This document shows positions 1 through 64,000 of a DNA stretch of 64,000 bases, piece after piece. The DNA lies in the NCBI GenBank assembly GCA_963674965.2, contig CAXXFL010000006.1, positions 960,001-1,024,000 of the forward strand, given 5' to 3'. The first letter of the stretch is position 1. Each line of letters begins with the position of its first letter. A program made the translations under genes and the position numbers. The notes under the pieces were generated by a model, which saw nothing but the letters and a program-made list of their open reading frames with translations, ran no database searches and had not been told where the DNA came from. Source of the DNA: a bacterium. GTDB lineage: Bacteria; RBG-13-61-14; DATKZS01.

Positions 1-612
1 GCCTGCGTGTCTGAAAGATTCCGGGTCCTTCACTACGTGGCCCAGGTCGCGAACAATGTCTTCCACGCCCTTGCCCGTGGCGATCCCCGAGAACACCACC
101 CGCTTGATCCCGTCCGCGAGCTCCCGGTTTACGTCCCCAGCCAGGATCAGGTTGTAATTGGTCATGAAGTCGAGCGCGTCGGTGTCGACCAGGGTGAAGA
201 CTTTGGTTGAGAGCTTATCTATGCCGTCGGGCTTGAGGTCTCGGTAGAAGGGCAGTTGGGCCGAGGCGAATTCATCGATGCCCTGGTAGATGCCCTGACG
301 GAAGGACGCCTTGGCCGCTTTCTTGAACCGAAGGGTCTGCTCCTTGCGAAGCGTGGCGGTGATCGACTGGAGATCGGCTTCGAGTTTCTTGAGGCCCTCT
401 ACAGCCGCGAGCTTGTTGTCGGGAAGAGATCCGAGCGTCTTATAGTGGAGAATGACCTTTCGGACCTCAGCCTCGGCGTCGGCCAGAGTTTCAGTAAGAT
501 CAGCGGCCACCTGTTCGGAGTAGAGGTTCCTGTGCTTGACGCTCCGCTCCGTGGCCTGGCGGATGGCTTCGGCTTGTGAAAGTGATGTGCTCGCGGCCAG
601 GGATGAGAGCAT
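1..612 (-). CDS. Phage head morphogenesis / minor capsid protein (SPP1 gp7 / Mu gpF-like), runs off the window
   Basis: Manually translated open frame from ATG at 612 (MLSSLAASTSLSQAEAIRQATERS...GIKRVVFSGIATGKGVEDIVRDL...). Absent from the ORF track because it has no stop; lies 12 bp after the portal stop. Confidence 0.7.
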   Translation of the reverse strand, partial: MLSSLAASTSLSQAEAIRQATERSVKHRNLYSEQVAADLTETLADAEAEVRKVILHYKTLGSLPDNKLAAVEGLKKLEADLQSITATLRKEQTLRFKKAAKASFRQGIYQGIDEFASAQLPFYRDLKPDGIDKLSTKVFTLVDTDALDFMTNYNLILAGDVNRELADGIKRVVFSGIATGKGVEDIVRDLGHVVKDPESFRHAG

Positions 613-624
613 GGCGAATCCCGC

Positions 625-2151
625 TTAGCCTGGCGAGATCATGCGGGTATCGAAAAAGCGGCAGGCCTGTGAATCGAAAGTTGTCTCGGACTTCCTGGCC
701 CGGCAGTAGTTCCTCTCCTCGTCGAAGTGGGAACAGGAATCGCAGATTTCATTCGAGGCGTTGGCCTGAGCATACGAGCCTTCCAGTGAAGAACCTCCTG
801 CGCTGTTATCCTTGGGGTCCAGGCCCAGCATCTTCTGGGCGACCTCGACACCCATGATCCCGGCCATGACCATGTCCACGATGGGCTTTATCTGCTTTTC
901 GTCGAGCATGTCCAGGACTTTTTTCTCGCTCTCGCGGTTGGCGGACTCGATCTCCGGGTCCAGGTCCATCTTGAGTTGGAGGCTGGCGCGGCTGATGAGC
1001 TTGCGGTCATAAAGCTCGATGAGCAGGCGCTTGAAGTCCACGGCGTCGCTTGGGTCAAGATCGTTGAACAGGAACTGGATGGACTTGTCCTTATAACCCT
1101 TGAGTTCCATCCAGTCGTCGAACACCCAGGCAAGGATTTCGCGGGCCGCCTGCTTGATCTCCCGGATCATGACCAGCATCTTCTGGAGGCTCACCGAGGC
1201 CGTTGCGAAGTTGGGACCGTCGCCCGTCACCAGCGAGCGGGACAGGCCGAGCGCCACCATGATGTCTTCCTTGACCTCCTTGACCTTGTCCTCTGCGTTC
1301 AGGACCTGGCCTTCCGTCCCGTGGGTCTCGACCGTGACGTAAAAGGGGACCACCAGCCCGCTCTTCATGTCCATCTTGTTCACCAGATCCCGGACTTTTT
1401 CCAGCATGGGCTGGTCGGGCATGACCATCTTCTGGCCGAACGCGCCCCCGACCTTGATCAGCCGGAAGGGAGTGGCCCAGCGCTTGGCGATGGCCTGCTC
1501 AGCCCGGCGATAGTCCCGAAGCAGTTCAATGGATTGAAAAGCGGGGAGCACCAGTGAGTTGCCGCGCGGTGAAAAGGGAGGCGCGTCCCATTTTAGGTGG
1601 AGTACCTGTTCAACCGGCAGGTCAATCGGGTCGCCGATTCCTCCGGAGTCCTCGGGATACTGCTTCGCCTCGGTCAGTTCGCCGTTCTCATACTTCACCT
1701 TGACCGACACCGGGTTTACGCACACTACTTCCTCGATGTCCTTGCCGCCCTTGACATAGCTCTTGAATCCGATGGCGTCGCCCTTGACCAGGAGTTGGAG
1801 GATCATGTCCTTAACAAAGGTCGAGACGCTGACGCGGTCCCCCAGGTCGGCGGCTTCATCCTTAAGACCTTCATCGTCGCTGGTGACCTTTATCTCGTCT
1901 CCCACCGCGAAGGTCCGCCACGAGTTGACACAGTTCTTGACCAGCGGCTCTTCAAGGTAATACTCCCAGGCTTTGCGGGCGCGCTCTTCCCAGGTAACGG
2001 GAATGGCATCCTTGCCGATCACCGAACTAAAGACAGAGGAGTCCAGTGCCGCCGCCGTGGCCATGGGGACCACAACCATGCCCTGGGATTCAAGGTCGTC
2101 GCTCACAACTTTTCCTTTTCCTTCCACTCGAACCTCTCTTGTACTGGCCAT
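625..2151 (-). CDS. Phage portal protein with a Cys-rich C-terminal tail
   Basis: About 508 aa from the probable ATG at 2151 (ORF track extends to 2274). Lies between terL and the head gene; portal-like segments (VLHLKWD...RGNSLV; IMVALGLSRSLVTGDGPNFATAS). Confidence 0.8.
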   Translation of the reverse strand: MASTREVRVEGKGKVVSDDLESQGMVVVPMATAAALDSSVFSSVIGKDAIPVTWEERARKAWEYYLEEPLVKNCVNSWRTFAVGDEIKVTSDDEGLKDEAADLGDRVSVSTFVKDMILQLLVKGDAIGFKSYVKGGKDIEEVVCVNPVSVKVKYENGELTEAKQYPEDSGGIGDPIDLPVEQVLHLKWDAPPFSPRGNSLVLPAFQSIELLRDYRRAEQAIAKRWATPFRLIKVGGAFGQKMVMPDQPMLEKVRDLVNKMDMKSGLVVPFYVTVETHGTEGQVLNAEDKVKEVKEDIMVALGLSRSLVTGDGPNFATASVSLQKMLVMIREIKQAAREILAWVFDDWMELKGYKDKSIQFLFNDLDPSDAVDFKRLLIELYDRKLISRASLQLKMDLDPEIESANRESEKKVLDMLDEKQIKPIVDMVMAGIMGVEVAQKMLGLDPKDNSAGGSSLEGSYAQANASNEICDSCSHFDEERNYCRARKSETTFDSQACRFFDTRMISPG

Positions 2152-2195
2152 GTGAGCGCCACATTCGCGCCCTGTGGCGAGATAATGGACCTGCT

Positions 2196-2230
2196 GGTTA
2201 TATACCGGCGCAAAAGTAAAAGTGTCGGAA
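2196..2230 (-). promoter_or_regulatory. Phage bipartite motif, copy 1 (upstream of portal)
   Basis: Plus strand ggttatatacc-N15-gtgtcggaa. Confidence 0.75.
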
Positions 2231-2437
2231 AAAAGTGGATGTATAGCCCAAAAAGTTCTCGGAAGGATGTTCAAGGGGGAATGAAACTATTTAATTAGCA
2301 GATGGCTTAATGACAGTTTTACTCTCGGATTTATGGTTTGCACTAAACCTGTCTGCAACTTTATGGAACATGATAACCGAGAATAAAGGTTTCCAGTTAG
2401 ATGCTTAACCGGTATTAAATTTTATCAGTCTTGAGCT

Positions 2438-2500
2438 TTTTTGACAATCAGGCCAGATAAGGCTAATAACATTGATTCTTTAGTTCCTGTTTGTCAAAAA
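2438..2500. promoter_or_regulatory. Inverted repeat in the abiE promoter (candidate AbiEi operator)
   Basis: tttttgacaatcagg (2438-2452) / cctgtttgtcaaaaa (2486-2500), 14/15 complementary; further tttgaca and tgtcaaaa half-sites near 2514 and 2566. Confidence 0.6.
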
Positions 2501-2564
2501 TGACTCCATATTGTTTGACAAATAAGCTATTTAGGATTAAATTTATTAATACCAATTACACGGC

Positions 2565-3392
2565 GTGTCAAAAAATGGATTAATAGAAATGTTAAACGAG
2601 TTTCTGTCTCAGCGCGATGTTTTCACTGTCGATGAGTTCGACCGTTATCTTTCGGAGAATGGTTCGGGCAACTTCAACACCAGAAAATCCCTCTTGAATT
2701 ACTACCGAAAGCAAGGCCGAATAATACCAGTGCGACGAGGTTTGTATGCTGTTGTCCGTCACGGGAACTCTCCAGACTCAAGCCCTGTTGATCCCTTCCT
2801 CTTGGCCTCAAAAATGACCAGGGATGCCGTGCTTGCATACCATACGGCGCTTGAATTCCATGGTAAGGCATACTCGGTTTTTACCAGGCTTCACTACCTC
2901 TCTCGGCACAAATCTCAGCCTCTAAAGTTTCGATCATACGAAATCAAGGGAGTGCCTTTTCCCCGGCCACTAATAGCAACAGGCAAGGAGATGTTCGGGG
3001 TCGAGACTTCCAGTCGTTCCGGAGTTGAAGTGAGAGTGACCGGCCTGGAAAGAACTATGGCCGACGTGCTTGATCGGCCGGAATTGACCGGTTCTTGGGA
3101 GGAGATATGGCGTTCCCTTGAGTCAGTAGAGTTTTTCGATTTGAATCAATTGGTCAAATACGTCGAGTTGCTGGGTAACGCGACGACTGCGGCAAAGGTT
3201 GGATTCTTTCTCGATCAGCACAGGGAATCCCTCATGGTCGAGGAAACGCATCTTGAGCCGTTACGAAAGCTGCTGTCCCGCCAACCTCACTACTTGATAC
3301 GGGGCAAGCGCAAGGGCAGCAAATGGGTCAAAGACTGGAACTTGATGGTCCCCGCTGAAATACTAGATAGAACCTGGAGTGAAGTATTATGA
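2565..3392 (+). CDS. abiEi: Type IV TA antitoxin, AbiEi family transcriptional regulator
   Basis: N-terminal wHTH (GRIIPVRRGLY), LAYHTALEFHG, VRVTGLERTMAD; overlaps the toxin by 4 bp. Confidence 0.85.
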   Translation: MSKNGLIEMLNEFLSQRDVFTVDEFDRYLSENGSGNFNTRKSLLNYYRKQGRIIPVRRGLYAVVRHGNSPDSSPVDPFLLASKMTRDAVLAYHTALEFHGKAYSVFTRLHYLSRHKSQPLKFRSYEIKGVPFPRPLIATGKEMFGVETSSRSGVEVRVTGLERTMADVLDRPELTGSWEEIWRSLESVEFFDLNQLVKYVELLGNATTAAKVGFFLDQHRESLMVEETHLEPLRKLLSRQPHYLIRGKRKGSKWVKDWNLMVPAEILDRTWSEVL

Positions 3393-4363
3393 TCCTTTCC
3401 CAATCAGAGTTGCTCCCCATTGCCGAATCAACGGGCTTCAATGCCAATGTTGTCGAGAAGGTCGTCCACCTAATAAACCTCTTGAACAAGCTGAACTCGC
3501 ATCCATATCTCACCGGTAAGCTGGTCTTAAAAGGTGGGTCCGCGCTGAACCTTTTCATCTTCGATCTGCCCCGATTGTCCGTGGATATCGACCTCAATTA
3601 CGTGGGGGCCATCGAGCGTGAGGCAATGCTCGAGGAGAGGCCGAAGGTGGACCATGCAGTTCAAGCCGTATTTTCAAGGGAGGGGTTCGCGGTCAGGAAA
3701 ATACCCGAGGATCACGCTGGAGGAAAGTATCGATTAAACTACCAGAGCTTTGCCGGACAGTCAGGGAATCTCGAAGTAGACTTGAACTTCATGTTCAGAG
3801 AGCCACTCTTTGAGTTGCAGACTCTCGACTCACGACCTTTGGGCGCCTTTGTCGCGAACCATATTCCCGTCCTTGATGTGCACGAACTGGCAGCCGGAAA
3901 ACTGGCCGCTCTTTTCGCAAGGCGCCAGGCGCGGGATATCTTTGATGCCCACCAAATACTCTGCAACACCGATTTGAACCAAGACCGATTGCGAACGGGA
4001 TTCATCGTTTACGGAGCGCTGAATCGAAAGGACTGGCGGACGATATCTTTGGAAGACGTTGCATTTGATAGCAATGAGTTGGAAAGGATGTTGATCCCGC
4101 TTCTCCATTCCGGTATGGCCGTCGGGGAAGAGGATTTTTCAGAATACGCTAAGCGGCTGGTAAGAGAATGTCAGGACAAGCTGGCGATTGTATTCCCCTT
4201 CAAGGAAAAAGAAACAGAGTTTTTGGATCTCATCCTATCCAAGGGAGAAATAAAACCATCCTTGATAGCATCCGATGACGTTCTACAGAGCAGAATTGCA
4301 AGGCATCCCATGTTACTTTGGAAAGCGATGAATGTACGCAAGCATTTCGGTCTTGATAAGTAG
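3389..4363 (+). CDS. abiEii: Type IV TA toxin, AbiEii nucleotidyltransferase
   Basis: LVLKGGSALN...RLSVDIDL NTase motif; KLAAL..RRQARDIFD. Confidence 0.9.
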   Translation: MILSQSELLPIAESTGFNANVVEKVVHLINLLNKLNSHPYLTGKLVLKGGSALNLFIFDLPRLSVDIDLNYVGAIEREAMLEERPKVDHAVQAVFSREGFAVRKIPEDHAGGKYRLNYQSFAGQSGNLEVDLNFMFREPLFELQTLDSRPLGAFVANHIPVLDVHELAAGKLAALFARRQARDIFDAHQILCNTDLNQDRLRTGFIVYGALNRKDWRTISLEDVAFDSNELERMLIPLLHSGMAVGEEDFSEYAKRLVRECQDKLAIVFPFKEKETEFLDLILSKGEIKPSLIASDDVLQSRIARHPMLLWKAMNVRKHFGLDK

Positions 4364-4385
4364 CTCAAGAAAATTTTCTAAACAC

Positions 4386-5912
4386 TCAGATAAACACCGG
4401 CTCCGTTATCAGCGGAGCCAGTGATACCATTTCCTCTCGTCCCTGCCCAAGGTTACCCTGCTCCCTGGCGAGCACCGCGCAGCGGACCGCGTCGATTATA
4501 TGATCGTTGCCCTTCGAATAGATCACCTTGCCGTCCCGGAGCGTGTAGGTATGGGTCGTGAACTGGTCCTCGATCTCCATGTCATCAGCAGGGAAGATTA
4601 TCTGCTTGCGTTGGAGCCCCCCGTTGATAAGGCTGGTCATCAACTCCTTCGTTCGTTTCTTGACCTCGCGCCCGTCCCGAACCGCCAGGGTGGTCATCCC
4701 GCCGAAGTCGAAGCCGTTCAGCCGTCCCTCAAGCTGGAGAGACTTGTACTTGTCGAGGGTGAGTAGCTCCTGCACTACGGCCAGCCCATTGCCTCCGTTA
4801 TCCACTCCGATCCCGACGGGGGTGAAGTACCGGTCGAGGAGGCCGATAGTCTGGGCTATGTGCGGATAGGTGACATGCTCCATGTGTACGCGCAGGATCA
4901 GCTTTATCACCGAGCGTTCCCCCACCTCCATCTCGCGGAAGACCACGATCTCGGTCGGGTCGTTGGTGTAACCGAGGTCGCCCCCGATCCAGAACATTCC
5001 TGTCTGGGGCATGAGGTTGAGAAGCATCTCCAGCCGGTCGTGGGCCGCCTCCTCGGTCTCGCAGTTCTTGAGCTCGTCGCCGGTGATAACCACCTTCTGG
5101 TATTCCAGGAGTTCCTGGCGGCACAGGTTCAGGTACTCGATGTTGAAAGCTCCATAGGAAGGCTTGCCGTGCTCGCCCGCCACTTCGTGCTGCCAGCCCG
5201 CGCTGTCCTTGCCCCCATAGAACTCGATCAACTCCGCCTCGCGCCGTTCGTTCCAGGCCGGGTTCAGCCACGAGGGCCAGCGGAACACGGTGAACTGCTC
5301 CGAACTCGTTAGACGGTAATAGGTCGTGTTCCGGAGGCCGTTCGGGGTCGAGTAGATGCGGAGCTTGCCCTCGGCCTTGAGACACTGGCGCAGGGCCTTC
5401 CAGGCCTTCTCGGACAGCCACGCCCCTTCGTCCACCCATATCCGGTCAACGTGCAGGGAACGGAACGAATCGCCGTATGCTCCAGCCGGACGGAAATAAA
5501 GGATCGTCCCGTTGGCGAATTCCAACCGGAAGTAAGGCTTCCTGTGAATCTTGGGCTTGCCGTACTTGGTGATGGCCACGCTGTCCATCAGGTCGGAGTT
5601 GGCTTCCAACTGGAACTCGATCTCTTCGATCAAAGTGTCGAGGTGGCCCTGGTGGGGAGCCGCGATTAGTCCCTGGCCGCCCGTGGTGATAAAGGCGAAG
5701 TGCAGCGCGTCGGTGGTGATGTTTACGCTCTTCCCTGCATCCCTTCCGTCAAGGTGGATTACATTCCTGTCCCTGCAGCGCAGGTCCTCCACCTGGTGGG
5801 ACCAGTAATCGCGGGCGGTCCCGTCCCGGTTCTTCAGGTACGCCTGGCCCCACCGGACCGGGTCCAGCAGGGTCTCCGCCAGTTTGCGGTCCCTGGCTTT
5901 CAGCGTTGCCAT
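4386..5912 (-). CDS. Terminase large subunit
   Basis: GRDAGKS (Walker A-like), WVDEG (Walker B), YSTPNG coupling motif, GGDLG..NDPT and NDHIIDA RNase H-like nuclease motifs. Confidence 0.9.
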   Translation of the reverse strand: MATLKARDRKLAETLLDPVRWGQAYLKNRDGTARDYWSHQVEDLRCRDRNVIHLDGRDAGKSVNITTDALHFAFITTGGQGLIAAPHQGHLDTLIEEIEFQLEANSDLMDSVAITKYGKPKIHRKPYFRLEFANGTILYFRPAGAYGDSFRSLHVDRIWVDEGAWLSEKAWKALRQCLKAEGKLRIYSTPNGLRNTTYYRLTSSEQFTVFRWPSWLNPAWNERREAELIEFYGGKDSAGWQHEVAGEHGKPSYGAFNIEYLNLCRQELLEYQKVVITGDELKNCETEEAAHDRLEMLLNLMPQTGMFWIGGDLGYTNDPTEIVVFREMEVGERSVIKLILRVHMEHVTYPHIAQTIGLLDRYFTPVGIGVDNGGNGLAVVQELLTLDKYKSLQLEGRLNGFDFGGMTTLAVRDGREVKKRTKELMTSLINGGLQRKQIIFPADDMEIEDQFTTHTYTLRDGKVIYSKGNDHIIDAVRCAVLAREQGNLGQGREEMVSLAPLITEPVFI

Positions 5913-6049
5913 GGGCTTGTCTCCCGGCCTCCGGCGCTGGTTACATCTTCTTCAGAAAGGCCTTGACTTCCGGCCCAATGGAAGCGTGTATGTGAATGCG
6001 CCGACATGATCGGAAAGCGCGATAAAAGACCAACTGAGAGGAGGCACGC

Positions 6050-6238
6050 ATGAAACGAAAGGATGTCCAGGTCGGACGGACCTACCTGGTCAAGGTATCC
6101 GGAAAACTCGTCCCCGTGAGGCTCGACGCCGAGCATCCCAGTGGGGGCTGGACAGGAACCAACAAGGAAACGCGGAGACAGGTCCGGGTCCGGACCGCCG
6201 CCAGACTGCGGTGTGAATACGCCGCGAACCGTAACTGA
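6050..6238 (+). CDS. Small basic hypothetical protein (62 aa, possibly SH3-like)
   Basis: Strong SD (gaggagg) before the ATG; first gene of the antisense cassette; TTGACT -35-like element near 5963. Confidence 0.65.
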   Translation: MKRKDVQVGRTYLVKVSGKLVPVRLDAEHPSGGWTGTNKETRRQVRVRTAARLRCEYAANRN

Positions 6239-6253
6239 GAAAGGAGAACGATC

Positions 6254-6655
6254 ATGGCAGAAACTCTTCATCAGGCCGCCGAGGCCTACCTGGAACACCT
6301 CAAGTCCCAGGGGAAAAAGGATCGAACAATTTACACCTACGGAAAAGACTTCCAACTCATCGAGGCCCACTTCGGGGCGGACCGGAAGCTCGACACCATC
6401 CTGCCCCAGCACGTGGGAAAGTTCTTCAAGTCCGACGACCTGCTCAAGCTCCCCAGCGGAAAAGAGCGAGCCAGGCCCACCGTTGACAAGACCATGCGAG
6501 TGATGCGCATGTTCCTGGTCTGGGCCAAGGAGACCGGAAGGATCAACAAGCTCCCGCTCCCCAAGGACACGCCCATGGGACACAGCGCCAAGAAGGACCA
6601 GCAGGATGACACAGGAAAGAAACGAAAGACCGCTCAGGCTGCTGCCCAGTCCTGA
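6254..6655 (+). CDS. Stand-alone integrase N-terminal SAM-like (core-binding) domain protein
   Basis: SD aaggag; AAEAYLEHLKSQGKKDRTIYTYGKD...TVDKTMRVMRMFLVWA pattern; no catalytic domain. Confidence 0.7.
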   Translation: MAETLHQAAEAYLEHLKSQGKKDRTIYTYGKDFQLIEAHFGADRKLDTILPQHVGKFFKSDDLLKLPSGKERARPTVDKTMRVMRMFLVWAKETGRINKLPLPKDTPMGHSAKKDQQDDTGKKRKTAQAAAQS

Positions 6656-7553
6656 ACCAATCAAGGAGGCGATCCGCGCCTTCTCCCTGAGACTCGAGGC
6701 TGACGGACGCTCGCCGAACACAATCAGCGCATACCAGCGAGACCTCATGACCCTGGCCCGGGTGCTGACCGAACAGCGCCCGGGTCTTTCAATGGACCGA
6801 ATAAAGCCGGGGATACTGGACGAGGCCATCACCTCGCCGGTGATCTCCCGCACATCGCAAGGAAAGCCACGCTCGCCCGCGTCCATGCACCGATTCAAGG
6901 CCGCGCTCCGCTCGTTCTTCGCCTGGGCCGAGGATACCGGCCTGGTCCCGGAGAACCCGGCCCGGTCGATCAACCTGCGCAGGCTTCCCCGCAAGCCTCC
7001 CGCCTTCCTGACCGAAGCCGAGAAGAAGCGGCTCCTCAAGGAGCTTCGGGGACGGACATCGCCCTTGGCCAGGCGGGACCGGCTTATCATCGAGATGTTC
7101 CTGGGGACCGGCATCCGGCTCCAGGAGCTCGTGGACCTCGACATCGAGGACGTGGACCTGGACGCCAAGCATCTCCGGGTCCGCCAGGCCAAAGGCAATG
7201 TGCCGCAGGTCAAGTTCCTCAAAACCGACCTCCGCTCATTTTTGCGCTCCCACCTTGTGGAGCGCCGTCGGCAGGGAACCGGGGAGTGCTCCGCGCTGTT
7301 CCTCTCCAACCGGGGGACGCGCCTTTCTCCGCGCCAGGTGGCCCGGAGGCTGGCTGTGTGGCTCGAAGCCGCCGGAATCGATAAACACCTTAGCCCCCAC
7401 GCCCTGCGCCACACGTTCGCCACACACCTCTACAGCAGGAACGGGGACATCCTGGTGGTCCAGCGAGCCCTTGGCCATCGGGACCTCTCCACAACCCAGA
7501 TTTACACCCACCTCGTGGACGGCGTTCTGGAGGAGGCCATCGAGCGCCTTTGA
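6606..7553 (+). CDS. XerC/D-like tyrosine recombinase
   Basis: Full catalytic set: GIRLQEL (R), AKGN (K), HALRH (HxxR), LGH, TTQIY (Y). Confidence 0.92.
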   Translation: MTQERNERPLRLLPSPEPIKEAIRAFSLRLEADGRSPNTISAYQRDLMTLARVLTEQRPGLSMDRIKPGILDEAITSPVISRTSQGKPRSPASMHRFKAALRSFFAWAEDTGLVPENPARSINLRRLPRKPPAFLTEAEKKRLLKELRGRTSPLARRDRLIIEMFLGTGIRLQELVDLDIEDVDLDAKHLRVRQAKGNVPQVKFLKTDLRSFLRSHLVERRRQGTGECSALFLSNRGTRLSPRQVARRLAVWLEAAGIDKHLSPHALRHTFATHLYSRNGDILVVQRALGHRDLSTTQIYTHLVDGVLEEAIERL

Positions 7554-7564
7554 GCGCCCGGCCT

Positions 7565-7927
7565 TCATCGTCCTTCCCCTTGGGAAATTTCCATTAACAC
7601 ATTCTTCATTCTGGTCCGCAGTCGCTTGATCCTTCGCCATGCAAAAAACGACCAGCCCATCACGTCCAGGATTTCCTGCTCGACCTCGTCGAGGATTTCA
7701 ACCGAGGAGCGCCGCAGGGTGGATTCCCCATACTCGACCGCTCCACGCTCCAGCCTCCGTTCAACCAGGGAGACGAACTCGCGCCATTCGCTGGCCAGGT
7801 CCTGGCTCATTCCCGGTTCCTGGATACCCAGGAACACGTCATATCCGACCTTATCTCCCATCCGGTGCTCCCTAACCCTTTGAAACAAGCGGCCCTTGCT
7901 TTTCGGACCGCCGGTGTTATCCGCCAT
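7565..7927 (-). CDS. Hypothetical phage protein (all-alpha, possibly MazG/NTP-pyrophosphatase-like)
   Basis: RLERGAVEYG...LDEVEQEILD acidic helix; start uncertain (7927, 7861 or 7810). Confidence 0.55.
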   Translation of the reverse strand: MADNTGGPKSKGRLFQRVREHRMGDKVGYDVFLGIQEPGMSQDLASEWREFVSLVERRLERGAVEYGESTLRRSSVEILDEVEQEILDVMGWSFFAWRRIKRLRTRMKNVLMEISQGEGR

Positions 7928-8447
7928 CTTTTTTGCGTTTTCGTTTTTTGGCGGGCTTGTCCTTGCCGTCTTTCTTCTCGTCCGCCAGCGTCTTGACCAA
8001 CTTGCTCGCCCATTCAGCGGGGGTGGCGGCCCGCTTCGAGGCGGGATCGGTCTCGCGGGTGATCTTGGTGGTCTTCAAATCCTTGAGGTGACAGCGGATC
8101 ATCCGGTCCAGCCGCTCGGCCGCGTCCCAGTTGCCCTCTTCCTGCGCCCGACTCAGCTTGATGAAGTAAACCGCCACCAGCTCCACCTGCATGAAGTCCG
8201 AGCTCTTGTTGAACACAAAGTCCTTGTAAAGCTGCGCAATGATCTTGTCGAAGATCTTCTTCTCGTCTTCGGCCAGGAAGCGGCTCGCGTAAATGCCGTG
8301 GTTGATGCTATTGAGGTTGCCCTCGGGCGCGCTACGGCCTCGCCCTCGCACCTTCTCGTTGCGGACCCACTTGTCCAGTTCCACCTCGTCGCTCTTGCAA
8401 AGCGTCTTGTCCTGGTCATTGTCTTTCTGTTCATTCATGCTTGTCAT
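7917..8447 (-). CDS. Probable terminase small subunit
   Basis: APEGNLNSINHGIY matches the GNxNAxKHG motif of many TerS proteins; upstream of terL on the same strand. Confidence 0.6.
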   Translation of the reverse strand: MTSMNEQKDNDQDKTLCKSDEVELDKWVRNEKVRGRGRSAPEGNLNSINHGIYASRFLAEDEKKIFDKIIAQLYKDFVFNKSSDFMQVELVAVYFIKLSRAQEEGNWDAAERLDRMIRCHLKDLKTTKITRETDPASKRAATPAEWASKLVKTLADEKKDGKDKPAKKRKRKKDGG

Positions 8448-8814
8448 TTTCGATTTCTTGGTCCGATGCCTCCGACTCGGGCGGGAAATCCGAATTTAGC
8501 GGATTTCCCTCACCGCTTTCTGGCGCGCCTTCTACTGGATTACATACCGGAAACGAATCGAAAGTGTCGGAACTTTTTTCATCGGACCGCTCCTTTTTTA
8601 GAATCTGGTGGACCCGGCGGGGAGAAATTCCGGCCAGCCGCGCGATCTTCTTGACGGGCACGCCCTCGTCCTTGAGGGCCAGCACGAGCTTCTTGCGCTC
8701 GGCATAGAACATCTTGCTGCTCGGCACCCAGAGCAGGCCGGTGAAGTGGGATTGCACCGCCTCGACCAGGTCGGGCGGCAGCACGGCATGAGCGCAGGCA
8801 TAGCGTTTTTTCAT
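8431..8814 (-). CDS. HTH protein, Mor/CD3324-like activator
   Basis: YACAHAVLPPDLVEAVQSHFTGLLWVP plus HTH (VKKIARLAGISPRRVHQIL); ATG at 8814 overlaps the upstream stop. Confidence 0.65.
   Translation of the reverse strand: MKKRYACAHAVLPPDLVEAVQSHFTGLLWVPSSKMFYAERKKLVLALKDEGVPVKKIARLAGISPRRVHQILKKERSDEKSSDTFDSFPVCNPVEGAPESGEGNPLNSDFPPESEASDQEIENDKHE
8537..8572 (-). promoter_or_regulatory. Phage bipartite motif, copy 2 (upstream of terS-like gene)
   Basis: Plus strand ggattacatacc-N15-gtgtcggaa. Confidence 0.75.
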
Positions 8815-9608
8815 GGGGTCTCCTTGCCTGGCTTCTTGAGCCACGGCTGGGCGACGTGCGGGTTATAGAAGCGCAGTCGGCTCTCGCGGGGACCGGGGAC
8901 GATGATCTCGATGGACTGGCGGGTGACCTCGCCGATTTGCCTTTCGCTCTCCAGAAAGCAGACCAGGCCGTAATCCTCGCCGCAGGGGAATTTGAATTTG
9001 TCTCGGTTCTGGTAGAGGGTGGGTTCGGTCCAGTCGAGGGCCAGAGCTTGGTCCTTGATGGCATCGACCTTCCCCACGGCCTCGGGGGAGACGCGGTGGG
9101 TGAACCTGAAGTTCCCGTTGGCCGGGAAGAGGTGTTCGGGTATCGGCTCGACCGGGGCCATCTTCGCTTCCTGCTTGTCCAGGTCGCCAGCCTTCCAGGG
9201 AACGGGAGGAGAGTAAGCCTGGGCGTCCAGCCGGTTGATGGCCTCTTGTATCTGGCCTTCGCCGAAATTCTTCATCGCCCATTCGTGAATGGGCATGAAC
9301 TTACCACGCAAGTCCTCATAGGCGGCCTTGGCAAGTCTCCCCGAGTCGCATGCTTTTTTCGCCAGCATGATCTTGGAGCGGAGCCAGGCATAGTATTCGG
9401 GATCGAGGCGGCGGAAACAGAGGTCATCGTAAGTGACGTCGCGGGCGTAAAGCTGGAGCTTATCGGTCTCCCAGGTTTTGAGCGTGGGGGAAACGTAAAG
9501 GGCCGGCTGTTGAATCGAGTCGATGGGTTTATCCGATGGGCAGGGACTTATTGGTGTGGCTTCGGTGTCGGCGTTTGAATATTCCTGCATGTGTCGGAGC
9601 AGGCTCAT
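8811..9608 (-). CDS. Hypothetical phage protein
   Basis: Long ORF; SD aaggag before the ATG at 9608. Confidence 0.7.
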   Translation of the reverse strand: MSLLRHMQEYSNADTEATPISPCPSDKPIDSIQQPALYVSPTLKTWETDKLQLYARDVTYDDLCFRRLDPEYYAWLRSKIMLAKKACDSGRLAKAAYEDLRGKFMPIHEWAMKNFGEGQIQEAINRLDAQAYSPPVPWKAGDLDKQEAKMAPVEPIPEHLFPANGNFRFTHRVSPEAVGKVDAIKDQALALDWTEPTLYQNRDKFKFPCGEDYGLVCFLESERQIGEVTRQSIEIIVPGPRESRLRFYNPHVAQPWLKKPGKETP

Positions 9609-9645
9609 GGTTCGCTTCTCCTTGCTTGAGATTTGGGGTCCATAA

Positions 9646-9680
9646 GGATACATACTGGAACGCGAGTAAAAGTGTCGGAA
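9646..9680 (-). promoter_or_regulatory. Phage bipartite motif, copy 3
   Basis: Plus strand ggatacatact-N15-gtgtcggaa. Confidence 0.72.
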
Positions 9681-9704
9681 GTTTTTTGAAAAAAAGTTCG
9701 CGGT

Positions 9705-10022
9705 GGTGAAAGGGTGAAAGGTTCGGATGGGTCAAAAGGACCTTTCACCATGACCTTTCACCACACCTAACCATTCAATTTCAATAAATAAATAATAAAA
9801 TATGGTGAAAGGGTGAAAGGTATAGATAGATATGTCTATTAATGGACAAAAAATAAAAGCTACCATACCCTCTACATGGCCCCCCACCCATATTTTTTTT
9901 CTTAAACATGGAGAGTGACCTCTGGGAACCTTTCACCCTTTCACCATGCGGGGTAACCATTTGGATTTTCATTCCTTTTTCAGAGTGAAAGGTTCGCCGT
10001 GGTGAAAGGGTACCCTTTCACC
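9705..10022. repeat. Iteron array around an AT-rich core; probable phage replication origin
   Basis: GGTGAAAG at 9705, 9713, 9804, 9812, 10001; its reverse complement CTTTCACC at 9742, 9755, 9930, 9938, 10015; one variant at 9984; AT-rich tract about 9775-9860; directly downstream of the primase-helicase gene. Confidence 0.75.
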
Positions 10023-10052
10023 CAATGGGCTGAACGGAAAAAAAGAAGCCGG

Positions 10053-13000
10053 TTATCGGGGAAGACAGGTGATGTTGTAAGTGGTGATTCGAGCGTGGCC
10101 TTGATTCAGTTTGATGTCGAACCCAGCCTGTTGGATGGTTTTCAAATCATTCGAGAAACGTTGCGCGAACTGCTGGACGGATTTCATGTTGAAGGAGAGG
10201 CTGAAATCCTTAGCGATCCGGCGGAGGGCGACGAAGAGATCGCGGGCCAGGGCGTCCTTGATCGTATCCTCGTCCTGAAAATCCAGCTGGTAGCGTTCCA
10301 TGAACGCGGCCTTGTTGGACTTGACCACGTTGGTCGCCGTGCTCTCCTGGTCGGCTTCGAGCGCGTGGCGATAAGCCTTGAAGAGAGTGGCAAGGGCCGT
10401 GGCGATGGGGTTGGACTCGCGGGCCGTCTCCAGGCTCACACTGTTAATAGAGGCGATCCGCTCCACGAACTGCGGGTGGAGGGTCTCCAGGGCCTGGGCG
10501 ATTTCCTCGGGGGACTCGCCCGCGATCATCATCAGGTACATGAGGCTCAGGTAGTCGTTGCAGCGGCGCTTGTTGTGATGGCCCAGGGTCTGGTGCAACA
10601 GGCGCATGACCTTCTCCTGCGCCCCGTCCCGGAGCAGGGCCAGGACATGGCTGGTGCGTTTCATCAGCGCGGAGAGGATGAAGTCCCGGCGCTGCTTGAT
10701 GGCGTCCAGGACCTTGGCCTCGAGGAAGCAGTCGCTGGCCTGCTCATTGATGTCGAAGCGGATGATGAAGGTGCGCGAGAGAATCTCGGCCAACTCTCCG
10801 CCCAGCGGCTCAATGCCGGTGGTGTTGAGCAGGCACTTGGTCCGCTCGACGATCGTCTCGGTGTCGGTCCCGCCCCGGCGTTTTTCCTTGGCGATCCCGG
10901 TGATGCTGGTGAGCAGGAAGGTGGTGAGTTCATCGGTCAGCTGGGCGACCTCGATGTTATCCAGGAAGATGCAGGGGTTCCGCGAGCCGTCGGTGTAGTT
11001 GGCGGCTATGGTGCTGGTCTTCTGTTCGGTCTCGCCGTAGAGCAGGGCGGAGATGAGTTTGCTGGCCGTGGTCTTGCCGGACTGCGAACTGCCCTCGAAG
11101 CGGGTCATGGGCCGGGTCCCCACGAAGTCGATGAGTAGGAAGCACGAGAGCCAGAGCAAGATCAGGAAGCGGTCGCCCTGGGCGCAGGGCAGGTTGCAGA
11201 CAATGAGGTCCAGGAGCATCCGATCAGCCTCCTCGATGTCCGCGTCCGGCCGGAACTTGAAGGGCCTCATTTTGTTCGAGGCTTGGAGGATGATCTTGTC
11301 CGCGTTGCCGCCGTTCTTCATGATCTCGATGCCCTCGGGTGTGATCTTGGCTATCTCGTGATCGGAGTTGTTGAGATTGAAGTAAAGGGTATAGCGGCCC
11401 ACGTTGGTGTGGAGCCACATGAAGTCATCCCGCATTTCGCCCCGGTCCATCGCCAGGTTGGACAGGACCTCGTAGAAAGTGCGGCCGCCATTAGTGGTCT
11501 GGACAATGCCGGTGTGCTTGTACATGGTCGAATAGTAACTGCGCTTGCGGCCCCGGTCGAAGCTGTCCATCCACAGGAGCCGATCCTCGAAGAACATGAA
11601 CGGTTCGCCTCGGGGCGTGTAGAAGAACCGGGCCCCGTTGGACAAGAACCACTCGAACGCGACCTCGGCAATCTTGGCGTAGTCCGGCCCGCCCGATGCC
11701 TCGTCGGCCTCGATCATGGCCTGCTCGATCCGGGCGCGGCACGAGCCAGGCGGGGCGTTGGACGTGTATTTTTCCGACCGCCTTCTCCCGCGAGACCGGG
11801 CCGCGCTTTGCTTCTGCGCGGCTTTGACCTGGTCCCGCAGCGTGGTGAGCGAGAGGTTCTCCTTGCCGAACTTCTCCTGGAGAATTTTCAAGTGGCGATT
11901 TTGTTCGAGCGGGACCAGATGGGCAACCTCAAGGAGAATCGGTTCGAGGAGCCGGTTGCGCTCCTGCTCGGGGAGATCGGTCGGCAGATTGACGATCCCG
12001 AACTCCAGGGGCGTCTGGGCCTGGGCCAGAAGACCTTCGAAGTCCGCCCCGGTGTGGCCGGAGAGGAAGTAATCGTTGACGTCTATCTTGGCTTGGGAGA
12101 GCAGCTGCTCGGCCTGCTTGATCTCTTCGTCCGAGCGCCCGGCCAGGAGCTTTTTCAATTCGCCCGGGCCGACGTTTGCGGTGACATTGAATGCTCGCTG
12201 GAGTTGACCGCGGGCTTGCTCCTGCTTTTCGGTTAGAGGGAGGACCACAAGTCTGGTCTCGATATTGTGTTCGGCCAGGATGCTTGCGGTCTTCATGGCC
12301 CCGTGCAAGCCCGCCTGCGAGACCTCGTTGTCCTGGCAGATATAGATGGTCTTCACCCCCCGCAGCTTGGGGATGAGCCGCTCCCAGTCCGCCTGCCGGA
12401 TTCTCACCGTGACCGGCGAGACCGCCGGGAAGCCCTGCTCCATCAGCGAGATGCAGTCGGTCACTCCTTCCGTGATGATCACCCGGTCAGGCCGGGCCAG
12501 CAGACAGTCCTCGTTGAACAGGAAGCTGTTGTTCACGCAGGCCGCGATGTGCTTGTTGGAGCCTTCGTTGTTCACCGGGAGCTTCTTGTACTTGCCCTGC
12601 TCCCAGGGCTTGTCCGGGGTCCAGGGGGTCTTGCGGCCGATCATGAAGACCACGCGGCCCCGGCTCCAGTAGGGGAACACGATCCGAGCGTCAAAGAAGG
12701 GGAACACCCCGTCCTGGCTCGTCGGTCTGAAGGCCCCGCTCGCGGCCAGTTCCCGGAGAGTGAAATTATAGGGAGAGCCGGTCAGGGCCTTGAGCAGGCC
12801 CGGGCGCTCTTCTCCATTCGGACACCTGATCGGGGAGTTTAAGGCATAGCCGATCAGAAGCTTGTCGATGGCCTCATCGGAGATCCCATAATGCGCGTGG
12901 AACCACTCCAGGACCTTGGGGGACTCCTTGAGCCGCTCGTGATAGAAACCCGCGAGCGCGGTCAAGGCTTCCTGCACCCGCAATTCCAAAATGCGCGCGG

Positions 13001-13388
13001 CCTCGGTCTCCTTAAGGTGTTCGGGGGAGAGGCCGTATTCGGATAGCGGCGGCAGCCCGGCCTTTTCCGCGAGGTAGTCCCGGGCGCGGCGATGGCTGTC
13101 GGGCATGGTCCCGGATCGACCGGCGGTCACTTTGCCGGACTGGACGAATTCCACCAGCTGGAGCACGTCCCCGCCCGCGCCGCACCCGAAGCAGTGCCAG
13201 CCCTGCTTGTCGAGCATGATGTGGAGCGAGCGATGGGACTGGCTCTTGTGGTTGGGGCAGTCGCACTGGAGCAGATGCCCCGACTCCTGGATGATGCGCC
13301 CGGCAAGGAGGTCGCGGGCTACCTGGCCGATGTCAATCTCGGTGATGAGCCGGTAATACTCCCTGACGTTTGCGAGCGAGGCCGCCAT
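10053..13388 (-). CDS. DNA primase-helicase (CHC2 zinc finger + TOPRIM + P-loop helicase)
   Basis: CPNH...WHCFGC zinc finger; ITEGVTD and QDNE TOPRIM motifs; GSSQSGKTT Walker A; IFLDN Walker B. Confidence 0.88.
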   Translation of the reverse strand: MAASLANVREYYRLITEIDIGQVARDLLAGRIIQESGHLLQCDCPNHKSQSHRSLHIMLDKQGWHCFGCGAGGDVLQLVEFVQSGKVTAGRSGTMPDSHRRARDYLAEKAGLPPLSEYGLSPEHLKETEAARILELRVQEALTALAGFYHERLKESPKVLEWFHAHYGISDEAIDKLLIGYALNSPIRCPNGEERPGLLKALTGSPYNFTLRELAASGAFRPTSQDGVFPFFDARIVFPYWSRGRVVFMIGRKTPWTPDKPWEQGKYKKLPVNNEGSNKHIAACVNNSFLFNEDCLLARPDRVIITEGVTDCISLMEQGFPAVSPVTVRIRQADWERLIPKLRGVKTIYICQDNEVSQAGLHGAMKTASILAEHNIETRLVVLPLTEKQEQARGQLQRAFNVTANVGPGELKKLLAGRSDEEIKQAEQLLSQAKIDVNDYFLSGHTGADFEGLLAQAQTPLEFGIVNLPTDLPEQERNRLLEPILLEVAHLVPLEQNRHLKILQEKFGKENLSLTTLRDQVKAAQKQSAARSRGRRRSEKYTSNAPPGSCRARIEQAMIEADEASGGPDYAKIAEVAFEWFLSNGARFFYTPRGEPFMFFEDRLLWMDSFDRGRKRSYYSTMYKHTGIVQTTNGGRTFYEVLSNLAMDRGEMRDDFMWLHTNVGRYTLYFNLNNSDHEIAKITPEGIEIMKNGGNADKIILQASNKMRPFKFRPDADIEEADRMLLDLIVCNLPCAQGDRFLILLWLSCFLLIDFVGTRPMTRFEGSSQSGKTTASKLISALLYGETEQKTSTIAANYTDGSRNPCIFLDNIEVAQLTDELTTFLLTSITGIAKEKRRGGTDTETIVERTKCLLNTTGIEPLGGELAEILSRTFIIRFDINEQASDCFLEAKVLDAIKQRRDFILSALMKRTSHVLALLRDGAQEKVMRLLHQTLGHHNKRRCNDYLSLMYLMMIAGESPEEIAQALETLHPQFVERIASINSVSLETARESNPIATALATLFKAYRHALEADQESTATNVVKSNKAAFMERYQLDFQDEDTIKDALARDLFVALRRIAKDFSLSFNMKSVQQFAQRFSNDLKTIQQAGFDIKLNQGHARITTYNITCLPR

Positions 13389-13399
13389 ATCGCTCCCGC

Positions 13400-15610
13400 T
13401 TAAGGTCGAGCTTCATTGCTTTGCGGAACCGGCTCGGCCAAATAAATGGACAAGAAGGTCTTGCGTTCGTCCAGGTGTCGCTTCTTCACGCAGTTCTTGA
13501 TCCCCCAACGGTCGCCGATAATCACGGCGGTCTCCCTGGCCCGCGTGACGCCGGTGTAAAAAAGATTGCGATGGTGCATGAAGGCGTGGGACTTGTGGAC
13601 GATGACAATGGCGCAGGGGTATTCCGATCCCTGGGCTTTATGGATAGTGATCGCGTATGCCAGCTGCACGTCCTGCAGGTTGGGGGCCTCGACCGTAACC
13701 GGCATGCCGTCGAAGTCGATAGTGAGCGATCCCTTACGGTCCACGTCAACCACCATGCCGACCGCGCCGTTCATCACCCCAAGTTCATAGTTGTTGCGGG
13801 TCTGGATGACCTTGTCGAACGCGTGGAACTTGGGCCGCCTGCCCGGAGGCGTGTCCGGCACGTGGACTCCCCAAAGCTTGCGCTGCAGGAGCTTCTGGAG
13901 CTTTATGTTCAACTCGACCGTGCCGAGCGGCCCCTTGTGCGTGGGCGTCAAGACCTGCACGTCATTGATGAGATTGAAGCCCAGGCCCTCTTCGATCCTT
14001 TGCTTGAACATCTCCAGGAGGGCTTGTTGCGCCTCCTGATGATCGGTGAACTGGTCAAGGAGATACCATCCCTGTCGCTTGATCTTTTTCTCTTCGGCGG
14101 TCTTGCGGACCTCCCCATTCAGGACCGCGATGCAGTTCTCCTTCAGCACCCCCGCCTGGCGGACGACCTTGTCGAGGACCACGGTGGGCACGGCCTGGGT
14201 CTGGATCAGGTCGCGCAACATGTTGCCCGGGCCGACCGGCGGCAGCTGGTTGTGGTCTCCCACCAGCACCACGGCGGTCTGGCTCAAGTTGATCGTTCGG
14301 AACAAGCGCCAGGCCAGTGGCACGTCCACCATCGAGACCTCATCAATGATGATCACATCGGCGTCAAGGAGATCGTCCCGACCGCGAGCATAGGTCTTGC
14401 CGTTGAATCCGAGCAGGCGATGGATGGTGCTTGCCGAATGCCCAACCACCTGTTCGAGCCTCTTGGCGGCCTTGCCGGTGGGCGCGGCCAGGATGACGCT
14501 CAAGCCCTGCTCTTCATAGATGCTGGTGATCGCGGAGACCGTGTAGGTCTTGCCGCTGCCCGCGCCGCCGGAGATGAGAGTAATCGAGTGAGACAAGGCC
14601 AAGGTCACCGCTCGGCGCTGTCCATCATTGAGGCTGGGAGCCGCGCGGTCCACGAGTTCAGAGACATCGTTTCGGTCATCGAAAATCGGGTTGGCCTGGA
14701 CGCCCCAGCGAAGAGACCTTGATAGGTCATCTTCCATCGCCTGGATGTCCGGCTTGGCGATGATGAACCGACCTCCATGCGATGAGCATGAAAGTTGCCT
14801 TGAGTCGATCAGCGCGTCCAACTCCCTCTCGATCCGGTCGCGGCTGTCGAGCGTGTCCATCACCAGGAGCAAGTTGGCGCGGTCCAGAAGGTCTTCATAT
14901 TCAACCCAGCAGTCACCCCGGTCCAAGGCCTCGTCGAGGCAATGAACAATCCCGGCCCGGATGCGAGGGCCGTGGTCCTTGGGCGTGCCCATCTTGCGGG
15001 CGACCTTGTCCACCTTCTTGAAGCCGAAGCCGGAGACCTCCCGGATGATCAAGTAGGGGTCGGCCTGGAGCATGCCCAAGACGTTATTGCCGAACCTCTC
15101 TACCAGGCTCGTCACTTGGTGATGGGTGAGTTCGAAGCTCGCAAGCCAAGTGAGGGCCTTGTTGACCAGGCGAGTCCGGTCCCATTCGTCCCGCAATTGG
15201 ATGATCTTATCCACGGAGACTCTGGCGGTCTTGGCGATGGCCTCTGCATCCTCGGCGAGTGCGCGGTCGAAGTCATCTCCGAACCGCTCGACTATGAGCT
15301 TGGCCTTGACCGGACCGATGCCCTTGACGTGAGGGTTGTTGGCGAGGTAGTTGGCCAAGCCCGCGGAGCCGAGGTCCAGGTTGTACTCCATGTTCTCAAC
15401 CTCAAACTGCCTGCCATACTTGGGATGCATGATCCAGCGGCCATTAAGCACGACCGAGTCGTTCTCCTGCGCGAACAGGTTGCCTGCGAACTGGACGTCC
15501 TCGCCCGAGTCCGTTTGTAGCCTCCCCGCCGAAAACTTGCCCCCGGCGAAAAAGACCTTCTCAATCGTGCCCCGGATGGTTGCCGGGGTTGTTGGTTTTT
15601 TGTCTGTCAT
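13400..15610 (-). CDS. RecD2-like SF1B helicase
   Basis: HhH (KGIGP), GGAGSGKT, IIDEVSMVD, GDHNQLPPVG, AYAITIHKAQGSE, LFYTGVTRA. Confidence 0.92.
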   Translation of the reverse strand: MTDKKPTTPATIRGTIEKVFFAGGKFSAGRLQTDSGEDVQFAGNLFAQENDSVVLNGRWIMHPKYGRQFEVENMEYNLDLGSAGLANYLANNPHVKGIGPVKAKLIVERFGDDFDRALAEDAEAIAKTARVSVDKIIQLRDEWDRTRLVNKALTWLASFELTHHQVTSLVERFGNNVLGMLQADPYLIIREVSGFGFKKVDKVARKMGTPKDHGPRIRAGIVHCLDEALDRGDCWVEYEDLLDRANLLLVMDTLDSRDRIERELDALIDSRQLSCSSHGGRFIIAKPDIQAMEDDLSRSLRWGVQANPIFDDRNDVSELVDRAAPSLNDGQRRAVTLALSHSITLISGGAGSGKTYTVSAITSIYEEQGLSVILAAPTGKAAKRLEQVVGHSASTIHRLLGFNGKTYARGRDDLLDADVIIIDEVSMVDVPLAWRLFRTINLSQTAVVLVGDHNQLPPVGPGNMLRDLIQTQAVPTVVLDKVVRQAGVLKENCIAVLNGEVRKTAEEKKIKRQGWYLLDQFTDHQEAQQALLEMFKQRIEEGLGFNLINDVQVLTPTHKGPLGTVELNIKLQKLLQRKLWGVHVPDTPPGRRPKFHAFDKVIQTRNNYELGVMNGAVGMVVDVDRKGSLTIDFDGMPVTVEAPNLQDVQLAYAITIHKAQGSEYPCAIVIVHKSHAFMHHRNLFYTGVTRARETAVIIGDRWGIKNCVKKRHLDERKTFLSIYLAEPVPQSNEARP

Positions 15611-16043
15611 TCTTGGATACCTTTTGATAAACGCGCAGCAGGTAAGCCTCGACAAAAAGGCAACCGAGCTGGCGGCTCCCGCAAAAGAACACCGGCACGC
15701 CTAAATCCACGATGATGGAGATGGCCGCGCCCAGGACCGAGTTGGGATGAGCGCCGCTCACGTACTTGGCCTCGATGATGTTGTCCAGATCCGCCTCGAC
15801 CACGATGCAGGCATCCGGGTATTCCGCGAGGCGCTTCAACTCCTTGTGGAACCGCTCCCTGCCTCGGATGACGGTGGAGACGAAGTCCGCGAGCGACTTT
15901 CGCTCCACCGCCACCGAGCCTTCGTAACCCGCAAGCGAATAGTCCCCGGCCTGAAGCGTTCGGCGGATTGCGGTAATGCGCTGCGGATCAAAGCCGTAAG
16001 GCTCCTGTTCCCGCGTGTCGACAACGATGGTGATCTTGTCCAT
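15561..16043 (-). CDS. ERCC4-domain nuclease
   Basis: VDTREQ...GDYS...VERKS signature. Confidence 0.9.
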   Translation of the reverse strand: MDKITIVVDTREQEPYGFDPQRITAIRRTLQAGDYSLAGYEGSVAVERKSLADFVSTVIRGRERFHKELKRLAEYPDACIVVEADLDNIIEAKYVSGAHPNSVLGAAISIIVDLGVPVFFCGSRQLGCLFVEAYLLRVYQKVSKNDRQKTNNPGNHPGHD

Positions 16044-16071
16044 GCCTGCCCATTCTTGCTGCGCAGGCCGC

Positions 16072-16560
16072 TTAGAACGGGATGTCCGAAGGCGTCGAAC
16101 TCGGCTTGTCCCCGCTGTCCTCCAGTACGATCCGCTTGTTGAGGTACACGTTCTCGTTCTCGCCCTTGGTGCGCTTGGTCACCTCGAGCTTGACATCGAG
16201 CAGCTTATTGAGGTTTTGGGATAGATCCGAGAGTTTCTCCAGAGTGAGACCGCAGGTGTGCAAGTCGTTCTTGAGCCACTTGATGTTCTCGCTGGTGACG
16301 ATGACGTTGTTGCGCCAGAGCAGCCGCCCGGCGAACTTGGGGGCCAGGATGCGCAGGGTCCACTTCAGCATCGGCGCGCCCGAGGTCTGGGCCCGGGTTA
16401 GTTCCACCTTCTCCACGTTGACTTGGTACTTGCCGTCCGGCACTGGATCGAATTCGCGCTCTTCGATCTCCGCCTGGACATACTCGTTGTTGAACTGCGA
16501 AAGGTCGATGTCGCCGGTCCAGCCGGAGGCGGGATTGGTCTCGAATTCATTGTTCGTCAT
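16072..16560 (-). CDS. DUF669 family protein (phage SSB-like)
   Basis: PVPDGKYQVNVEKVE...MLKWTLRI; C-terminal DIPF tail typical of SSBs. Confidence 0.75.
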   Translation of the reverse strand: MTNNEFETNPASGWTGDIDLSQFNNEYVQAEIEEREFDPVPDGKYQVNVEKVELTRAQTSGAPMLKWTLRILAPKFAGRLLWRNNVIVTSENIKWLKNDLHTCGLTLEKLSDLSQNLNKLLDVKLEVTKRTKGENENVYLNKRIVLEDSGDKPSSTPSDIPF

Positions 16561-16577
16561 GGTTCGGTCCTCCTTGG

Positions 16578-17363
16578 TTAATTGGTTTGGTTAGCGGGCG
16601 TGGTCGGTTTGGCTTGAGGGGCGGCGGGCTTGGCCTCGGGACGCGATGTGCTCGGCTTGGGCGCGGATGTCGCGCCGTTGAACGCCTCCATGAACTTGCC
16701 GAAGTCGAGGTCAATCACCTCGGGCATCCGTCCGGTGCGGTCGCCAGCCTCGTAGTTCAAGCTGGGCTTGGTCCTCATGACCCTGCGATAGTTGGGCTTG
16801 CCGTCTTCGCCGGGGACCGCTTCGATGTCGCAGAAAAGGATCACGTCAACCATGCCCAGGACCATCTTCCGGGCCTTGTCCGGCAGGGTGGGCACGACCC
16901 TGGTGTGCTTGCCCGTGCGGGTCTCGATATCCTTTTCCTGGGAGTGGGAGATGAGGAACAGTCCGTAAGGCAGGAAGGCCAGCTTGGTCAGCACGCGATG
17001 GAACTCGTTGTTGATGAGCGCATAGCCCTTGCCGTAGCCCAGGTCCGACTCGTGCTCGATCTTGAACTTCTTGCAGATGTAGTCCGAACACATGCGATAG
17101 GCGTTGTCCAGGGTATCGATCACGATGGTCTTGAAGTCGTGCTTGCCCTCGGCGATCTCGGCGCAGGCGGCGAGCAGTTCCTCCCAGTTGTTGATGGGAG
17201 CCTGGAAGACCTCGAGGGAATTGAGCCCCGGCTCGGTCGCCAGGAAGAGGGCGTGGTCCGCCTTAGAACATACGGTCGATTTGCCTAACTTCGAAGGCCC
17301 GTACAATAGGATCGTCAAGTTGGAAATGTCTTCTTTGGTGGGAGTTTTTTCCTTGGGTAACAT
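16578..17363 (-). CDS. Phage AAA ATPase (AAA_24 / Sak4-like)
   Basis: LLYGPSKLGKST, TIVIDTLD, LISHS. Confidence 0.85.
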   Translation of the reverse strand: MLPKEKTPTKEDISNLTILLYGPSKLGKSTVCSKADHALFLATEPGLNSLEVFQAPINNWEELLAACAEIAEGKHDFKTIVIDTLDNAYRMCSDYICKKFKIEHESDLGYGKGYALINNEFHRVLTKLAFLPYGLFLISHSQEKDIETRTGKHTRVVPTLPDKARKMVLGMVDVILFCDIEAVPGEDGKPNYRRVMRTKPSLNYEAGDRTGRMPEVIDLDFGKFMEAFNGATSAPKPSTSRPEAKPAAPQAKPTTPANQTN

Positions 17364-17380
17364 TGTCAATTCTCCTTTCA

Positions 17381-18421
17381 TCAAAATGCCGGGGCGCAAT
17401 CGCTGGCCGCCTGGTCCCGGTCAATGGATTGGTTGGCCTCGACCAGTTCCTCGTGAGGAATGACCTTCTGGTAGAGGTTGTCGATTACGTTGGGATTACC
17501 GTTCGAACTGCAAAGGGGGAAGTAGGCGCACGGTCTCCGGTAATGAAAACAGAACGCGGTGTTCTGATAGAAGACCTCGCGGCGGCGCGCGTCGAGCAGC
17601 GCCTGGGAGAGTTCCCACAACTCGGAGCGTAAGGTTTCGAACTGGTCGCGGGAAAGATAGAGCATCTCGCGATGGAACATTCCCGGCTCGGTGTACTTGG
17701 CGGCCAGCCGTTCCTGGAAGTCATCGTCGCTCTCCGGCATCTTGCGCTTGGCGCTGCTCTTGCCGGTCTTGGACTTGGCGATCAACTCCGCCCGCCGCGC
17801 TTCGAACTCGGTTTCCGTCTCGCCCTTGCCCTGCTGGAGCCTGGCCTTGACCAGGATGTTGTAGATGACTCCGGAGATCTTGACCCCGAGCGCCTGCTCC
17901 ACGTACCAGGTGTAGAGGATGATCTGGAAGTCGGTCCACAACCTCTCAAGGTAATCGGCGTCCAGTTGCGAGGCGGTCTTGTGCTCGAGCAGGAAGTTTT
18001 CATCGCCGATTCGGACAATGCCGTCCACCTTGCCCGCCAGGGTGAAGCTTCTCGATGAGGCCCCCGTGGCGGGGTTTATGATCTTCCCTTCGAAAGGCTG
18101 TTCGAGGGCGACCACTTCGAATTCCTCATCCGGGTACCGGGCCGCGTAAGCCTTCATCATCGCGGCCGCCAGGTGCCATTCCCGAAGCTCATTGTCATCC
18201 TGGGTCCGGTTAGGGTAGGAGCGGTCGATGTATTCGAGCACCGCGGCGAGGTCCCGTCCCCGATGCCAGAGCTCGAGGCACTCATGAATGATCGATCCGA
18301 AGCTGAGGTTCCTGTCCTTCTCCAGCGGCACGAGTTCCTTGATGTAACGCCACTCGAAGGCTTTGCGGCAGTTGCGGAACATGGACCACATCGAATAGGT
18401 GGTGATCATCTGGCCGCTCAT
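17381..18421 (-). CDS. PD-(D/E)XK nuclease (RecB/Cas4-like)
   Basis: N-terminal C (NCRK), GKVDGIV...LEHKT, Q..LY, C-terminal CFHYRRPCAYFPLC Fe-S-type cysteines. Confidence 0.85.
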   Translation of the reverse strand: MSGQMITTYSMWSMFRNCRKAFEWRYIKELVPLEKDRNLSFGSIIHECLELWHRGRDLAAVLEYIDRSYPNRTQDDNELREWHLAAAMMKAYAARYPDEEFEVVALEQPFEGKIINPATGASSRSFTLAGKVDGIVRIGDENFLLEHKTASQLDADYLERLWTDFQIILYTWYVEQALGVKISGVIYNILVKARLQQGKGETETEFEARRAELIAKSKTGKSSAKRKMPESDDDFQERLAAKYTEPGMFHREMLYLSRDQFETLRSELWELSQALLDARRREVFYQNTAFCFHYRRPCAYFPLCSSNGNPNVIDNLYQKVIPHEELVEANQSIDRDQAASDCAPAF

Positions 18422-18735
18422 ACCGCCGCCTCCATGGGCTGGCGGGGTTCCTCCCGTGGCTCTCGGGCAAGCGTACGCTCGACCTTGAACGCCTCTTCCC
18501 CGAATTGCCGGGTGATAAAACCGGTGAAAATTTTGGCGATGTTCCTGCCGACCTCGGTGCCCGCGTCGATTACGCATGAGCGCTTTTTCAGGTCCAATCT
18601 GAATTTCGCGTCCAGCCTGATCAGGGACCGACCATGCATGCACTCGGCGGCGAGAGCCGACAACATCAGAGAGTCCTCCACGTCCTCGAGCGCCACCTCG
18701 GGATAAAACTTGTAATGGTAAACTTGCGAATTCAT
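18418..18735 (-). CDS. Hypothetical phage protein
   Basis: SD aggagg before the ATG at 18735; ATGA overlap with the next gene. Confidence 0.7.
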   Translation of the reverse strand: MNSQVYHYKFYPEVALEDVEDSLMLSALAAECMHGRSLIRLDAKFRLDLKKRSCVIDAGTEVGRNIAKIFTGFITRQFGEEAFKVERTLAREPREEPRQPMEAAV

Positions 18736-18819
18736 TTTTTGCCTCCTTTCATGGCCGTGGGCCATGGTCCTTTTCGCTCCGGCTTTTATTCCGAGAGCGT
18801 TTTGCGAGGCGCCTCTGCG

Positions 18820-18855
18820 GGATATATACCGGCGCAAAAAGAAAAGTGTCGAAAA
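18820..18855 (-). promoter_or_regulatory. Phage bipartite motif, copy 4 (upstream of the recombination/replication operon)
   Basis: Plus strand ggatatatacc-N15-gtgtcgaaaa. Confidence 0.75.
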
Positions 18856-18866
18856 AATGTCTCCTT

Positions 18867-19451
18867 TCAGAGATAATTTTTCAGGCCGGCCTCGTCGAAG
18901 ATTTCCCTAACCTTCCGGATAGCCTCGTAAATCGTGCTTCGGGGCATGCCCAACTCGGAAGAGATATCGGATACCGTCTGAGTCTTAAGCCGCTCGCACA
19001 GGTCACGAAAATTCTCCGGCAGTCGTTCCAGCGTTCTCTCGACGTCCATGACCATCTCGCGATGGTCCTCGGGAGATCGGTCCGCCAGGCCAACGCTCAG
19101 TAGGTACTCTTCCTCGCTGACGCGCTCTCGCCATTGGGTCGGCCTTTCGCAATCTGGATCATTCGAGTCCAATGAAAAGGCGCGCATTCGCCAATCTCGT
19201 TTCCCGGCCTTACTCGCCGCGATGATAGAGGCGACCCGGCGGTTTACGATTCGACTGATAAAGGTGTTTCGCTTAGCGACGGCGGCGTCGTATTTGGGCA
19301 GGCGCATGAGCAGGCAGAGAGCCAGGTCCTGCTCGACGTCTTCCCGGTCCGCCCTTCGGAACCCTGGCTGATTTATCAGTTGCCAGGACTTGACCTGAAT
19401 TAAATTCACCGCGTACTCCTCGATTCCGGGGTATTTATTCCTTGTTCCCAT
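18867..19451 (-). CDS. Phage-encoded sigma-70 family (ECF-like) sigma factor
   Basis: Region 2 (DREDVEQDL...YD...TFISRIV) and region 4 HTH (LERLPENFR...TVSDISSELGMPRSTIYEAIRK). Confidence 0.85.
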   Translation of the reverse strand: MGTRNKYPGIEEYAVNLIQVKSWQLINQPGFRRADREDVEQDLALCLLMRLPKYDAAVAKRNTFISRIVNRRVASIIAASKAGKRDWRMRAFSLDSNDPDCERPTQWRERVSEEEYLLSVGLADRSPEDHREMVMDVERTLERLPENFRDLCERLKTQTVSDISSELGMPRSTIYEAIRKVREIFDEAGLKNYL

Positions 19452-19600
19452 CTGGTCCTCCTCGCGGCCGAGGAGGAAGCCATGTGGGTGTCATCCATTG
19501 CCGGGCCGCCGTCTTAGAACGGATCGTCGCGAGTTCGCCGGTTTGGCGACACCCACAACGACCTCCGCTCAACGGCCAGTCGGTTGTCTGGTGGTTAATG
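19452..19600 (-). ncRNA. Candidate structured 5' leader of the sigma gene
   Basis: Perfect 10-bp helix 19483-19492/19548-19557 extended by G-U pairs; competing 9-bp hairpin 19456-19477 covers the SD. Confidence 0.55.
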
Positions 19601-19615
19601 TTCAGGGCTACTGAT

Positions 19616-19948
19616 TCAGCGCCCGACCGAATCCTCTATTTCCATGGAGAAGGGAAGGCCCGCCTGAACCTCCAGTAGGATGATGGTCCCGTCGTGCAGA
19701 TCGAATATGTGGTCTAACAAACGGCTGACCTTTTCCTTGAGCGGGAAGTCTTTTGCACTGTCCTGGCGGCGCGGGCCATTGTCGGCCCCGAGCTTGATCT
19801 TGCGGACCACCCTGGGCGGCGGATCGAAAACCGGCTCCCCCTCCGCGATCACGAGTCCCTCGATGCGCCCGTAATTGATCTCCGACATGAGATCGACCAG
19901 CTTCCGGCTGGAAGCGCCCAGTGAAAATTTCGTTGCCTGGTTTTTCAT
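19616..19948 (-). CDS. Hypothetical protein upstream of the sigma gene
   Basis: 110 aa ORF co-oriented with sigma; SD-like gaagg. Confidence 0.7.
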   Translation of the reverse strand: MKNQATKFSLGASSRKLVDLMSEINYGRIEGLVIAEGEPVFDPPPRVVRKIKLGADNGPRRQDSAKDFPLKEKVSRLLDHIFDLHDGTIILLEVQAGLPFSMEIEDSVGR

Positions 19949-19971
19949 TCCTTCAACCCTCCATTTACTTT

Positions 19972-20165
19972 GTGAAATCTCCGGGGCGAATCCCGGCGCT
20001 CGGATTTTTCCGAGCCTTTGCCCCTTATTGGGGAAATTTCACCGGGAGGGTTGAAAAAGTGACGCCGGGACGGGCTAAAACGACGCAACCCCCTGGATTA
20101 CAGGGGGTTTACGTGAAGGAAAAAATTTTAAATTTTCATTAAGGCCCCGGTGAAATTTCACCGGG
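19972..20165. promoter_or_regulatory. Cluster of palindromic operator-like sites
   Basis: Perfect 20-bp palindrome CCCGGTGAAATTTCACCGGG at 20146-20165; degenerate copies at 20030-20046 and 19972-19986; hairpins at 19998-20015 and 20087-20109. Confidence 0.6.
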
Positions 20166-20182
20166 AATGGCGGGTATTACTT

Positions 20183-21238
20183 TTATTCCGGTTCGATGGT
20201 AAAGCGAGCGCGCCATCCCTTGGCATTCTCGTCATAAATGAAGGGATCGCCCTTGATCCGGAAAAAATCGTATAAGTTAGAGGCCAGGCTGCTCTTGCGT
20301 CTTTTTAAATTCGGGTCGGCCTTGGGACTTCGCCAGGTAATCACGCCTCGCTCCTCGGCGAAGTCCTGAAGTAGCTTCCACTGCACGGTGGGTTCGCCGT
20401 TCTTGGCGCTGGCCATGCCCATCTGGGTATAGTTGAATATTCCTCTTTCCGACTTGACCCTGACCGCGACCTTGTGCCCGTCAACGAACCTGACGCTCAC
20501 GTTCTCCCAGCTCGAGCCGGGCGGGGTCGAGAAAAACGTCATGGAGGATTGGTCGTCGAAAGCCGGAACGTGGAGGTCTTTGAATTTTGATAAAAGGGTC
20601 TCCAGCGGAGGATGGGCGATGAGCATGCCGCCTTCAATATTAATGAAGTTCTCAAGCGCGAGCAGGCAACAACCTCGTCGATTCACCATGTCCATTACCG
20701 TGGGATTGACTAAATCTCGCGTGGGGACCAAAACGATTATGGGAGAATCGAGCGTCGCGATCAGGGTCGCCATGGCCATCTGAAGCTCGTACGGATCGAA
20801 CTGTATGCAAAGAAACACGGGAAACTCGTACCCCGCCAAGGGGGAATAAGTCCCCAGTCGGAAGGTCATGTACGAATCCCTCAGCTTCTCGAACTCCGGC
20901 TCAATGCCCAGCGCCGAGGCCAGGGCCGTTCCCAAAAGTGACTGGTTGACCTCGAATATCACCCTGTCCGATTTTGCGACCGGAAAGGTATCGCAGCGCT
21001 GAGGCTCGCATTGGCAAACGGCCACCGCGTGATCCGGCGAATGCTCGACCACGTAATGCGCGCATCCGCAATCATGCTCGGCGGGGCAGGGAACCGATTG
21101 GGCCAGGGCCCCGCTGGGCCGGAGGAACCCGGCCATGGGTTCGTATTCCGGCCCAAGGAGCTTCTCCCAGGCGCGGGTTACCTCCGCGAGACCGATGACG
21201 GACTCAAGAGACCGCCACCAGCGCTTTAGCGTCGTCAT
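20183..21238 (-). CDS. Hypothetical protein with Cys-rich N-terminus and possible C-terminal winged helix
   Basis: CPAEHDCGC...CQCEPQRC; C-terminal QWKLLQDFA...KRRKSSLASNL...GWRARF resembles a wHTH. Confidence 0.65.
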   Translation of the reverse strand: MTTLKRWWRSLESVIGLAEVTRAWEKLLGPEYEPMAGFLRPSGALAQSVPCPAEHDCGCAHYVVEHSPDHAVAVCQCEPQRCDTFPVAKSDRVIFEVNQSLLGTALASALGIEPEFEKLRDSYMTFRLGTYSPLAGYEFPVFLCIQFDPYELQMAMATLIATLDSPIIVLVPTRDLVNPTVMDMVNRRGCCLLALENFINIEGGMLIAHPPLETLLSKFKDLHVPAFDDQSSMTFFSTPPGSSWENVSVRFVDGHKVAVRVKSERGIFNYTQMGMASAKNGEPTVQWKLLQDFAEERGVITWRSPKADPNLKRRKSSLASNLYDFFRIKGDPFIYDENAKGWRARFTIEPE

Positions 21239-22388
21239 GCGCGCCCTCCGCGACGATGAATCCTCTTTTCTTGAGCCAATCCTCGACGATCGCGCCGTCG
21301 TCGTCCCTGGTGTATTGAGCCACGTTGGAGGGACGGATGGTTACTATGCGGGGAGGGCCGCCGTCGGTGAATTTAACCTGGAAGGTGGCGCGAGCCACGC
21401 GGGCCCGGGGAGGGATGACCCGGCGGCTCATGGCCAGGGCCGCGAAAAGGTCGTCGGCCTTCCTGATCTCGACCTCGCGCATCGGGCCGCCCCAGTAATA
21501 ATGGATTTCCCTGAGCTTCACCCACTCCATGCCGGCGACGTCCGTGCAAGCCGTCGAGGCCTCGCCGTCCACGAGGAGAGGAAGCAGCGAGTATTTGGCC
21601 TCCCCCGGGAAAAACGACTCGTCCCCAAAAAGGTGAAGACCGAACTTGACGCGATACATGCGCCTCTCGGCCTTGGTCCCCGCGTTGATCCTGACCTCCC
21701 CCAGGGCCGGATTGTAAATCAACAGGTCGTGCTTCTCCGGCCGAAAAAAAACCGACGACGACGAGCCATCCTCAACGCAGCCCTCGCGCCGGAAAGGATC
21801 GCCGTGACGAACGAAGAACCAGACCTCATCGGCGTGACAATGAACGATCACCTTGCAGCACCGGCCCCTGCCGCTCTGCTCGAACCAGTTGTCCAGGTCG
21901 CGCTCCAGATTGTCAAGGACCTCCCTGGAAGGCTCCTCGAACTCCGGGACCGGCGTCCGGTCGGTCTGATAGTATTCAAAGGAGCGCCGGCGAAGGCCGA
22001 GCCTCTCAGCGTGCCTGGTCTCGAGCGCCTCCGGGCATTTGAGCCACGCCTGGACCGCGACGTCGGCGGGCGTCGCGCCATGGCCGTCAATGGCTATGCC
22101 CCGGCTCTCCATCTCCGCCAGCAGATCGTTCATGATCTCGGGAGTCGAAGTCTCGTGCACCATGTAAAGAGCGTTGGCCAGGTCCCTTGGCGTGTCCGGA
22201 CCCGGACTCATGAACACGCCGGCCAGTCCCTCGTAATCGATCCCGCCGTCCGAGCAAGCGGGCGGCAGCGCGACTCCCCGCATGGCCAGGTAATCCTCGT
22301 GTGGACCGAGCAGGGCCAGAAGGCGCTCGCCGCTAATCGTCTTTAAAGCGTCCGGATTCGAAAACCTCCGAAGATTGAATATCGCCAT
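21204..22388 (-). CDS. Hypothetical protein, overlapping the next gene
   Basis: About 394 aa ORF downstream of the lexA-like gene; no motif recognised. Confidence 0.7.
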   Translation of the reverse strand: MAIFNLRRFSNPDALKTISGERLLALLGPHEDYLAMRGVALPPACSDGGIDYEGLAGVFMSPGPDTPRDLANALYMVHETSTPEIMNDLLAEMESRGIAIDGHGATPADVAVQAWLKCPEALETRHAERLGLRRRSFEYYQTDRTPVPEFEEPSREVLDNLERDLDNWFEQSGRGRCCKVIVHCHADEVWFFVRHGDPFRREGCVEDGSSSSVFFRPEKHDLLIYNPALGEVRINAGTKAERRMYRVKFGLHLFGDESFFPGEAKYSLLPLLVDGEASTACTDVAGMEWVKLREIHYYWGGPMREVEIRKADDLFAALAMSRRVIPPRARVARATFQVKFTDGGPPRIVTIRPSNVAQYTRDDDGAIVEDWLKKRGFIVAEGAHDDAKALVAVS

Positions 22389-22517
22389 TTCCCACACCCC
22401 CTTCTGAAATTGGAAAAAGTCCTCCCTTATGGGCGCGACCGACGACCCATGGGAGATTCTCGATCAGGAGTGGATTAAACTCGTCGGCGCCCCCTGGCGG
22501 AGGGGAATTGACGACTG

Positions 22518-23168
22518 TCAATCCTTGGCTTGCCTGATCGCCACTACTTTGCCGAGAATGCGCAGATCGTCATCTGGGCCGATGGGAATCGGTTGGTACT
22601 TGGGATTCTCCGGACGGAGTTCAATGCGAGCGTCACGAACGTAGAGCCTTTTCACGGTCGCTTCATCATCAAGAAGAGCCACGACTATATCCCCGCTCTC
22701 AGCCACCGGCTGTTGGCGGACGATGACGAGATCGCCTTCATTGATACCGGCGTCGGTCATGCTGTCCCCGGAAACGGAAAGCGCGAAACAGCGGCCCGAC
22801 CGCGCGGCCTTGTCGTCAATTAAAATTTCACCCGTGACGTTTTCCACGGCCAGGATCGGTACTCCCGCCGCGACCTTGCCCACTATGGGAACCGAGACAA
22901 GCTCGGTAAGCCGGCTGTCGGGCTCGCGCAAAACGGTCAAACCGCGCGCCTTGCCCGGCTCGCGCTTTAAATAGCCCTTCCTGATCAGTTGGTTGATCTG
23001 GGCGTGCGCGCTCATCTGAGAGATGCCGAGAATCTCCGAGAGTTCCTTGATCGAGGGAGGAAAGCCCTTGCGAACGATGAAATCGCCTATCTCCGAAAGC
23101 GTGTTCCGCTGCGGCTCCGTGATTTCATCCGTCGGGCGTCTGCCCCGGGGTTTTGGCTTTTTTTTCAT
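22518..23168 (-). CDS. lexA: LexA-type repressor (prophage-encoded)
   Basis: wHTH (GFPPSIKELSEILG), VAAG cleavage site, GDSM catalytic Ser, TVKRL catalytic Lys. Confidence 0.9.
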   Translation of the reverse strand: MKKKPKPRGRRPTDEITEPQRNTLSEIGDFIVRKGFPPSIKELSEILGISQMSAHAQINQLIRKGYLKREPGKARGLTVLREPDSRLTELVSVPIVGKVAAGVPILAVENVTGEILIDDKAARSGRCFALSVSGDSMTDAGINEGDLVIVRQQPVAESGDIVVALLDDEATVKRLYVRDARIELRPENPKYQPIPIGPDDDLRILGKVVAIRQAKD

Positions 23169-23238
23169 CAGAATCGTTCTTCGCGATTTAATTAGGAGGC
23201 GGTTGTTCCTCCAACCGTCTCCAGCCAAGAGTGGCCAT

Positions 23239-23266
23239 ATAATAGCACTTATGTACATAAGGTCAA
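23239..23266 (-). promoter_or_regulatory. Sigma70 promoter of the lexA operon with a palindromic operator in the spacer
   Basis: TTGACC-N16-TATTAT with an extended -10 TG; perfect palindrome CTTATGTACATAAG at 23248-23261. Confidence 0.65.
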
Positions 23267-23426
23267 TAGTAAAATTTGATCAATTTTAAAAGTCATTTAA
23301 TATCAACGCGATAGAATGATCGTTTTGCATCATTCTCTATTCGAGTGAAAGATTTTGGCGATAAGTTCGACCTTTCATCCGTATGAATATGGTCAAGTTA
23401 GGTTCATACCGGAAAACGCATCCGTG

Positions 23427-23960
23427 CTACCGGCGTGACAGGCGCTCTATCTTCATCGCTTCCCACTCTTCTCTTTGCCGGTTCCAATGGGGGATCGCGG
23501 TGATCGGCCGCAGGTTCTGCTCGCGGATCGGATCACGGCCTCTGACCGTTCGGGGCAGGAAGAGGATTTCCTCCTGGATGTCGGGGGCGAGGTTGGTGAG
23601 GTTCATGATCTGGGTGACGCGGGCCCGGGTGACGTAGCCAAGGCGGGCGAGATCGGCGTAGTCGCGGACCTCGCCGCGGGCGAGCATGCCTTCGAACTTG
23701 ATGGCCAGGGCCATGAGGCGGGTGACGCGGGGGATGTTACCGGAAGCGACGTCGTGACTTGAGGCGGATTCGGGAGCGGGAGCGTCGGCGCCGGAACTGG
23801 CCCGAGCATTGCGGGGAGTAAACGTGAACTCAACGTCGACCTTGTCCACTCCATCTCCCGCCGATTTATGATTGCCAATTTTCATTTCCTTGATTAACCT
23901 CCCGTCAATCTCTTTTTTTTCATTTTCCCACTCCGCCTCTGGCGAGTTCCTTGATCCCAA
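23427..23960 (-). CDS. Recombinase-associated HTH protein
   Basis: PRVTRLMALA...YADLARLGYVTRARVTQIMNLTNLAPDIQEEIL; start uncertain (23885 possible). Confidence 0.7.
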   Translation of the reverse strand: MGSRNSPEAEWENEKKEIDGRLIKEMKIGNHKSAGDGVDKVDVEFTFTPRNARASSGADAPAPESASSHDVASGNIPRVTRLMALAIKFEGMLARGEVRDYADLARLGYVTRARVTQIMNLTNLAPDIQEEILFLPRTVRGRDPIREQNLRPITAIPHWNRQREEWEAMKIERLSRR

Positions 23961-25545
23961 GGGACCTGAAGCTGATGGTCACCTTGCCGGTGGAGCCGTC
24001 GTAGCCAACCTTGTCGAGCAGGAGATGAAGTATCCTGGACTGCTCGCTTGAGTTCAGGGACTCCCAGACCGGGTCAAAGACGGCCAGGGCCCTGACCAGG
24101 TCGCCGGAATCGAGGGTATCGCGCTCGACGGCGATAAGTTCCTCGCGCAGTTGGGTCATCCTTTGCTCGGCGCTCCTGATTATGTCCTGAAGATCGGCGA
24201 GCCTGGCGGTGTCCAGCGATTGATTGTCCCGGCCCAGGTTCATGTCGCTCACCAGATTTTTAAGTTTGGAATGCATCCGCTTGAGCTCCTTCTCCCCAGC
24301 GAGACGCTCGCGGTCAAGCTCTTGCCGCCGCTTCTCGCTCAGTTCACGGAATTGCCTCACGGTCTCAGCGACCAGCCTCTCGTCCGTGCCCAGCCCCCTG
24401 ATATGTTCGACTACGGCCCTTTCGATTTCATGGGCGTTAAGCGACTTGGAGGGACACGAGTCCCAGCCGCGCTGTTGCGCGTTCATGCAGACGTAGTAGC
24501 GGTAACGACGGTGGCCTCCCTTCTTTATCGTGTACGTGTGCATCATGGGTTTGCCGCAGGGCACGCAGTGGATAAGGCCCTTGAGGAGAGCGCCGTGCTT
24601 GTTTCGCAAGCCGGCGTTTTTACCCTGGCCGTTCTTTTTCAAAAGCTCTTGCGCCTCGCGCCAAATCTCCGGAGCGACGATAGCTTCATGCTCGCCGTCG
24701 TAAACCGTCCCCTGGAAATAAATTTTGCCGGTGTAGACGATATTGGTGAGCAGGCTGTAGAGATAATGCTTGGCAAAGGGCTTACCGCCGCGCGCCTTGC
24801 CCTTTTTGGTAATCCACCGCTTGGTCTTCCAACCCCGCTCGTTAAGCTCATTGACCACGGGGATAAGGCCTCGACGCTCCAGATATAAATCGAAAATCTC
24901 GCGCACCCGCGCGGCCTCTCGTTTGTTCACGACGATGCGGCCGCCTTTCTCGTCCAGGTCATAGCCCAGTATCAGCATGCCGCCGATCCACTTGCCCTTT
25001 TTACGGGCGGCCGACATCTTGTCCCGCGTTCGCTCGGAGATGATCTCGCGCTCGAACTGGGCGAAGGAGAGGAGCATGTTGAGGGTGAGGCGCCCCATGG
25101 AGTCGGTGGTCGAGAACTTCTGGGTGACCGAGACGAAGGAGACGTCGTGCTCTTCAAATATCTCCATGAGGCGGCTGAAGTCTATAAGCGATCGAGAGAG
25201 CCGGTCCACCTTGTAGACGACCACCACGTCAATCTTGCCGGCCTCGACGTCGGCCATCAAACGCTTGAGAGCGGGCCGATCCATGTTGCCGCCGGAGAAG
25301 CCGCCGTCGTCGTAAAGGTCAGGCAAGCACGCCCAGCCTTCGTGCTTCATGCTGGAGACGTAGTCTTCAGCCGATTCCCTCTGGGCGTCCAGACTGTTGA
25401 AGTCCAGGTCGAGACCCTCCTCCGTGGACTTGCGCGTGTAGATGGCGCATCGCGCCTTGCCGTTGTTTTTGGGCACGTCGCTGTCAAAAGCTCCCGTCTT
25501 TCTCGGCCGCCTCCGCGTGTTAATGTTCAAATCCCCTCCTTTCAT
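23920..25545 (-). CDS. Large serine recombinase (resolvase + recombinase + Zn ribbon + coiled coil)
   Basis: AIYTRKST catalytic Ser, KVDRLSRS, FAQFERE; CVPCG...YYVC...C zinc ribbon. Confidence 0.92.
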   Translation of the reverse strand: MKGGDLNINTRRRPRKTGAFDSDVPKNNGKARCAIYTRKSTEEGLDLDFNSLDAQRESAEDYVSSMKHEGWACLPDLYDDGGFSGGNMDRPALKRLMADVEAGKIDVVVVYKVDRLSRSLIDFSRLMEIFEEHDVSFVSVTQKFSTTDSMGRLTLNMLLSFAQFEREIISERTRDKMSAARKKGKWIGGMLILGYDLDEKGGRIVVNKREAARVREIFDLYLERRGLIPVVNELNERGWKTKRWITKKGKARGGKPFAKHYLYSLLTNIVYTGKIYFQGTVYDGEHEAIVAPEIWREAQELLKKNGQGKNAGLRNKHGALLKGLIHCVPCGKPMMHTYTIKKGGHRRYRYYVCMNAQQRGWDSCPSKSLNAHEIERAVVEHIRGLGTDERLVAETVRQFRELSEKRRQELDRERLAGEKELKRMHSKLKNLVSDMNLGRDNQSLDTARLADLQDIIRSAEQRMTQLREELIAVERDTLDSGDLVRALAVFDPVWESLNSSEQSRILHLLLDKVGYDGSTGKVTISFRSLGIKELARGGVGK

Positions 25546-26072
25546 GCCTGATTATTATTCTCATCAGCCTTGTTGATTTTCTTCTTGCCTCCAAGCCCGA
25601 AGAAGGTGTAGCCGTTCCAATTGACCCCCGTAATCTCACGGGCGACACCGGAGAGCGACTTGTAACGCCGGTCCTCATACTCGAACCCCTGGTCGAGCAC
25701 CTTTATCGTATGGGTCTTGCCCCGAAACTCGCGGACAAGGTAGGAGCCGGGCAGGGGAATTAGATGCTGAATGGAGTCGTCAACTTTGGCGATTACGGCG
25801 GGGGTAGATTGTCCATCGACTCCAGCTCTAGAAGTCTTGGGGGCCCTCACGCGGAGATCGGCGTCGTTGGCGATCTCCAGCGCTCTTCGCCTAGCGCGCT
25901 CCGAGAGTCCTCCCTCGGCCAGGGACTGGATGCGCCAGGCGATCTTCTTGCACAGATAGTCCTTGTGGCCGGAACGCGCCCGCTCGCCGAAAACCTCATA
26001 GTACTTCACCTTCAGCTGGGCAACGTTCATCTTCCGTAGCTTCTGGATTTCCAGATAGCTTTCCACGCTCAT
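25542..26072 (-). CDS. DUF2924 family protein
   Basis: IAWRIQ...GGLS; PGSYLVREFRG; YKSLSGVAREITG..WNGYTFFGL; overlaps the recombinase by 4 bp. Confidence 0.85.
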   Translation of the reverse strand: MSVESYLEIQKLRKMNVAQLKVKYYEVFGERARSGHKDYLCKKIAWRIQSLAEGGLSERARRRALEIANDADLRVRAPKTSRAGVDGQSTPAVIAKVDDSIQHLIPLPGSYLVREFRGKTHTIKVLDQGFEYEDRRYKSLSGVAREITGVNWNGYTFFGLGGKKKINKADENNNQA

Positions 26073-26102
26073 TCCAAACCTCCTCTTATATTCTCAAGTC
26101 CG

Positions 26103-26330
26103 TTAACTCGGTTCGGAATGATTGCTTCGGTTACGGGGACAGTCAAGGCGATTCTCGGTTAACGCGGTGCAATTCTCCGCGTCCCCCACGTCGCCGGAAC
26201 GCTTGCTTCCATCAAGACCCTGGCTCCTCGTTTTCACGAAGCGCGTGTACCCGCGGGCCAGGATGGAAGCGATCTCCACGAGGACTTGCTCGGCGCTCGA
26301 TCGATCGTCGTTGTGGTTGTGGTATTCCAT
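26103..26330 (-). CDS. Small hypothetical protein, first gene of the recombinase module
   Basis: SD ggaggag before the ATG at 26330; EIASILARGYTR helix. Confidence 0.55.
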   Translation of the reverse strand: MEYHNHNDDRSSAEQVLVEIASILARGYTRFVKTRSQGLDGSKRSGDVGDAENCTALTENRLDCPRNRSNHSEPS

Positions 26331-26400
26331 TTTCTCCTCCTCTGCTTTCGTGCCCACAACGGTTTCCGCTTGGCGGCCGCCCCGCTGTCCGGTGGCTTAG

Positions 26401-26436
26401 GGATATATACCCGCGAAATGTTAAAAGTGTCGAAAA
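26401..26436 (-). promoter_or_regulatory. Phage bipartite motif, copy 5 (upstream of the recombinase module)
   Basis: Plus strand ggatatatacc-N15-gtgtcgaaaa. Confidence 0.75.
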
Positions 26437-26682
26437 AAAGTTGCCCCAGGGTTTCGCGAACAACCTCCCTGTTAATTAAGAGGGCTTGTAAACGTGAGAA
26501 TCTGAGAATCAGAAGAGAGATTACCGAATAACGCCAGTAACCCCGGGAAATTTTGCGCGGATAAAGAAAGACTGGACTGAAATGGAGAATCGAAAGAAAG
26601 TGTGAGATGGCCGCAAACTGTCGGAATAATTTATGAAAAGATAAAGCCCTAGCGAGGCATCGAGCCGGGGATTTCCGTAAAT

Positions 26683-26706
26683 AAAAAAGCCGCTAAAGTT
26701 AGCGGC
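26683..26706 (-). terminator. Intrinsic terminator downstream of tRNA-Asn
   Basis: GCCGCTA-loop-TAGCGGC followed by T6 on the minus strand. Confidence 0.65.
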
Positions 26707-26714
26707 GGAAGATC

Positions 26715-26790
26715 TGGCTCCTGGGGAGGGATTCGAACCCCCGACCTAGTGGTTAACAGCCACCCGCTCTGCCGGCTGAGCTACCCAGGA
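26715..26790 (-). tRNA. tRNA-Asn (GTT)
   Basis: TCCTGGGTAGCTCAGCCGGCAGAGCGGGTGGCTGTTAACCACTAGGTCGGGGGTTCGAATCCCTCCCCAGGAGCCA; 76 nt, cloverleaf, encoded CCA. Confidence 0.97.
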
Positions 26791-26835
26791 ACGGTAAGAA
26801 TAGCTTGTTGGTGGACCCCAACAAGCTAGGAGAAT

Positions 26836-26863
26836 ATTATACCTGGTTTTTCCGGGTTGTCAA
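26836..26863 (-). promoter_or_regulatory. Sigma70 promoter of the tRNA
   Basis: Perfect TTGACA-N16-TATAAT. Confidence 0.8.
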
Positions 26864-27483
26864 TTTCAACTTAAATCATCAAATATAAGGCCAAGTGGAA
26901 ATTTCCAGCCCCCCCTCCCCCCCGGATTGCATAGCCGCGCGGAAAAATGAGCTTGATTAAAAGAGATGAATTCGATGGTTGTTGACCGGCCATGAATTGT
27001 TATATTATACTTTTTTATTAGCACCTTACACTTCAGCAGCATGATGACCGCCTCTTTTTACCGTTCATGGAATTAGTCCTATTTTTAGCGGCCAATATCA
27101 TTGGTTAAAAATTATTTTCGCCTTAATTGCTTATTTTATATTCGATTGATAGAGGGTAATGTTTTAAAAAGGCATTTTCTTAGCCATATGTATCCGATTA
27201 AATTGATAATTTTTTCCAATAGCCCAGTTGGCGACCATTCAAGTAACGTTTTACGGCAACAATCCCGATTGACATTACCTTTTTACATTTTACGTATAAA
27301 TGGCTGTAATATAAGCATTTTATCCTAACTATTCAAACCACCGCCTCCAAATTCCGGTAATTTCGTAATGTATCGATATCTTCGGAGCTATTTAACGCCA
27401 TCTGAAATATCGGGTGGCCTTTCAGTTTTTATACCTTTAAATACCGGGCATTGCCTGATAATAAAATAATGCAATTCCTCTAT

Positions 27484-27499
27484 TGGCATTAATATTGCT
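27484..27499 (+). promoter_or_regulatory. Candidate sigma54 (-24/-12) promoter
   Basis: TGGCATTAATATTGCT, GG-N10-GC, in an AT-rich region upstream of the surface protein gene. Confidence 0.5.
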
Positions 27500-27638
27500 T
27501 TACAGGTTGGCGGCAGTTGCAATTATAACAATCCTTCATAAATATTCGGGCTTTAACGTTTTCGCGGGTTGCAAGATATAAAGTAATTTTATCGAATTCA
27601 ACGAATTCAGCATATAGAGTGGTCAATATTATACAAGA

Positions 27639-30600
27639 TTGGAAAAAAGACGGGTGGAAGGTAACAAAATGAAAAAGATGAAAAGGATTGGAAAAATGTT
27701 GTATGCAGTTAAAACGGAGGACGTGAAAAATCGCGTCTCGATCAAAATCAATGGCATGACGCCCGAAATATCATGGGGATTCGGGTTGGCCTTGGCGGCA
27801 TTTGTAGCGGCCATGACTATAACGCTTTTTATACCCGGCGCGTCCCTGGCCGAGGACGCCGTATATAGCGGGGGCTATACCGCGCCCTATTGTTCCTCCG
27901 CCGTCAGCCCCTGCAACGTTCCGCAGAGCCTGATAAACGGCAGGAGGACCATAACGGGTGGAGTCGAGCCCAACCAGCCAAACACGGTTTCCACCAGCCC
28001 TTGCCAGGACGGTAGATACGGGACTTACCACACGGACGAATCACTCGACAGCATGATTGTTTACAAACCGGCGGGCGGCCCATTCCTTCCGGGGGACACG
28101 GTCAGGCTCGAGGCCAACGTCTGGTGTTACTCCAGCGCCTCGGACAATCTGTACGTTTATCAGGCCGACTCGGCGGCTTCTCCCGTATGGAACCACGTGG
28201 GATCGGCCGGTTGCCCGGCCAACGGGGCCCATACCCTGACGGTTGATTTCCAACTTGGAGACACCTCGGGAGAGCAGGTGATAAGAGCGGCTTTTTATTA
28301 CGAAACGGCCGCCACTCCCTGCGACAACAACAGGAACACCTACAACGAGCGCGACGACGTGGTCCTGACCGTGGCCAGCGTCCAGGACGCCGACGGCGAC
28401 GGCATGCCCGACTCCTGGGAAATCCTGTATGGATGCATGCAGCCGAACACGGCCGACGACTTGGCCGACTACGACTCGGACGGGCTGCTCAACGTTGACG
28501 AGTACGCGAACTCCGGCGACCCCTGCGATCCCGACACCGACGGTGACGGACTTAACGACGGCGACGAGGTCCACCAGCACGGCAGCGACCCGACCATGAC
28601 CGACACGGACGGAGACGGTCTGAGCGATTACGACGAGGTCACCTTGCATCTAACCGACCCGGCCCTGGCCGACACCGAGAGCGATGGAATCCCGGACGGC
28701 TGGGAGGTCGATAATGGACTCGATCCGCTGGTTAACGACGCCGGAGACGACCCCGACTCGGACGGCCTGACCAATATCGAGGAATACGGCCACGATACCG
28801 ATCCTTTCGATCCCGACACCGACGGCGGGGGCGAGAACGACGGCTCGGAAGCGGCCGACGACAAGGACCCTCTCAACCCTCTCGACGACGGGGGAGAACT
28901 GGCCGGGTACGACGCGACTCTAACCTGCCCAAGCTGCACAACCGGATACAGCCCCTGCACCATCCGCGAGGCCCTCATCATGAGCCGCGACGGCCAGACG
29001 GGCCTGCCCGAGCCCAACCAGCCCAACACCATCGCCACCAGCGCCTGCGCCGACGGCTCGCAGGGAGAGTATCTGGATGACGAGTCAACGGACAAGATAA
29101 TCGTGACCAGCCAGAGCGGGGGTATCTTCAATCCCGGGGACACGGTCACGGTTAACGCCGAGGTCTGGTGCTGGGGCATTGGAAGTATTAACTCGCTCTA
29201 CGTCTATCACGCCGACTCGGTTACAACCCCGACCTGGACCCTGATGGGAACAGATACCTGCCAGGCCTTCGGTTACCAGAACCTGTCGGCCACCTTCCAG
29301 TTGGGACCGGACCCGGGCGAGCAGGTTATCAGGACGGCCTTTACCTATAACTCGGCCGCGGCTTCCTGCGACGCGGGAGGATACAACGACCGCGACGACC
29401 TGGTCCTGACCGTGATACCGTGGATGGACTCGGACGCGGACGGATTGTCCGACAGCATGGAAATGGCCAACTGCACGGACGAGACCAATCCCGACTCGGA
29501 CGGCGACGGTCTTTGCGACGGTGACACGGCGGTATTCGACGGGGCCACGCTTCTTTGCGCCGCCGGCGAGGACATTAACCTTAACGGAGTTGTTGACGCC
29601 GGCGAAACCGACCCCTGCAACTCCGACACCGACGGAGACGGAATGCCCGACGGGTGGGAGGTTGACAATGGCCTCGATCCTCTGACGGACGACTCGGCTT
29701 CCGACCCCGATATCGACGGGCTTACCAACCTGGAGGAATACAACAACGGCACAAACCCCAACGTGGCGGACACCGACGGAGATGGAATGCCGGATGGGTG
29801 GGAGGTTGATAATAGCCTCGATCCCCTTACCGACGACTCGGCCGCCGACCCCGATATCGACGGACTTACCAACCTCGAGGAATACAACAATGGGACCAAC
29901 CCCAACGTGGCCGATACCGACGGAGACGGAATGCCCGACGGGTGGGAGGTCGCCAATAGCCTCGATCCCCTTACCGACGACTCGGCTTCCGACCCCGATA
30001 TCGACGGACTTACCAACCTCGAGGAATACAACAATGGGACCAACCCCAACGTGGCCGATACCGACGGAGACGGAATGCCCGACGGGTGGGAGGTCGCCAA
30101 TAGCCTCGATCCCCTTACCGACGACTCGGCTTCCGACCCCGATATCGACGGACTCACCAACCTCGAGGAATACAACAACGGGACCAACCCCAACGTCGCG
30201 GACACCGACGGAGACGGAATGCCCGACGGGTGGGAGGTCGCCAATAGCCTCGATCCCCTTACGGACGACTCGGCCGCCGACCCCGATATCGACGGACTCA
30301 CCAACCTCGAGGAATACAACAACGGGACCAACCCCAACGTCGCGGACACCGACGGAGACGGAATGCCCGACGGGTGGGAGGTCGCCAATAGCCTCGATCC
30401 CCTTACCGACGACTCGGCCGCCGACCCCGATATCGACGGACTCACCAACCTCGAGGAATACAACAACGGGACCAACCCCAACGTCGCGGACACCGACGGA
30501 GACGGAATGCCCGACGGGTGGGAGGTCGCCAATAGCCTCGATCCTCTTACGGACGACTCGGCCGCAGACCCCGATATCGACGGACTCACCAACCTCGAGG

Positions 30601-32036
30601 AATACAACAACGGCACCAACCCCAACGTGGCCGACACCGACGGTGACGGAATGCCGGATGGGTGGGAGGTCGCCAATAGCCTCGATCCTCTGACGGACGA
30701 CTCGGCCGCAGACCCCGATATCGACGGGCTTACCAACCTCGAGGAATACAACAACGGCACCAACCCCAACGTGGCCGACACCGACGGTGACGGAATGCCG
30801 GATGGGTGGGAGGTCGGCTACAACTCCTGCGTCGATCCCGTCACGGCCGACGCGGCGGGCGATCCTGACGGCGACTCCTCCGACAACCTGGCGGAATACG
30901 GCGCGGGTACCGATCCATGCGTGGCACAGACGGGTGGAGATTCCGACGGCGACGGTCTTTCGGACGTTGACGAGGGCGGCACTTACGGCACCAATCCTTA
31001 CGAGCCGGACTCTGACAACGACGGGGTCGGCGATTATGAGGAGGTGATCGTCTCGGCCTGCCTCGATCCTCTAATCAACGACACCGACGGCGATGGCATT
31101 CTCGACGGCGGCAGCCTGGGCGAGGATATGGACGGCGACGGCGTGGTCGACTCGAACGAGACCGACCCGTGCAAGGCCGACAGCGATGACGACGGTCTTG
31201 AAGACGGCGATGAAGACTCCGCCGGCACGGACCCACTCTGGTGGGACACGGATGGAGACGCGCTACCCGACGGCTTCGAGGTGGCTAATCAGACGGGTCA
31301 TACTCAAAACCTTGACGCCCTCGATCCCTCGGACGGGTGCGTGGCCGACTTCGACGGCGACGGCAATCCGAACTGCCACGAGTATTACAATGGGTCCGAT
31401 CTCTGGGCCACGAGCCATACCGGCGCCCCGGGCTGCTATTACTGGGCGGAATCGGGAAACACGGTGGCGGTGGACGGTCTGGTCAGTCCCCTCGACGTGG
31501 CCGCTCTCAACAACCGCGTCATCTTGAAAGACACTTCCTACACGGGCGTCCTGCCCCCCAACGGCGACACCCAGGAACTGGACATGGACGAAATCATCTC
31601 TCCTCTCGATACCAGCATCATCACCCAGATGGTCAACAACATCGCCGTGGCCTCGGTCCCCGCGAAGCCGGTGGACCTCGAGCCGGTTGGCGGCCTCACC
31701 GTGAGCGTCGAGGTTGGCTACACGGTCCGGGTCTCCGCCGGGGTCCTAAACGCGGCCTCCAAGTACACCTCGGGCTTAGGCGTCATCTTCGCCATCGACC
31801 CATCCTCGACCGGATCGGGACTGGTCCTGGGCGGAGAGGGCAATGACGGGGCCGCCGGACGCTACGACGTGTCCGGCCCTATCGCCTCGGGCGGCCGTTC
31901 CTCCGTGGTTATAAGGGTGGACTCAACCGGCACGATCCTGGTGACGGCCACCATTCCCCAATGCGGCGCCGACGGACGGGGTCGCTACTGCGACGCGATC
32001 CCGGACGTTCCCGTAAAGGTCATCGTCGCGGAGTAA
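27639..32036 (+). CDS. Large secreted/surface protein with Ca-binding DxDxDG (TSP3-like) repeats
   Basis: Hydrophobic signal/anchor ending ASLA; two copies of a Cys-rich EPNQPNT...DES domain; many DTDGDG repeats; two dockerin-like motifs near the C-terminus; start uncertain. Confidence 0.85.
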   Translation: MEKRRVEGNKMKKMKRIGKMLYAVKTEDVKNRVSIKINGMTPEISWGFGLALAAFVAAMTITLFIPGASLAEDAVYSGGYTAPYCSSAVSPCNVPQSLINGRRTITGGVEPNQPNTVSTSPCQDGRYGTYHTDESLDSMIVYKPAGGPFLPGDTVRLEANVWCYSSASDNLYVYQADSAASPVWNHVGSAGCPANGAHTLTVDFQLGDTSGEQVIRAAFYYETAATPCDNNRNTYNERDDVVLTVASVQDADGDGMPDSWEILYGCMQPNTADDLADYDSDGLLNVDEYANSGDPCDPDTDGDGLNDGDEVHQHGSDPTMTDTDGDGLSDYDEVTLHLTDPALADTESDGIPDGWEVDNGLDPLVNDAGDDPDSDGLTNIEEYGHDTDPFDPDTDGGGENDGSEAADDKDPLNPLDDGGELAGYDATLTCPSCTTGYSPCTIREALIMSRDGQTGLPEPNQPNTIATSACADGSQGEYLDDESTDKIIVTSQSGGIFNPGDTVTVNAEVWCWGIGSINSLYVYHADSVTTPTWTLMGTDTCQAFGYQNLSATFQLGPDPGEQVIRTAFTYNSAAASCDAGGYNDRDDLVLTVIPWMDSDADGLSDSMEMANCTDETNPDSDGDGLCDGDTAVFDGATLLCAAGEDINLNGVVDAGETDPCNSDTDGDGMPDGWEVDNGLDPLTDDSASDPDIDGLTNLEEYNNGTNPNVADTDGDGMPDGWEVDNSLDPLTDDSAADPDIDGLTNLEEYNNGTNPNVADTDGDGMPDGWEVANSLDPLTDDSASDPDIDGLTNLEEYNNGTNPNVADTDGDGMPDGWEVANSLDPLTDDSASDPDIDGLTNLEEYNNGTNPNVADTDGDGMPDGWEVANSLDPLTDDSAADPDIDGLTNLEEYNNGTNPNVADTDGDGMPDGWEVANSLDPLTDDSAADPDIDGLTNLEEYNNGTNPNVADTDGDGMPDGWEVANSLDPLTDDSAADPDIDGLTNLEEYNNGTNPNVADTDGDGMPDGWEVANSLDPLTDDSAADPDIDGLTNLEEYNNGTNPNVADTDGDGMPDGWEVGYNSCVDPVTADAAGDPDGDSSDNLAEYGAGTDPCVAQTGGDSDGDGLSDVDEGGTYGTNPYEPDSDNDGVGDYEEVIVSACLDPLINDTDGDGILDGGSLGEDMDGDGVVDSNETDPCKADSDDDGLEDGDEDSAGTDPLWWDTDGDALPDGFEVANQTGHTQNLDALDPSDGCVADFDGDGNPNCHEYYNGSDLWATSHTGAPGCYYWAESGNTVAVDGLVSPLDVAALNNRVILKDTSYTGVLPPNGDTQELDMDEIISPLDTSIITQMVNNIAVASVPAKPVDLEPVGGLTVSVEVGYTVRVSAGVLNAASKYTSGLGVIFAIDPSSTGSGLVLGGEGNDGAAGRYDVSGPIASGGRSSVVIRVDSTGTILVTATIPQCGADGRGRYCDAIPDVPVKVIVAE
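29625..30815 (+). repeat. Intragenic tandem repeat, 8 x 144 bp plus a partial ninth copy
   Basis: 48-aa unit DTDGDGMPDGWEVANSLDPLTDDSAADPDIDGLTNLEEYNNGTNPNVA; first unit starts at 29625, ninth at 30777 (8 x 144 apart). Confidence 0.95.
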
Positions 32037-32052
32037 CCCTTAAATCGAAACG

Positions 32053-32091
32053 CAAAAAGGCGGGGGCCCTCGAGGTCCCCGCCCGCTTTTG
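32053..32091. terminator. Probable bidirectional terminator
   Basis: GC-rich hairpin flanked by A and T runs between convergent genes. Confidence 0.6.
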
Positions 32092-32103
32092 TAAAACCCT
32101 TTA

Positions 32104-33027
32104 TTACTGATTCCGGAAAAACTCGACCGTCTTTCCCAGCCCCCGCGTCAGGTCCATCTTGGCTTTCCATCCCATAAGTTTCGCGGCCAGGGAAGGATCG
32201 AGCACGCTTCTTCTCTGCTCGCCGGGCATGGGCGGTCCGTGCTTCTCGGGCATATTGGCTCCCGTGCTTTGGTTCAGGGTCCTGAAGATGGCGTTGACGT
32301 CCGTCTCGACGCCGGTGGCAACGTTTATCGGACCGGTCACGTCCTTCTCGAGCGCCAGAAGATTGGCCCGGGCCACGTCGCCCACGTAAACGAAGTCGCG
32401 CGTCTGGCCGCCGTCGCCGTTGATGGTGGCCTCCGCGCCGGCGAGCATCCTCTGGCAGAAGATGGCCACCACGCCCGCCTCGCCGTGAGGGTCCTGCCTG
32501 GGGCCGTAAACGTTCGAGTAGCGAAGGGCTGTCCATTTGATCCCGTACTGGACCCCATAAAAAAACAGATAACGCTCGACGGAAAGCTTGGCCACCCCGT
32601 AGGGAGACAAGGGCCTCTCGATATGCGACTCGGGGGCCGGAAAGGTTTCCTGCTCCCCGTAAATGGCCCCGCCCGTCGAGGCGAATAAAAACCTTTTCAC
32701 TCCATGTTTTTCGCAGGCCTTCAGCAGACGAAGGCCCCCGATTATGTTGACCTCCGCGTCGAAGTCCGGATCGCGGACCGAGTCCCGCACGCTTACCTGG
32801 GCCGCGTGATGGTTGATCACCTCGGGCCTATATTGGGAAAAAATCCTCTCGATGGCCTTCTCGTCCCTCACGTCGGCTTTCTCGAAGCCGGCTTTTTGAG
32901 GAAGGTTCTCCCTTTTTCCCCGCGACAGGTCGTCCATGGCCAGGACCTCGTGACCCGCGCCCAGGTAAGCCTCCACCACGTGGGAACCGATAAAGCCGGC
33001 CCCTCCAGTAACCAGTATTCTCGACAT
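32104..33027 (-). CDS. NAD-dependent epimerase/dehydratase (UDP-glucose 4-epimerase-like)
   Basis: GGAGFIG, ASTGGAIYG, YGVAK, RYSNVYGP. Confidence 0.9.
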   Translation of the reverse strand: MSRILVTGGAGFIGSHVVEAYLGAGHEVLAMDDLSRGKRENLPQKAGFEKADVRDEKAIERIFSQYRPEVINHHAAQVSVRDSVRDPDFDAEVNIIGGLRLLKACEKHGVKRFLFASTGGAIYGEQETFPAPESHIERPLSPYGVAKLSVERYLFFYGVQYGIKWTALRYSNVYGPRQDPHGEAGVVAIFCQRMLAGAEATINGDGGQTRDFVYVGDVARANLLALEKDVTGPINVATGVETDVNAIFRTLNQSTGANMPEKHGPPMPGEQRRSVLDPSLAAKLMGWKAKMDLTRGLGKTVEFFRNQ

Positions 33028-33029
33028 GT

Positions 33030-34127
33030 TTATAAAACCTCTTTCTTGCCGCGACTCTCGAGGGTCTTTATCAGACTCTTCAGGTCATCCTCCTTGTCCC
33101 GCCTCATAACGAGAAGGGCGTCATCCGTGTCCACGACCACCAGGTCGTCGACCCCCAAAAGCGCGATAACCTTCGAGCCGCTCGCCAGGCAACCCCTCGA
33201 GCCGACCGAGATGCATTCCTTGTCCAATACGTTCTTCTCGCCGTCGCCGCCCCTCAAGCGGTAAAGGGCGTCCCATCCCCCGACGTCGCTCCATCCGAAG
33301 TCCCCCTCGATCACCACGACGTTGTCCGCTTTTTCCATGACGCCGTAATCCACGCTCACTTTCTCGAGGCGTCCGAACTCGCGGGCGATCACCCTCGCCT
33401 GTCCGGGCGTTCCCATGGCGGCGCCTATTTTTTCAAGCGGTGCGGTCATGGTGGGAAGATGCCTGGCATAGGCTTCCAGCATGATTTTGGCCCGGGAGAC
33501 GAACATGCCCGCGTTCCAAAGATAGCCCCTGGCCATGTACTTTTTTGCCAGGGCCGCGTCCGGCTTTTCCTTGAAATTTTTAACCTTGGCTATCCCGGAG
33601 CTCTCGGCAACCGCGGCGCCGGGCTGGATGTATCCATAGGATGACGTGGGCCGGTCCGGCTTGATTCCTATGGTCACGATTACGTCCATGCTCCTCGCGG
33701 CGCGGGCCGCCTCGAGAAGAACTTTCCTGAAACGGGCCGGCCGAAGGATGGAGTGGTCAGACGGCAAAACGGCCACGACCGCGTCTTCCCGCTCCGGGCA
33801 ATAGGCGCTGGCGTGGCGCATGGCCAGGCCGATGCAGGGAGCGGTGTCCCTGCCCTCGGGCTCGATAACGTAATTTTGCAAGGGGATTTCCCTGACGAGA
33901 CCGGATATCTTCTTCGAGAGGCCCTTGTCGCAGGAGATGAAAATCCTCTCTTGCGGAACAAGGCCAAGGACGCGATCGACCGTCTCTTTCACCAGTGGCG
34001 CCCCGCCGGTGATAGGAAGAAGCTGCTTGGGAATGGATTCCCGACTCCGGGGCCAGAAACGCCGGCCCTTGCCGCCCGCCATTATTACGACCGCCAGGTC
34101 CTTTTCCTTGCCTCGATTCTTTGCCAT
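33030..34127 (-). CDS. manC: Mannose-1-phosphate guanylyltransferase
   Basis: MAGGKGRRFWPRSR..PKQ, EPEGRDTAP, PSDH, FKEKP, WSDVGGW. Confidence 0.9.
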   Translation of the reverse strand: MAKNRGKEKDLAVVIMAGGKGRRFWPRSRESIPKQLLPITGGAPLVKETVDRVLGLVPQERIFISCDKGLSKKISGLVREIPLQNYVIEPEGRDTAPCIGLAMRHASAYCPEREDAVVAVLPSDHSILRPARFRKVLLEAARAARSMDVIVTIGIKPDRPTSSYGYIQPGAAVAESSGIAKVKNFKEKPDAALAKKYMARGYLWNAGMFVSRAKIMLEAYARHLPTMTAPLEKIGAAMGTPGQARVIAREFGRLEKVSVDYGVMEKADNVVVIEGDFGWSDVGGWDALYRLRGGDGEKNVLDKECISVGSRGCLASGSKVIALLGVDDLVVVDTDDALLVMRRDKEDDLKSLIKTLESRGKKEVL

Positions 34128-34131
34128 CCCC

Positions 34132-34899
34132 TCAGTAATCTCCCACCACCGGATCGAGCTTTTGCGCCAGCCGCCTGGGATTGGTCTCCAGGACCCGCTC
34201 GGCCGTTTCCCGGCCCAGAATTTTATCCGCCTTCTTGCGCCATCCCTTGAGGAACAGCCTCCTCAGTCCGTCGGCGCTATGTCCGTCGGTCCCGACCAGG
34301 TCGATAAGTCCGTCCCTGGCCATCTTCTTGACCGTCTTTTGCGCGGGTTTTCCCGAAAGGCCCAAAACGCTTTCCAGGTTGACCTGGAAATAATAGCCCT
34401 TGGACCTTAAGTCCTTTAGCACCTTGTGGTCCTTGAGAACGTACATGTACCTGTCCGGATGGGCCAGGATGGGCCGGAAAAACGGTATCCGCTTGTAAAG
34501 TTCCTCAGGGTCGTCCGGGTCGGGAAAGGTGGGAAAGTCCACGTTCAGCGGCATCTGCATCACCTGGAACTCGACGAGAATATAGTTCGAGTCCGCCATG
34601 CCGCATATGGGATGATGGAACCTGATGAGGTCGTGGAAGGGCCTGTCGAAATATACTTCCGTTCCGATCAAGGCCTCCAGGTCAAGTCCTTCCCCGGCCA
34701 GGGCCTTTTGGAACTCGGCCAGGACGTCGGCCACTTTCCGGGAGTCGTTCCTGAACCTTTTGTCGTCCATCAAATGGGGCGTGGCGAAAACGGCTTGAAA
34801 CCCGTTTTCCATAAGCACCCTGGCCATGTTCAAGGACTCCTCCATGGTGGAGGCCCCGTCGTCTATGCCCGGTAAAATATGGCAATGAGCGTCGATCAA
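34132..34899 (-). CDS. PHP-family tyrosine-protein phosphatase (CpsB/YwqE-like)
   Basis: IDAHCHILPGIDDG, ATPH, LAHPDRY, GTDGH. Confidence 0.88.
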   Translation of the reverse strand: MIDAHCHILPGIDDGASTMEESLNMARVLMENGFQAVFATPHLMDDKRFRNDSRKVADVLAEFQKALAGEGLDLEALIGTEVYFDRPFHDLIRFHHPICGMADSNYILVEFQVMQMPLNVDFPTFPDPDDPEELYKRIPFFRPILAHPDRYMYVLKDHKVLKDLRSKGYYFQVNLESVLGLSGKPAQKTVKKMARDGLIDLVGTDGHSADGLRRLFLKGWRKKADKILGRETAERVLETNPRRLAQKLDPVVGDY

Positions 34900-35579
34900 G
34901 ATTTTCCCCGCCTTTCCCCCGCGTCACCGCCGGTTTTTCTGCTGACGGTCAAGTCTTTTTTGATGGAAGAGTGCGCCGGACAAAGAGGCGCGCCAGTCTC
35001 GGCGTCACGGTAATAAGCCCTGGCCCCGCATACGTCGCAGCGTTTGGAGAACGAGAACACGATGAAGTCGGTGAGAAATCGATCGAGGTTGGCCGATATA
35101 AGCTCTAAAAATGTCCTTTTTTTCTTTAAATACAGGATGATCGTTCCCGCCAGTATGGCCACCATCAAAACGCCCTGCACTCCGATGACCGTAATTTGGC
35201 GAAGATGCTCGTAATGAATGTAATTACCGAGACTTAAGTCAACCTTCGAGAAGGGCCAAAGCCACGCGTGGGGCCAGGAAGGATCGTTGGTGACCAAGTC
35301 GATCGCCAGTTGAAGGGACGCGGTAACCGAGCAGACGATAAACATCTCCAGCCTTCTTTTCTTGCTGAGAACGGCGAACACGGCGCCGACGAGCAGGCAG
35401 AAAGTCAGATTGTTGCTGAAGGTATGATGAAGCTTTTCCCAAAGCTCGGGCGGATATATGAATATGCCGTCGAGATCGGGCAAAAGGGACGCCAGCATGA
35501 TCAATCTGCGTTCACGCGAGTCATAACCGCGAGCCGAGGCTATAAGGGCGCCGACTTGAAGATGATATAACGGACTCAT
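34896..35579 (-). CDS. Membrane metal-dependent hydrolase (YdjM-like) with a C-terminal Cys motif
   Basis: SLLPDLD...HHTFS, WLWPFS, transmembrane segments; CDVC...CPAH. Confidence 0.7.
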   Translation of the reverse strand: MSPLYHLQVGALIASARGYDSRERRLIMLASLLPDLDGIFIYPPELWEKLHHTFSNNLTFCLLVGAVFAVLSKKRRLEMFIVCSVTASLQLAIDLVTNDPSWPHAWLWPFSKVDLSLGNYIHYEHLRQITVIGVQGVLMVAILAGTIILYLKKKRTFLELISANLDRFLTDFIVFSFSKRCDVCGARAYYRDAETGAPLCPAHSSIKKDLTVSRKTGGDAGERRGKS

Positions 35580-35859
35580 CGACTATCCAATTTATAATGA
35601 AGATGAAGCGGGGGCAAATCGGCGTTAGAACCGATCGCCTAAGCCCGCGTTATTAATAATATGGAGGCGGCCGGCCCCGCTTCAGTCGAAATGGGGCCTT
35701 GGCGAATAATGGATTTAACGAGAGAAAAATGAACCGACAAAAAATGAGCCGGGGCAAGCCAAAAATATCTAAACGTGGTATAATGCGTAAAACGACGCGG
35801 CCGGTGGCCTTGAAAATCCCCGGAGCGTCGGCGACAAGCGATTCATGAGGTACAGGTGA

Positions 35860-36639
35860 ATGCAAGAAATACTTACCCTCTCCTTTTTCTCGACCTTAGC
35901 TCCATTGTCCGCTCACGACTCCATGAGCGTCTGGACCCTTGTCTGGAACGCCGGGCCCATGGTCAAGTTCGTCATGTTCGTTCTGGCCATGTTCTCGGTA
36001 TTCGGCTGGGGCATTATCGGCTTCAAGTTCTGGCAGCTTCGCCAGGCCCATAACGAGTCCAAACTTTTCCTCAAGGCCTTCTGGGCTGGAGAGAGCCTTG
36101 AGCAGGTGACGATCTCGACCAAGCGCTTTCAGGCGACTCCCCTGGCCCACGTTTTCAGGGCGGGCATGGACGAGCTTGACCAGATCAGAAAAGGCAGAAG
36201 GAGGGAGGACGAAAGCTCCCTGGCCGAGTATTCCAAGGAGGAGATGGGCCTCGAGAACGTCGAGCGCGCCCTCCGCCGGGCCTCGACGGAGGAGATGGCC
36301 AAGCTGACCCGCTTCATCAGCTTCCTGGCCACCACTGGCTCGACGGCGCCCTTCATCGGGCTCTTCGGCACGGTCTGGGGCATCATGAACAGCTTCCAGG
36401 CCATTGGCTCGAAAAAGGGCGCCGGCTTCGAGGTGGTGGGCGCGGGCATTTCCGAGGCCCTTATCGCCACGGCCGTGGGCCTGGCCGCCGCCATACCGGC
36501 GGTGGTGGCCTATAACTATTTTCTTTCCCAGCTCCGCGCCATTCAGACGGAACTGGACAACTTTCAAATCGAGTTCCTGAACATCATCGAGCGTCATTAT
36601 CTTAAGAAAAGGTTTTCCTACCGAAGGATCGAGGAATAG
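35860..36639 (+). CDS. tolQ: TolQ
   Basis: FLATTGSTAPFIGLFGTVWGIM; GISEALIATAVGLAAAIPAV. Confidence 0.9.
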   Translation: MQEILTLSFFSTLAPLSAHDSMSVWTLVWNAGPMVKFVMFVLAMFSVFGWGIIGFKFWQLRQAHNESKLFLKAFWAGESLEQVTISTKRFQATPLAHVFRAGMDELDQIRKGRRREDESSLAEYSKEEMGLENVERALRRASTEEMAKLTRFISFLATTGSTAPFIGLFGTVWGIMNSFQAIGSKKGAGFEVVGAGISEALIATAVGLAAAIPAVVAYNYFLSQLRAIQTELDNFQIEFLNIIERHYLKKRFSYRRIEE

Positions 36640-36650
36640 GGGAAAAGACC

Positions 36651-37091
36651 ATGGCCATGCAAACGGGAAACGGCGGCTCGAACCTGCCCATGTCGGAAAT
36701 AAACGTCACCCCCCTCGTGGACGTGATGCTGGTCCTGCTTATCATCTTCATGGTGGCGGCCCCCCATTTGACGCAGGGCGTAAACGTGGACCTGCCCGAG
36801 GCCAGCGTGTCGCCCTTGCCCGCGGTCAACGACCAGTTGGTGATAAAGATAGCCGAGGACAAAAAGGTTTACCTCGAGGCCAACGGCGGCAACATGGAGT
36901 TTCAGGACCTCCATAAGCTGGAGCTGGCCATCAAGGACTGGCTTCCGCGCTTGAGCGGAAAAGAGGTTTATATTAGGGCCGATAAAAAGGTGCCCTACGG
37001 GTTCGTGGTCCAGGTCATGGCCGTTGCCCAAAACGCCGGGGCCGGGGGCCTGGGAATGGTGACTCAACCCGAGGAGATTAAAATAAAATGA
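36651..37091 (+). CDS. tolR: TolR/ExbD
   Basis: EINVTPLVDVMLVLLIIFMV; IRADKKVPYG. Confidence 0.9.
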   Translation: MAMQTGNGGSNLPMSEINVTPLVDVMLVLLIIFMVAAPHLTQGVNVDLPEASVSPLPAVNDQLVIKIAEDKKVYLEANGGNMEFQDLHKLELAIKDWLPRLSGKEVYIRADKKVPYGFVVQVMAVAQNAGAGGLGMVTQPEEIKIK

Positions 37092-37957
37092 GCGCGGACT
37101 CCGCGAATAACGTGCGAAAGAAAATGGACGCCAACGCCGGCTTCAGGTTTTTTCTGGCCGCGTCCCTTATCGCGCATCTGATCGCGCTGGCAAGCGTGGC
37201 CGTGTCGGGCTGCATTCACGGGAAACCGAAGTGGCAATACAGCGTGGTTTCCGTCAGGACCTTCGCCGCTCCTCCCGGGGCCAAAACCGGGCCGCCCAAA
37301 ACGGCCCCTTCCAAGCCGGCTAAGACCTTTAAACCGGCCGAAAAAAAGCCCAAACCCGCGGAGGTGAAAAAGCCCGACCCTCCCAAGCCCGAGGCGAAAA
37401 AGGTAATCTCCGACAATACGGCGAAAAAGAAGCCGGAGGAACCGAAAAAGAAACCCGAGGCGCCGAAAAAAGAACCGGCCGCGGAAAAGCCCAAGGAGGC
37501 CCCCAAAGAAGTACCCAAAGAGGAGCCAAAGCCCGATACGCCGCCCGAGGACATGGACGACATAAGCCGGCTCCTGGACGACGCGCCCGATTTTTCCTCG
37601 CCGGGCGACGCGGGGGAAGGAGACGCGGGAGTGGGCGGCTTCGCCGGCGAGCTCGATCCCCGGCTCCGGATTTATTACGGCGACCTCTCGCAAAGGATGT
37701 GGGAGGCCTGGCGTCTTCCTCCCACCGTTCCTTACGACGCGGGCCTCGAGGTCATCGTGCTTTTCGTGATCGACTACCAGGGACGGCTTCTCCACTTCGA
37801 GATTCAGAAGGAATCTGGCAACTTCGACATGGACCAGTCGGTGAAGGACCTCCTGGCCGACCTGGAGGACAAAACCTTTCCCGCCCTGCCCTTCCGGCCT
37901 GAACAGGACAGCGTAAAATTCAAGCTGCGCTTTACGCCCAGCCCCCAGGGACCTTAA
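37088..37957 (+). CDS. TolA/TonB family protein
   Basis: N-terminal TM with SxxxH, Pro/Lys/Glu-rich linker, TonB_C-like domain (ESGNFDMDQSV). Confidence 0.8.
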   Translation: MSADSANNVRKKMDANAGFRFFLAASLIAHLIALASVAVSGCIHGKPKWQYSVVSVRTFAAPPGAKTGPPKTAPSKPAKTFKPAEKKPKPAEVKKPDPPKPEAKKVISDNTAKKKPEEPKKKPEAPKKEPAAEKPKEAPKEVPKEEPKPDTPPEDMDDISRLLDDAPDFSSPGDAGEGDAGVGGFAGELDPRLRIYYGDLSQRMWEAWRLPPTVPYDAGLEVIVLFVIDYQGRLLHFEIQKESGNFDMDQSVKDLLADLEDKTFPALPFRPEQDSVKFKLRFTPSPQGP

Positions 37958-37971
37958 AAGGACGAAACATA

Positions 37972-38718
37972 ATGAGCCAAGAAGAAGAGGACAAGAAAAA
38001 AGGACCGGCCCAAACGGTCCGCCTCGAGCTGAACTGGAGGCATACCGCCGTGGCGGCCATTGTCGTTTTCGTTCTTCTCGAGCTTATCTTCCTCTCCTTC
38101 CAGAAGCTCTCCCGCCATGACGGGCCGGGGCCAAAAGAAACGCCGGTTAAAGAAAACGCGGCCAACGCCATTATCCCCGACCCGCCGCCGGAAAAAGAGG
38201 CGACGACGAATGAGGGTCCATCGCTCATGGACGCCGGGACCTCCGCGCAAGGGGGCGACTCGATCATCCCGGACGCGGCGGATATCGATCCCGCGCCCAA
38301 GCGCGAAGTCCATCTTGACGGGACCATCGAGGAGGACCTCGCTCCCACGCCTTCCAGGAAGGAGGAAAAACCCGGCTCGTCCGCCTCGACGGCCCCGGCT
38401 TCCGGGCCAATCCAGGATGAGCCATCCTCATTGTCCTCCTACCAGGCCGAGGTCGCGGACGTCCTCTACTCGCGATGGCGGGTGCCCCTCTCCATAACCC
38501 GGCCCGAGAAGATTTCTTATGAAGTGAAAATCGAAATCGGGTCCGACGGCGAGATTCTGTCAAGCACCGCCCTCAAGGCCTCGGGCGACCCGGAACTGGA
38601 CCGGTCGGTGGAGGACATGCTCGAGAGGGTCGGACGTCTTCCTCCCCCTCCCCTCGGAGCCGGCAAGAAAAGTCTGACCCTTCCCCTTCGCTTCTCTCCC
38701 CGGTCCGAGCCGATATAG
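37972..38718 (+). CDS. Second TonB/TolA C-terminal domain protein
   Basis: N-terminal TM, low-complexity linker, ASGDPELDRSV...LPPPP. Confidence 0.75.
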   Translation: MSQEEEDKKKGPAQTVRLELNWRHTAVAAIVVFVLLELIFLSFQKLSRHDGPGPKETPVKENAANAIIPDPPPEKEATTNEGPSLMDAGTSAQGGDSIIPDAADIDPAPKREVHLDGTIEEDLAPTPSRKEEKPGSSASTAPASGPIQDEPSSLSSYQAEVADVLYSRWRVPLSITRPEKISYEVKIEIGSDGEILSSTALKASGDPELDRSVEDMLERVGRLPPPPLGAGKKSLTLPLRFSPRSEPI

Positions 38719-38768
38719 AAGCCCGCGTGGCCGGCCTTTGAAAAAAAACTTGACTGCCGATAAAATAA

Positions 38769-39784
<1,016 letters not shown>

Positions 39785-39785
<1 letters not shown>

Positions 39786-40705
39786 TGCGCGCTCTTATAA
39801 CCGGAAAAAACGGGTTCGCGGGAACGCACCTTGCCAAACTGCTTTGCTCCCGCGGACACGAGACTTTCGGGCTGGAGCTCGGCGGCCAAAGGGTTGACCT
39901 GGCCGACGTCCGGTCCCTTACCGGCTTGGTAAATGAAATCAAACCGGACCTGGCGTTTCACCTGGCGGCCGTGAGCGGAGTGGGCGCGTCCTGGAAGGAC
40001 CCGGACGCCGCCTTCGCCGTCAACGTGGAGGGCACGAGAAACCTTATGCAAGCGGTCGCGGACGAGGCCCCCGCGGCGAAATTGCTCTTTGTCGGCAGCG
40101 GCTCGGTTTACGGCGGTCCCGATCCCTCAGGGCGTCCCTTCAAGGAGGATGATCCTCTCGATCCTCGAAACCCATACGCCAAAAGCAAGGCCGAGGCGGA
40201 AAAGGTCTGCCGGATATTCCATGAGGAGAGAGGTCTGGACGTCCGGATTGTAAGACCCCTCGGTCATGCCGGGCCCGGCCAGAGGCTGGGCTTCGTGGCG
40301 CCGGACCTGGCCTCCCAGATCGCCCGGGCCTCCCTGGCCGGGGATAAAGGGCCCTTCGAGATCGAAGTCGGTTCCCTCCAGGTCAAGCGGGAGTTCGCCG
40401 ACGTGAGGGACGTGGTAAGGGCGTATCTTATGATCATGGAGAAAGGCGAGCCGGGACGGACGTACAACCTGGCCACTAACGAGCCTCACTCCATCGAGGA
40501 AGTGGGACTTACGCTCATCGAGGCGGCGGGCATCGACGCAAGGCTTAAGTCGACCATGGAAAGGAAGCGCAAGAACGACGACTCGACCCCCGCCCTGGAC
40601 ATGGAAAAAACCCGGGCCCTGGGGTTCGATTACGAAATACCCTTCCATGTAACCATGGCCGACGTGCTAGGCGATTGGAAAACCAAATTGGGTGAAAAGG
40701 CGTGA
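39785..40705 (+). CDS. GDP-4-keto-6-deoxy-mannose reductase-like SDR (Rmd-like)
   Basis: GKNGFAG, YAKSK, GPGQ...ASQIA, REFADVRDVVRAY; coupled to gmd. Confidence 0.7.
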
Positions 40706-41733
40706 ACGCTCATTCTCGCGACTATCTATTCGATATAAACGGCCTTATAAAAACGGCCGTTTCCGGCCCCGCCCTTCTCACGGGTCCCGTTGCTCTCGAG
40801 CTGCAAAACTATTTTGTCAAGGAACGGACCGGCGAGAAGCCCGATCTTATCGTCAACCTGAGATATCTGGGGCAATGGCCGGGCGCCGCGCCCGGTGATG
40901 GGAATAGACCTCATGCCTGGGAGGGAAAACATCTCATCGCCAGGTGGAAGGCCCAATGGACCGATTCTTCGTCCGGCCCCCCCTCGCTCGATTTTTATGG
41001 AAACCTGGCCTCCCGGTTTATCGTCAGCAAATGGATAGTCGAGCCGGCCATCCGGGTCGTCCTGGCCGGAAAAGGAATATCCATGACCCACGCCGCCGCC
41101 GTCTCCGACGGAAAAAAGGCCCTCCTTATAAGCGGGGAAGGCGGAGCGGGAAAAACCACCTTTGTACTCGACTGGCTGGCCGCCGGGCATCCCTACTCGA
41201 GCGACGACTTCTCCATCATCGACCGGGACAAAATCATGCCCTACGTGACTCCCATGCGGCTGGGCGCCATGAACCTGATCATGAACCGGACGCTCTCTTC
41301 CTTGCCCGCCCGTGACAAGGCCGAGATATTTATACGGACCGCCGTCAGGCGGGCGCTGTTTAAAAAGGTCAAGCTCTATTACAAGGGCAATCCCGCCGAG
41401 ATAATCCCGCGATACGAGCCCTCCCCTCCCGTGCCAATAGGGGGGGCGGTGATTTTATCGAGGTCCGGCCCGGGCAAGATCGAGAAAGTATCTCCCGAGT
41501 CAATATCCGAGACCATGAAGAAAGTCGACGTGGAAGAATCTCACGGCTTCGGCCAGACCTACCCCGGCCCGGCGGAAAAGGGGCCCCTGTCGGCCGATTA
41601 CTGGGACCGCCACCGGGAGCGCCTTTTCAAGGTCCTGGCCGGAAAGCCCTGTTTTCGAGTCTCCAACTTCAAGCCGCCTGCAAAAGTCCTGGCCTCGGTC
41701 GATGAACTTATCGCGTGGCTCGAAAAATCATGA
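40702..41733 (+). CDS. HprK-related P-loop kinase-like protein
   Basis: HAAAV...GEGGAGKTT...SDD. Confidence 0.65.
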   Translation: MNAHSRDYLFDINGLIKTAVSGPALLTGPVALELQNYFVKERTGEKPDLIVNLRYLGQWPGAAPGDGNRPHAWEGKHLIARWKAQWTDSSSGPPSLDFYGNLASRFIVSKWIVEPAIRVVLAGKGISMTHAAAVSDGKKALLISGEGGAGKTTFVLDWLAAGHPYSSDDFSIIDRDKIMPYVTPMRLGAMNLIMNRTLSSLPARDKAEIFIRTAVRRALFKKVKLYYKGNPAEIIPRYEPSPPVPIGGAVILSRSGPGKIEKVSPESISETMKKVDVEESHGFGQTYPGPAEKGPLSADYWDRHRERLFKVLAGKPCFRVSNFKPPAKVLASVDELIAWLEKS

Positions 41734-41788
41734 GCCGCCGACCGCTCGAGCCTTGGCCCTCGGATTGCCGCGTTTTATTGAGAAGAGC

Positions 41789-42826
41789 TTAATGATCGGG
41801 ACCGAGCAGGCTCATGACCTCGGTCTTGGCCATATTCCCCGGCAGATCGACCACGTAGCGGGGGGCGGACCCAGGCGGAACAAGGGCGAGGGTCTCCGAG
41901 TAAATCTTCCATCCTTCTTGCAGGCTAAGATAAAAATGCATGGCGCCGATCACCCGGTCGGGATGGTGCAGATAATAGGGCTTCACTCCAATCCCGGACA
42001 AACCCTGGAAAAGATCGGCCAGTTCGCGGGGCGAGTCGTTCACTCCCTTTAAAAGGACCGACTGGTTCCAGGTCGCGACGCCGGCTTGGGCCAGCTTTTT
42101 GGCGGCCGCCGCGAGCCCGGGTCCGACTTCCGCCGCGTGGTTGGCCTGGGTGACGATGACGCCGACTTTGTTTTCAGCAAGTATCTGGAGGATACCATGG
42201 TCCATTCGGGATGGCGCCACCACCGGCGCTCGCGAATGGACCCTTATACTCTCGACCGAGGGTATGCGCCTGAGGGCCGACAGCATTCGGTTTAGTCCCT
42301 GGTTGGAAATGGTGAGGGGATCGCCGCCGGAGAGTATGACCTCCCTGATTTGGGGACGCGAGGCCAGGTAGCCCGTCCAGCGCTCGAGGCGGTCATCGAG
42401 CGGCCGGCGCTCGCTCGGGGTCCCGCTCTTCCATATCCGCTTTCTCATGCAGTGCCTGCACCTTACGAGACATGCATCGGTGGCCAGGATGAGGACCTTT
42501 TCCGGGTAGCGGTGAAGGAGTCCGGGCGCGGCCTCGAAGTCACCCTCCCCCATGGGGTCATCTTCGCCGGCTTGGTCCAATTCCTCGCGGCGCGGCGCTA
42601 TCTGGGCGAAGACGGGGTCGGAGTAGTCCGGCGTCTTGACGAGTTGAAGGTATTCCTCGGTAGCCAGGACGGGATAGACCTTTGCCGCTTTGTTCCAGCC
42701 GGCCGGTGGAGAAAACCCGGGGAACCTTGCTTCCAGCATGGAGGCAAGATCGACTTTCCGACCGAAAAGGCGCGCGGACGGGAAGTCCCGCGTCTCGATC
42801 GGCCGTTCAGTCCGCGCCGTCTTCAT
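41789..42826 (-). CDS. KamA family radical SAM protein (lysine 2,3-aminomutase/EpmB-like)
   Basis: HRYPEKVL, CLVRCRHCMRK, VILSGGDPL, NQSVLLKGVND, PYYLH. Confidence 0.88.
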   Translation of the reverse strand: MKTARTERPIETRDFPSARLFGRKVDLASMLEARFPGFSPPAGWNKAAKVYPVLATEEYLQLVKTPDYSDPVFAQIAPRREELDQAGEDDPMGEGDFEAAPGLLHRYPEKVLILATDACLVRCRHCMRKRIWKSGTPSERRPLDDRLERWTGYLASRPQIREVILSGGDPLTISNQGLNRMLSALRRIPSVESIRVHSRAPVVAPSRMDHGILQILAENKVGVIVTQANHAAEVGPGLAAAAKKLAQAGVATWNQSVLLKGVNDSPRELADLFQGLSGIGVKPYYLHHPDRVIGAMHFYLSLQEGWKIYSETLALVPPGSAPRYVVDLPGNMAKTEVMSLLGPDH

Positions 42827-44303
42827 CGAACACGCAGCACATGACGGGCTTTCTGGCGGCCGCGACCTCGTCGAGCCTTCCGATGGGCGTGGTAAGAGGA
42901 GCGCTCTTAACCGTGTCCGGCTCGGTTGCCGCCTCCTTGGCTATCCTGGTGAGGGCGTCGATAAAGAGGTTGAGGGTCTCGAGTCCCTCGGTCTCGGTGG
43001 GCTCGATCATTAGCGCGCCGTGGATAACCAGGGGGAAGTAGATGGTGGGCGGGTGATATCCGTAGTCCATCAGCCGCTTGGCCACGTCCATGGTGGTGAC
43101 TCCGTTGGGCAGGTTCTTGTCCGAAAACACGGCCTCATGCATGCACTGGTCGGGATGGGCCAGGTGGTAGACGTTCTTTAACGCCACGCGAAGGTAGTTG
43201 GCGTTCAGCACCGCTATTTCCGACGCCCGCCTGACCCCCCTGGCCGAGAGCCGAGCCAGGTAGGCGTAGGCCCGGACCATGATAAGGAAGTGGCCGTAGT
43301 AGGCCATGACCTTGCCGATGGACTGGGGACGGTCCCACTCGAGGCGCGGCTCTCCGTCCTTCTCGACAAGGACGGGCACGGGCTGGAAGGCCTCGAGCCT
43401 CGACGACAATCCGACCGGACCCGAGCCCGGCCCTCCCCCGCCGTGGGGCGTCGAGAAGGTCTTGTGCAGGTTGAACTGAATCACGTCCACCCCCATGTCG
43501 CCCGGCCGGGAGATGCCCATGATGGCGTTTAAGTTGGCCCCGTCGCAATAAAGCAGCGCGTCCTTTTCATGGAGGACGTCGGCTATCTCCCGGATGTGCG
43601 TCTCGAACAGGCCCAGGGTGTTGGGGTTGGTCATCATCAGGGCCGCCACTTCCTCGTCCAGGTTTTCCTTCACCGTCTCGGGATCGAGCACTCCGTTTTT
43701 AGCGGTGGGAATCTCCTTGACCTCGTATCCCGCCAGGTTCGAGCTGGCCGGGTTGGTACCGTGGGCCGTGTCCGGTATAAGCACCACCTTGCGCGGGTTG
43801 CCCTTGGACTCGTGATAGGCCCTGACCATAAGCATACCCGTAAGCTCTCCGTGGGCCCCGGCCGCCGGCTGGAGGCAGACCTTGTCCATGCCCGAGATTT
43901 CCTCGAGCATGCGCTGGAGCGAAAGCATAAGCTCGAGGGCCCCGCTTACCGTCTCGGGAGGCTGATCGGGATGGATATCTCTGAAACCAGGCAGGGAAGC
44001 CAGGTACTCGTTAACCTTCGGATTGTACTTCATGGTGCATGAACCGAGCGGATACAGGCCCGCGTCAACCCCGAAGTTCCAAGAGGAAAGGCGCGTGAAA
44101 TGCTGAGCCGCCTCCCGCTCGGTCACCATCGGAAGCCGAGGCGCCCGGTCGCGGATGAGAGAGTCGGGTATATCGCCCCTGACCTTTGCCGAATCCAGGC
44201 CCTCGCCGCCGAACCTCGACCTGTCCTCCGAGGCGCGGCTACGCTCGAAAATAAGCGGCTCGGACCAGGAAAGACCCCTCCTCTTCGAATAATCGTCGCT
44301 CAT
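42807..44303 (-). CDS. gcvPB: Glycine dehydrogenase subunit 2
   Basis: YPLGSCTMKYNP, NLHKTFSTPHGGGGPG (PLP lysine). Confidence 0.95.
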   Translation of the reverse strand: MSDDYSKRRGLSWSEPLIFERSRASEDRSRFGGEGLDSAKVRGDIPDSLIRDRAPRLPMVTEREAAQHFTRLSSWNFGVDAGLYPLGSCTMKYNPKVNEYLASLPGFRDIHPDQPPETVSGALELMLSLQRMLEEISGMDKVCLQPAAGAHGELTGMLMVRAYHESKGNPRKVVLIPDTAHGTNPASSNLAGYEVKEIPTAKNGVLDPETVKENLDEEVAALMMTNPNTLGLFETHIREIADVLHEKDALLYCDGANLNAIMGISRPGDMGVDVIQFNLHKTFSTPHGGGGPGSGPVGLSSRLEAFQPVPVLVEKDGEPRLEWDRPQSIGKVMAYYGHFLIMVRAYAYLARLSARGVRRASEIAVLNANYLRVALKNVYHLAHPDQCMHEAVFSDKNLPNGVTTMDVAKRLMDYGYHPPTIYFPLVIHGALMIEPTETEGLETLNLFIDALTRIAKEAATEPDTVKSAPLTTPIGRLDEVAAARKPVMCCVFDEDGAD

Positions 44304-44304
44304 C

Positions 44305-45663
44305 TCAAGCCTCCGAAAGGGCGCGCGAAAGCTGGGCCGCGTAGTTGTCAAGGTCGTCCTCGCCGAGGGTCTCGGTGACGGCGACCAGGATCGAGTTTTC
44401 GAGGTCCGGATAGGACTCGCCCAAAGGTATGCCGGCGAGAAAACCCTTTTGGGCCATGGCCTTTAATATCGGCCCCGGGTCCCTTCCAAGATCGAGGGCG
44501 AACTCGTTAAAGGTCGGAGCGGAAAAGACGATCCGGCCAATTTTTTCAGCCTCGAGTTTCTCCTTCAGATATTGGGACCTTGCGCGGCATATGGAAGCTA
44601 ATTCCCGGAGGCCGTCCGGGCCCATGATCGACATGTAGATGGCCGCGGCCAGGGCCAGCATCCCCTGGTTGGTGCAGATATTGGACGTGGCCTTGGCCCT
44701 CCTTATATGCTGCTCCCTGGTGGCGAGGGTGAGGACAAAGCCCCTCCTCCCGTCGGCGTCCGTTGACTGGCCGGCAAGGCGGCCGGGGGATTTGCGGGCG
44801 TCCTTTTTCCGGCAGGCGAACATCCCGAGATGGGGGCCGCCGAATCCCATGGGTATTCCCATGCTTTGCCCCTCACAGGCCACGATGGCGGCGCCGAAAT
44901 GTCCGGGCGGCTTCAGAAGTCCCAGGCTCATGGCCTCGGTCACGACCACCACCAGCACGGCGCCCGTCTTCTCGCAGGCCGCCGATATGGCTTCCATGTC
45001 CTCGATCGAGCCGAAATAATTAGGATGCTGGACCACGACGGCCAGTGGCCCTTCTTGTTCCAGGATTTTGTCCACCAGGGTCCGGCCGTCGGGACCGTAA
45101 CCGATCTCGATGATCTCGCGGCCGGAGCGTTTCATGTAAGTTGCGATGGTTCTCCGATAAAGGGGATTGACGGTAGTTCCCACCAGGATGGCGCCGGACT
45201 CGTTTTTGGCCGAGATTCTTTCGGCCATGAGCACGGCCTCGGCCGAGGCCTCGGCCCCGTCGTACATGCTGGCGTTGGCCACCTCCATCCCCGTCAGCTC
45301 GCAGACCATGGTCTGGTACTCGAAGATGGCCTGGAGAGTGCCCTGGCTGATTTCCGGCTGATAGGGGGTGTAGGCGGTGTAGAACTCGGAGCGAGAAAGC
45401 ATCTGGTCCACAAGCGGCGGGATGTAGTGGTGGTACGTGCCGCCTCCCAAAAGGCAGCGAACCGAACCGGCCTCCAGGTTTCGTCCGGCCATGGACCTGA
45501 CTTTCTTGACCAACTCGGGCTCGGTCAAGGCCTGGGGCAGGTCCAACTCTCCCTGATACCGGATGTCCTCGGGTATCGCTTTCCACAGGTCCTCGATCTT
45601 ATCCACCCCGATCGAGGACAGCATGGACTTTATCTCGGCTTCAGTATGCGGAATGTACGGCAT
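44305..45663 (-). CDS. gcvPA: Glycine dehydrogenase subunit 1
   Basis: YTAYTPYQPEISQG, NASMYDGA, REQHIRRAKATSNICTNQ. Confidence 0.95.
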   Translation of the reverse strand: MPYIPHTEAEIKSMLSSIGVDKIEDLWKAIPEDIRYQGELDLPQALTEPELVKKVRSMAGRNLEAGSVRCLLGGGTYHHYIPPLVDQMLSRSEFYTAYTPYQPEISQGTLQAIFEYQTMVCELTGMEVANASMYDGAEASAEAVLMAERISAKNESGAILVGTTVNPLYRRTIATYMKRSGREIIEIGYGPDGRTLVDKILEQEGPLAVVVQHPNYFGSIEDMEAISAACEKTGAVLVVVVTEAMSLGLLKPPGHFGAAIVACEGQSMGIPMGFGGPHLGMFACRKKDARKSPGRLAGQSTDADGRRGFVLTLATREQHIRRAKATSNICTNQGMLALAAAIYMSIMGPDGLRELASICRARSQYLKEKLEAEKIGRIVFSAPTFNEFALDLGRDPGPILKAMAQKGFLAGIPLGESYPDLENSILVAVTETLGEDDLDNYAAQLSRALSEA

Positions 45664-45676
45664 TTTCCGCCTCCGG

Positions 45677-46765
45677 TTATGCTTTCTTATAAAAGGGCCA
45701 TTTGGAAACGACCGCTTTTTTGATCTTGTCTCTAATCTCGACGCCTATCTCGACGCCGTTTTGAGAGTCATTAATCGGCACGTACCCCATGCCCAAGGCC
45801 TTTCCCACCGATGGGGGCTTGGTGCCGCTGGTCACTATTCCCTCTCCTCCGGGCGACATAATTTTATATCCGTCCCTCGGCACGCCGGGATCGGTCATGA
45901 TAAAGCCGACCCGTTTTCTGGCGACGCCTTGTTCCATCTGCCGTGCCAAGACGTTTTTACCAATGAAGTCGGGCTTTTTCATACCGACTATCCATTCGAG
46001 GTCCGCCTCGACCGGCGTTATCTCGGGGGTGATATCATGGCCGTGAAGCGGATATCCCATTTCAAGCCGCAGGGTGTCTCGAGCGCCCAGGCCCACCGGC
46101 AAAAGTCCCCTGCCCCGCCCCTTTTGCATGATCAGTTCCCACGCGTCCACCGCGTTTTCAGTGGGCACGAAAAGCTCGAAGCCGTCCTCCCCGGTGTAAC
46201 CGGTGCGGGCCGCCAGGACCTCGGTCCCCGCCAGGGTGGCCCGGGCAACGCCGAAGCGCTTGACCCCGGCAAGGTCCGTCTCCGCCGCGTCCATGACGAT
46301 ATCTCGAGCGGCCGGTCCCTGCACGGCGATCTGGGCCCACTCACCGCTTTCGTCCCGGACTTCACAGCCTGGTTTTTCCAGTCCCGCCAGCCACTTATAG
46401 TCCTCTGCCGCGTTGGCCGCGTTGACGCAAAGAAGGAAATCCTCCGTCCCCAAACGATAGACGAAGATATCGTCGATAAACCCGCCTTTTTCATTAAGGA
46501 GGGCCGAATACTGCGAGTACCCGTCAGTAAGCACCGAGGCGTCGTTAGTGGCGGCGCGCTGAATAAAATCAAGCGCTCGTGGCCCTCGGACGCGTATCTC
46601 GCCCATGTGGCTCACGTCGAATATGCCCGCCCGGCTCCTCACGGCCAGATGCTCGTCCTTGATGCCCGAAAACTGTACCGGAAGTTCCCAGCCGCAGAAA
46701 TCCACGACCTTGCCTCCCAGTCCCTCGTATAAAGAAAAAAGCGGAGTCCGCTTCAGGTCAGCCAT
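45677..46765 (-). CDS. gcvT: Glycine cleavage aminomethyltransferase
   Basis: LKRTPL, FDVSHMGE, RTGYTGEDGFE, GLGARDTLRLE. Confidence 0.95.
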   Translation of the reverse strand: MADLKRTPLFSLYEGLGGKVVDFCGWELPVQFSGIKDEHLAVRSRAGIFDVSHMGEIRVRGPRALDFIQRAATNDASVLTDGYSQYSALLNEKGGFIDDIFVYRLGTEDFLLCVNAANAAEDYKWLAGLEKPGCEVRDESGEWAQIAVQGPAARDIVMDAAETDLAGVKRFGVARATLAGTEVLAARTGYTGEDGFELFVPTENAVDAWELIMQKGRGRGLLPVGLGARDTLRLEMGYPLHGHDITPEITPVEADLEWIVGMKKPDFIGKNVLARQMEQGVARKRVGFIMTDPGVPRDGYKIMSPGGEGIVTSGTKPPSVGKALGMGYVPINDSQNGVEIGVEIRDKIKKAVVSKWPFYKKA

Positions 46766-46886
46766 GACACGTACCTCCAACTCTAGAGTATCACCGAGGG
46801 TATGTACGTTCAAACGGGGATTCGGCCATAATGAGGGCGCGGCGCAATATTACGCGGCCATGGAAAGCTTGGGGCAAAAAAGCGGC

Positions 46887-47834
46887 TTACTCGACGGTAT
46901 AGGTAAGATCGGTTGGCACTCCGGCCCTAATGATCTCGATGTTGAATTGATCGAACTGGGAGAGGGACTGGAGGAGCTTGAGCCCGTTTTCAACGTTGGC
47001 GTCCTGGCCGTTGATGGACTGGATAATATCTCCCGTCCTGATTCCGAGCTGCTCGAAGACGCTTCCTCTTTTCACGACGATCTCGAAGCCGGCCATGTTC
47101 TGGTCGTCGCCCTGGTGGAAATAGGGCTTGAGCTTGGCCTGGGTAAGAAGTGAGTTCAAGTTGCCCATGGCGTCCTCGATGGCGCTCCTTTGCACCACGA
47201 AGCTGGTCTCGCCCGTGGACTTGATGCGGTCGGAGTAGTTGTCCTTGTCCCGCTCGGGAGGCCTCATGAAGCCGGGTCTTTCCTTAATATGAGACGGTCT
47301 TTCCGGACGTTTTCTCTCCGGCCTGGTATCTTGTTTTTCGTCGAGCAGGAGTTCCTCGACTTCCCCGTCGTTCCTGGCCAGGAGCACGCGGTCCATCTCG
47401 ATGGCGTGAATCCTGGCTTTCTCGATTACGGGGTCGCCCTTCCTGTAGAGTCCGGTCGATTTCTCCTTGACGTCGATGATGGTGGCCAGGTTGGCTGGGC
47501 TGTCTTCCCCGTAATAGGCGATCCCCAACAACTCTAGCTTGAGGCTGGTTTCCTGAATCTCGCCGGAAGTGTCGCCCGGGGTGACGTCCACCGCGTCATC
47601 CTTACCCGCGGCGGCCTGGAAAAGATCCCGTTTCACGATCGAACCCACCGAAGGCGCCCGGCCCATGGAGTCGTCTTTTTTCTTTTCGTATTGGAACTCG
47701 GCAATTTCCGGCCCGTTCCCCACCTTGGCCCGAACGTAAGCGTTGAATCCGCTCCCTATCACGTAGGCGATCGCCGCGATAAGGGCCAGGTTAAGGGTCC
47801 ATCCGTATTTGCCGAACAATCTGGTCGCGTCCAT
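46887..47834 (-). CDS. Type II secretion GspC-like protein with a PDZ domain
   Basis: N-terminal TM, LKLELLGI HR domain, C-terminal PDZ (LGIRTGDIIQSING). Confidence 0.75.
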   Translation of the reverse strand: MDATRLFGKYGWTLNLALIAAIAYVIGSGFNAYVRAKVGNGPEIAEFQYEKKKDDSMGRAPSVGSIVKRDLFQAAAGKDDAVDVTPGDTSGEIQETSLKLELLGIAYYGEDSPANLATIIDVKEKSTGLYRKGDPVIEKARIHAIEMDRVLLARNDGEVEELLLDEKQDTRPERKRPERPSHIKERPGFMRPPERDKDNYSDRIKSTGETSFVVQRSAIEDAMGNLNSLLTQAKLKPYFHQGDDQNMAGFEIVVKRGSVFEQLGIRTGDIIQSINGQDANVENGLKLLQSLSQFDQFNIEIIRAGVPTDLTYTVE

Positions 47835-47943
47835 TTATGGTCTCCAAAGACGACTATCAATGTACCAGTATTTTCGTCATCTTTCCATCCGGTTTGGTTC
47901 CACCGATCGGGCAAAAAGATTTGGGTCGGCGTCCGCTCGGCTT

Positions 47944-48309
47944 CTAGCCGATATCTTCCTTAATCAGCTTCACGGCTTTTCTAAGGCCCATGTCGGCCTG
48001 GCCGGGAATGGCGTAGGGGTCAAGGGTGAGCACGACGTAGTACTCGTCGTTGACGGGGGCGGTGATAACGGTGAACTCGTCCTGATGAAACACGATCTTT
48101 TCGGCGGCGCCATGGGATAGTCGCTCGATCATCTCCTTGGCCCTGGCCAGGATGATGCCGTGGTGGGCGCCGACGAACTTGATCTCGTAGTCGGTCCTTT
48201 CCCCGGAGGTATAGGTCACGACGGCCTCGCCCTCCCAGTCGGCCAGGATGGCCGCCCTCGAGCCCGGCACGCTCTCGACCAGGTCCTCAATTATCTTGTC
48301 CAGGCTCAT
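47944..48309 (-). CDS. Roadblock/LC7 (MglB-like) protein
   Basis: LVESVPGSRAAILADWEGE pattern, 121 aa. Confidence 0.75.
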   Translation of the reverse strand: MSLDKIIEDLVESVPGSRAAILADWEGEAVVTYTSGERTDYEIKFVGAHHGIILARAKEMIERLSHGAAEKIVFHQDEFTVITAPVNDEYYVVLTLDPYAIPGQADMGLRKAVKLIKEDIG

Positions 48310-48313
48310 ATCC

Positions 48314-51300
48314 TTATCCAGCTTGTCTAAGCTTAACCGAGACTATTTTGCTTACTCCCTTCTTCTCCATGGTCACGCCGTAGAGCGAATCGCCCAGTTC
48401 CATGGTGTTTTTGTTGTGCGTGATGATAACGAGCTGGCTGGTCTGGGCCAGTTCTTTTATTATATCCAGGAACCTGGAGACGTTCACGTCGTCGAGGGCC
48501 GCGTCGACCTCGTCGAGCAGGCAAAAGGGCGAGGGCTTGACCAGGAAGAGCCCGATGATGAGGGCGCTGGCGGTGAGTGCCTTCTCTCCGCCGGAGAGCA
48601 GGGCGATGGTGTTCATCCTCTTTCCGGGAGGCTGGACCATGATTTCGACGCCGGACTCGAGCAGGTTGTCGGGGTCGGTCAACTGGAGGAAAGCCTTTCC
48701 TCCCACGAAGAGCTTGGGAAACACCTCCTGGAACCTTTCGTTCACCTTCTCGAAGGACGATTTAAAGGCCCGCTTGTAGGCGGAGTTGATCTTCAGGATG
48801 GTCGAGTCCAGGTTTTCGAGCGCCTGGATAAGGTCGGCCTCCTGGTTGGTGAGGAAGGTGTAGCGCTCGTTGAGTTCCTCGAACTCCTCGATGGCCGTGA
48901 GGTTCACGTCGCCCATGCGGTCGAGCTTGTCCCGCGTTTCCTCCCTCAACTTCCTCTTCTCCTCGATGGGGTAATCGGGACCGACCGCGTCGCCCATGGA
49001 CTCGAGGACCTCGTCGATGGTCTTGAAGAATTTGTCGCTTACCTTTTCCGAGAGGTTTTCCATTTTCATCTTGAGTTGGGAGCGGGCGAGCTCGGTTTCC
49101 ATTTTCTGGTTCCGGACCTCGTTCAAACGGGACCGCTCGGACTTCAATACGTCCTCCTTGGCCTTCATCCCGTCCATGCGCGATCCGTAGTCCTCACGTT
49201 CCTTCTCGAGCTTTTTCTCGAGGTCAGCGGCCGAGCCCGACGAGGCCTCCCTTTTGGCGAGGGCCTTTTCCTCGTCCTCGTCCAGGAACCCGATCCTGGC
49301 CGCGATCTCCTCGATTTCCTTTTCTCTTTTCTCGACGCCCAGCTTGACCTCGCGGGCGGCCGAACCGAGGCGCTCGGAGTGCTTGTTAAGGGACTGGAGT
49401 TTTTCCACGAGCCCGGCTGACTTGACCTGGGCCGAGGTCAGCTTTTCGCCTTCCGCGTCCCTTTCCGCCCGCAGGCGGGCGAGGTTTCCCTTGCGATCGG
49501 ACAGGTCGGAGTTTACCTTTTCGAGGGCGGCCTTGTCGTTCTCGATCTCGATCAGCGCCCCTTCCGCCTCTCTCTCGACGTCCATTATGGACTCGGCCGC
49601 GGCCTCCATGTCGGTCTCGATGCCGGTCATTTCCTCGCGCATCGAGTTGTATAGGTCGGTGCCCTGTCTTAAGTCTTTCTGGTGGTTGTTCTTCTCGATT
49701 TCCAGCCGGTGGGAACGCTCTTTAAGTTGTTCCCACTGGGCGGCCAGTTCCTTGATCTTCTCGTCCGATTCCGCGAGTCTTGTCCTGGCCGAGTCGCGGG
49801 AGGAGGCCAAGTCCCGGACCTTTTGTGAAAGTTCCTCCACCTCTCTTTTCTTTTTCAGGAACCCGGAAAAGGCGTCAGCGCTTCCGCCGGCCAGGACCCC
49901 GAGACGGTCCAGCACGATGCCGTCCCTCGTGACAAGGGAGTTGGCCGCGCCGGCTTCCCTCCTGGCCCGCGCCGCGGCCTCGATGTCGTCCACCACCAGC
50001 GCGTCGCCGATAAGGGCCTTGACCACCGGCTCGAATTTCGGCTCGACGCTCACCTTCTCGGCCAGGGCCACGGCCCCCATCTCGCGGAGGGCGGGGGGCG
50101 TCTCGATCCTCGCCGCGCCGAAGCCCTCGAGGGGAGCGAAGCTCGATCTTCCCGCGCCCTCTTTCCTCAAGTAGCGGATATTGTCCAGGCCGTGCTCGTG
50201 GTCCTTGACCATGATCGTCTGCAGACGCTCGCCCAAAAGGGCCTCGAGGGCCAACTCGTAATCGGGCTCGGTCTTGATCACCTCGGTGATGAGGCTATAG
50301 GTGCCGTTCCGGCCCTCGGCCGCCAGTTTGTCCTTCCTGGCCATGATCGACTTGACGCCGTCCTGGTAGCCCTCGAAGTTCTTTTGCATCTCCTGAAGGC
50401 TCATCAGCCTCGAGAGCGCTCCCGCGTGTTCCGCCTGGAGGGACTTGAGTTCCTCGTCCAGCCGGGCCCGGGCGGACCTGGCCTCGGCCAGGACCCTCTC
50501 GGCGTTGGCCAGCTTGTCCTGATGTTCCTCGAGTTCCCTTTTGAGCTTGTAGAGCTTTTCGTTATAGGAAATATTGGCGCGGGCCCGCTCTTCCATGCCG
50601 GCCTCGACTTTTTGCTTTCTCTCCTCCAGTTTTTCGCCCCGGTCCTTAAGCTCCTCTTTCCTTCGAACGCCCCACTCGAGACGGGCCTCGAGTTTCTCGA
50701 TTTTCGCCTTCAGGCCAAGGGCGTGTTTCTCGAGCACCTCGGAGGCCTCGATCAACTCGCGATAGGCCCGGTCTTTTTCCTCCTTGGACGCGGCGGCGGC
50801 CCGGACGTCTTCCCCGGCCGAGGCGATGTCCTTTTCCAGGGCCTCCTTCTCGTCCTTCAAGGAGGCCGATTCCTCGGCGATGGATTTTTCCCTTCCTTTA
50901 AGTTCCCCTATTTCCGCCCTGACGCGCTCGAGGTCCCGGTTCATGGACTCCCTTTGATGCTTGATGGTCAAGAGGGCGTGCTCGTCCCTTTCCACCTCGC
51001 GGGACGCCTCGAGGAGGAGGGCCTGGGAGGAGGAGAGGGTCCTTTCCAACCCGATCATCTCTGCCCTTTCGCTCTCGATCTCGGACTCGGCTTTCTCGAG
51101 TCCCGACTGTATTTCCAGTTCCCGGGCCATGATATCGGCCAGGGATTTTTCGATCTTTTCGCTCTCGAGCCGGATTTCCCTGGCCCGAAAGGCCGCAATC
51201 TCGAGCTCGGTCCGTTTGAGTTCCTGCCGATACTCTTTATATCTTTCGGCCTTTTTCGCCTGCCTCCTGAGGGAGTTCATCTGCCTTTGAAGCTCGGTGG

Positions 51301-51892
51301 TAATGTCCTTTACCCGGAGGAGGTTCTGCCTGGTGGCGTCCATTTTGCGCGTGGCCTCGAGTCGTCTTACCCTGTACTTGGACACGCCGGCGGCCTCCTC
51401 GATGAGGGCCCGCCTCTGCTCGGGCTTCATGGTGACGATCTCGTCTATGCGGCCCTGGGCGATTACCGAGTAGGCCCTGGTCCCGGCGCCGCTGCCCAGG
51501 AAAAGGTCGGTAATGTCTTTTAGCCTTACGGGAACGCGGTTGATGTAATATTCGCTCTCGCCGCTCCTGAAGAGCCTCCTCGTGATCTGAATCTCGGCGC
51601 AGTCGGCGTATTCGGGAGGCGCAAGACGCTCGGCGTTGTCGAATATAAGGGTCACCTCGGCCATGCCCACGGGACCCATGTCGTCGCTTCCGTGAAAGAT
51701 GACGTCTTCCATGCTGCCGCCGCGCAAGGTCTTGGCGCTCATCTCGCCCATGGCCCATCTGATGGCGTCCACAATATTGGATTTGCCGCAACCGTTGGGA
51801 CCCACCACGCAGCTAATATGGTCCGTGAAATCCAGGACCGTGCGCTCGACGAAAGTTTTGAATCCCTGAAGCTGAATCTGTTTTAGCTTCAT
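48314..51892 (-). CDS. smc: Chromosome segregation protein SMC
   Basis: GPNGCGKSN, coiled coils with hinge, LSGGE, LLDEVDAALD. Confidence 0.97.
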   Translation of the reverse strand: MKLKQIQLQGFKTFVERTVLDFTDHISCVVGPNGCGKSNIVDAIRWAMGEMSAKTLRGGSMEDVIFHGSDDMGPVGMAEVTLIFDNAERLAPPEYADCAEIQITRRLFRSGESEYYINRVPVRLKDITDLFLGSGAGTRAYSVIAQGRIDEIVTMKPEQRRALIEEAAGVSKYRVRRLEATRKMDATRQNLLRVKDITTELQRQMNSLRRQAKKAERYKEYRQELKRTELEIAAFRAREIRLESEKIEKSLADIMARELEIQSGLEKAESEIESERAEMIGLERTLSSSQALLLEASREVERDEHALLTIKHQRESMNRDLERVRAEIGELKGREKSIAEESASLKDEKEALEKDIASAGEDVRAAAASKEEKDRAYRELIEASEVLEKHALGLKAKIEKLEARLEWGVRRKEELKDRGEKLEERKQKVEAGMEERARANISYNEKLYKLKRELEEHQDKLANAERVLAEARSARARLDEELKSLQAEHAGALSRLMSLQEMQKNFEGYQDGVKSIMARKDKLAAEGRNGTYSLITEVIKTEPDYELALEALLGERLQTIMVKDHEHGLDNIRYLRKEGAGRSSFAPLEGFGAARIETPPALREMGAVALAEKVSVEPKFEPVVKALIGDALVVDDIEAAARARREAGAANSLVTRDGIVLDRLGVLAGGSADAFSGFLKKKREVEELSQKVRDLASSRDSARTRLAESDEKIKELAAQWEQLKERSHRLEIEKNNHQKDLRQGTDLYNSMREEMTGIETDMEAAAESIMDVEREAEGALIEIENDKAALEKVNSDLSDRKGNLARLRAERDAEGEKLTSAQVKSAGLVEKLQSLNKHSERLGSAAREVKLGVEKREKEIEEIAARIGFLDEDEEKALAKREASSGSAADLEKKLEKEREDYGSRMDGMKAKEDVLKSERSRLNEVRNQKMETELARSQLKMKMENLSEKVSDKFFKTIDEVLESMGDAVGPDYPIEEKRKLREETRDKLDRMGDVNLTAIEEFEELNERYTFLTNQEADLIQALENLDSTILKINSAYKRAFKSSFEKVNERFQEVFPKLFVGGKAFLQLTDPDNLLESGVEIMVQPPGKRMNTIALLSGGEKALTASALIIGLFLVKPSPFCLLDEVDAALDDVNVSRFLDIIKELAQTSQLVIITHNKNTMELGDSLYGVTMEKKGVSKIVSVKLRQAG

Positions 51893-52241
51893 ATCTGACC
51901 ACCTTTATTTTCGAATTTAGATAAGTTTGCCCTATTCTTAACCGATTATCAAGCTAGCAAATTTAGCCGGTTTTGTCAAAGGAAAAAACCGCTTGAAACC
52001 CGATATTTTTAATAACCAACAATTTCAGTATTTTATCTTCCATAAAGTATAAAGTCAGAAGCGAAGACAAGGTCGTTTTTAATAATATAATAAAATAAAT
52101 ACAATATATTATAGTATAATTGTGATATATAACATGATTTTATTCATATAATATCTTATTATTTAAGACTATTCTATCTCATTAGTTCATTATTCATTTA
52201 TATCGGATTCACCAAATGGATGTTGCTAAAATAAGGAGAGC

Positions 52242-52287
52242 AAAAGAGAAAGAAATCGCGGACGCTGAATTTATCCAACGTCCGCGA
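52242..52287 (-). terminator. Intrinsic terminator after the hydrolase gene
   Basis: tcgcggacg/cgtccgcga stem (52256-52287) followed by a T-rich tract on the minus strand. Confidence 0.5.
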
Positions 52288-52337
52288 CCGATTAATTAAT
52301 ACTTTTAGGCGGTTTTGTACCGCCCGGCTTTTTACCG

Positions 52338-53543
52338 TTATTCGGTTTCCTGGGTCTTGGCGAGCTTGGTTTCTCCCGAGAGGAAGAAATGGACGTCGGA
52401 ATTGAACCTTTCCCTTTCCTCCATCATGGGATAATGGGAACTTCTCTGATAGATGGCCACCTGGGCGTCGGGCAGTCCCAGGGCGATATAAATCCCCTCC
52501 GTTTCCGTGGAGATGGGATCGTACAGACCGTTAATAATGAGGACCGGGACCTTGACCTGGTCCAGTTTCTCGGTCAGGTCTTTTTTTCTGGTGTTCATGA
52601 GGGCCATGTAGGTCGCGTGAGTTTCCTTTCTCATTTCCTCGGTGGTCATATAGTCGACCTTGAACTGGGCGTTTTGCTCGACGAATTCCTTGGCTTCATC
52701 GGACCAGGTCACGATGAGGTCGCGGTTATAGTCGGCGGTGGGATACTTCGCCCCCTGGGCAATGGAGACCTCGACGGCCCGCGTGGGAAGTTTTGACCAT
52801 CCGGCGAAAAGCCTTCGCATGGTGGGGGCCCAGATGACGGTTTTGGCGGCTTTTTCCTTTTGCCACCTGGAGACGAGGAAGCGCGGTCCGTTTAAAATGG
52901 AGTGTCCTCTCAGGGTCCCGCCGGAGGAGAACCCACCAAAGCTCTCGACCAGCACTATACGCTCGACCTTTTCCGGGTGCTCGATGGCGTAGTTAAGCGC
53001 GATCTGGCCGCCAATGCCGTGTCCGACTACCTTGACGTCCTTCATTTCCATGGCCTCGATAAAGCCGTCCACGTAGGTAACGAAGTCTTCCATTTTGTAG
53101 GCTATGTCGGGTTTATCGGAGGCCCCGAAGCCGGGAAGGTCCATGGCCACCACGTGGAAGTCCTCGGCCAGGGCGTCAATGTTGTAGTTCCAGGTCTCCG
53201 AGGCGCTGATGGCCCCGATATGCGCCGTGGACTGGATAAGGGGAACGTGTCCCACCAGCACGCTGGGCACGTCCAGCAGGGGCTGGGCGAAAAGGGATTT
53301 CAAACCGTTCAGGGGCACGACGCCGCCATGAATCATAAGGACGTCGGGTCCCTGCCCGGCCTCCATGTAGCTTATGTTCAGCCCGTCCACCTCGACGGTT
53401 TTAGGCTCAATGGCGTAGGGCCTGGATACCGGTTCGCTCACCTTCATCCGGTTGGTGACTTTTTTCTCGATCAAGGAATAGCAGCCGCCGCTTAAGGCCG
53501 CAACCAGAGCCAACACCATAACGATCCCCATCCCCTTCTTCAT
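52338..53543 (-). CDS. Alpha/beta hydrolase lipoprotein
   Basis: Lipobox-like SGGC; DLPGFGAS; GHGIGG at the nucleophile elbow; D and H present. Confidence 0.8.
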   Translation of the reverse strand: MKKGMGIVMVLALVAALSGGCYSLIEKKVTNRMKVSEPVSRPYAIEPKTVEVDGLNISYMEAGQGPDVLMIHGGVVPLNGLKSLFAQPLLDVPSVLVGHVPLIQSTAHIGAISASETWNYNIDALAEDFHVVAMDLPGFGASDKPDIAYKMEDFVTYVDGFIEAMEMKDVKVVGHGIGGQIALNYAIEHPEKVERIVLVESFGGFSSGGTLRGHSILNGPRFLVSRWQKEKAAKTVIWAPTMRRLFAGWSKLPTRAVEVSIAQGAKYPTADYNRDLIVTWSDEAKEFVEQNAQFKVDYMTTEEMRKETHATYMALMNTRKKDLTEKLDQVKVPVLIINGLYDPISTETEGIYIALGLPDAQVAIYQRSSHYPMMEERERFNSDVHFFLSGETKLAKTQETE

Positions 53544-53713
53544 TCTTTCCCTCCTGATAATGGCCGTTATATTCGCTATTAAGGTAAATCCCTATAACAC
53601 GATACTCGACTGGAGTAAAGTAAAAAATTAATTTTTTACCGATCGCTAATTATATTCCGGAAGCAATCTCCGCGTCAAAGTCCCCCTTTTGACGCGTAAA
53701 TAAATACAAATAC

Positions 53714-54982
53714 TCAGGGCAAAAGCCTTTTTTCCAGCGCGGCCACCGGAGCGCGCCTTCCCCCCTCGGAGGCGGTGGCCCGCCTTGTCAGCATGGTCAT
53801 GACCAGCTTTCCGATCCTGGTCATACTCAAGCTGGACAGGGTGGCCGAATCGGGGTGCCCTCCCGGCTCCTGGTCCATCCTGGCCTCCATGATCCCAAGC
53901 TCGGTAAGAGCGTAAAGAATCCTGGTCTCGACCACGGCGTGAAGATAAATATACCTGGCCAATAACACGTCCTGTTGTCCATAGTCCGAGGTGGGCCGGG
54001 GCGACCAGTCGCGGCCGGCGGGCAAGTCGGAAAGCAGGGCGGCGAACCCGTCGCGGTGTTCCATGGCCCAGTCGGAAAGGCGCCTTGGTTCCCTCGCTCC
54101 CAGGTCCCGCCAGGCTATCCGGTTCCAGGTGGCCTCCATCAGGAGGGCGAACTGGGCGTCGGGGTCCAGGTCGAGAAAACATCCCGCCAGGGCGTCGGCT
54201 TGCAGGGCGTCGCCCCTTTTAATTTTCAGGAGACCCAGAGTGAGACCCATCTGCATGAACCAGGTTATCCTGACCGACCTTTCCATGCCGGTCCTTTGCG
54301 GAATCGACTCGGGCGAGCTCATCATTTCGTTGATCTTCATGACGTCGGGCCGGGGAATGATATTTTTGGCCCTGGTCAGCTTGATGGGGCGGGACTGAAG
54401 GTAATCGAGAAAGAGGGAGAAGTCCAGGGAGGCGGGAGCGGGGTTTCTGTCAACGTTTCTCGCGATCATCCAGAGCTGGGGGTCGAGCGCGGAGCCGAAC
54501 TCGGGGGCCGGGTATCCGGGACCCAGCTCCGGACGGCCGGGATACTCCCCTTTCTCGACCAAACCCTTGCCGCCGACTTCCTCCCAAAGGTCCATCAACA
54601 AGTCTCCCCTCGAGCACGTGGATAAAATATCTTCAAGCTCCATCGCGCTCAGTCTTCCCGTGTTATAAAGGTATTCGTAGAAACGCCGGAAGGTGGAAAG
54701 GTATCCCGTGAGTTCGCGCCTCGTTCCACCCGCGTGACGAGGGTACCAGCTTCCAAGGAAGTCGCGGATGATAACGCCGTCGACCCGGTCCAGGTCGCGG
54801 GGCCATTCCTCGGCCACGTAGGCGTACATGAAAAAACGGAGCCTGTCCCCATGGGTGGATACCACCGAGCGCGGCATTCCTCCCCCCCGAAGACCCCGGA
54901 GGAAGTCCTTGATAAGTTCCTCAGATCGATACTTGTCCATTCCCTTCCCAAAGCGGCGAGCCTCATCGCCGCGGCTCGTCAC
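53714..54982 (-). CDS. Hypothetical protein with an integrase SAM-like N-terminus
   Basis: IRDFLGSWYPR...YLSTFRRFYEYL resembles a core-binding domain. Confidence 0.6.
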   Translation of the reverse strand: MTSRGDEARRFGKGMDKYRSEELIKDFLRGLRGGGMPRSVVSTHGDRLRFFMYAYVAEEWPRDLDRVDGVIIRDFLGSWYPRHAGGTRRELTGYLSTFRRFYEYLYNTGRLSAMELEDILSTCSRGDLLMDLWEEVGGKGLVEKGEYPGRPELGPGYPAPEFGSALDPQLWMIARNVDRNPAPASLDFSLFLDYLQSRPIKLTRAKNIIPRPDVMKINEMMSSPESIPQRTGMERSVRITWFMQMGLTLGLLKIKRGDALQADALAGCFLDLDPDAQFALLMEATWNRIAWRDLGAREPRRLSDWAMEHRDGFAALLSDLPAGRDWSPRPTSDYGQQDVLLARYIYLHAVVETRILYALTELGIMEARMDQEPGGHPDSATLSSLSMTRIGKLVMTMLTRRATASEGGRRAPVAALEKRLLP

Positions 54983-55056
54983 TTCCTATTTAGCACGAAG
55001 GGCCAGGACGCGCAAGTCTTTTGGCAAGGCCTTTCCATGAGGGTCGCGCGCGACGA

Positions 55057-56424
55057 TTACGAGTTGAGCTCGCCGATCTTATTCTCCATCAGGCCCTTTA
55101 TCTCCTCGAGCCTCGACTCGCTTTCCGCCTCGAAGCGCATGGAAAGCATGGGCTGGGTGTTCGAGGCCCTGACCAGGCCCCATCCGTCGGGGAAAACCAG
55201 CCTGACGCCGTCCACGTCGATGGCCTCATAGCCCTGGCTTTTGAAATAAGCGGCGGCCTCCTTGACGATCTCGAACTTGCGCTCGTCCGTGCTTTCGATC
55301 CTGATCTCGGGAGTCGAGAAGGTGCGGGGAATCTCGGAAAGAACGTCGGAGAGCTTGCGGTCGCTCCTGGACAAGAGCTCGAGGAAGCGGAGGCTCGCGT
55401 AAATGGCGTCGTCGAACCCGAAGAAGCGATGCTTGAAAAAGATATGCCCGCTCATCTCTCCGCCGAGGGCCGCGTTTTCCTCCTTCATCTTGGCCTTGAT
55501 GAGGGAGTGGCCCGCCTTCCACATAATGGGATTGCCGCCGTGGGCCTTGACGTCCTTGTACATTAGATGCGAACACTTGACCTCGCCGATGATGGAGGCG
55601 CCGGGCACCTCGGTCAGCACGGCCCGAGCCAGGAGCATGAGAATGACGTCTCCCATTACCATGTCGCCCCGGTCGTCAACTATGCCTATGCGGTCGGCGT
55701 CGCCGTCGTAGCCCAGTCCCACGTCGGCTCCCACCTCCCTGACCTTGGCGATGAGGGCCTGGCAGTTCTTCTCCACCGTGGGGTCGGGATGATGGTTGGG
55801 GAACCTGCCGTCCATGTCCGTGAACAGTTCATGGACCCGGCATCCCGCGTTGCGAAGAATGACGGGCGCGACGGGGCCCGCGGTCCCGTTGCCCGCGTCG
55901 GCCACCACGGTAAGGGGCCGATCGAGCTTAACGTGGCTCGATATCCATTCTATGTATCGGTCGGTGATTGGACTGGGAACGATCTTGCCCTGGCCGGAGA
56001 CGAAGTCATCCTTTTCGATGATCCGCTGGAAGTTCTTTATGTCCGCGCCGTGCAGGGTCTCCTTGCCCACGCTGATCTTGAACCCGTTCTGGTCGGGAGG
56101 GTTGTGCGAGCCCGAAACCTGGACCCCACCGTCCACCTCGAGGTTGAACAGGCTGAAGTAAACCATGGGCGTCGTTACCACGCCCAGGTCGTACACCTCG
56201 ATCCCGCTCTCCACCATGCCCTCCATCAGGGCCGCGCCCAGGGCGGGAGAACTGACGCGGCAGTCCTGCCCCACCGAGGCCCGCTTGCCCCCCGCCTTTA
56301 AAAGCACCCGGGCGTAGGCCCGGCCCAGCTTGCGGGCGAATTCCGCGTCGTAGTCCTTATCAACGACGCCCCTTATGTCGTACTCTCGGAATATGGCGGG
56401 ATTGAACACTATTAATTCCTCCAA
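55057..56424 (-). CDS. Phosphomannomutase/phosphoglucomutase
   Basis: FREYDIRG, SGSHNP, DGDADR, GEMSGH, VRASNTQP. Confidence 0.93.
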   Translation of the reverse strand: MEELIVFNPAIFREYDIRGVVDKDYDAEFARKLGRAYARVLLKAGGKRASVGQDCRVSSPALGAALMEGMVESGIEVYDLGVVTTPMVYFSLFNLEVDGGVQVSGSHNPPDQNGFKISVGKETLHGADIKNFQRIIEKDDFVSGQGKIVPSPITDRYIEWISSHVKLDRPLTVVADAGNGTAGPVAPVILRNAGCRVHELFTDMDGRFPNHHPDPTVEKNCQALIAKVREVGADVGLGYDGDADRIGIVDDRGDMVMGDVILMLLARAVLTEVPGASIIGEVKCSHLMYKDVKAHGGNPIMWKAGHSLIKAKMKEENAALGGEMSGHIFFKHRFFGFDDAIYASLRFLELLSRSDRKLSDVLSEIPRTFSTPEIRIESTDERKFEIVKEAAAYFKSQGYEAIDVDGVRLVFPDGWGLVRASNTQPMLSMRFEAESESRLEEIKGLMENKIGELNS

Positions 56425-56634
56425 TCTTTTTCGGTAGTATGGCGCGGGAAAGCCCGACTTGACGGCCGCCGGGTTTTCTCGAATACCAACGCCGCGCGGG
56501 ACTTGCGATCAGGCCCTACCCTAGCGATTTTACATTACCTTATAGACAAAGTCGATTAGTTTTTCATTAGCGGCTTTGGCTAAAATCTTCTCAAGCCAGA
56601 AAATAGGGGCCTATTTTATTCGATTCTCCAAGGA

Positions 56635-57132
56635 CTAGGTGGCGGCGCGGCTTTCCTTGCCGTTTTTTCCCAGGAAGGAGGCGATGGCTTCCTTGACTTT
56701 CTCGAGGTCCACGCTGGTGTTGGCGCAGGGTCCAAAAGGACGCTCGTTGGTCACGGCCAGGACCGGCTTGGGCGAGGCCATTATTCCGGCCTTGAGCTCC
56801 TGCTCGCAGGCCACGGCCACCACGGCCTCGACCCAGGACTCGAGCACCATGGCGAGGGCCAGCCGGCCGCCTCCGGCCACCCTGGGGATGACGCCGTACT
56901 CCTCGCCGATCTCGATCAGGGACTTGACCGGACAGTTTCCGCAGCGCTTGCATTGATGGACGTCCTTGACGATGTTTTGCGTACATTCGGTGTTCTGGAT
57001 GCAGCGGGGAAGCAAAAGCAGCACGCGCTCGGGCGTGATATTGAAGTTTTTGTGCCGCTTCCTGAAGTTGTTCATCCAGATGATGGCCCTGGCCACGCGG
57101 CTGCGGGCGCCGTGCTTGTCTTTATCGCTCAT
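56635..57132 (-). CDS. DUF116 family protein
   Basis: LLLPRC...C...CKRCGNC...AVACE...PC.NT. Confidence 0.8.
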   Translation of the reverse strand: MSDKDKHGARSRVARAIIWMNNFRKRHKNFNITPERVLLLLPRCIQNTECTQNIVKDVHQCKRCGNCPVKSLIEIGEEYGVIPRVAGGGRLALAMVLESWVEAVVAVACEQELKAGIMASPKPVLAVTNERPFGPCANTSVDLEKVKEAIASFLGKNGKESRAAT

Positions 57133-57270
57133 TTTTTCCCCTTCTCCGAATTGTCAGTCTCGTAAAAATAATAGCACGATTTGTTCCCCGTCAAAAGAAA
57201 AAACATATCGATAAAATTGACTGGCCACCGGAGGGAGTTTAGTTTGTATTAATGGAGGGTCTGCCCGGCC

Positions 57271-58074
57271 ATGCAGTATGAACTCTTGCAGCTCGTTTGC
57301 ATAAACGTCTGGGGTAACGCCCATATCAAGGGGGCGGTCCGTCTGGGAAACGGGGAATTCTATCCTACCAATTCCTGTTTTCTCTATTGCAGGGAGGTCC
57401 TGATAAGTACCCCTTCCTCTTTCCATCCAGACGGGGACCGCAAAGATATTAACCCGGAATCATGGATAATCGAGATGAAACGAAACGGCGTCTCCAGGCT
57501 TCAGGTCAGGCTCGGGTCCTCGGACGAACGCCTTATCGAGGACCGGCACGCGGCGGCCTTTTGTGGAGGAGGCGGATCGAGAAGGATCGAGGCCATCGGC
57601 AAAGGGGCTGTCCACGCCTGGTCTCCACGCTGGACCCTGAGCGATAGAGACGATCCGGAAGAAAGGATTTGGAAGGTTGCCTACCTGATGACTTCGACCA
57701 GTCCAAGAAGGTCCGGCCCCGATCCCAGCTCGGTTAAGGACGCCCTGCAAAGCAATCTTGGCGAGATAGAAGCATTCGCTCGAGGTCAAAAGCTCTTCAA
57801 CTTCGCCTACTGCTTCAGGAGCGCTCTCGAGGCCCTCGAGTCGGACGATCCCATCGCGCTCTCCTATTCGCCGGACATAGTCCCTCCCGGCTTTTTGGGC
57901 GTCGAGGCGAGAAGGATTTTAGTGGCCGCTCAGAAGGCCTGGGTGTTCGGGGGAATGGGGTCCTGGAACGACCTGGGCTTTGAAGGGGAGGACCAGAAAA
58001 GATACGACTGTTTATCCAGAGAGCTTTACGCCCTTTGCAACCTTGCCTTGATGGCGGCGGCCAATTCAGAATAG
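57271..58074 (+). CDS. Hypothetical protein
   Basis: 267 aa with a WVFGGMGSWND motif. Confidence 0.7.
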   Translation: MQYELLQLVCINVWGNAHIKGAVRLGNGEFYPTNSCFLYCREVLISTPSSFHPDGDRKDINPESWIIEMKRNGVSRLQVRLGSSDERLIEDRHAAAFCGGGGSRRIEAIGKGAVHAWSPRWTLSDRDDPEERIWKVAYLMTSTSPRRSGPDPSSVKDALQSNLGEIEAFARGQKLFNFAYCFRSALEALESDDPIALSYSPDIVPPGFLGVEARRILVAAQKAWVFGGMGSWNDLGFEGEDQKRYDCLSRELYALCNLALMAAANSE

Positions 58075-58093
58075 GCGCGGACCGGCGTTATGA

Positions 58094-58687
58094 TCAGGCC
58101 ACTTGCCGGTCTTGCTTTTCCTTGGCGAGGGCGGCGGTCCAATTGAGATCGAGCACGGTATGGAAGTCTCCGTCCCAGTATTTATGGGGGAAATCCCATT
58201 GTATTTCAGAGCCTCCCGACAGCTCGATCAGCCTCTCGAAAGCGCCCAGCATCTGGAAGGTATATGCGGCTATGGCCAGGGTACCGAAATCGGGACTGAT
58301 GGTGATCCTGACGCCGCGCTCGCCGTTGGCCTGGATTTGAAAGCCCTCGAAATCGAACAGGCGCCTGTAGGTTATCCTGAATTTCTCGAGGGATTTAACG
58401 GGGTCTTTCGCGTCGACGAGAAGGTTTTTGTAAATCTCGGCCAGGCTGTCCATGCTGGACCTTCCCCATAGCCTGGCCATTTCCAGGTTGCCTTTGGCCA
58501 GCTCGTGAAAGACGGCCTCGCCGCAACGCTGATAGGTATCGAGGGGGTACCATTGGGAAGGAAGAATAAGCTGATCGATGATATCACGGTCTTCCAAAGT
58601 AAGGTACTTATCCCAGTTTACATTCTTCAATTTCTTAATCATGAGAACGTATTCCAGAAACAGCGATCCCTTAACGTGTTTAGCCAT
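58094..58687 (-). CDS. DUF2378/TIGR02265-like protein (paralog 1)
   Basis: VKGSLF...ILPSQWYPLD...GAFERLIELSGG. Confidence 0.65.
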   Translation of the reverse strand: MAKHVKGSLFLEYVLMIKKLKNVNWDKYLTLEDRDIIDQLILPSQWYPLDTYQRCGEAVFHELAKGNLEMARLWGRSSMDSLAEIYKNLLVDAKDPVKSLEKFRITYRRLFDFEGFQIQANGERGVRITISPDFGTLAIAAYTFQMLGAFERLIELSGGSEIQWDFPHKYWDGDFHTVLDLNWTAALAKEKQDRQVA

Positions 58688-58965
58688 TTTATCTTGCTCC
58701 AGTTTCTTTATTTCTTTTCATAACTTGCGCCGCCGGATATCTTGCGTCCCATAAATCCACTCGATATTTGTCTTTTTTTTTCCTCCTTCAAATATTATTA
58801 GTAGCAAAAGTCGTTCCCGAACGGGGGCGGATATGAATTCTCTACCACCGCCAACCCATGGCGGCGAGAAATATCTTTTGGAGAGGGCGGAAAATAAACC
58901 TCCGCGCCCGGAGCGTAAATCGCGTCCTGGGCGCGGAAGGAGGAGGATGCCGATCATTTGTCTTT

Positions 58966-59649
58966 TTACGATTCCGAGTCTTTGTCCTTGGCGCCTAAAA
59001 GGCTCGAGCCGTAAACCATGCCCCGGGGCAGCCGGAACATGGTCAGCTTTTGCGAGCCCAGCTTGCGCTTGGCCGCCTGGGCGGCGGCGGCCTCCGAGCG
59101 CCAGGCCAGCTCGATCACCGTCTGAGGGTCGCCCATCCAGCGGCGCGAAGCGAAGGCCGCGTAGATTTGCTTGCCGCCCGAAAGGTCGATCAGCCTCTCG
59201 AAGGCGCCCAGCATCTGGGTGCAGTAAGCCTCGGCCAGCCTCTCGCCGAACTCGTTGCTCACGGTCACGCGCGCTCGGGTATCGGAGACGGGCTCGATGG
59301 TAAGGCCCTCGAAGTTGAACAGGCTGCGATTGGTAATGGCGAACCTTTCCAGGGACCGCATGGGGTTTCCCTCCACCACAAGGTGGTTCTTGTACACCCG
59401 GACCAGGTTGTCCATGCTCTTCCAGCCCCATTCCCGGGTGGCCTCGAGGTTGCCGTTGGCCAATTCCTTGAATACGGCCTCTCCGATCCTGACCATGGTA
59501 TCGAGAGGATACCAGCGGGATGGAAGGATGAGCTCGTTTAAAAGCGCCAAGTCGGATTCCGTCAGATGATTTTGCCAGTTCGACTCCTTGTACTTCTTGA
59601 TCATTTTCACGAAGTCAAGGAAAATCGCTCCTTTTACCTGCCTTTCCAT
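58966..59649 (-). CDS. DUF2378/TIGR02265-like protein (paralog 2)
   Basis: VKGAIF...ILPSRWYPLD...GAFERLIDLSGG; SD aggagg before the ATG at 59649. Confidence 0.65.
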   Translation of the reverse strand: MERQVKGAIFLDFVKMIKKYKESNWQNHLTESDLALLNELILPSRWYPLDTMVRIGEAVFKELANGNLEATREWGWKSMDNLVRVYKNHLVVEGNPMRSLERFAITNRSLFNFEGLTIEPVSDTRARVTVSNEFGERLAEAYCTQMLGAFERLIDLSGGKQIYAAFASRRWMGDPQTVIELAWRSEAAAAQAAKRKLGSQKLTMFRLPRGMVYGSSLLGAKDKDSES

Positions 59650-60242
59650 CGCCGCCTCCTTTAGGCCCGCCCAGTGTAAGGCTATCGAATTAGTCCGCCC
59701 ATATACCCATGGAATCGTTACATTGTTACAACCCTTGACAATTAACGAAATGCAATATTTATTCCCAAATGCCAAAGCGGGAAAGAATCAATCGATCGAT
59801 TTAATTAGAGAATTTTAATAAAAATAAATCAGCTACTTATACAATACAATATTCCCATGTACACTGGCGTCCCAGTTTAACCTGAAAGAATATGGCCTAA
59901 GATATATACCAATTTGGCACGATTATCTTAAAACTCTTCCCAAAAACGCCATATTTCCAACCGGTAAAACCTCCATGCCAAGTAAAATGACTCTCACGAA
60001 AAAGATGACCCATTAACGGCGGCAAAGGATGAATGATAGAGAATCATTTTCAACGGCGTTTATTCCTCTATTATGTAATAACGAAATCCACCACCCGGCG
60101 TGGCGAGAAATTATTTTTTCCGCGCACTTGGCGGCGGGCGCGAATTTGGTCTAATATTGGTATGGAATCGACGCGCAATAAATTTCTGACCTTGACGCCT
60201 ACAAAAATGAGGCGTCCGAATACATCGCATGGGGGGACCTAG

Positions 60243-63206
60243 TTGGTTGGAAGAATAAAGACCGCTTTTTCCATTTACCTGTTTTTCCTGTCGCTCAAAC
60301 TCCTGGGCATGGCCTTCCTGGTAAGCGGCAAGCTCCGCAAGGAGATATACAACGAGGCCGCTGGCTTTGTCTTCAACGCCAGGTACCAGTTCAAGACCAG
60401 GGACAACCTGGTCAATATCTTCGTCGTCTTCGATAAGGGCAAGATGAGGTCGGGCTTTGGCCAAATTCCCGACCCTGACGTGACCATCTATTACAAGGAC
60501 AGGGAGACCCTGGCGAAAATCTACGCCAAAAGCCCGGAGGAGTCCCTCGATTATCTCCTTACCAATGAGATGTCCTATACGGGCAACATCTCCTATCTGA
60601 CCAAGTTTTCCTATCTGGGCGGGATACTGACGGGCGGGCGCATAACCGATTACACGGGACCGGAAAACCGGGCCGCGGGGCCCATCGTGGATATCGACTC
60701 CTCTCCCAAAAAGAAAAAACACGCAACTGAGGCGCTGGGCAGAATGGTGGATGAGGTCAAGGGACTTGAAGACCCTTATCTTGGCGAGTACTCGATCGAG
60801 GAGTTCCCCCGGCTCAAGTACCTCAAGAACCGGCGCTTCGCCCTGCGCCCGGCCATCTGCACCGAGCGGGCGCTGTTATTGACTAGGCATCACCGCGAGC
60901 GCGGGTTCGAGACCGACCCCACCGGAGTTCCCCTCGATCCCGGGGTCCGTCAGGCCGAGGCCCTTTATCACGTGCTTGCCCACAAGAGGCCGTTCATCCA
61001 GGAAAGGAACCTTATACCCGGCTCGACCACCTCGAAGGAGGTCGGCGTTCCGATATATCCCGAGTTTATCGGAACCCTGTTATGGCCGGAGCTTCGGAGC
61101 ATCGGAAAAAGGGCGCTTAATCCCAACGACATATCCGAGCGCGACGTGGACATACTCAACCACGAGGTCTTCCCCTACTGGATGGAAAGGAACGCGCGCG
61201 AGTATTGCCGCGCCCAGAACGGCAACCCCGTGTCGCAGCAACTGGAGGAACGCTTTGTCCTTTATTTCATGATGAAGAACAACGCCATCTCCCATACCGT
61301 GCCCGGCTTCGAGAAGGTGGTCCGCCTCGGGCTGGACTCGGTCAGGATCGAGGCCCTGGCCAAGGAAAAACAAAGCTCCTCGCAAAAGAAAAGAAACTTC
61401 TACAAGTCCGTCCATACGGCCATCGGCGGGGTCCTCGCTTACGCGGCCAACTTGAGTAAGGAGGCGGGGCGCCAGGCCGACGCCCTCGATCCGTCCGTCC
61501 CCGAGCAAGCCGGCCGCGCCGCCGAGCTAAGGCAAATGGCCCGCGCCCTCGATAAAGTCCCCGCCCATCCAGCCGAGACCGTGCACGAGGCCCTGATCTC
61601 CATATGGGTCAGCTTCGTTTGTCTTCACGGAGAGAACGCCAACTCGGCCCTCTCCATCGGAAGGCTCGACCAGATACTCCAGCCGCTTTTCCTCGCGGAC
61701 CTGGCCAAGGCCAAAAGCGAAGAGGAAAAGAAGTCAATCATAAAAAGGACCATAGAGCTGGTGGGATGCTTTTTCCTCAAGCTCAACGATCACGATCCCT
61801 TCGTGCCCGACGTGGGCAACAAGCTCTTCGGAGGCAGTTCATCGGACGACACGGTCACAGTGGGCGGCGTGGACCAAGGCGGAAACAACGCGGTATGCGA
61901 CATGACCTACGTCCTTTTAAAGGCCGCCGAGATGCTGGGCTTCCAGGACCCGAACATGAACGCCAGGTATTACCCCGGCGTCAACTCGATCGAGTACCTG
62001 CGCCGCCTTTGCGAGGTCAACGTTAACATGGGCGCGTCCCCCATCATCCATAACGACAAGGCCATGATCGAGTCGCTCGTAAACCAGGGGGTCGCTATCG
62101 AGGACGCCAGGGAATGGGCCGCCACCGGCTGCGTCGAGCCCACCGTCGCGGGCAGGCATTACGGCCACACCAACTGCATGCTCCTCAACGCGGTGGCCCC
62201 CCTCGAGATGGCGCTCAATAACGGGACCCACCCGGTAATGGGGGAGTCCATCGGGCCGAAAACGGGGGACGCGGCAAAGGACTTCCCCTCCTTCGAGGAT
62301 TTCCTCGCGGCCTACAAAACCCAGCTAAAGTACCTGGCCGAGAAGTCGATCGAGATCAACAACCTGCTGGGTAAGGCCCATCAGTACATCCATCCCACTC
62401 CTCTGCTCTCGTCCATGATGGACGACGCCATGGATAAGGGCATGGATATCATAGACGGGGGCGCCCGCTATAACTCGTCCGGCGTGGCCCTGGTGTCGAT
62501 CACCGACGTCATCGACAGCCTGATGGTAATCAAGAAATTAATATATGAAGACAAGGCCCTGGACTTCTCGACGCTGCTCGCGGCCCTGGCCGACGACTTC
62601 GAGAACGACCCCAAGCTTCTGGCCAGGATCAAGAAAGTACCCAAGTTCGGCTCCGACGACCTGGAAACCCGGAGCATGGCCCAGGACCTGATGGACTTCT
62701 GCTTCGACCTGTACCAGTCGAGCGAAAATTACCGGGGCGGCAAATACTGGCCCGGCTACTGGTCGATCAGCTACCACGTGGGCTTCGGCATGCTCTCGGG
62801 GGCGCTTCCCTCGGGCAGGAAAAAGGGCAAGGCCTTCACCCCCGGCCTCACCCCCGCGCCGGGGGCCTCGGACCAGCTAATCCCCAACATCCATGCCGTG
62901 GCCGGACTCGATCACCTCAAGATGCCCAACAACATCGCCTTCAACGTCAAGCTGGTACCCCACGCCGGCGACTCCCACGCCGAGACCCTGGACCACTTCA
63001 CCGGTTACCTTAAAACCTACTTCGACCTGGGCGGCATGCAGTGGCAGTTCAACGTGGTCTCCACCGAGACCATGAAGGACGCCATGGAAAACCCCGACGA
63101 CTATCAATGGCTCATCGTCCGCGTCTCCGGCTACAACGCCTATTTCACCAAGCTCAACCGCAACATGCAGATCGAGCTTATCGAAAGGACCCAGTACGGA
63201 GCATGA
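60243..63206 (+). CDS. Glycyl radical enzyme (PFL superfamily, single-Cys type) with an N-terminal SCP2-like domain
   Basis: C-terminal VRVSGYNAYF glycyl loop; TGCVEP Cys loop; SIGRLDQ; about 170 aa N-terminal extension. Confidence 0.88.
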   Translation: MVGRIKTAFSIYLFFLSLKLLGMAFLVSGKLRKEIYNEAAGFVFNARYQFKTRDNLVNIFVVFDKGKMRSGFGQIPDPDVTIYYKDRETLAKIYAKSPEESLDYLLTNEMSYTGNISYLTKFSYLGGILTGGRITDYTGPENRAAGPIVDIDSSPKKKKHATEALGRMVDEVKGLEDPYLGEYSIEEFPRLKYLKNRRFALRPAICTERALLLTRHHRERGFETDPTGVPLDPGVRQAEALYHVLAHKRPFIQERNLIPGSTTSKEVGVPIYPEFIGTLLWPELRSIGKRALNPNDISERDVDILNHEVFPYWMERNAREYCRAQNGNPVSQQLEERFVLYFMMKNNAISHTVPGFEKVVRLGLDSVRIEALAKEKQSSSQKKRNFYKSVHTAIGGVLAYAANLSKEAGRQADALDPSVPEQAGRAAELRQMARALDKVPAHPAETVHEALISIWVSFVCLHGENANSALSIGRLDQILQPLFLADLAKAKSEEEKKSIIKRTIELVGCFFLKLNDHDPFVPDVGNKLFGGSSSDDTVTVGGVDQGGNNAVCDMTYVLLKAAEMLGFQDPNMNARYYPGVNSIEYLRRLCEVNVNMGASPIIHNDKAMIESLVNQGVAIEDAREWAATGCVEPTVAGRHYGHTNCMLLNAVAPLEMALNNGTHPVMGESIGPKTGDAAKDFPSFEDFLAAYKTQLKYLAEKSIEINNLLGKAHQYIHPTPLLSSMMDDAMDKGMDIIDGGARYNSSGVALVSITDVIDSLMVIKKLIYEDKALDFSTLLAALADDFENDPKLLARIKKVPKFGSDDLETRSMAQDLMDFCFDLYQSSENYRGGKYWPGYWSISYHVGFGMLSGALPSGRKKGKAFTPGLTPAPGASDQLIPNIHAVAGLDHLKMPNNIAFNVKLVPHAGDSHAETLDHFTGYLKTYFDLGGMQWQFNVVSTETMKDAMENPDDYQWLIVRVSGYNAYFTKLNRNMQIELIERTQYGA

Positions 63207-63410
63207 CGCGCGGGAATATGAGCGTCCGATTGCAAAAATATAAACTACCCGTTCATGATATTATCTTTAAACCGTGAACGCATGTCTCCTCCCAACCGAC
63301 CTCATGGCTTCCTCGTCGGCCTCCCGGCCAGTTCCAGCGCCAAGCCGGCGCGCCGCGGTGCGTAGGGAGGGAGGTACGCGTCCATGTCCTTCTTTTCGGA
63401 CTAGCTGTAT

Positions 63411-64000
63411 TTATCGCTCTTTTTTACTAGGATCAATAATATTGAATGGCCACATATTTACCGGATAATTCCATAAATAATGGAACTGATTATCAAGATA
63501 AAGATAATATTTCGACGCGAATTCCGCCTCGATTATCGGGACCCGGCCACCCAGGCAGTAATAGTGATATTGATCGAGATTTTTACTATCCCGACCTATA
63601 TGATATGGCTCGAAAAACACAACTGACCCAACGATTAAATACCAAACCTGCGGAAGGAAATCACATAGTTTTAAAGACACCCTCGGTTCGTTTTCCCTAT
63701 TTTTCGCCGTTCCGTTCAATCTGTCGATTCCTTCAAGACACCCCTTTATATCTTTATATACCTTGGTCTCGGTTAAAGGGTAACAATCCTCGCCGCTTTC
63801 AATAATCGATCTTACCCTGGCCGACTCGGAATCGGGATTTAGAAGAATCGCCTGGATATACAGGCTATCTGACTTCGATATTATCTGCGTTAACAGGTCA
63901 TAAAGAATTCCGCCTTTATTAAACATTTCGGTATGGGCAATGCCATAGGCCTTTATAACCTGCTTTTGATCAACGCTCGCGCACCTCACGATCGCTTCGG
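63411..64000 (-). CDS. Low-GC hypothetical protein, C-terminal part (DUF5919-like); start lies beyond the window
   Basis: Frame open to the window edge; ILLNPDS...FFEPY pattern. Confidence 0.55.
   Translation of the reverse strand, partial: EAIVRCASVDQKQVIKAYGIAHTEMFNKGGILYDLLTQIISKSDSLYIQAILLNPDSESARVRSIIESGEDCYPLTETKVYKDIKGCLEGIDRLNGTAKNRENEPRVSLKLCDFLPQVWYLIVGSVVFFEPYHIGRDSKNLDQYHYYCLGGRVPIIEAEFASKYYLYLDNQFHYLWNYPVNMWPFNIIDPSKKER

Follow-up and report, generated by a model that had tools for sequence, protein, structure and literature searches.

Phage-encoded sigma-like subunits that redirect the host core RNA polymerase have been described for Salmonella phage 7-11 (gp47) and for phiEco32 (gp36), and the promoters of this type were found at similar genome positions across related phages (PMC8948821). 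Phage 7-11 is the closest described case to the locus reported below, a myovirus-like prophage of about 65 kb in which seven promoter-like, bipartite sites with fixed spacing were likewise found at conserved positions. Phages 7-11 and phiEco32 are virulent coliphages whose promoters were mapped experimentally and serve the late genes only, whereas the phage studied here is temperate and integrated, its sites are known from sequence, and its recombinase and replication blocks are also headed by such sites. The consensus differs from that of 7-11/phiEco32, and it is by description that the system is set beside gp47 and gp36. Literature searches outside subscription journals revealed neither this motif nor an acidobacterial prophage run by a sigma factor, and the motif is most likely the promoter set of the prophage's own sigma factor, a so far undescribed case within a type of viral gene control that is itself known.

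The window, i.e. the whole 64 kb stretch of DNA that was analysed, contained five exact matches to CGACACTTT-N12-RGTATRTA, all on the minus strand and with 0 mismatches (Table 1), at the five sites named in the original prediction, and none of 100 dinucleotide shuffles of the window contained any match. No site beyond these five was detected in the window when two mismatches were allowed. The distance between CGACAC and RGTAT, claimed to be exactly 15 nt, was 15 nt at 5/5 sites, and every copy was co-oriented with the next gene, the end of the motif lying 40–93 nt from the start codon, compared with the 40–90 nt or so on the coding strand that had been given. The motif consists of two boxes a fixed distance apart, with a T-run upstream and a C-rich and then a purine-rich patch downstream. 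Its form in the window is a T-rich stretch followed by TTYCCGACACTTT, N11 and CCGGTAT(A/G)TA, and the core common to the whole family is CCGAC-N17-GGTA-N-R-T.

In the whole genome (6.5 Mb), the exact motif was found nine times and the pattern read backwards was not found (n = 0). Seven of the nine copies belong to the prophage, where each forms the head of a gene block, and the set of five was thus incomplete, as two further exact prophage copies are located to the left of the window. The other two exact copies were found in a second mobile element, ahead of DUF2924/serine-recombinase pairs; with variants included, two exact and two variant copies lay within two copies of another mobile element of the same genome. 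When the spacer was freed to 14–19 nt, 11 of 12 genome matches showed a gap of 17 nt between CGACA and GTATRTA, a register that corresponds to the N17 of the CGAC...GGTA core, and all 11 were inside mobile elements. A PWM built from the nine sites recovered only these training sites in a genome scan, with nothing between 18 and 54 bits.

Table 1. Motif copies, sigma cassette and associated features. Positions refer to the window, except for those preceded by C6, which are positions on that contig.
Feature	Position	Strand	Description	Motif end to next start codon
P_A	26404..26432	-	Exact match; before small gene, DUF2924, large serine recombinase, phrog_14161 protein and LexA-like protein	46 nt (small gene, GTG at 26357) or 73 nt (ATG at 26330)
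P_B	18823..18851	-	Exact match; 15 nt past sigma stop codon; before 105-aa gene, PD-(D/E)XK nuclease, AAA_24, DUF669, ERCC4, RecD-like helicase and primase	87 nt (105-aa gene, ATG at 18735)
P_C	9649..9677	-	Exact match; before 265-aa gene and small HTH gene	40 nt (265-aa gene, ATG at 9608)
P_D	8541..8569	-	Exact match; before terS, 120-aa gene, 507-aa gene and terL	93 nt (terS, ATG at 8447)
P_E	2199..2227	-	Exact match; before portal gene and 1523-aa head-morphogenesis fusion protein	71 nt (portal, GTG at 2127)
Two further prophage copies	C6:935548 and C6:951976		Exact matches; ahead of tail/baseplate block and methyltransferase-capsid-tail block	
P0001	18867..19451	-	Predicted 194-aa divergent ECF-type sigma (PHROG 1740, profile, fold)	
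Conserved leader	19452..19615	-	Non-coding, between 110-aa gene and sigma gene	
P0028	19616..19948	-	110-aa gene directly upstream of sigma gene	
Upstream control region	20025..20165	-	Putative regulatory region of 110-aa/sigma pair	
LexA-like protein	22518..23258	-	LexA DNA-binding domain and S24 peptidase	
Sigma-less element	C6:~805-823k		Serine recombinases and ParB-like genes; ends not defined	

Related prophages were found in three further genomes (G004, G015, and G016). They are syntenic with proteins 34–95% identical, and the two boxes were shown to be conserved islands in diverged intergenic DNA at seven orthologous positions, which agrees with the original prediction. Orthologous copies of P_A (in G004 on contig C16) and P_C were present in all three, P_D had its counterparts in G015 and G016, and P_E, which is located just downstream of an AbiEi/AbiEii pair of opposite orientation, was present in G015 and G016 and absent in G004. 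A motif copy straight after the sigma stop codon, as for P_B, was also found in G015, G016 and most of 77 viral loci. G004 was considered as a counter-example with motif and without sigma gene, but one of its contigs breaks off 156 nt past the 110-aa gene and the following contig begins within the nuclease gene, so that the sigma gene falls into an assembly gap caused by a contig break in the 110-aa/sigma spacer.

One gene label of the original prediction had to be changed. The small HTH gene after P_C (8431–8844), which had been called a Mor-like activator, matched generic HTH families only (HTH_23, E 2e-5), and no match to the Mor-family profile was obtained at E ≤ 1. Another ORF at 8579–9064 (161 aa) was rejected as the HTH gene, as it showed no family match and the conserved HTH is in another frame.

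The sigma gene is part of a phage genome with portal, terminase, capsid, sheath, tube, tape-measure and baseplate genes, and is present as one copy without paralogue in the bacterial genome. Its product is predicted to be a divergent, two-domain ECF-type sigma factor. It matched PHROG 1740 (E 3e-15), and also TIGR02937 at a score below the cutoff (E 7e-6; 25.7 bits compared with 42.9), and it was therefore filed as sigma-like and divergent, outside any named ECF group. Pfam searched with this protein alone gave HTH matches at residues 153–190 and no sigma domain at E ≤ 0.01. The profile of its family aligned with both domains of the ECF sigma factor SigE (2q1z; E 5e-7), the first aligned stretch being region 2, i.e. 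a sigma-2 domain with regions 2.1–2.4, and the second (residues 131–180) corresponding to sigma-4. Besides, a precomputed PF04542 domain was present in 11 of 27 homologues, and the homologue from an island in G014 reached 23 bits (E 7e-5) against a PF04542 cutoff of 24. The structure model was of middling confidence (pLDDT 70, pTM 0.40) and showed two bundles of helices with a low-confidence linker between them; regions 1.1 and 3 would not fit into a protein of 194 aa built in this way. The best 16 Foldseek matches of the model were two-domain (group 3/4) alternative sigmas, nearly all of them ECF, with low TM-scores of 0.25–0.32 against ECF sigmas. The sigma label that had been proposed is thus upheld by PHROG, family profile and fold, but not by a Pfam sigma domain in the protein alone. 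Relatives are few, as 27 were obtained at E ≤ 1e-5 from 5.8 billion proteins, together with about 100 viral contigs.

Like the cellular ECF (group 4) sigmas Rhodobacter SigE (2q1z), Mycobacterium SigH and AlgU, the predicted protein has sigma-2 and sigma-4 in about 190 aa, and like ECF promoters, its putative sites are bipartite with tight spacing. A typical ECF promoter combines an AAC-type -35, with T's after it, and a CGT-type -10, an arrangement that the layout of the motif resembles. Unlike the cellular ECF sigmas, the prophage sigma is very divergent in sequence, below curated family thresholds, and it is adjoined not by a membrane anti-sigma gene but by the gene of a cytoplasmic-looking 110-aa partner and a structured leader. 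A further difference is that autoregulation is not seen in this phage, in which no motif copy precedes the 110-aa/sigma cassette and the first target promoter comes after the sigma gene.

The leader contains a long-range helix, and a hairpin that covers the Shine-Dalgarno sequence of the sigma gene, and no Rfam family was found for it in a search of 19300–20250. An isrK match in that search (19924–20015) was sub-threshold (21 bits compared with 50 needed) and was taken as chance. In the putative control region further upstream, a GGTGAAATTTCACC-type palindrome occurs twice (at 20149 and 20030), together with a terminator-like hairpin (20109–20087) and a weak sigma-70-like match. The LexA-like protein is a candidate SOS-cleavable prophage repressor.

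The 110-aa gene is itself a candidate for the factor that gives the sites their specificity, either by itself, as an activator of a host holoenzyme, or as a partner that the sigma factor cannot do without; the sigma factor alone would then not define the motif. In 60 of 81 sources a homologue of the 110-aa gene immediately precedes the sigma gene, which it thereby accompanies nearly as faithfully as the motif does, so that the comparative data separate the two candidate readers of the motif only in part. The gene is single-copy in the genome, and it is shared with two otherwise unrelated islands (in G013 and G014), which are roughly 18 kb in size, carry a P4-type tyrosine integrase, and have only the sigma and 110-aa genes in common with the phage (in G013, a 410-aa gene as well); each island contains 4–6 motif copies, one of them ahead of the 110-aa/sigma pair. 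Family searches including Pfam and PHROG gave no match from which a function of the protein could be assigned, and a complex prediction of sigma and 110-aa protein scored 0.00 and gave no verdict. We nevertheless consider this reading unlikely. Thirteen sources were found to contain the core motif without a 110-aa homologue by tblastn, a search that could miss a divergent homologue, and in 11 of these 13 the sequence ahead of the sigma gene exceeds 2 kb, so that truncation does not explain the missing gene. The profile searches also revealed no recognisable DNA-binding domain in the 110-aa protein. The motif is bipartite with fixed spacing, and this layout is the one recognised by domains 4 and 2 of sigma factors.

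A host factor was also considered, i.e. the housekeeping sigma reading an unusual -35 or one of the host's ECF sigmas, with the phage sigma having its targets elsewhere. CCGACA and TATATA each share 4/6 letters with the housekeeping hexamers at an 18-nt spacing, and four motif copies of this genome are found in elements without a sigma gene. However, the sites do not conform to housekeeping sigma-70 promoters (TTGACA/TATAAT, in which the second letter of the -10 is A and the sixth is T), position 6 of the would-be -10 (TATATA/TATGTA) being A and not the conserved T, and a sigma-70 scan of 18000–27500 gave 11 sites, none of which was at P_B (18823–18851) or P_A (26404–26432). On the host chromosome outside mobile elements, the loose core was found at chance level only (10 matches compared with 9 for the reversed control), and 8/8 matches to a stricter core were inside mobile elements, which is the enrichment in the prophage over the host that the original prediction had expected. 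Eleven of 12 relatives from the same class contained neither motif nor sigma gene, and the twelfth, G004, is the one that carries a related prophage.

The motif instead follows the phage sigma into the two islands, the G015 and G016 prophages (the records of G013, G014, and G016 are titled Acidobacteriota or Terriglobia) and viral contigs. Sigma homologues with 29–73% identity were found in 77 viral contigs, and a scan of these 77 sigma loci (plus or minus 10 kb; 1.06 Mb) gave 117 matches to the core CGAC-N17-GGTA-N-R-T compared with 3 for the reversed control. At least one core site was present in 60 of the 77 loci, 109 of the 117 sites were on the strand of the sigma gene, and the 17-nt spacing was seen at 103 sites, compared with at most one for each of 11 other spacings. 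No core match was found in the remaining 17 loci, several of which show near-misses past the sigma stop codon. The motif is thus restricted to mobile DNA and accompanies the sigma gene, and a host factor as its reader appears very unlikely. The co-variation that had also been expected between motif letters and regions 2 and 4 of the sigma factor was not cleanly seen: the -35 extensions differ by clade (ACTTT, GCAT, GGTC, AGTY, GTTT, and ACAT), but near-identical region-4 recognition helices were found with different extensions. The related sequences are also not independent, and we make no claim of co-variation between the extension and sigma-4 residues.

It is highly improbable that the motif is no promoter but a site for a repressor, partition or packaging protein or a copied recombination site, since the likeness of spacers among copies within one element (G013/G014 and G015), as copying would give, is outweighed by a strict strand bias along gene orientation, which holds even in the inverted modules of G016, by the location of every copy just upstream of a start codon, by two conserved boxes with a spacer variable in sequence and fixed in length, and by the missing dyad symmetry, a feature of most repressor operators.

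In our view, the motif probably constitutes the class of promoters read by the ECF-type sigma factor that the prophage itself encodes, a proposal of the original prediction that the computational checks support and in which dependence on the sigma factor is inferred from sequence. A search of sequencing runs for this stretch of DNA gave two DNA runs from a single study and no RNA run. For the binding of sigma to core polymerase, initiation at the sites, trigger and timing, we infer the following course. The sigma factor would be made from its small cassette with the 110-aa gene and the structured leader, which has no motif in front, probably once the LexA-like repressor is lost, and it would then bind the host core RNA polymerase. 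The holoenzyme would fire seven co-oriented promoters, one for each of the blocks, i.e. recombinase; recombination and replication; 265-aa gene and HTH gene; terS to terL; portal and head; methyltransferase, capsid and tail; and baseplate and fibres. Sigma domain 4 would recognise CCGAC(AC) as the -35 element and domain 2 would recognise GGTAT(A/G)TA as the -10 element, and transcription would start at the purine-rich patch 6–8 nt downstream of the -10 element. The regulon of excision, replication and packaging that had been predicted is supported, but it appears larger than five sites and also includes head, tail and baseplate blocks.

Helper-phage activators are known to trans-activate the late promoters of satellites, as Ogr of P2 does for P4. 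RinA-type activators act at the terS promoters of staphylococcal phages (PMC3152322). The four motif copies in sigma-less elements of this genome would, as targets of the prophage sigma, require action in trans. In the sigma-less element of Table 1, the motif was found ahead of the recombinase genes and ahead of terS, a helper-type promoter arrangement like that of the P2/P4 and RinA systems; the difference is that the common signal would be a sigma-specific promoter and not an activator site, and that satellite behaviour is only putative. The element is a mosaic, IS-ridden, and none of 11 proteins from it matched a PHROG structural family. Its terS showed 95% identity to the prophage terS over 126 aa (the C-terminal two-thirds) and an unrelated N-terminus, and the element resembles a satellite with a chimeric terS.

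We tentatively suggest, as a possible wider reading, that the 110-aa gene, leader, ECF-like sigma and CCGAC-N17-GGTA promoters may form a portable, self-contained cassette that was adopted by unrelated mobile elements of soil bacteria, i.e. serine-recombinase myovirus prophages and islands with a P4-type integrase. Sigma-less elements might eavesdrop on it, the satellite-like one having put its recombinase operon and chimeric terS under the prophage sigma so that helper induction would drive its own excision and packaging, and an RNA switch that hides the ribosome-binding site might gate expression of the sigma factor.

For a sigma family that is rare and uncharacterised, these results supply a defined promoter consensus and a predicted regulon, by which the lytic programme as a whole becomes readable from sequence in a group of temperate environmental phages. 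The conserved leader before the sigma gene is a candidate for a new regulatory RNA, and the sigma-less element, if it is a satellite, would be an example of one keyed to the sigma factor of its helper. ECF sigma/promoter pairs serve as orthogonal switches, and the compact pair predicted here, with its sharp 17-nt spacing rule, is therefore directly testable.

The motif was present at the five places given in the original prediction: CGACACTTT-N12-RGTATRTA was found on the minus strand with 0 mismatches at P_A to P_E (see table). Tolerating two mismatches gave no additional site in the 64-kb window, whose 100 dinucleotide-preserving shuffles yielded no match. Copies aligned in register had in common an upstream T-rich run and TTYCCGACACTTT, followed by eleven variable letters and CCGGTAT(A/G)TA, with a C-rich and then a purine-rich patch 6–8 nt past the second box. 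A search of the whole assembly (6.5 Mb, 58% G+C), in which the window is C6:960001-1024000, gave 9 exact copies, 1 copy with 2 mismatches and 10 with 3 mismatches. Two further exact copies (P_F and P_G) belong to the same prophage, immediately left of the window, and the remaining two (C6:818919 and C2:35302) lie outside it. The five predicted copies thus all exist, but the set was incomplete, because the window cuts the prophage; seven copies head seven blocks.

A two-box search of the genome with free spacer (CGACA, 14–19 nt, GTATRTA) showed 12 matches, 11 of them with a spacer of exactly 17 nt and all 11 in mobile elements; the twelfth (spacer 15) looks like a chance match. This 17-nt register is the N17 of the CGAC...GGTA core. 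The family core CGAC-N17-GGTA-N-R-T, which is much looser, matched 20 times in the genome, including 10 times in mobile elements. Outside mobile elements, its 10 matches compared with 9 for the reversed pattern, and all 8 matches to a stricter core were in mobile elements (control, 1). Since the counts outside mobile elements were close to the control, there was no sign of a host regulon, in agreement with the predicted near absence of the motif from the host chromosome.

Motif copies, gene blocks and neighbouring features (C6, contig carrying the window; L-numbers, extracted genome stretches)
Feature	Position	Content
Host tRNA-Asn gene, just past prophage right end	window 26715-26790; region 26689-26863 (-)	perfect TTGACA-16-TATAAT promoter and terminator in region
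P_A	window 26404-26432 (-)	75–84 aa gene, DUF2924, large serine recombinase, phrog_14161 protein, LexA-like protein, two unknowns
Palindromes, GGTGAAATTTCACC type	window 20025-20165	two, upstream of 110-aa gene
Terminator-like hairpin	window 20109-20087	upstream of 110-aa/sigma pair
No promoter copy	behind terminator-like hairpin	110-aa gene (19616-19948), 164-nt spacer (19452-19615), sigma gene (18867-19451), all (-)
P_B	window 18823-18851 (-)	105-aa gene, PD-(D/E)XK nuclease, AAA_24, DUF669, ERCC4, RecD-like helicase, primase
GGTGAAAGG half-site-like repeats	window 9700-9750	four, inverted arrangement, upstream of P_C
P_C	window 9649-9677 (-)	265-aa gene, small HTH gene
P_D	window 8541-8569 (-)	terS, 120-aa gene, 507-aa gene, terL
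Overlapping reading frames	window 8431-9608 (-)	three; conserved HTH protein, 8431-8844
No promoter copy	window 2565-4363 (+), between P_D and P_E blocks	AbiEi/AbiEii pair, opposite strand
P_E	window 2199-2227 (-)	portal, 1523-aa head-morphogenesis fusion, diversity-generating retroelement
Portal-leader hairpin	window 2140-2185 (-)	GCCACA...TGTGGC
Diversity-generating retroelement	L002 12327-15138 (C6:952327-955138)	reverse transcriptase, Avd protein, adjacent 437-aa protein
P_F	C6:951976	1291-aa DNA methyltransferase, major capsid protein, sheath, tube, tape measure
P_G	C6:935548	tail protein, baseplate, fibre-like proteins
Sigma-less integrative element	L003 (C6:800001-820000) ~5000-20000, into L004; second copy L005 and L006
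Islands with cassette	G014: L149 (C1:4460001-4480000); G013: L156/L159

The prophage covers about 65 kb, from about C6:920.6k to about 26.5k in the window, with nearly all transcription on the minus strand and gene starts assigned heuristically. The LexA-like protein after P_A contains a LexA DNA-binding domain and an S24 peptidase. The AbiEi/AbiEii pair, of toxin-antitoxin type, is inserted between terL and the portal gene, with P_E directly after it; G004, a relative in the host's class, has neither the insertion nor a P_E copy. The hairpin-forming stretch of the portal leader is kept in G004 and in two other genomes with motif clusters (G015 and G016), although G004 lacks the promoter copy. 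The frame of the conserved HTH protein runs through P_D here and ends at or before the motif in G015 and G016.

For the 194-aa sigma alone, Pfam showed helix-turn-helix matches only, while comparison with PHROG 1740 'RNA polymerase sigma factor' gave an E-value of 3e-15 and TIGR02937 one of 7e-6 (25.7 bits, cutoff 42.9). Searching 5.8 billion proteins at E ≤ 1e-5 gave a family of 27 members, 11 of them with a precomputed Sigma70_r2 domain; the family was single-copy in this genome (tblastn and profile). A 23-member family profile aligned with the ECF sigma SigE (2q1z) over both regions 2 and 4 (E 5e-7). The AlphaFold model was of middling quality (pLDDT 70, pTM 0.40), with two bundles of helices and a linker that is disordered. 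Its 16 best Foldseek matches were alternative sigma factors with two domains, almost all of them ECF; their TM-scores were low, which is to be expected when two domains are mobile. We call the protein a divergent ECF-type sigma outside every named ECF group.

The motif and the sigma family were both absent from 11 of 12 genomes of the host's class. The twelfth, G004, contained five motif copies and a closely related prophage. The sigma was not found in the G004 assembly because its locus coincides with an assembly gap: contig C16 stops 156 nt past the 110-aa gene and contig C135 starts inside the nuclease gene. A motif scan of species-representative genomes matched at least 111 stretches, mostly singletons among the matches listed; by our own arithmetic a few hundred are expected by chance over 596 Gb. 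Motif clusters were conspicuous in four records among the matches listed (G013–G016), and each of these clusters includes a sigma homologue (35–46% identity). G015 and G016 contain syntenic prophages with proteins 34–86% identical to those of the window. The motif was retained at the same seven positions in both, with one further copy ahead of the baseplate wedge gene. The sigma/replication module of G016 is inverted, and its motif copies keep to gene orientation. In the seven aligned orthologous intergenic regions, the two boxes formed islands of identity amid diverged sequence.

The clusters of G013 and G014 are non-phage islands, each roughly 18 kb long and carrying a P4-type tyrosine integrase. 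Apart from a 410-aa gene in G013, sigma and the 110-aa gene are all that they share with the prophage. Each contains 4–6 motif copies, including one ahead of the 110-aa/sigma pair. A unit of motif, 152-nt leader and a gene of unknown function (about 185–282 aa) is repeated in these islands. The second box was mostly GGTAAGTA in G016 and GGTATGTA in G013–G015. As for the expected co-variation of motif and sigma, no clean case could be shown between the letters after CCGAC and residues of sigma region 4.

In IMG/VR, 77 distinct loci were found to encode a sigma homologue (29–73% identity). Within these loci, each limited to 10 kb on either side of sigma (1.06 Mb in total), the family core occurred at 117 sites compared to 3 for the reversed control, and 109 of the 117 were on the strand of sigma. 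At least one core copy was present in 60 of the 77 loci and two or more in 40, counts that overstate the number of separate events because related sequences are not independent. With the spacer left free between 12 and 23 nt, 103 sites had 17 nt and at most one had each other length. In most viral loci a motif copy lies directly behind the sigma stop codon, like P_B here.

Recognition of the motif by the 110-aa protein is the serious alternative to recognition by sigma, its gene being immediately upstream of sigma in 60 of 81 sources. However, the motif was present and no 110-aa homologue detectable in 13 sources, 11 of which retain more than 2 kb upstream of sigma by our reading of the matches, and no DNA-binding domain could be recognised in the protein. 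The motif is unlikely to be read by a host sigma, since sites are absent from the host chromosome and the would-be -10 hexamer ends in A; besides, a sigma-70 scan listed no promoter at 18823-18851 or 26404-26432, the two copies within the scanned region. The small HTH protein after P_C was found only in the four closely related prophages and therefore cannot explain the motif elsewhere.

The exact copies at C6:818919 and C2:35302 head DUF2924/serine-recombinase pairs in two copies of another integrative element, which are 93–99% identical, one being interrupted by an insertion sequence. This element carries ParB-like genes, a ligase-AAA fusion, an HTH-M78 regulator, a PIN protein and a RhuM-like gene. 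No virion genes were found among 11 proteins scanned, and the element contained no member of the sigma or 110-aa families. A variant of the motif (CCGACAGATAA...CCGGTATATA) lies ahead of a chimeric terS of 175 aa. Its C-terminal 126 residues show 95% identity to the prophage terS, and its N-terminal 50 residues are unrelated. The gene that follows has 92% identity to the phage 120-aa gene, and element and prophage have 724 bp in common at 93.6% identity. Such a pattern would be expected of a satellite that redirects the packaging of a helper and heeds the helper's sigma; given the mosaic structure of the element, this reading is possible but less likely than not.

In this phage no motif copy lies in front of the 110-aa/sigma pair. 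The GGTGAAATTTCACC-type palindromes and the GGTGAAAGG repeats could be operators of one repressor. Compared over 26 diverse sources, both phages and islands, the spacer between the two genes (about 160–215 nt) exceeded the flanking proteins in conservation, and it matched no Rfam family. Its sequence supports the formation of a long-range helix (GTGGGTGYCG with CGRCACCCAC), which shows compensatory changes, and of a hairpin pairing the ribosome-binding site (Shine-Dalgarno) of sigma. Counting pairs gave 92.6% of cells paired compared to 35–53% with the partners slid, and 8 pairs were altered on both sides. The spacer is a candidate for a new regulatory RNA. In the lysogen, the LexA-like repressor and this leader would hold sigma off; upon derepression sigma would be made and the seven blocks switched on.

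It is established that phages can encode sigmas which have promoter sets of their own. No published description of the motif was found in the literature searched. The closest described case found is phage 7-11, whose sigma gp47 recognises eight mapped promoters; these have a bipartite consensus, lie upstream of late genes and occupy positions common to phiEco32 (PMC8948821). In contrast to phage 7-11, the present phage is temperate, its sigma family and consensus sequence differ, and its predicted regulon covers recombinase and replication genes besides virion genes; moreover, the system has a conserved partner gene and leader, and the cassette is also present in non-phage islands. It is well supported computationally that this sigma and its predicted promoters represent a further case of a phage sigma with its own promoters.

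Follow-up and report, generated by a model that had tools for sequence, protein, structure and literature searches.

The 164-nt spacer between a small open reading frame and the sigma-factor gene of a prophage is quite likely a cis-acting leader RNA with several folding states, which is carried by the early prophage transcript and controls initiation of sigma translation. Alternative pairings of this RNA probably hide or expose the ribosome-binding site of the sigma gene, and so gate the output of a regulator of phage transcription. Four helix sets (P0, H1, fold B, and the SD/AUG hairpin) were found in the leader; they are mutually exclusive, they are conserved in relatives, and they covary. 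Overall, the leader represents a new family of cis-acting RNA switch over the start site of a sigma gene, within a known kind of regulation.

Phage sigma factors redirect the host polymerase; therefore, the course of an infection is decided by when they are made and in what amount. A long and very strongly conserved RNA sits exactly on this control point, and it is a candidate, open to test, for a new riboregulator under the control of a protein or of kinetics. Since one of its strands has three mutually exclusive pairings that are supported by covariation, the leader is a natural system that should be useful for studying folding decisions during transcription.

Location of the leader in the prophage

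The leader is surrounded by a prophage early region, transcribed leftwards, within the window (the whole stretch of 64,000 nt that was analysed, to which all coordinates refer). The genes and sites that concern it are listed below.

23920-25545: serine recombinase, prophage early region
22518-23258: LexA/S24-type repressor, prophage early region
19616..19948, minus strand: up110, a 110-aa ORF taken from the ORF list, first gene past the operator-like region
19452..19615, minus strand: whole intergenic leader, 164 nt, the gap between the up110 and sigma ORFs
19447..19451, minus strand: start codon AUG (19451-19449) followed by GG; pairs with CCCA of segment c when the leader is closed
18867..19451, minus strand: sigma-factor gene, 194 aa, ECF-like, divergent, matching phrog_1740
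18421-18735, minus strand: conserved core of dn139 (139-aa ORF), AF2 model with pLDDT 88.0
4386-5912: large terminase, prophage early region

The gene order is serine recombinase, DUF2924, LexA/S24-type repressor, two unknown genes, up110, leader and sigma, followed past sigma by dn139, a PD-(D/E)XK nuclease, AAA_24, a RecD-like helicase, primase and the large terminase. A first-pass annotation of this DNA, made from the sequence, had called the gene downstream of the leader a phage sigma factor, and this assignment is supported: the protein matches phrog_1740 ‘RNA polymerase sigma factor’ with E 3.1e-15 and is encoded in the prophage early region. The match to the ECF superfamily model TIGR02937 is weak (E 7.4e-6, 25.7 bits, below the cut-off of 42.9), and Pfam gives HTH matches only, all sub-threshold. 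The host 16S rRNA ends 3' in ...CACCUCCUUUCU, with a canonical anti-SD.

Throughout the prophage family the sigma gene is flanked by up110 and dn139. The AF2 model of up110 is confident (pLDDT 87.6), with no match to a known fold (best Foldseek E 0.32; best VIA Z 3.3). The dn139 core is a generic beta-alpha-beta-beta-alpha-beta sandwich, for which only ferredoxin-like rows were returned, with E 3e-3 or weaker.

Strands and helices of the leader

The strands were named z, a, b, c and d from 5' to 3', d being the SD strand. Their positions and those of the helices are as follows.

19572..19593, minus strand: segment z, CACCAGACAAC...GGCCGU, 5' arm of the nascent hairpin P0
19545..19571, minus strand: segment a, the switch strand UGAGCGGAGGUCGUUGUGGGUGUCGCC, with an SD-like GGAGG inside; partners z, b or c
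19517..19539, minus strand: segment b, 3' arm of the long hairpin H1
19576-19508, minus strand: H1 in full (a:b), -44.1 kcal/mol alone
19466..19492, minus strand: segment c, GACACCCACAUGGCUUCCUCCUCGGCC, 3' arm of fold B (with a) and anti-SD/anti-AUG strand (with d)
19557-19548 with 19492-19483, minus strand: fold B core, UGUGGGUGUC with GACACCCACA, 55 nt between the arms
19456..19477, minus strand: SD hairpin UCCUCCUCG-GCCG-CGAGGAGGA, arms 19477-19469 and 19464-19456, SD core GGAGG at 19461-19457
19446..19593, minus strand: match to covariance model R1 (see below), 99.8 bits, E 2e-21

On the minus strand, the sequence strings of the first-pass annotation, its SD hairpin and its 10-bp long-range helix were all found where it had placed them. 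When a 181-nt stretch was folded, the minimum free energy (MFE) was -81.5, compared with -59.8 +/- 4.0 for dinucleotide shuffles (z-score -5.45; 0/200 as good). The folding check proposed by that annotation thus confirms a strongly structured RNA, but its two folds fare differently. The 9-bp hairpin that it took to bury the SD (fold A) lies within the MFE structure, with pair probabilities of 0.88-0.9999; the hairpin has -16.5 kcal/mol alone and -27.6 together with an outer stem, which also pairs the AUG. Fold B is absent from the MFE structure, in which H1 is formed instead. Every pair written out for the extended fold B is a standard pair, and a perfect helix of at least 10 bp occurred in 11/1000 dinucleotide shuffles of the 164-nt spacer. 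However, the best structure with the extended fold B has -69.1, which is 12.4 kcal/mol above the MFE, because its 5' arm is also the 5' arm of H1. At equilibrium the probability of the fold B core pairs is about 0 in the window leader, so that the open state is essentially unpopulated. As duplexes, a:b and a:c have close energies in the window (-46.7 and -45.8), and the two are within about 1-7 kcal/mol in most leaders.

Folds A and B had been described as mutually exclusive. This is true of the extension of fold B, whereas the 10-bp core is compatible with the SD hairpin. The scheme of two states had to be abandoned, since three strands (z, b and c) can pair with strand a.

The pairings can be read as a single working scheme. 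The G/U-rich strand a can pair with z in P0, the first pairing during transcription, or with b in H1, or with c in fold B. With a held by b or z, c would pair with the SD and the start codon and sigma would be closed; with a paired to c, the SD and AUG would be single-stranded and sigma would be open. Capture of c by a is the sole way in this scheme to release the SD and AUG. The closed state would appear to be the default, both by thermodynamics and by order of synthesis. After P0, b and c would race for strand a during transcription, and its result could depend on polymerase speed or on a factor that keeps P0 in place or blocks access to b.

The first-pass annotation had offered three possible setters of the switch. 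An alternative transcript start is ruled out since strand a lies 5' of the competitor b, and a change of start therefore cannot yield the open form. The up110 protein is not supported as a trigger, as its confident model matches no known fold and gives no hint that it binds RNA, and a ligand is not favoured since pairing accounts for almost all conserved bases. A search for triggers gave no conserved leader peptide, neither a further copy of strand a nor a sequence complementary to it in the window, and no RNA-binding fold in up110 or dn139, where fold searches of this kind say nothing for or against RNA binding. The complementarity of z, a, b and c to the host rRNA operon does not exceed what random stretches of the genome give. 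The leader element is single-copy in the 6.5-Mb genome.

Leaders in related prophages

The sigma protein evolves fast, and a search with it returned distant relatives only (5, 5 and 6 loci), and matches in 2 of 61 genomes, the window's own included. Homologous leaders were instead recovered by anchoring on the conserved neighbouring nuclease, which is 63-82% identical across 160 loci. Homologues of up110 stay adjacent to the leader in relatives; up110 is followed by sigma in the same order at 111 loci (window counted). Their spacing is 120-260 nt in 89 loci, 95 nt in one and 1085 nt in one, and in 20 loci the two genes overlap by 1-8 nt. The 89 spacers reduce to 41 unique leaders, which have near-invariant blocks in common, while the sigma proteins of the leader loci are only 25-73% identical to that of the window.

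A covariance model (R1) of the closed structure was built from ten leaders of other loci, with the window excluded. It gave 91 full-length matches in 179 sources (46/100 and 45/79), all on the plus strand and each ending at the sigma start; two further matches were weak (L170, E 0.0014) or cut (L132). The window leader belongs to this family: it is matched by R1, has all the helices, and lies immediately 5' of the sigma start. When genome contigs were scanned with a loose 15-base pattern, most matches were due to chance; the model confirmed 4/80 fetched loci, all 4 in the same gene context.

In the 20 overlap loci R1 found no match. These are distant relatives with the same up110-sigma pair, translationally coupled and without the leader. 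L006, one of the distant loci found with the sigma protein, has the same three genes, and there too the upstream ORF overlaps the sigma start (ATGA), with no spacer. By comparison with these loci, the leader-bearing lineage has swapped the coupling of up110 and sigma for a structured spacer.

The prophage family occurs in isolates of Desulfobacterota and Gammaproteobacteria, in MAGs labelled with about ten phylum-level groups, and in 67 IMG/VR contigs; among the cultured phages of the phage collection none has the leader, nor does any have a close nuclease. As many as 35 loci have one and the same leader of 188 nt. The nuclease lineage (L021-L180) includes complete or isolate genomes of Desulfobacterota and Ectothiorhodospira, and its host spread is unusually wide, which MAG binning may inflate. 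Small runs (X2-X12, 12-104 million letters, from wastewater, sludge and aquatic sources) hold all sampled words of the L108 type, which suggests that the leader element is abundant in these habitats.

Two cases depart from the common arrangement. In L148 (1386-2472) about 1.08 kb separates up110 from the leader, and this is the sole locus where the two are apart. In genome G047 the sigma homologue (L014 1348-1967; L013 1330-1973) consists of two overlapping ORFs in different frames, of about 123-131 aa and 118 aa, which in L014 begin 8 nt after up110; a frameshift, splitting of the gene or an error of assembly may account for this.

Conservation and covariation

Variation is concentrated outside the leader. 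Among 44 loci of one clade, the variable sites are 6/195 in the leader, 56/300 in up110 and 152/582 in sigma. In four environmental runs no variant was found inside the leader and many were found in both flanks. These runs are assembled contigs, three of them recorded as RNA and one with a guessed RNA label; contigs in all four span up110, leader and sigma (L108 type), and such assembly cannot show transcription, ends or processing.

The helices were evaluated on a model-based alignment (A3) of 41 rows, 37 of them distinct, which was fitted to the closed structure and whose rows are related; two rows (L139 and L093) are misaligned in the 3' part. All four helix sets are about 90% paired, compared with 30-64% in slid controls, with compensatory changes throughout. 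For the closed structure as a whole, 90.0% of cells are paired (slid controls 38-53%) and 22/50 pairs changed on both sides, a number that 0/500 shuffles reached. Within it, H1 (25 pairs) is 91.5% paired with 7 pairs changed on both sides, and the model helix that pairs the AUG (helix 4) is 86.7% paired. The SD hairpin is kept with variant SD/anti-SD pairs, and the ATG is invariant in alignment A1. P0 has 92.1% paired cells (slid controls 30-64%), and both sides changed in 4 pairs (34/500 shuffles) and 33 cells (0/500).

The competing pairing a:c, also of 25 pairs, was evaluated on this same alignment, fitted to the closed structure and not to a:c; 91.5% are paired, compared with 36-51% in slid controls. 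Changes on both sides affect 5 pairs (10/500 shuffles) and 19 cells (0/500); ‘further pair types’ are not above shuffles (382/500). Strand a is near-invariant across the 41 unique leaders, and the conservation of both a and c is strong enough to leave many a:c pairs without any variation. Where pairs do vary, coupled covariations tie one position to two partners: c192 covaries with a35 and d237 (G:C:C in 11 rows, A:U:U in 10), a35 with z14 and c192 (U:A:A or C:G:G), and a49 with b111 and c178 (C:G:G in 33 rows, U:A:A in 1).

A plain MAFFT alignment with RNAalifold recovered only the H1 core and part of P0, because the 3' half is out of register in that alignment. An inner hairpin considered for the open state, in which the 3' end of b would pair with the GAGCGG copy that comes after it, was rejected, being 54.0% paired and no better than shuffles. 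The first-pass annotation would have been contradicted by a lack of conservation or covariation in homologues; in about 90 homologous leaders both its SD hairpin and its long-range helix are kept, with compensatory changes.

Energetics and order of folding, heuristic estimates

In each of 14 representatives that were folded (14/14), the MFE structure is the closed one, H1 with the SD hairpin. Across the 37 distinct full-length leaders the median advantage of the closed state is 9.6 kcal/mol, with a range of 0.0 to +25.8; because this gap differs widely between relatives, a conserved thermodynamic set-point is not seen. The a:c duplex can be formed in 41/41 leaders, at -30 to -48 kcal/mol. In transcripts cut before strand d, the median difference between H1 and a:c is -0.5 kcal/mol, within a range of -10.1 to +20.6. 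A P0-like hairpin (z:a) is found in 21/22 distinct nascent 5' parts, at -15 to -23 kcal/mol, and this pairing explains the conservation of CACCAGACAAC.

When the window leader was folded as a growing chain, the MFE structure contained P0 at chain lengths of 60-92, H1 from 96, a:c at 152, and H1 with the SD hairpin from 156. The direct-path barrier from P0 to H1 is 7.4-8.5 kcal/mol while b emerges, and that between H1 and a:c is about 27-29 kcal/mol; both values are heuristic upper bounds and not kinetics. Since the first barrier is low, most transcripts should close without a helper, and since the second is large, both long helices would be traps. The outcome is therefore most likely decided during transcription, and this decision may be set by a factor or by the elongation rate.

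It is conceivable, though doubtful, that the leader also represents a new class of co-transcriptional RNA decision device. In such a device the transient P0 would hold the switch strand until both rival partners are made, and a host or phage factor, or the polymerase speed after induction, would set the fraction of transcripts locked open or closed. If so, the leader would be a commitment switch or timer for the middle and late genes driven by sigma, in a prophage lineage that extends across many phyla, and it would double as a terminator in a few relatives.

Alternative explanations

Some of the same data could be explained by a fixed structure. In this explanation H1 and the SD hairpin form a constitutive damper or processing element with no functional open state, which keeps sigma translation low, stabilises the mRNA or offers a site for a double-strand RNase, and a:c is a by-product of the similarity between b and c. 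The closed state is indeed the MFE structure in all the representatives and is favoured by the median energy given above, H1 is a long near-perfect duplex, and no trigger came out of the search. However, an a:c pairing that is kept at 91.5% with compensatory and coupled changes, changes in c being matched in both of its partners, speaks against a by-product, as do a:b and a:c energies that are matched within the few kcal/mol found in most leaders. Moreover, a static block needs neither the wobble-rich middle of H1 nor a conserved P0. Overall, a constitutive element appears unlikely.

There seems to be little chance that the leader is mainly a transcription attenuator, in which H1 would be an intrinsic terminator, P0 the antiterminator, and read-through into sigma the main output. 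Strand a is contested by P0 and H1, and in four relatives (L148, L139, L170 and L093) 6-7 U follow H1 directly. The window and the large clades have no U-run after H1, and a terminator scan of the window leader on the minus strand gave none; furthermore, the conserved c:d and a:c pairings would be left unexplained. The four relatives are of a ‘short type’, with a very short region between H1 and c, in which H1 looks like an intrinsic terminator. Judging from the sequence of these four, H1 may also terminate transcription in them.

It is very improbable that the leader is a ligand-sensing riboswitch, with a small molecule stabilising P0 or another fold. A conserved leader with alternative pairings that resemble an expression platform would suit a riboswitch, as would the few conserved unpaired bases in P0 (AG, GG, A and G). 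However, the alternative helices explain nearly every conserved base, neither a multi-stem junction nor a conserved loop was seen, the apical loop of P0 is variable, and a phage regulator would be an unusual target. The Rfam search proposed by the first-pass annotation was run and gave no Rfam 15 family inside the window leader at E up to 10; the leaders of two relatives gave chance-level matches only (13-18 bits, with cut-offs of 43-142).

A role at the DNA level, as an operator, recombination site or origin, can hardly be credited, and neither can chance inverted repeats: inverted repeats are present on both strands and the antisense also folds (mean -74.3), but the sense strand folds better in 32/37 leaders (-78.9 compared with -63.6 in the window), H1 keeps G-U pairs (UG 31, UA 6; GC 19, GU 18) that count against this explanation because they are mismatches on the other strand, the structures take in the SD and AUG, none of the 200 shuffles folds as well, and the element is conserved over about 90 loci.

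Three other classes were considered and rejected. An RNA thermometer of the ROSE or fourU kind does not fit an SD hairpin of nine perfect, mostly G-C pairs, and temperature hardly shifts the balance, the gap between closed and open being 13.4 kcal/mol at 15 C and still 11.5 kcal/mol at 55 C. The frame that opens with the invariant GUG downstream of GGAGG was dismissed as a leader peptide, since it lacks a conserved stop: it ends 4 to >140 codons on, and at different places even in sister sequences. A toxin mRNA of the hok/Sok kind was rejected since the downstream ORF is a sigma factor and the window holds no further copy of strand a and nothing complementary to it as a second element.

Comparison with known systems

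No published description of the leader element was found by searches of the full text of papers. A term search of PMC5737381 gave nothing relevant, and ‘sigma’ occurred 0 times.

The preferred reading of the spacer, a multi-state leader controlling sigma translation, has counterparts among phage and bacterial RNAs. The mRNA of phage lambda cIII adopts either of two exclusive folds, and in one of them the SD and start codon are occluded; both folds are short and confined to the start region, and they stand in equilibrium. Like the leader, cIII is a phage regulator mRNA with exclusive folds, although the two are not homologous, and the leader is set apart by a strand that has three partners, by a duplex of about 25 bp and by its large barriers.

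Studies of hok/Sok are said to have described metastable folding and to have used ‘coupled covariations’. In the type I toxin mRNA aapA3/IsoA3 of Helicobacter pylori, metastable folds that sequester the SD form during transcription (PMC6733600; cf. PMC9841398). Type I toxin mRNAs thus resemble the leader in that successive co-transcriptional hairpins sequester the SD, long-range pairings lock the inactive form, and one strand has several alternative partners. In contrast, neither a toxin nor an antisense RNA was found with the leader, which is an internal intergenic element before a sigma factor, with no sequence or model similarity to them.

In riboswitch and attenuator platforms (sequestor/anti-sequestor; trp-type 1:2, 2:3 and 3:4), as in the leader, exclusive helices lead to an SD sequestor, or, as in the four short-type relatives, to a terminator. 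Unlike the trp-type chain, in which neighbours pair, strand a pairs with z, b or c, and the leader has no conserved leader peptide, recognisable aptamer or Rfam match. The rpsO (S15) operator alternates between a pseudoknot and a double hairpin, and translation is controlled by a protein that traps one of these two conformations (PMC3985624). It shares with the leader alternative conformations over translation, the rpsO element being autoregulated by a ribosomal protein.

Sites upstream of up110 and other observations

The 234 nt that precede up110 contain a palindrome in two copies, one perfect over 16 bp (CGGTGAAATTTCACCG, 20148-20163) and the other with 2 mismatches (20029-20044). A promoter-like TTCACC-18-TAAAAT (20154..20125, minus strand) overlaps the first copy, and the palindromes are likely operators of the early promoter. 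Similar GGTGAAAnTTCACC palindromes occur directly upstream of sigma in L152, L153, L159, L085 and L087, which are without up110 and without the leader. Between the promoter-like site and up110 lies a terminator-like hairpin, AACCCCCTG..CAGGGGGTT followed by GCGTCGTTTT (20087-20109, minus strand), which could be the terminator of an upstream operon or an early attenuator. An AbiEi/AbiEii toxin-antitoxin pair (2565-4363) is encoded on the opposite, plus strand beside the large terminase, inside the prophage region.
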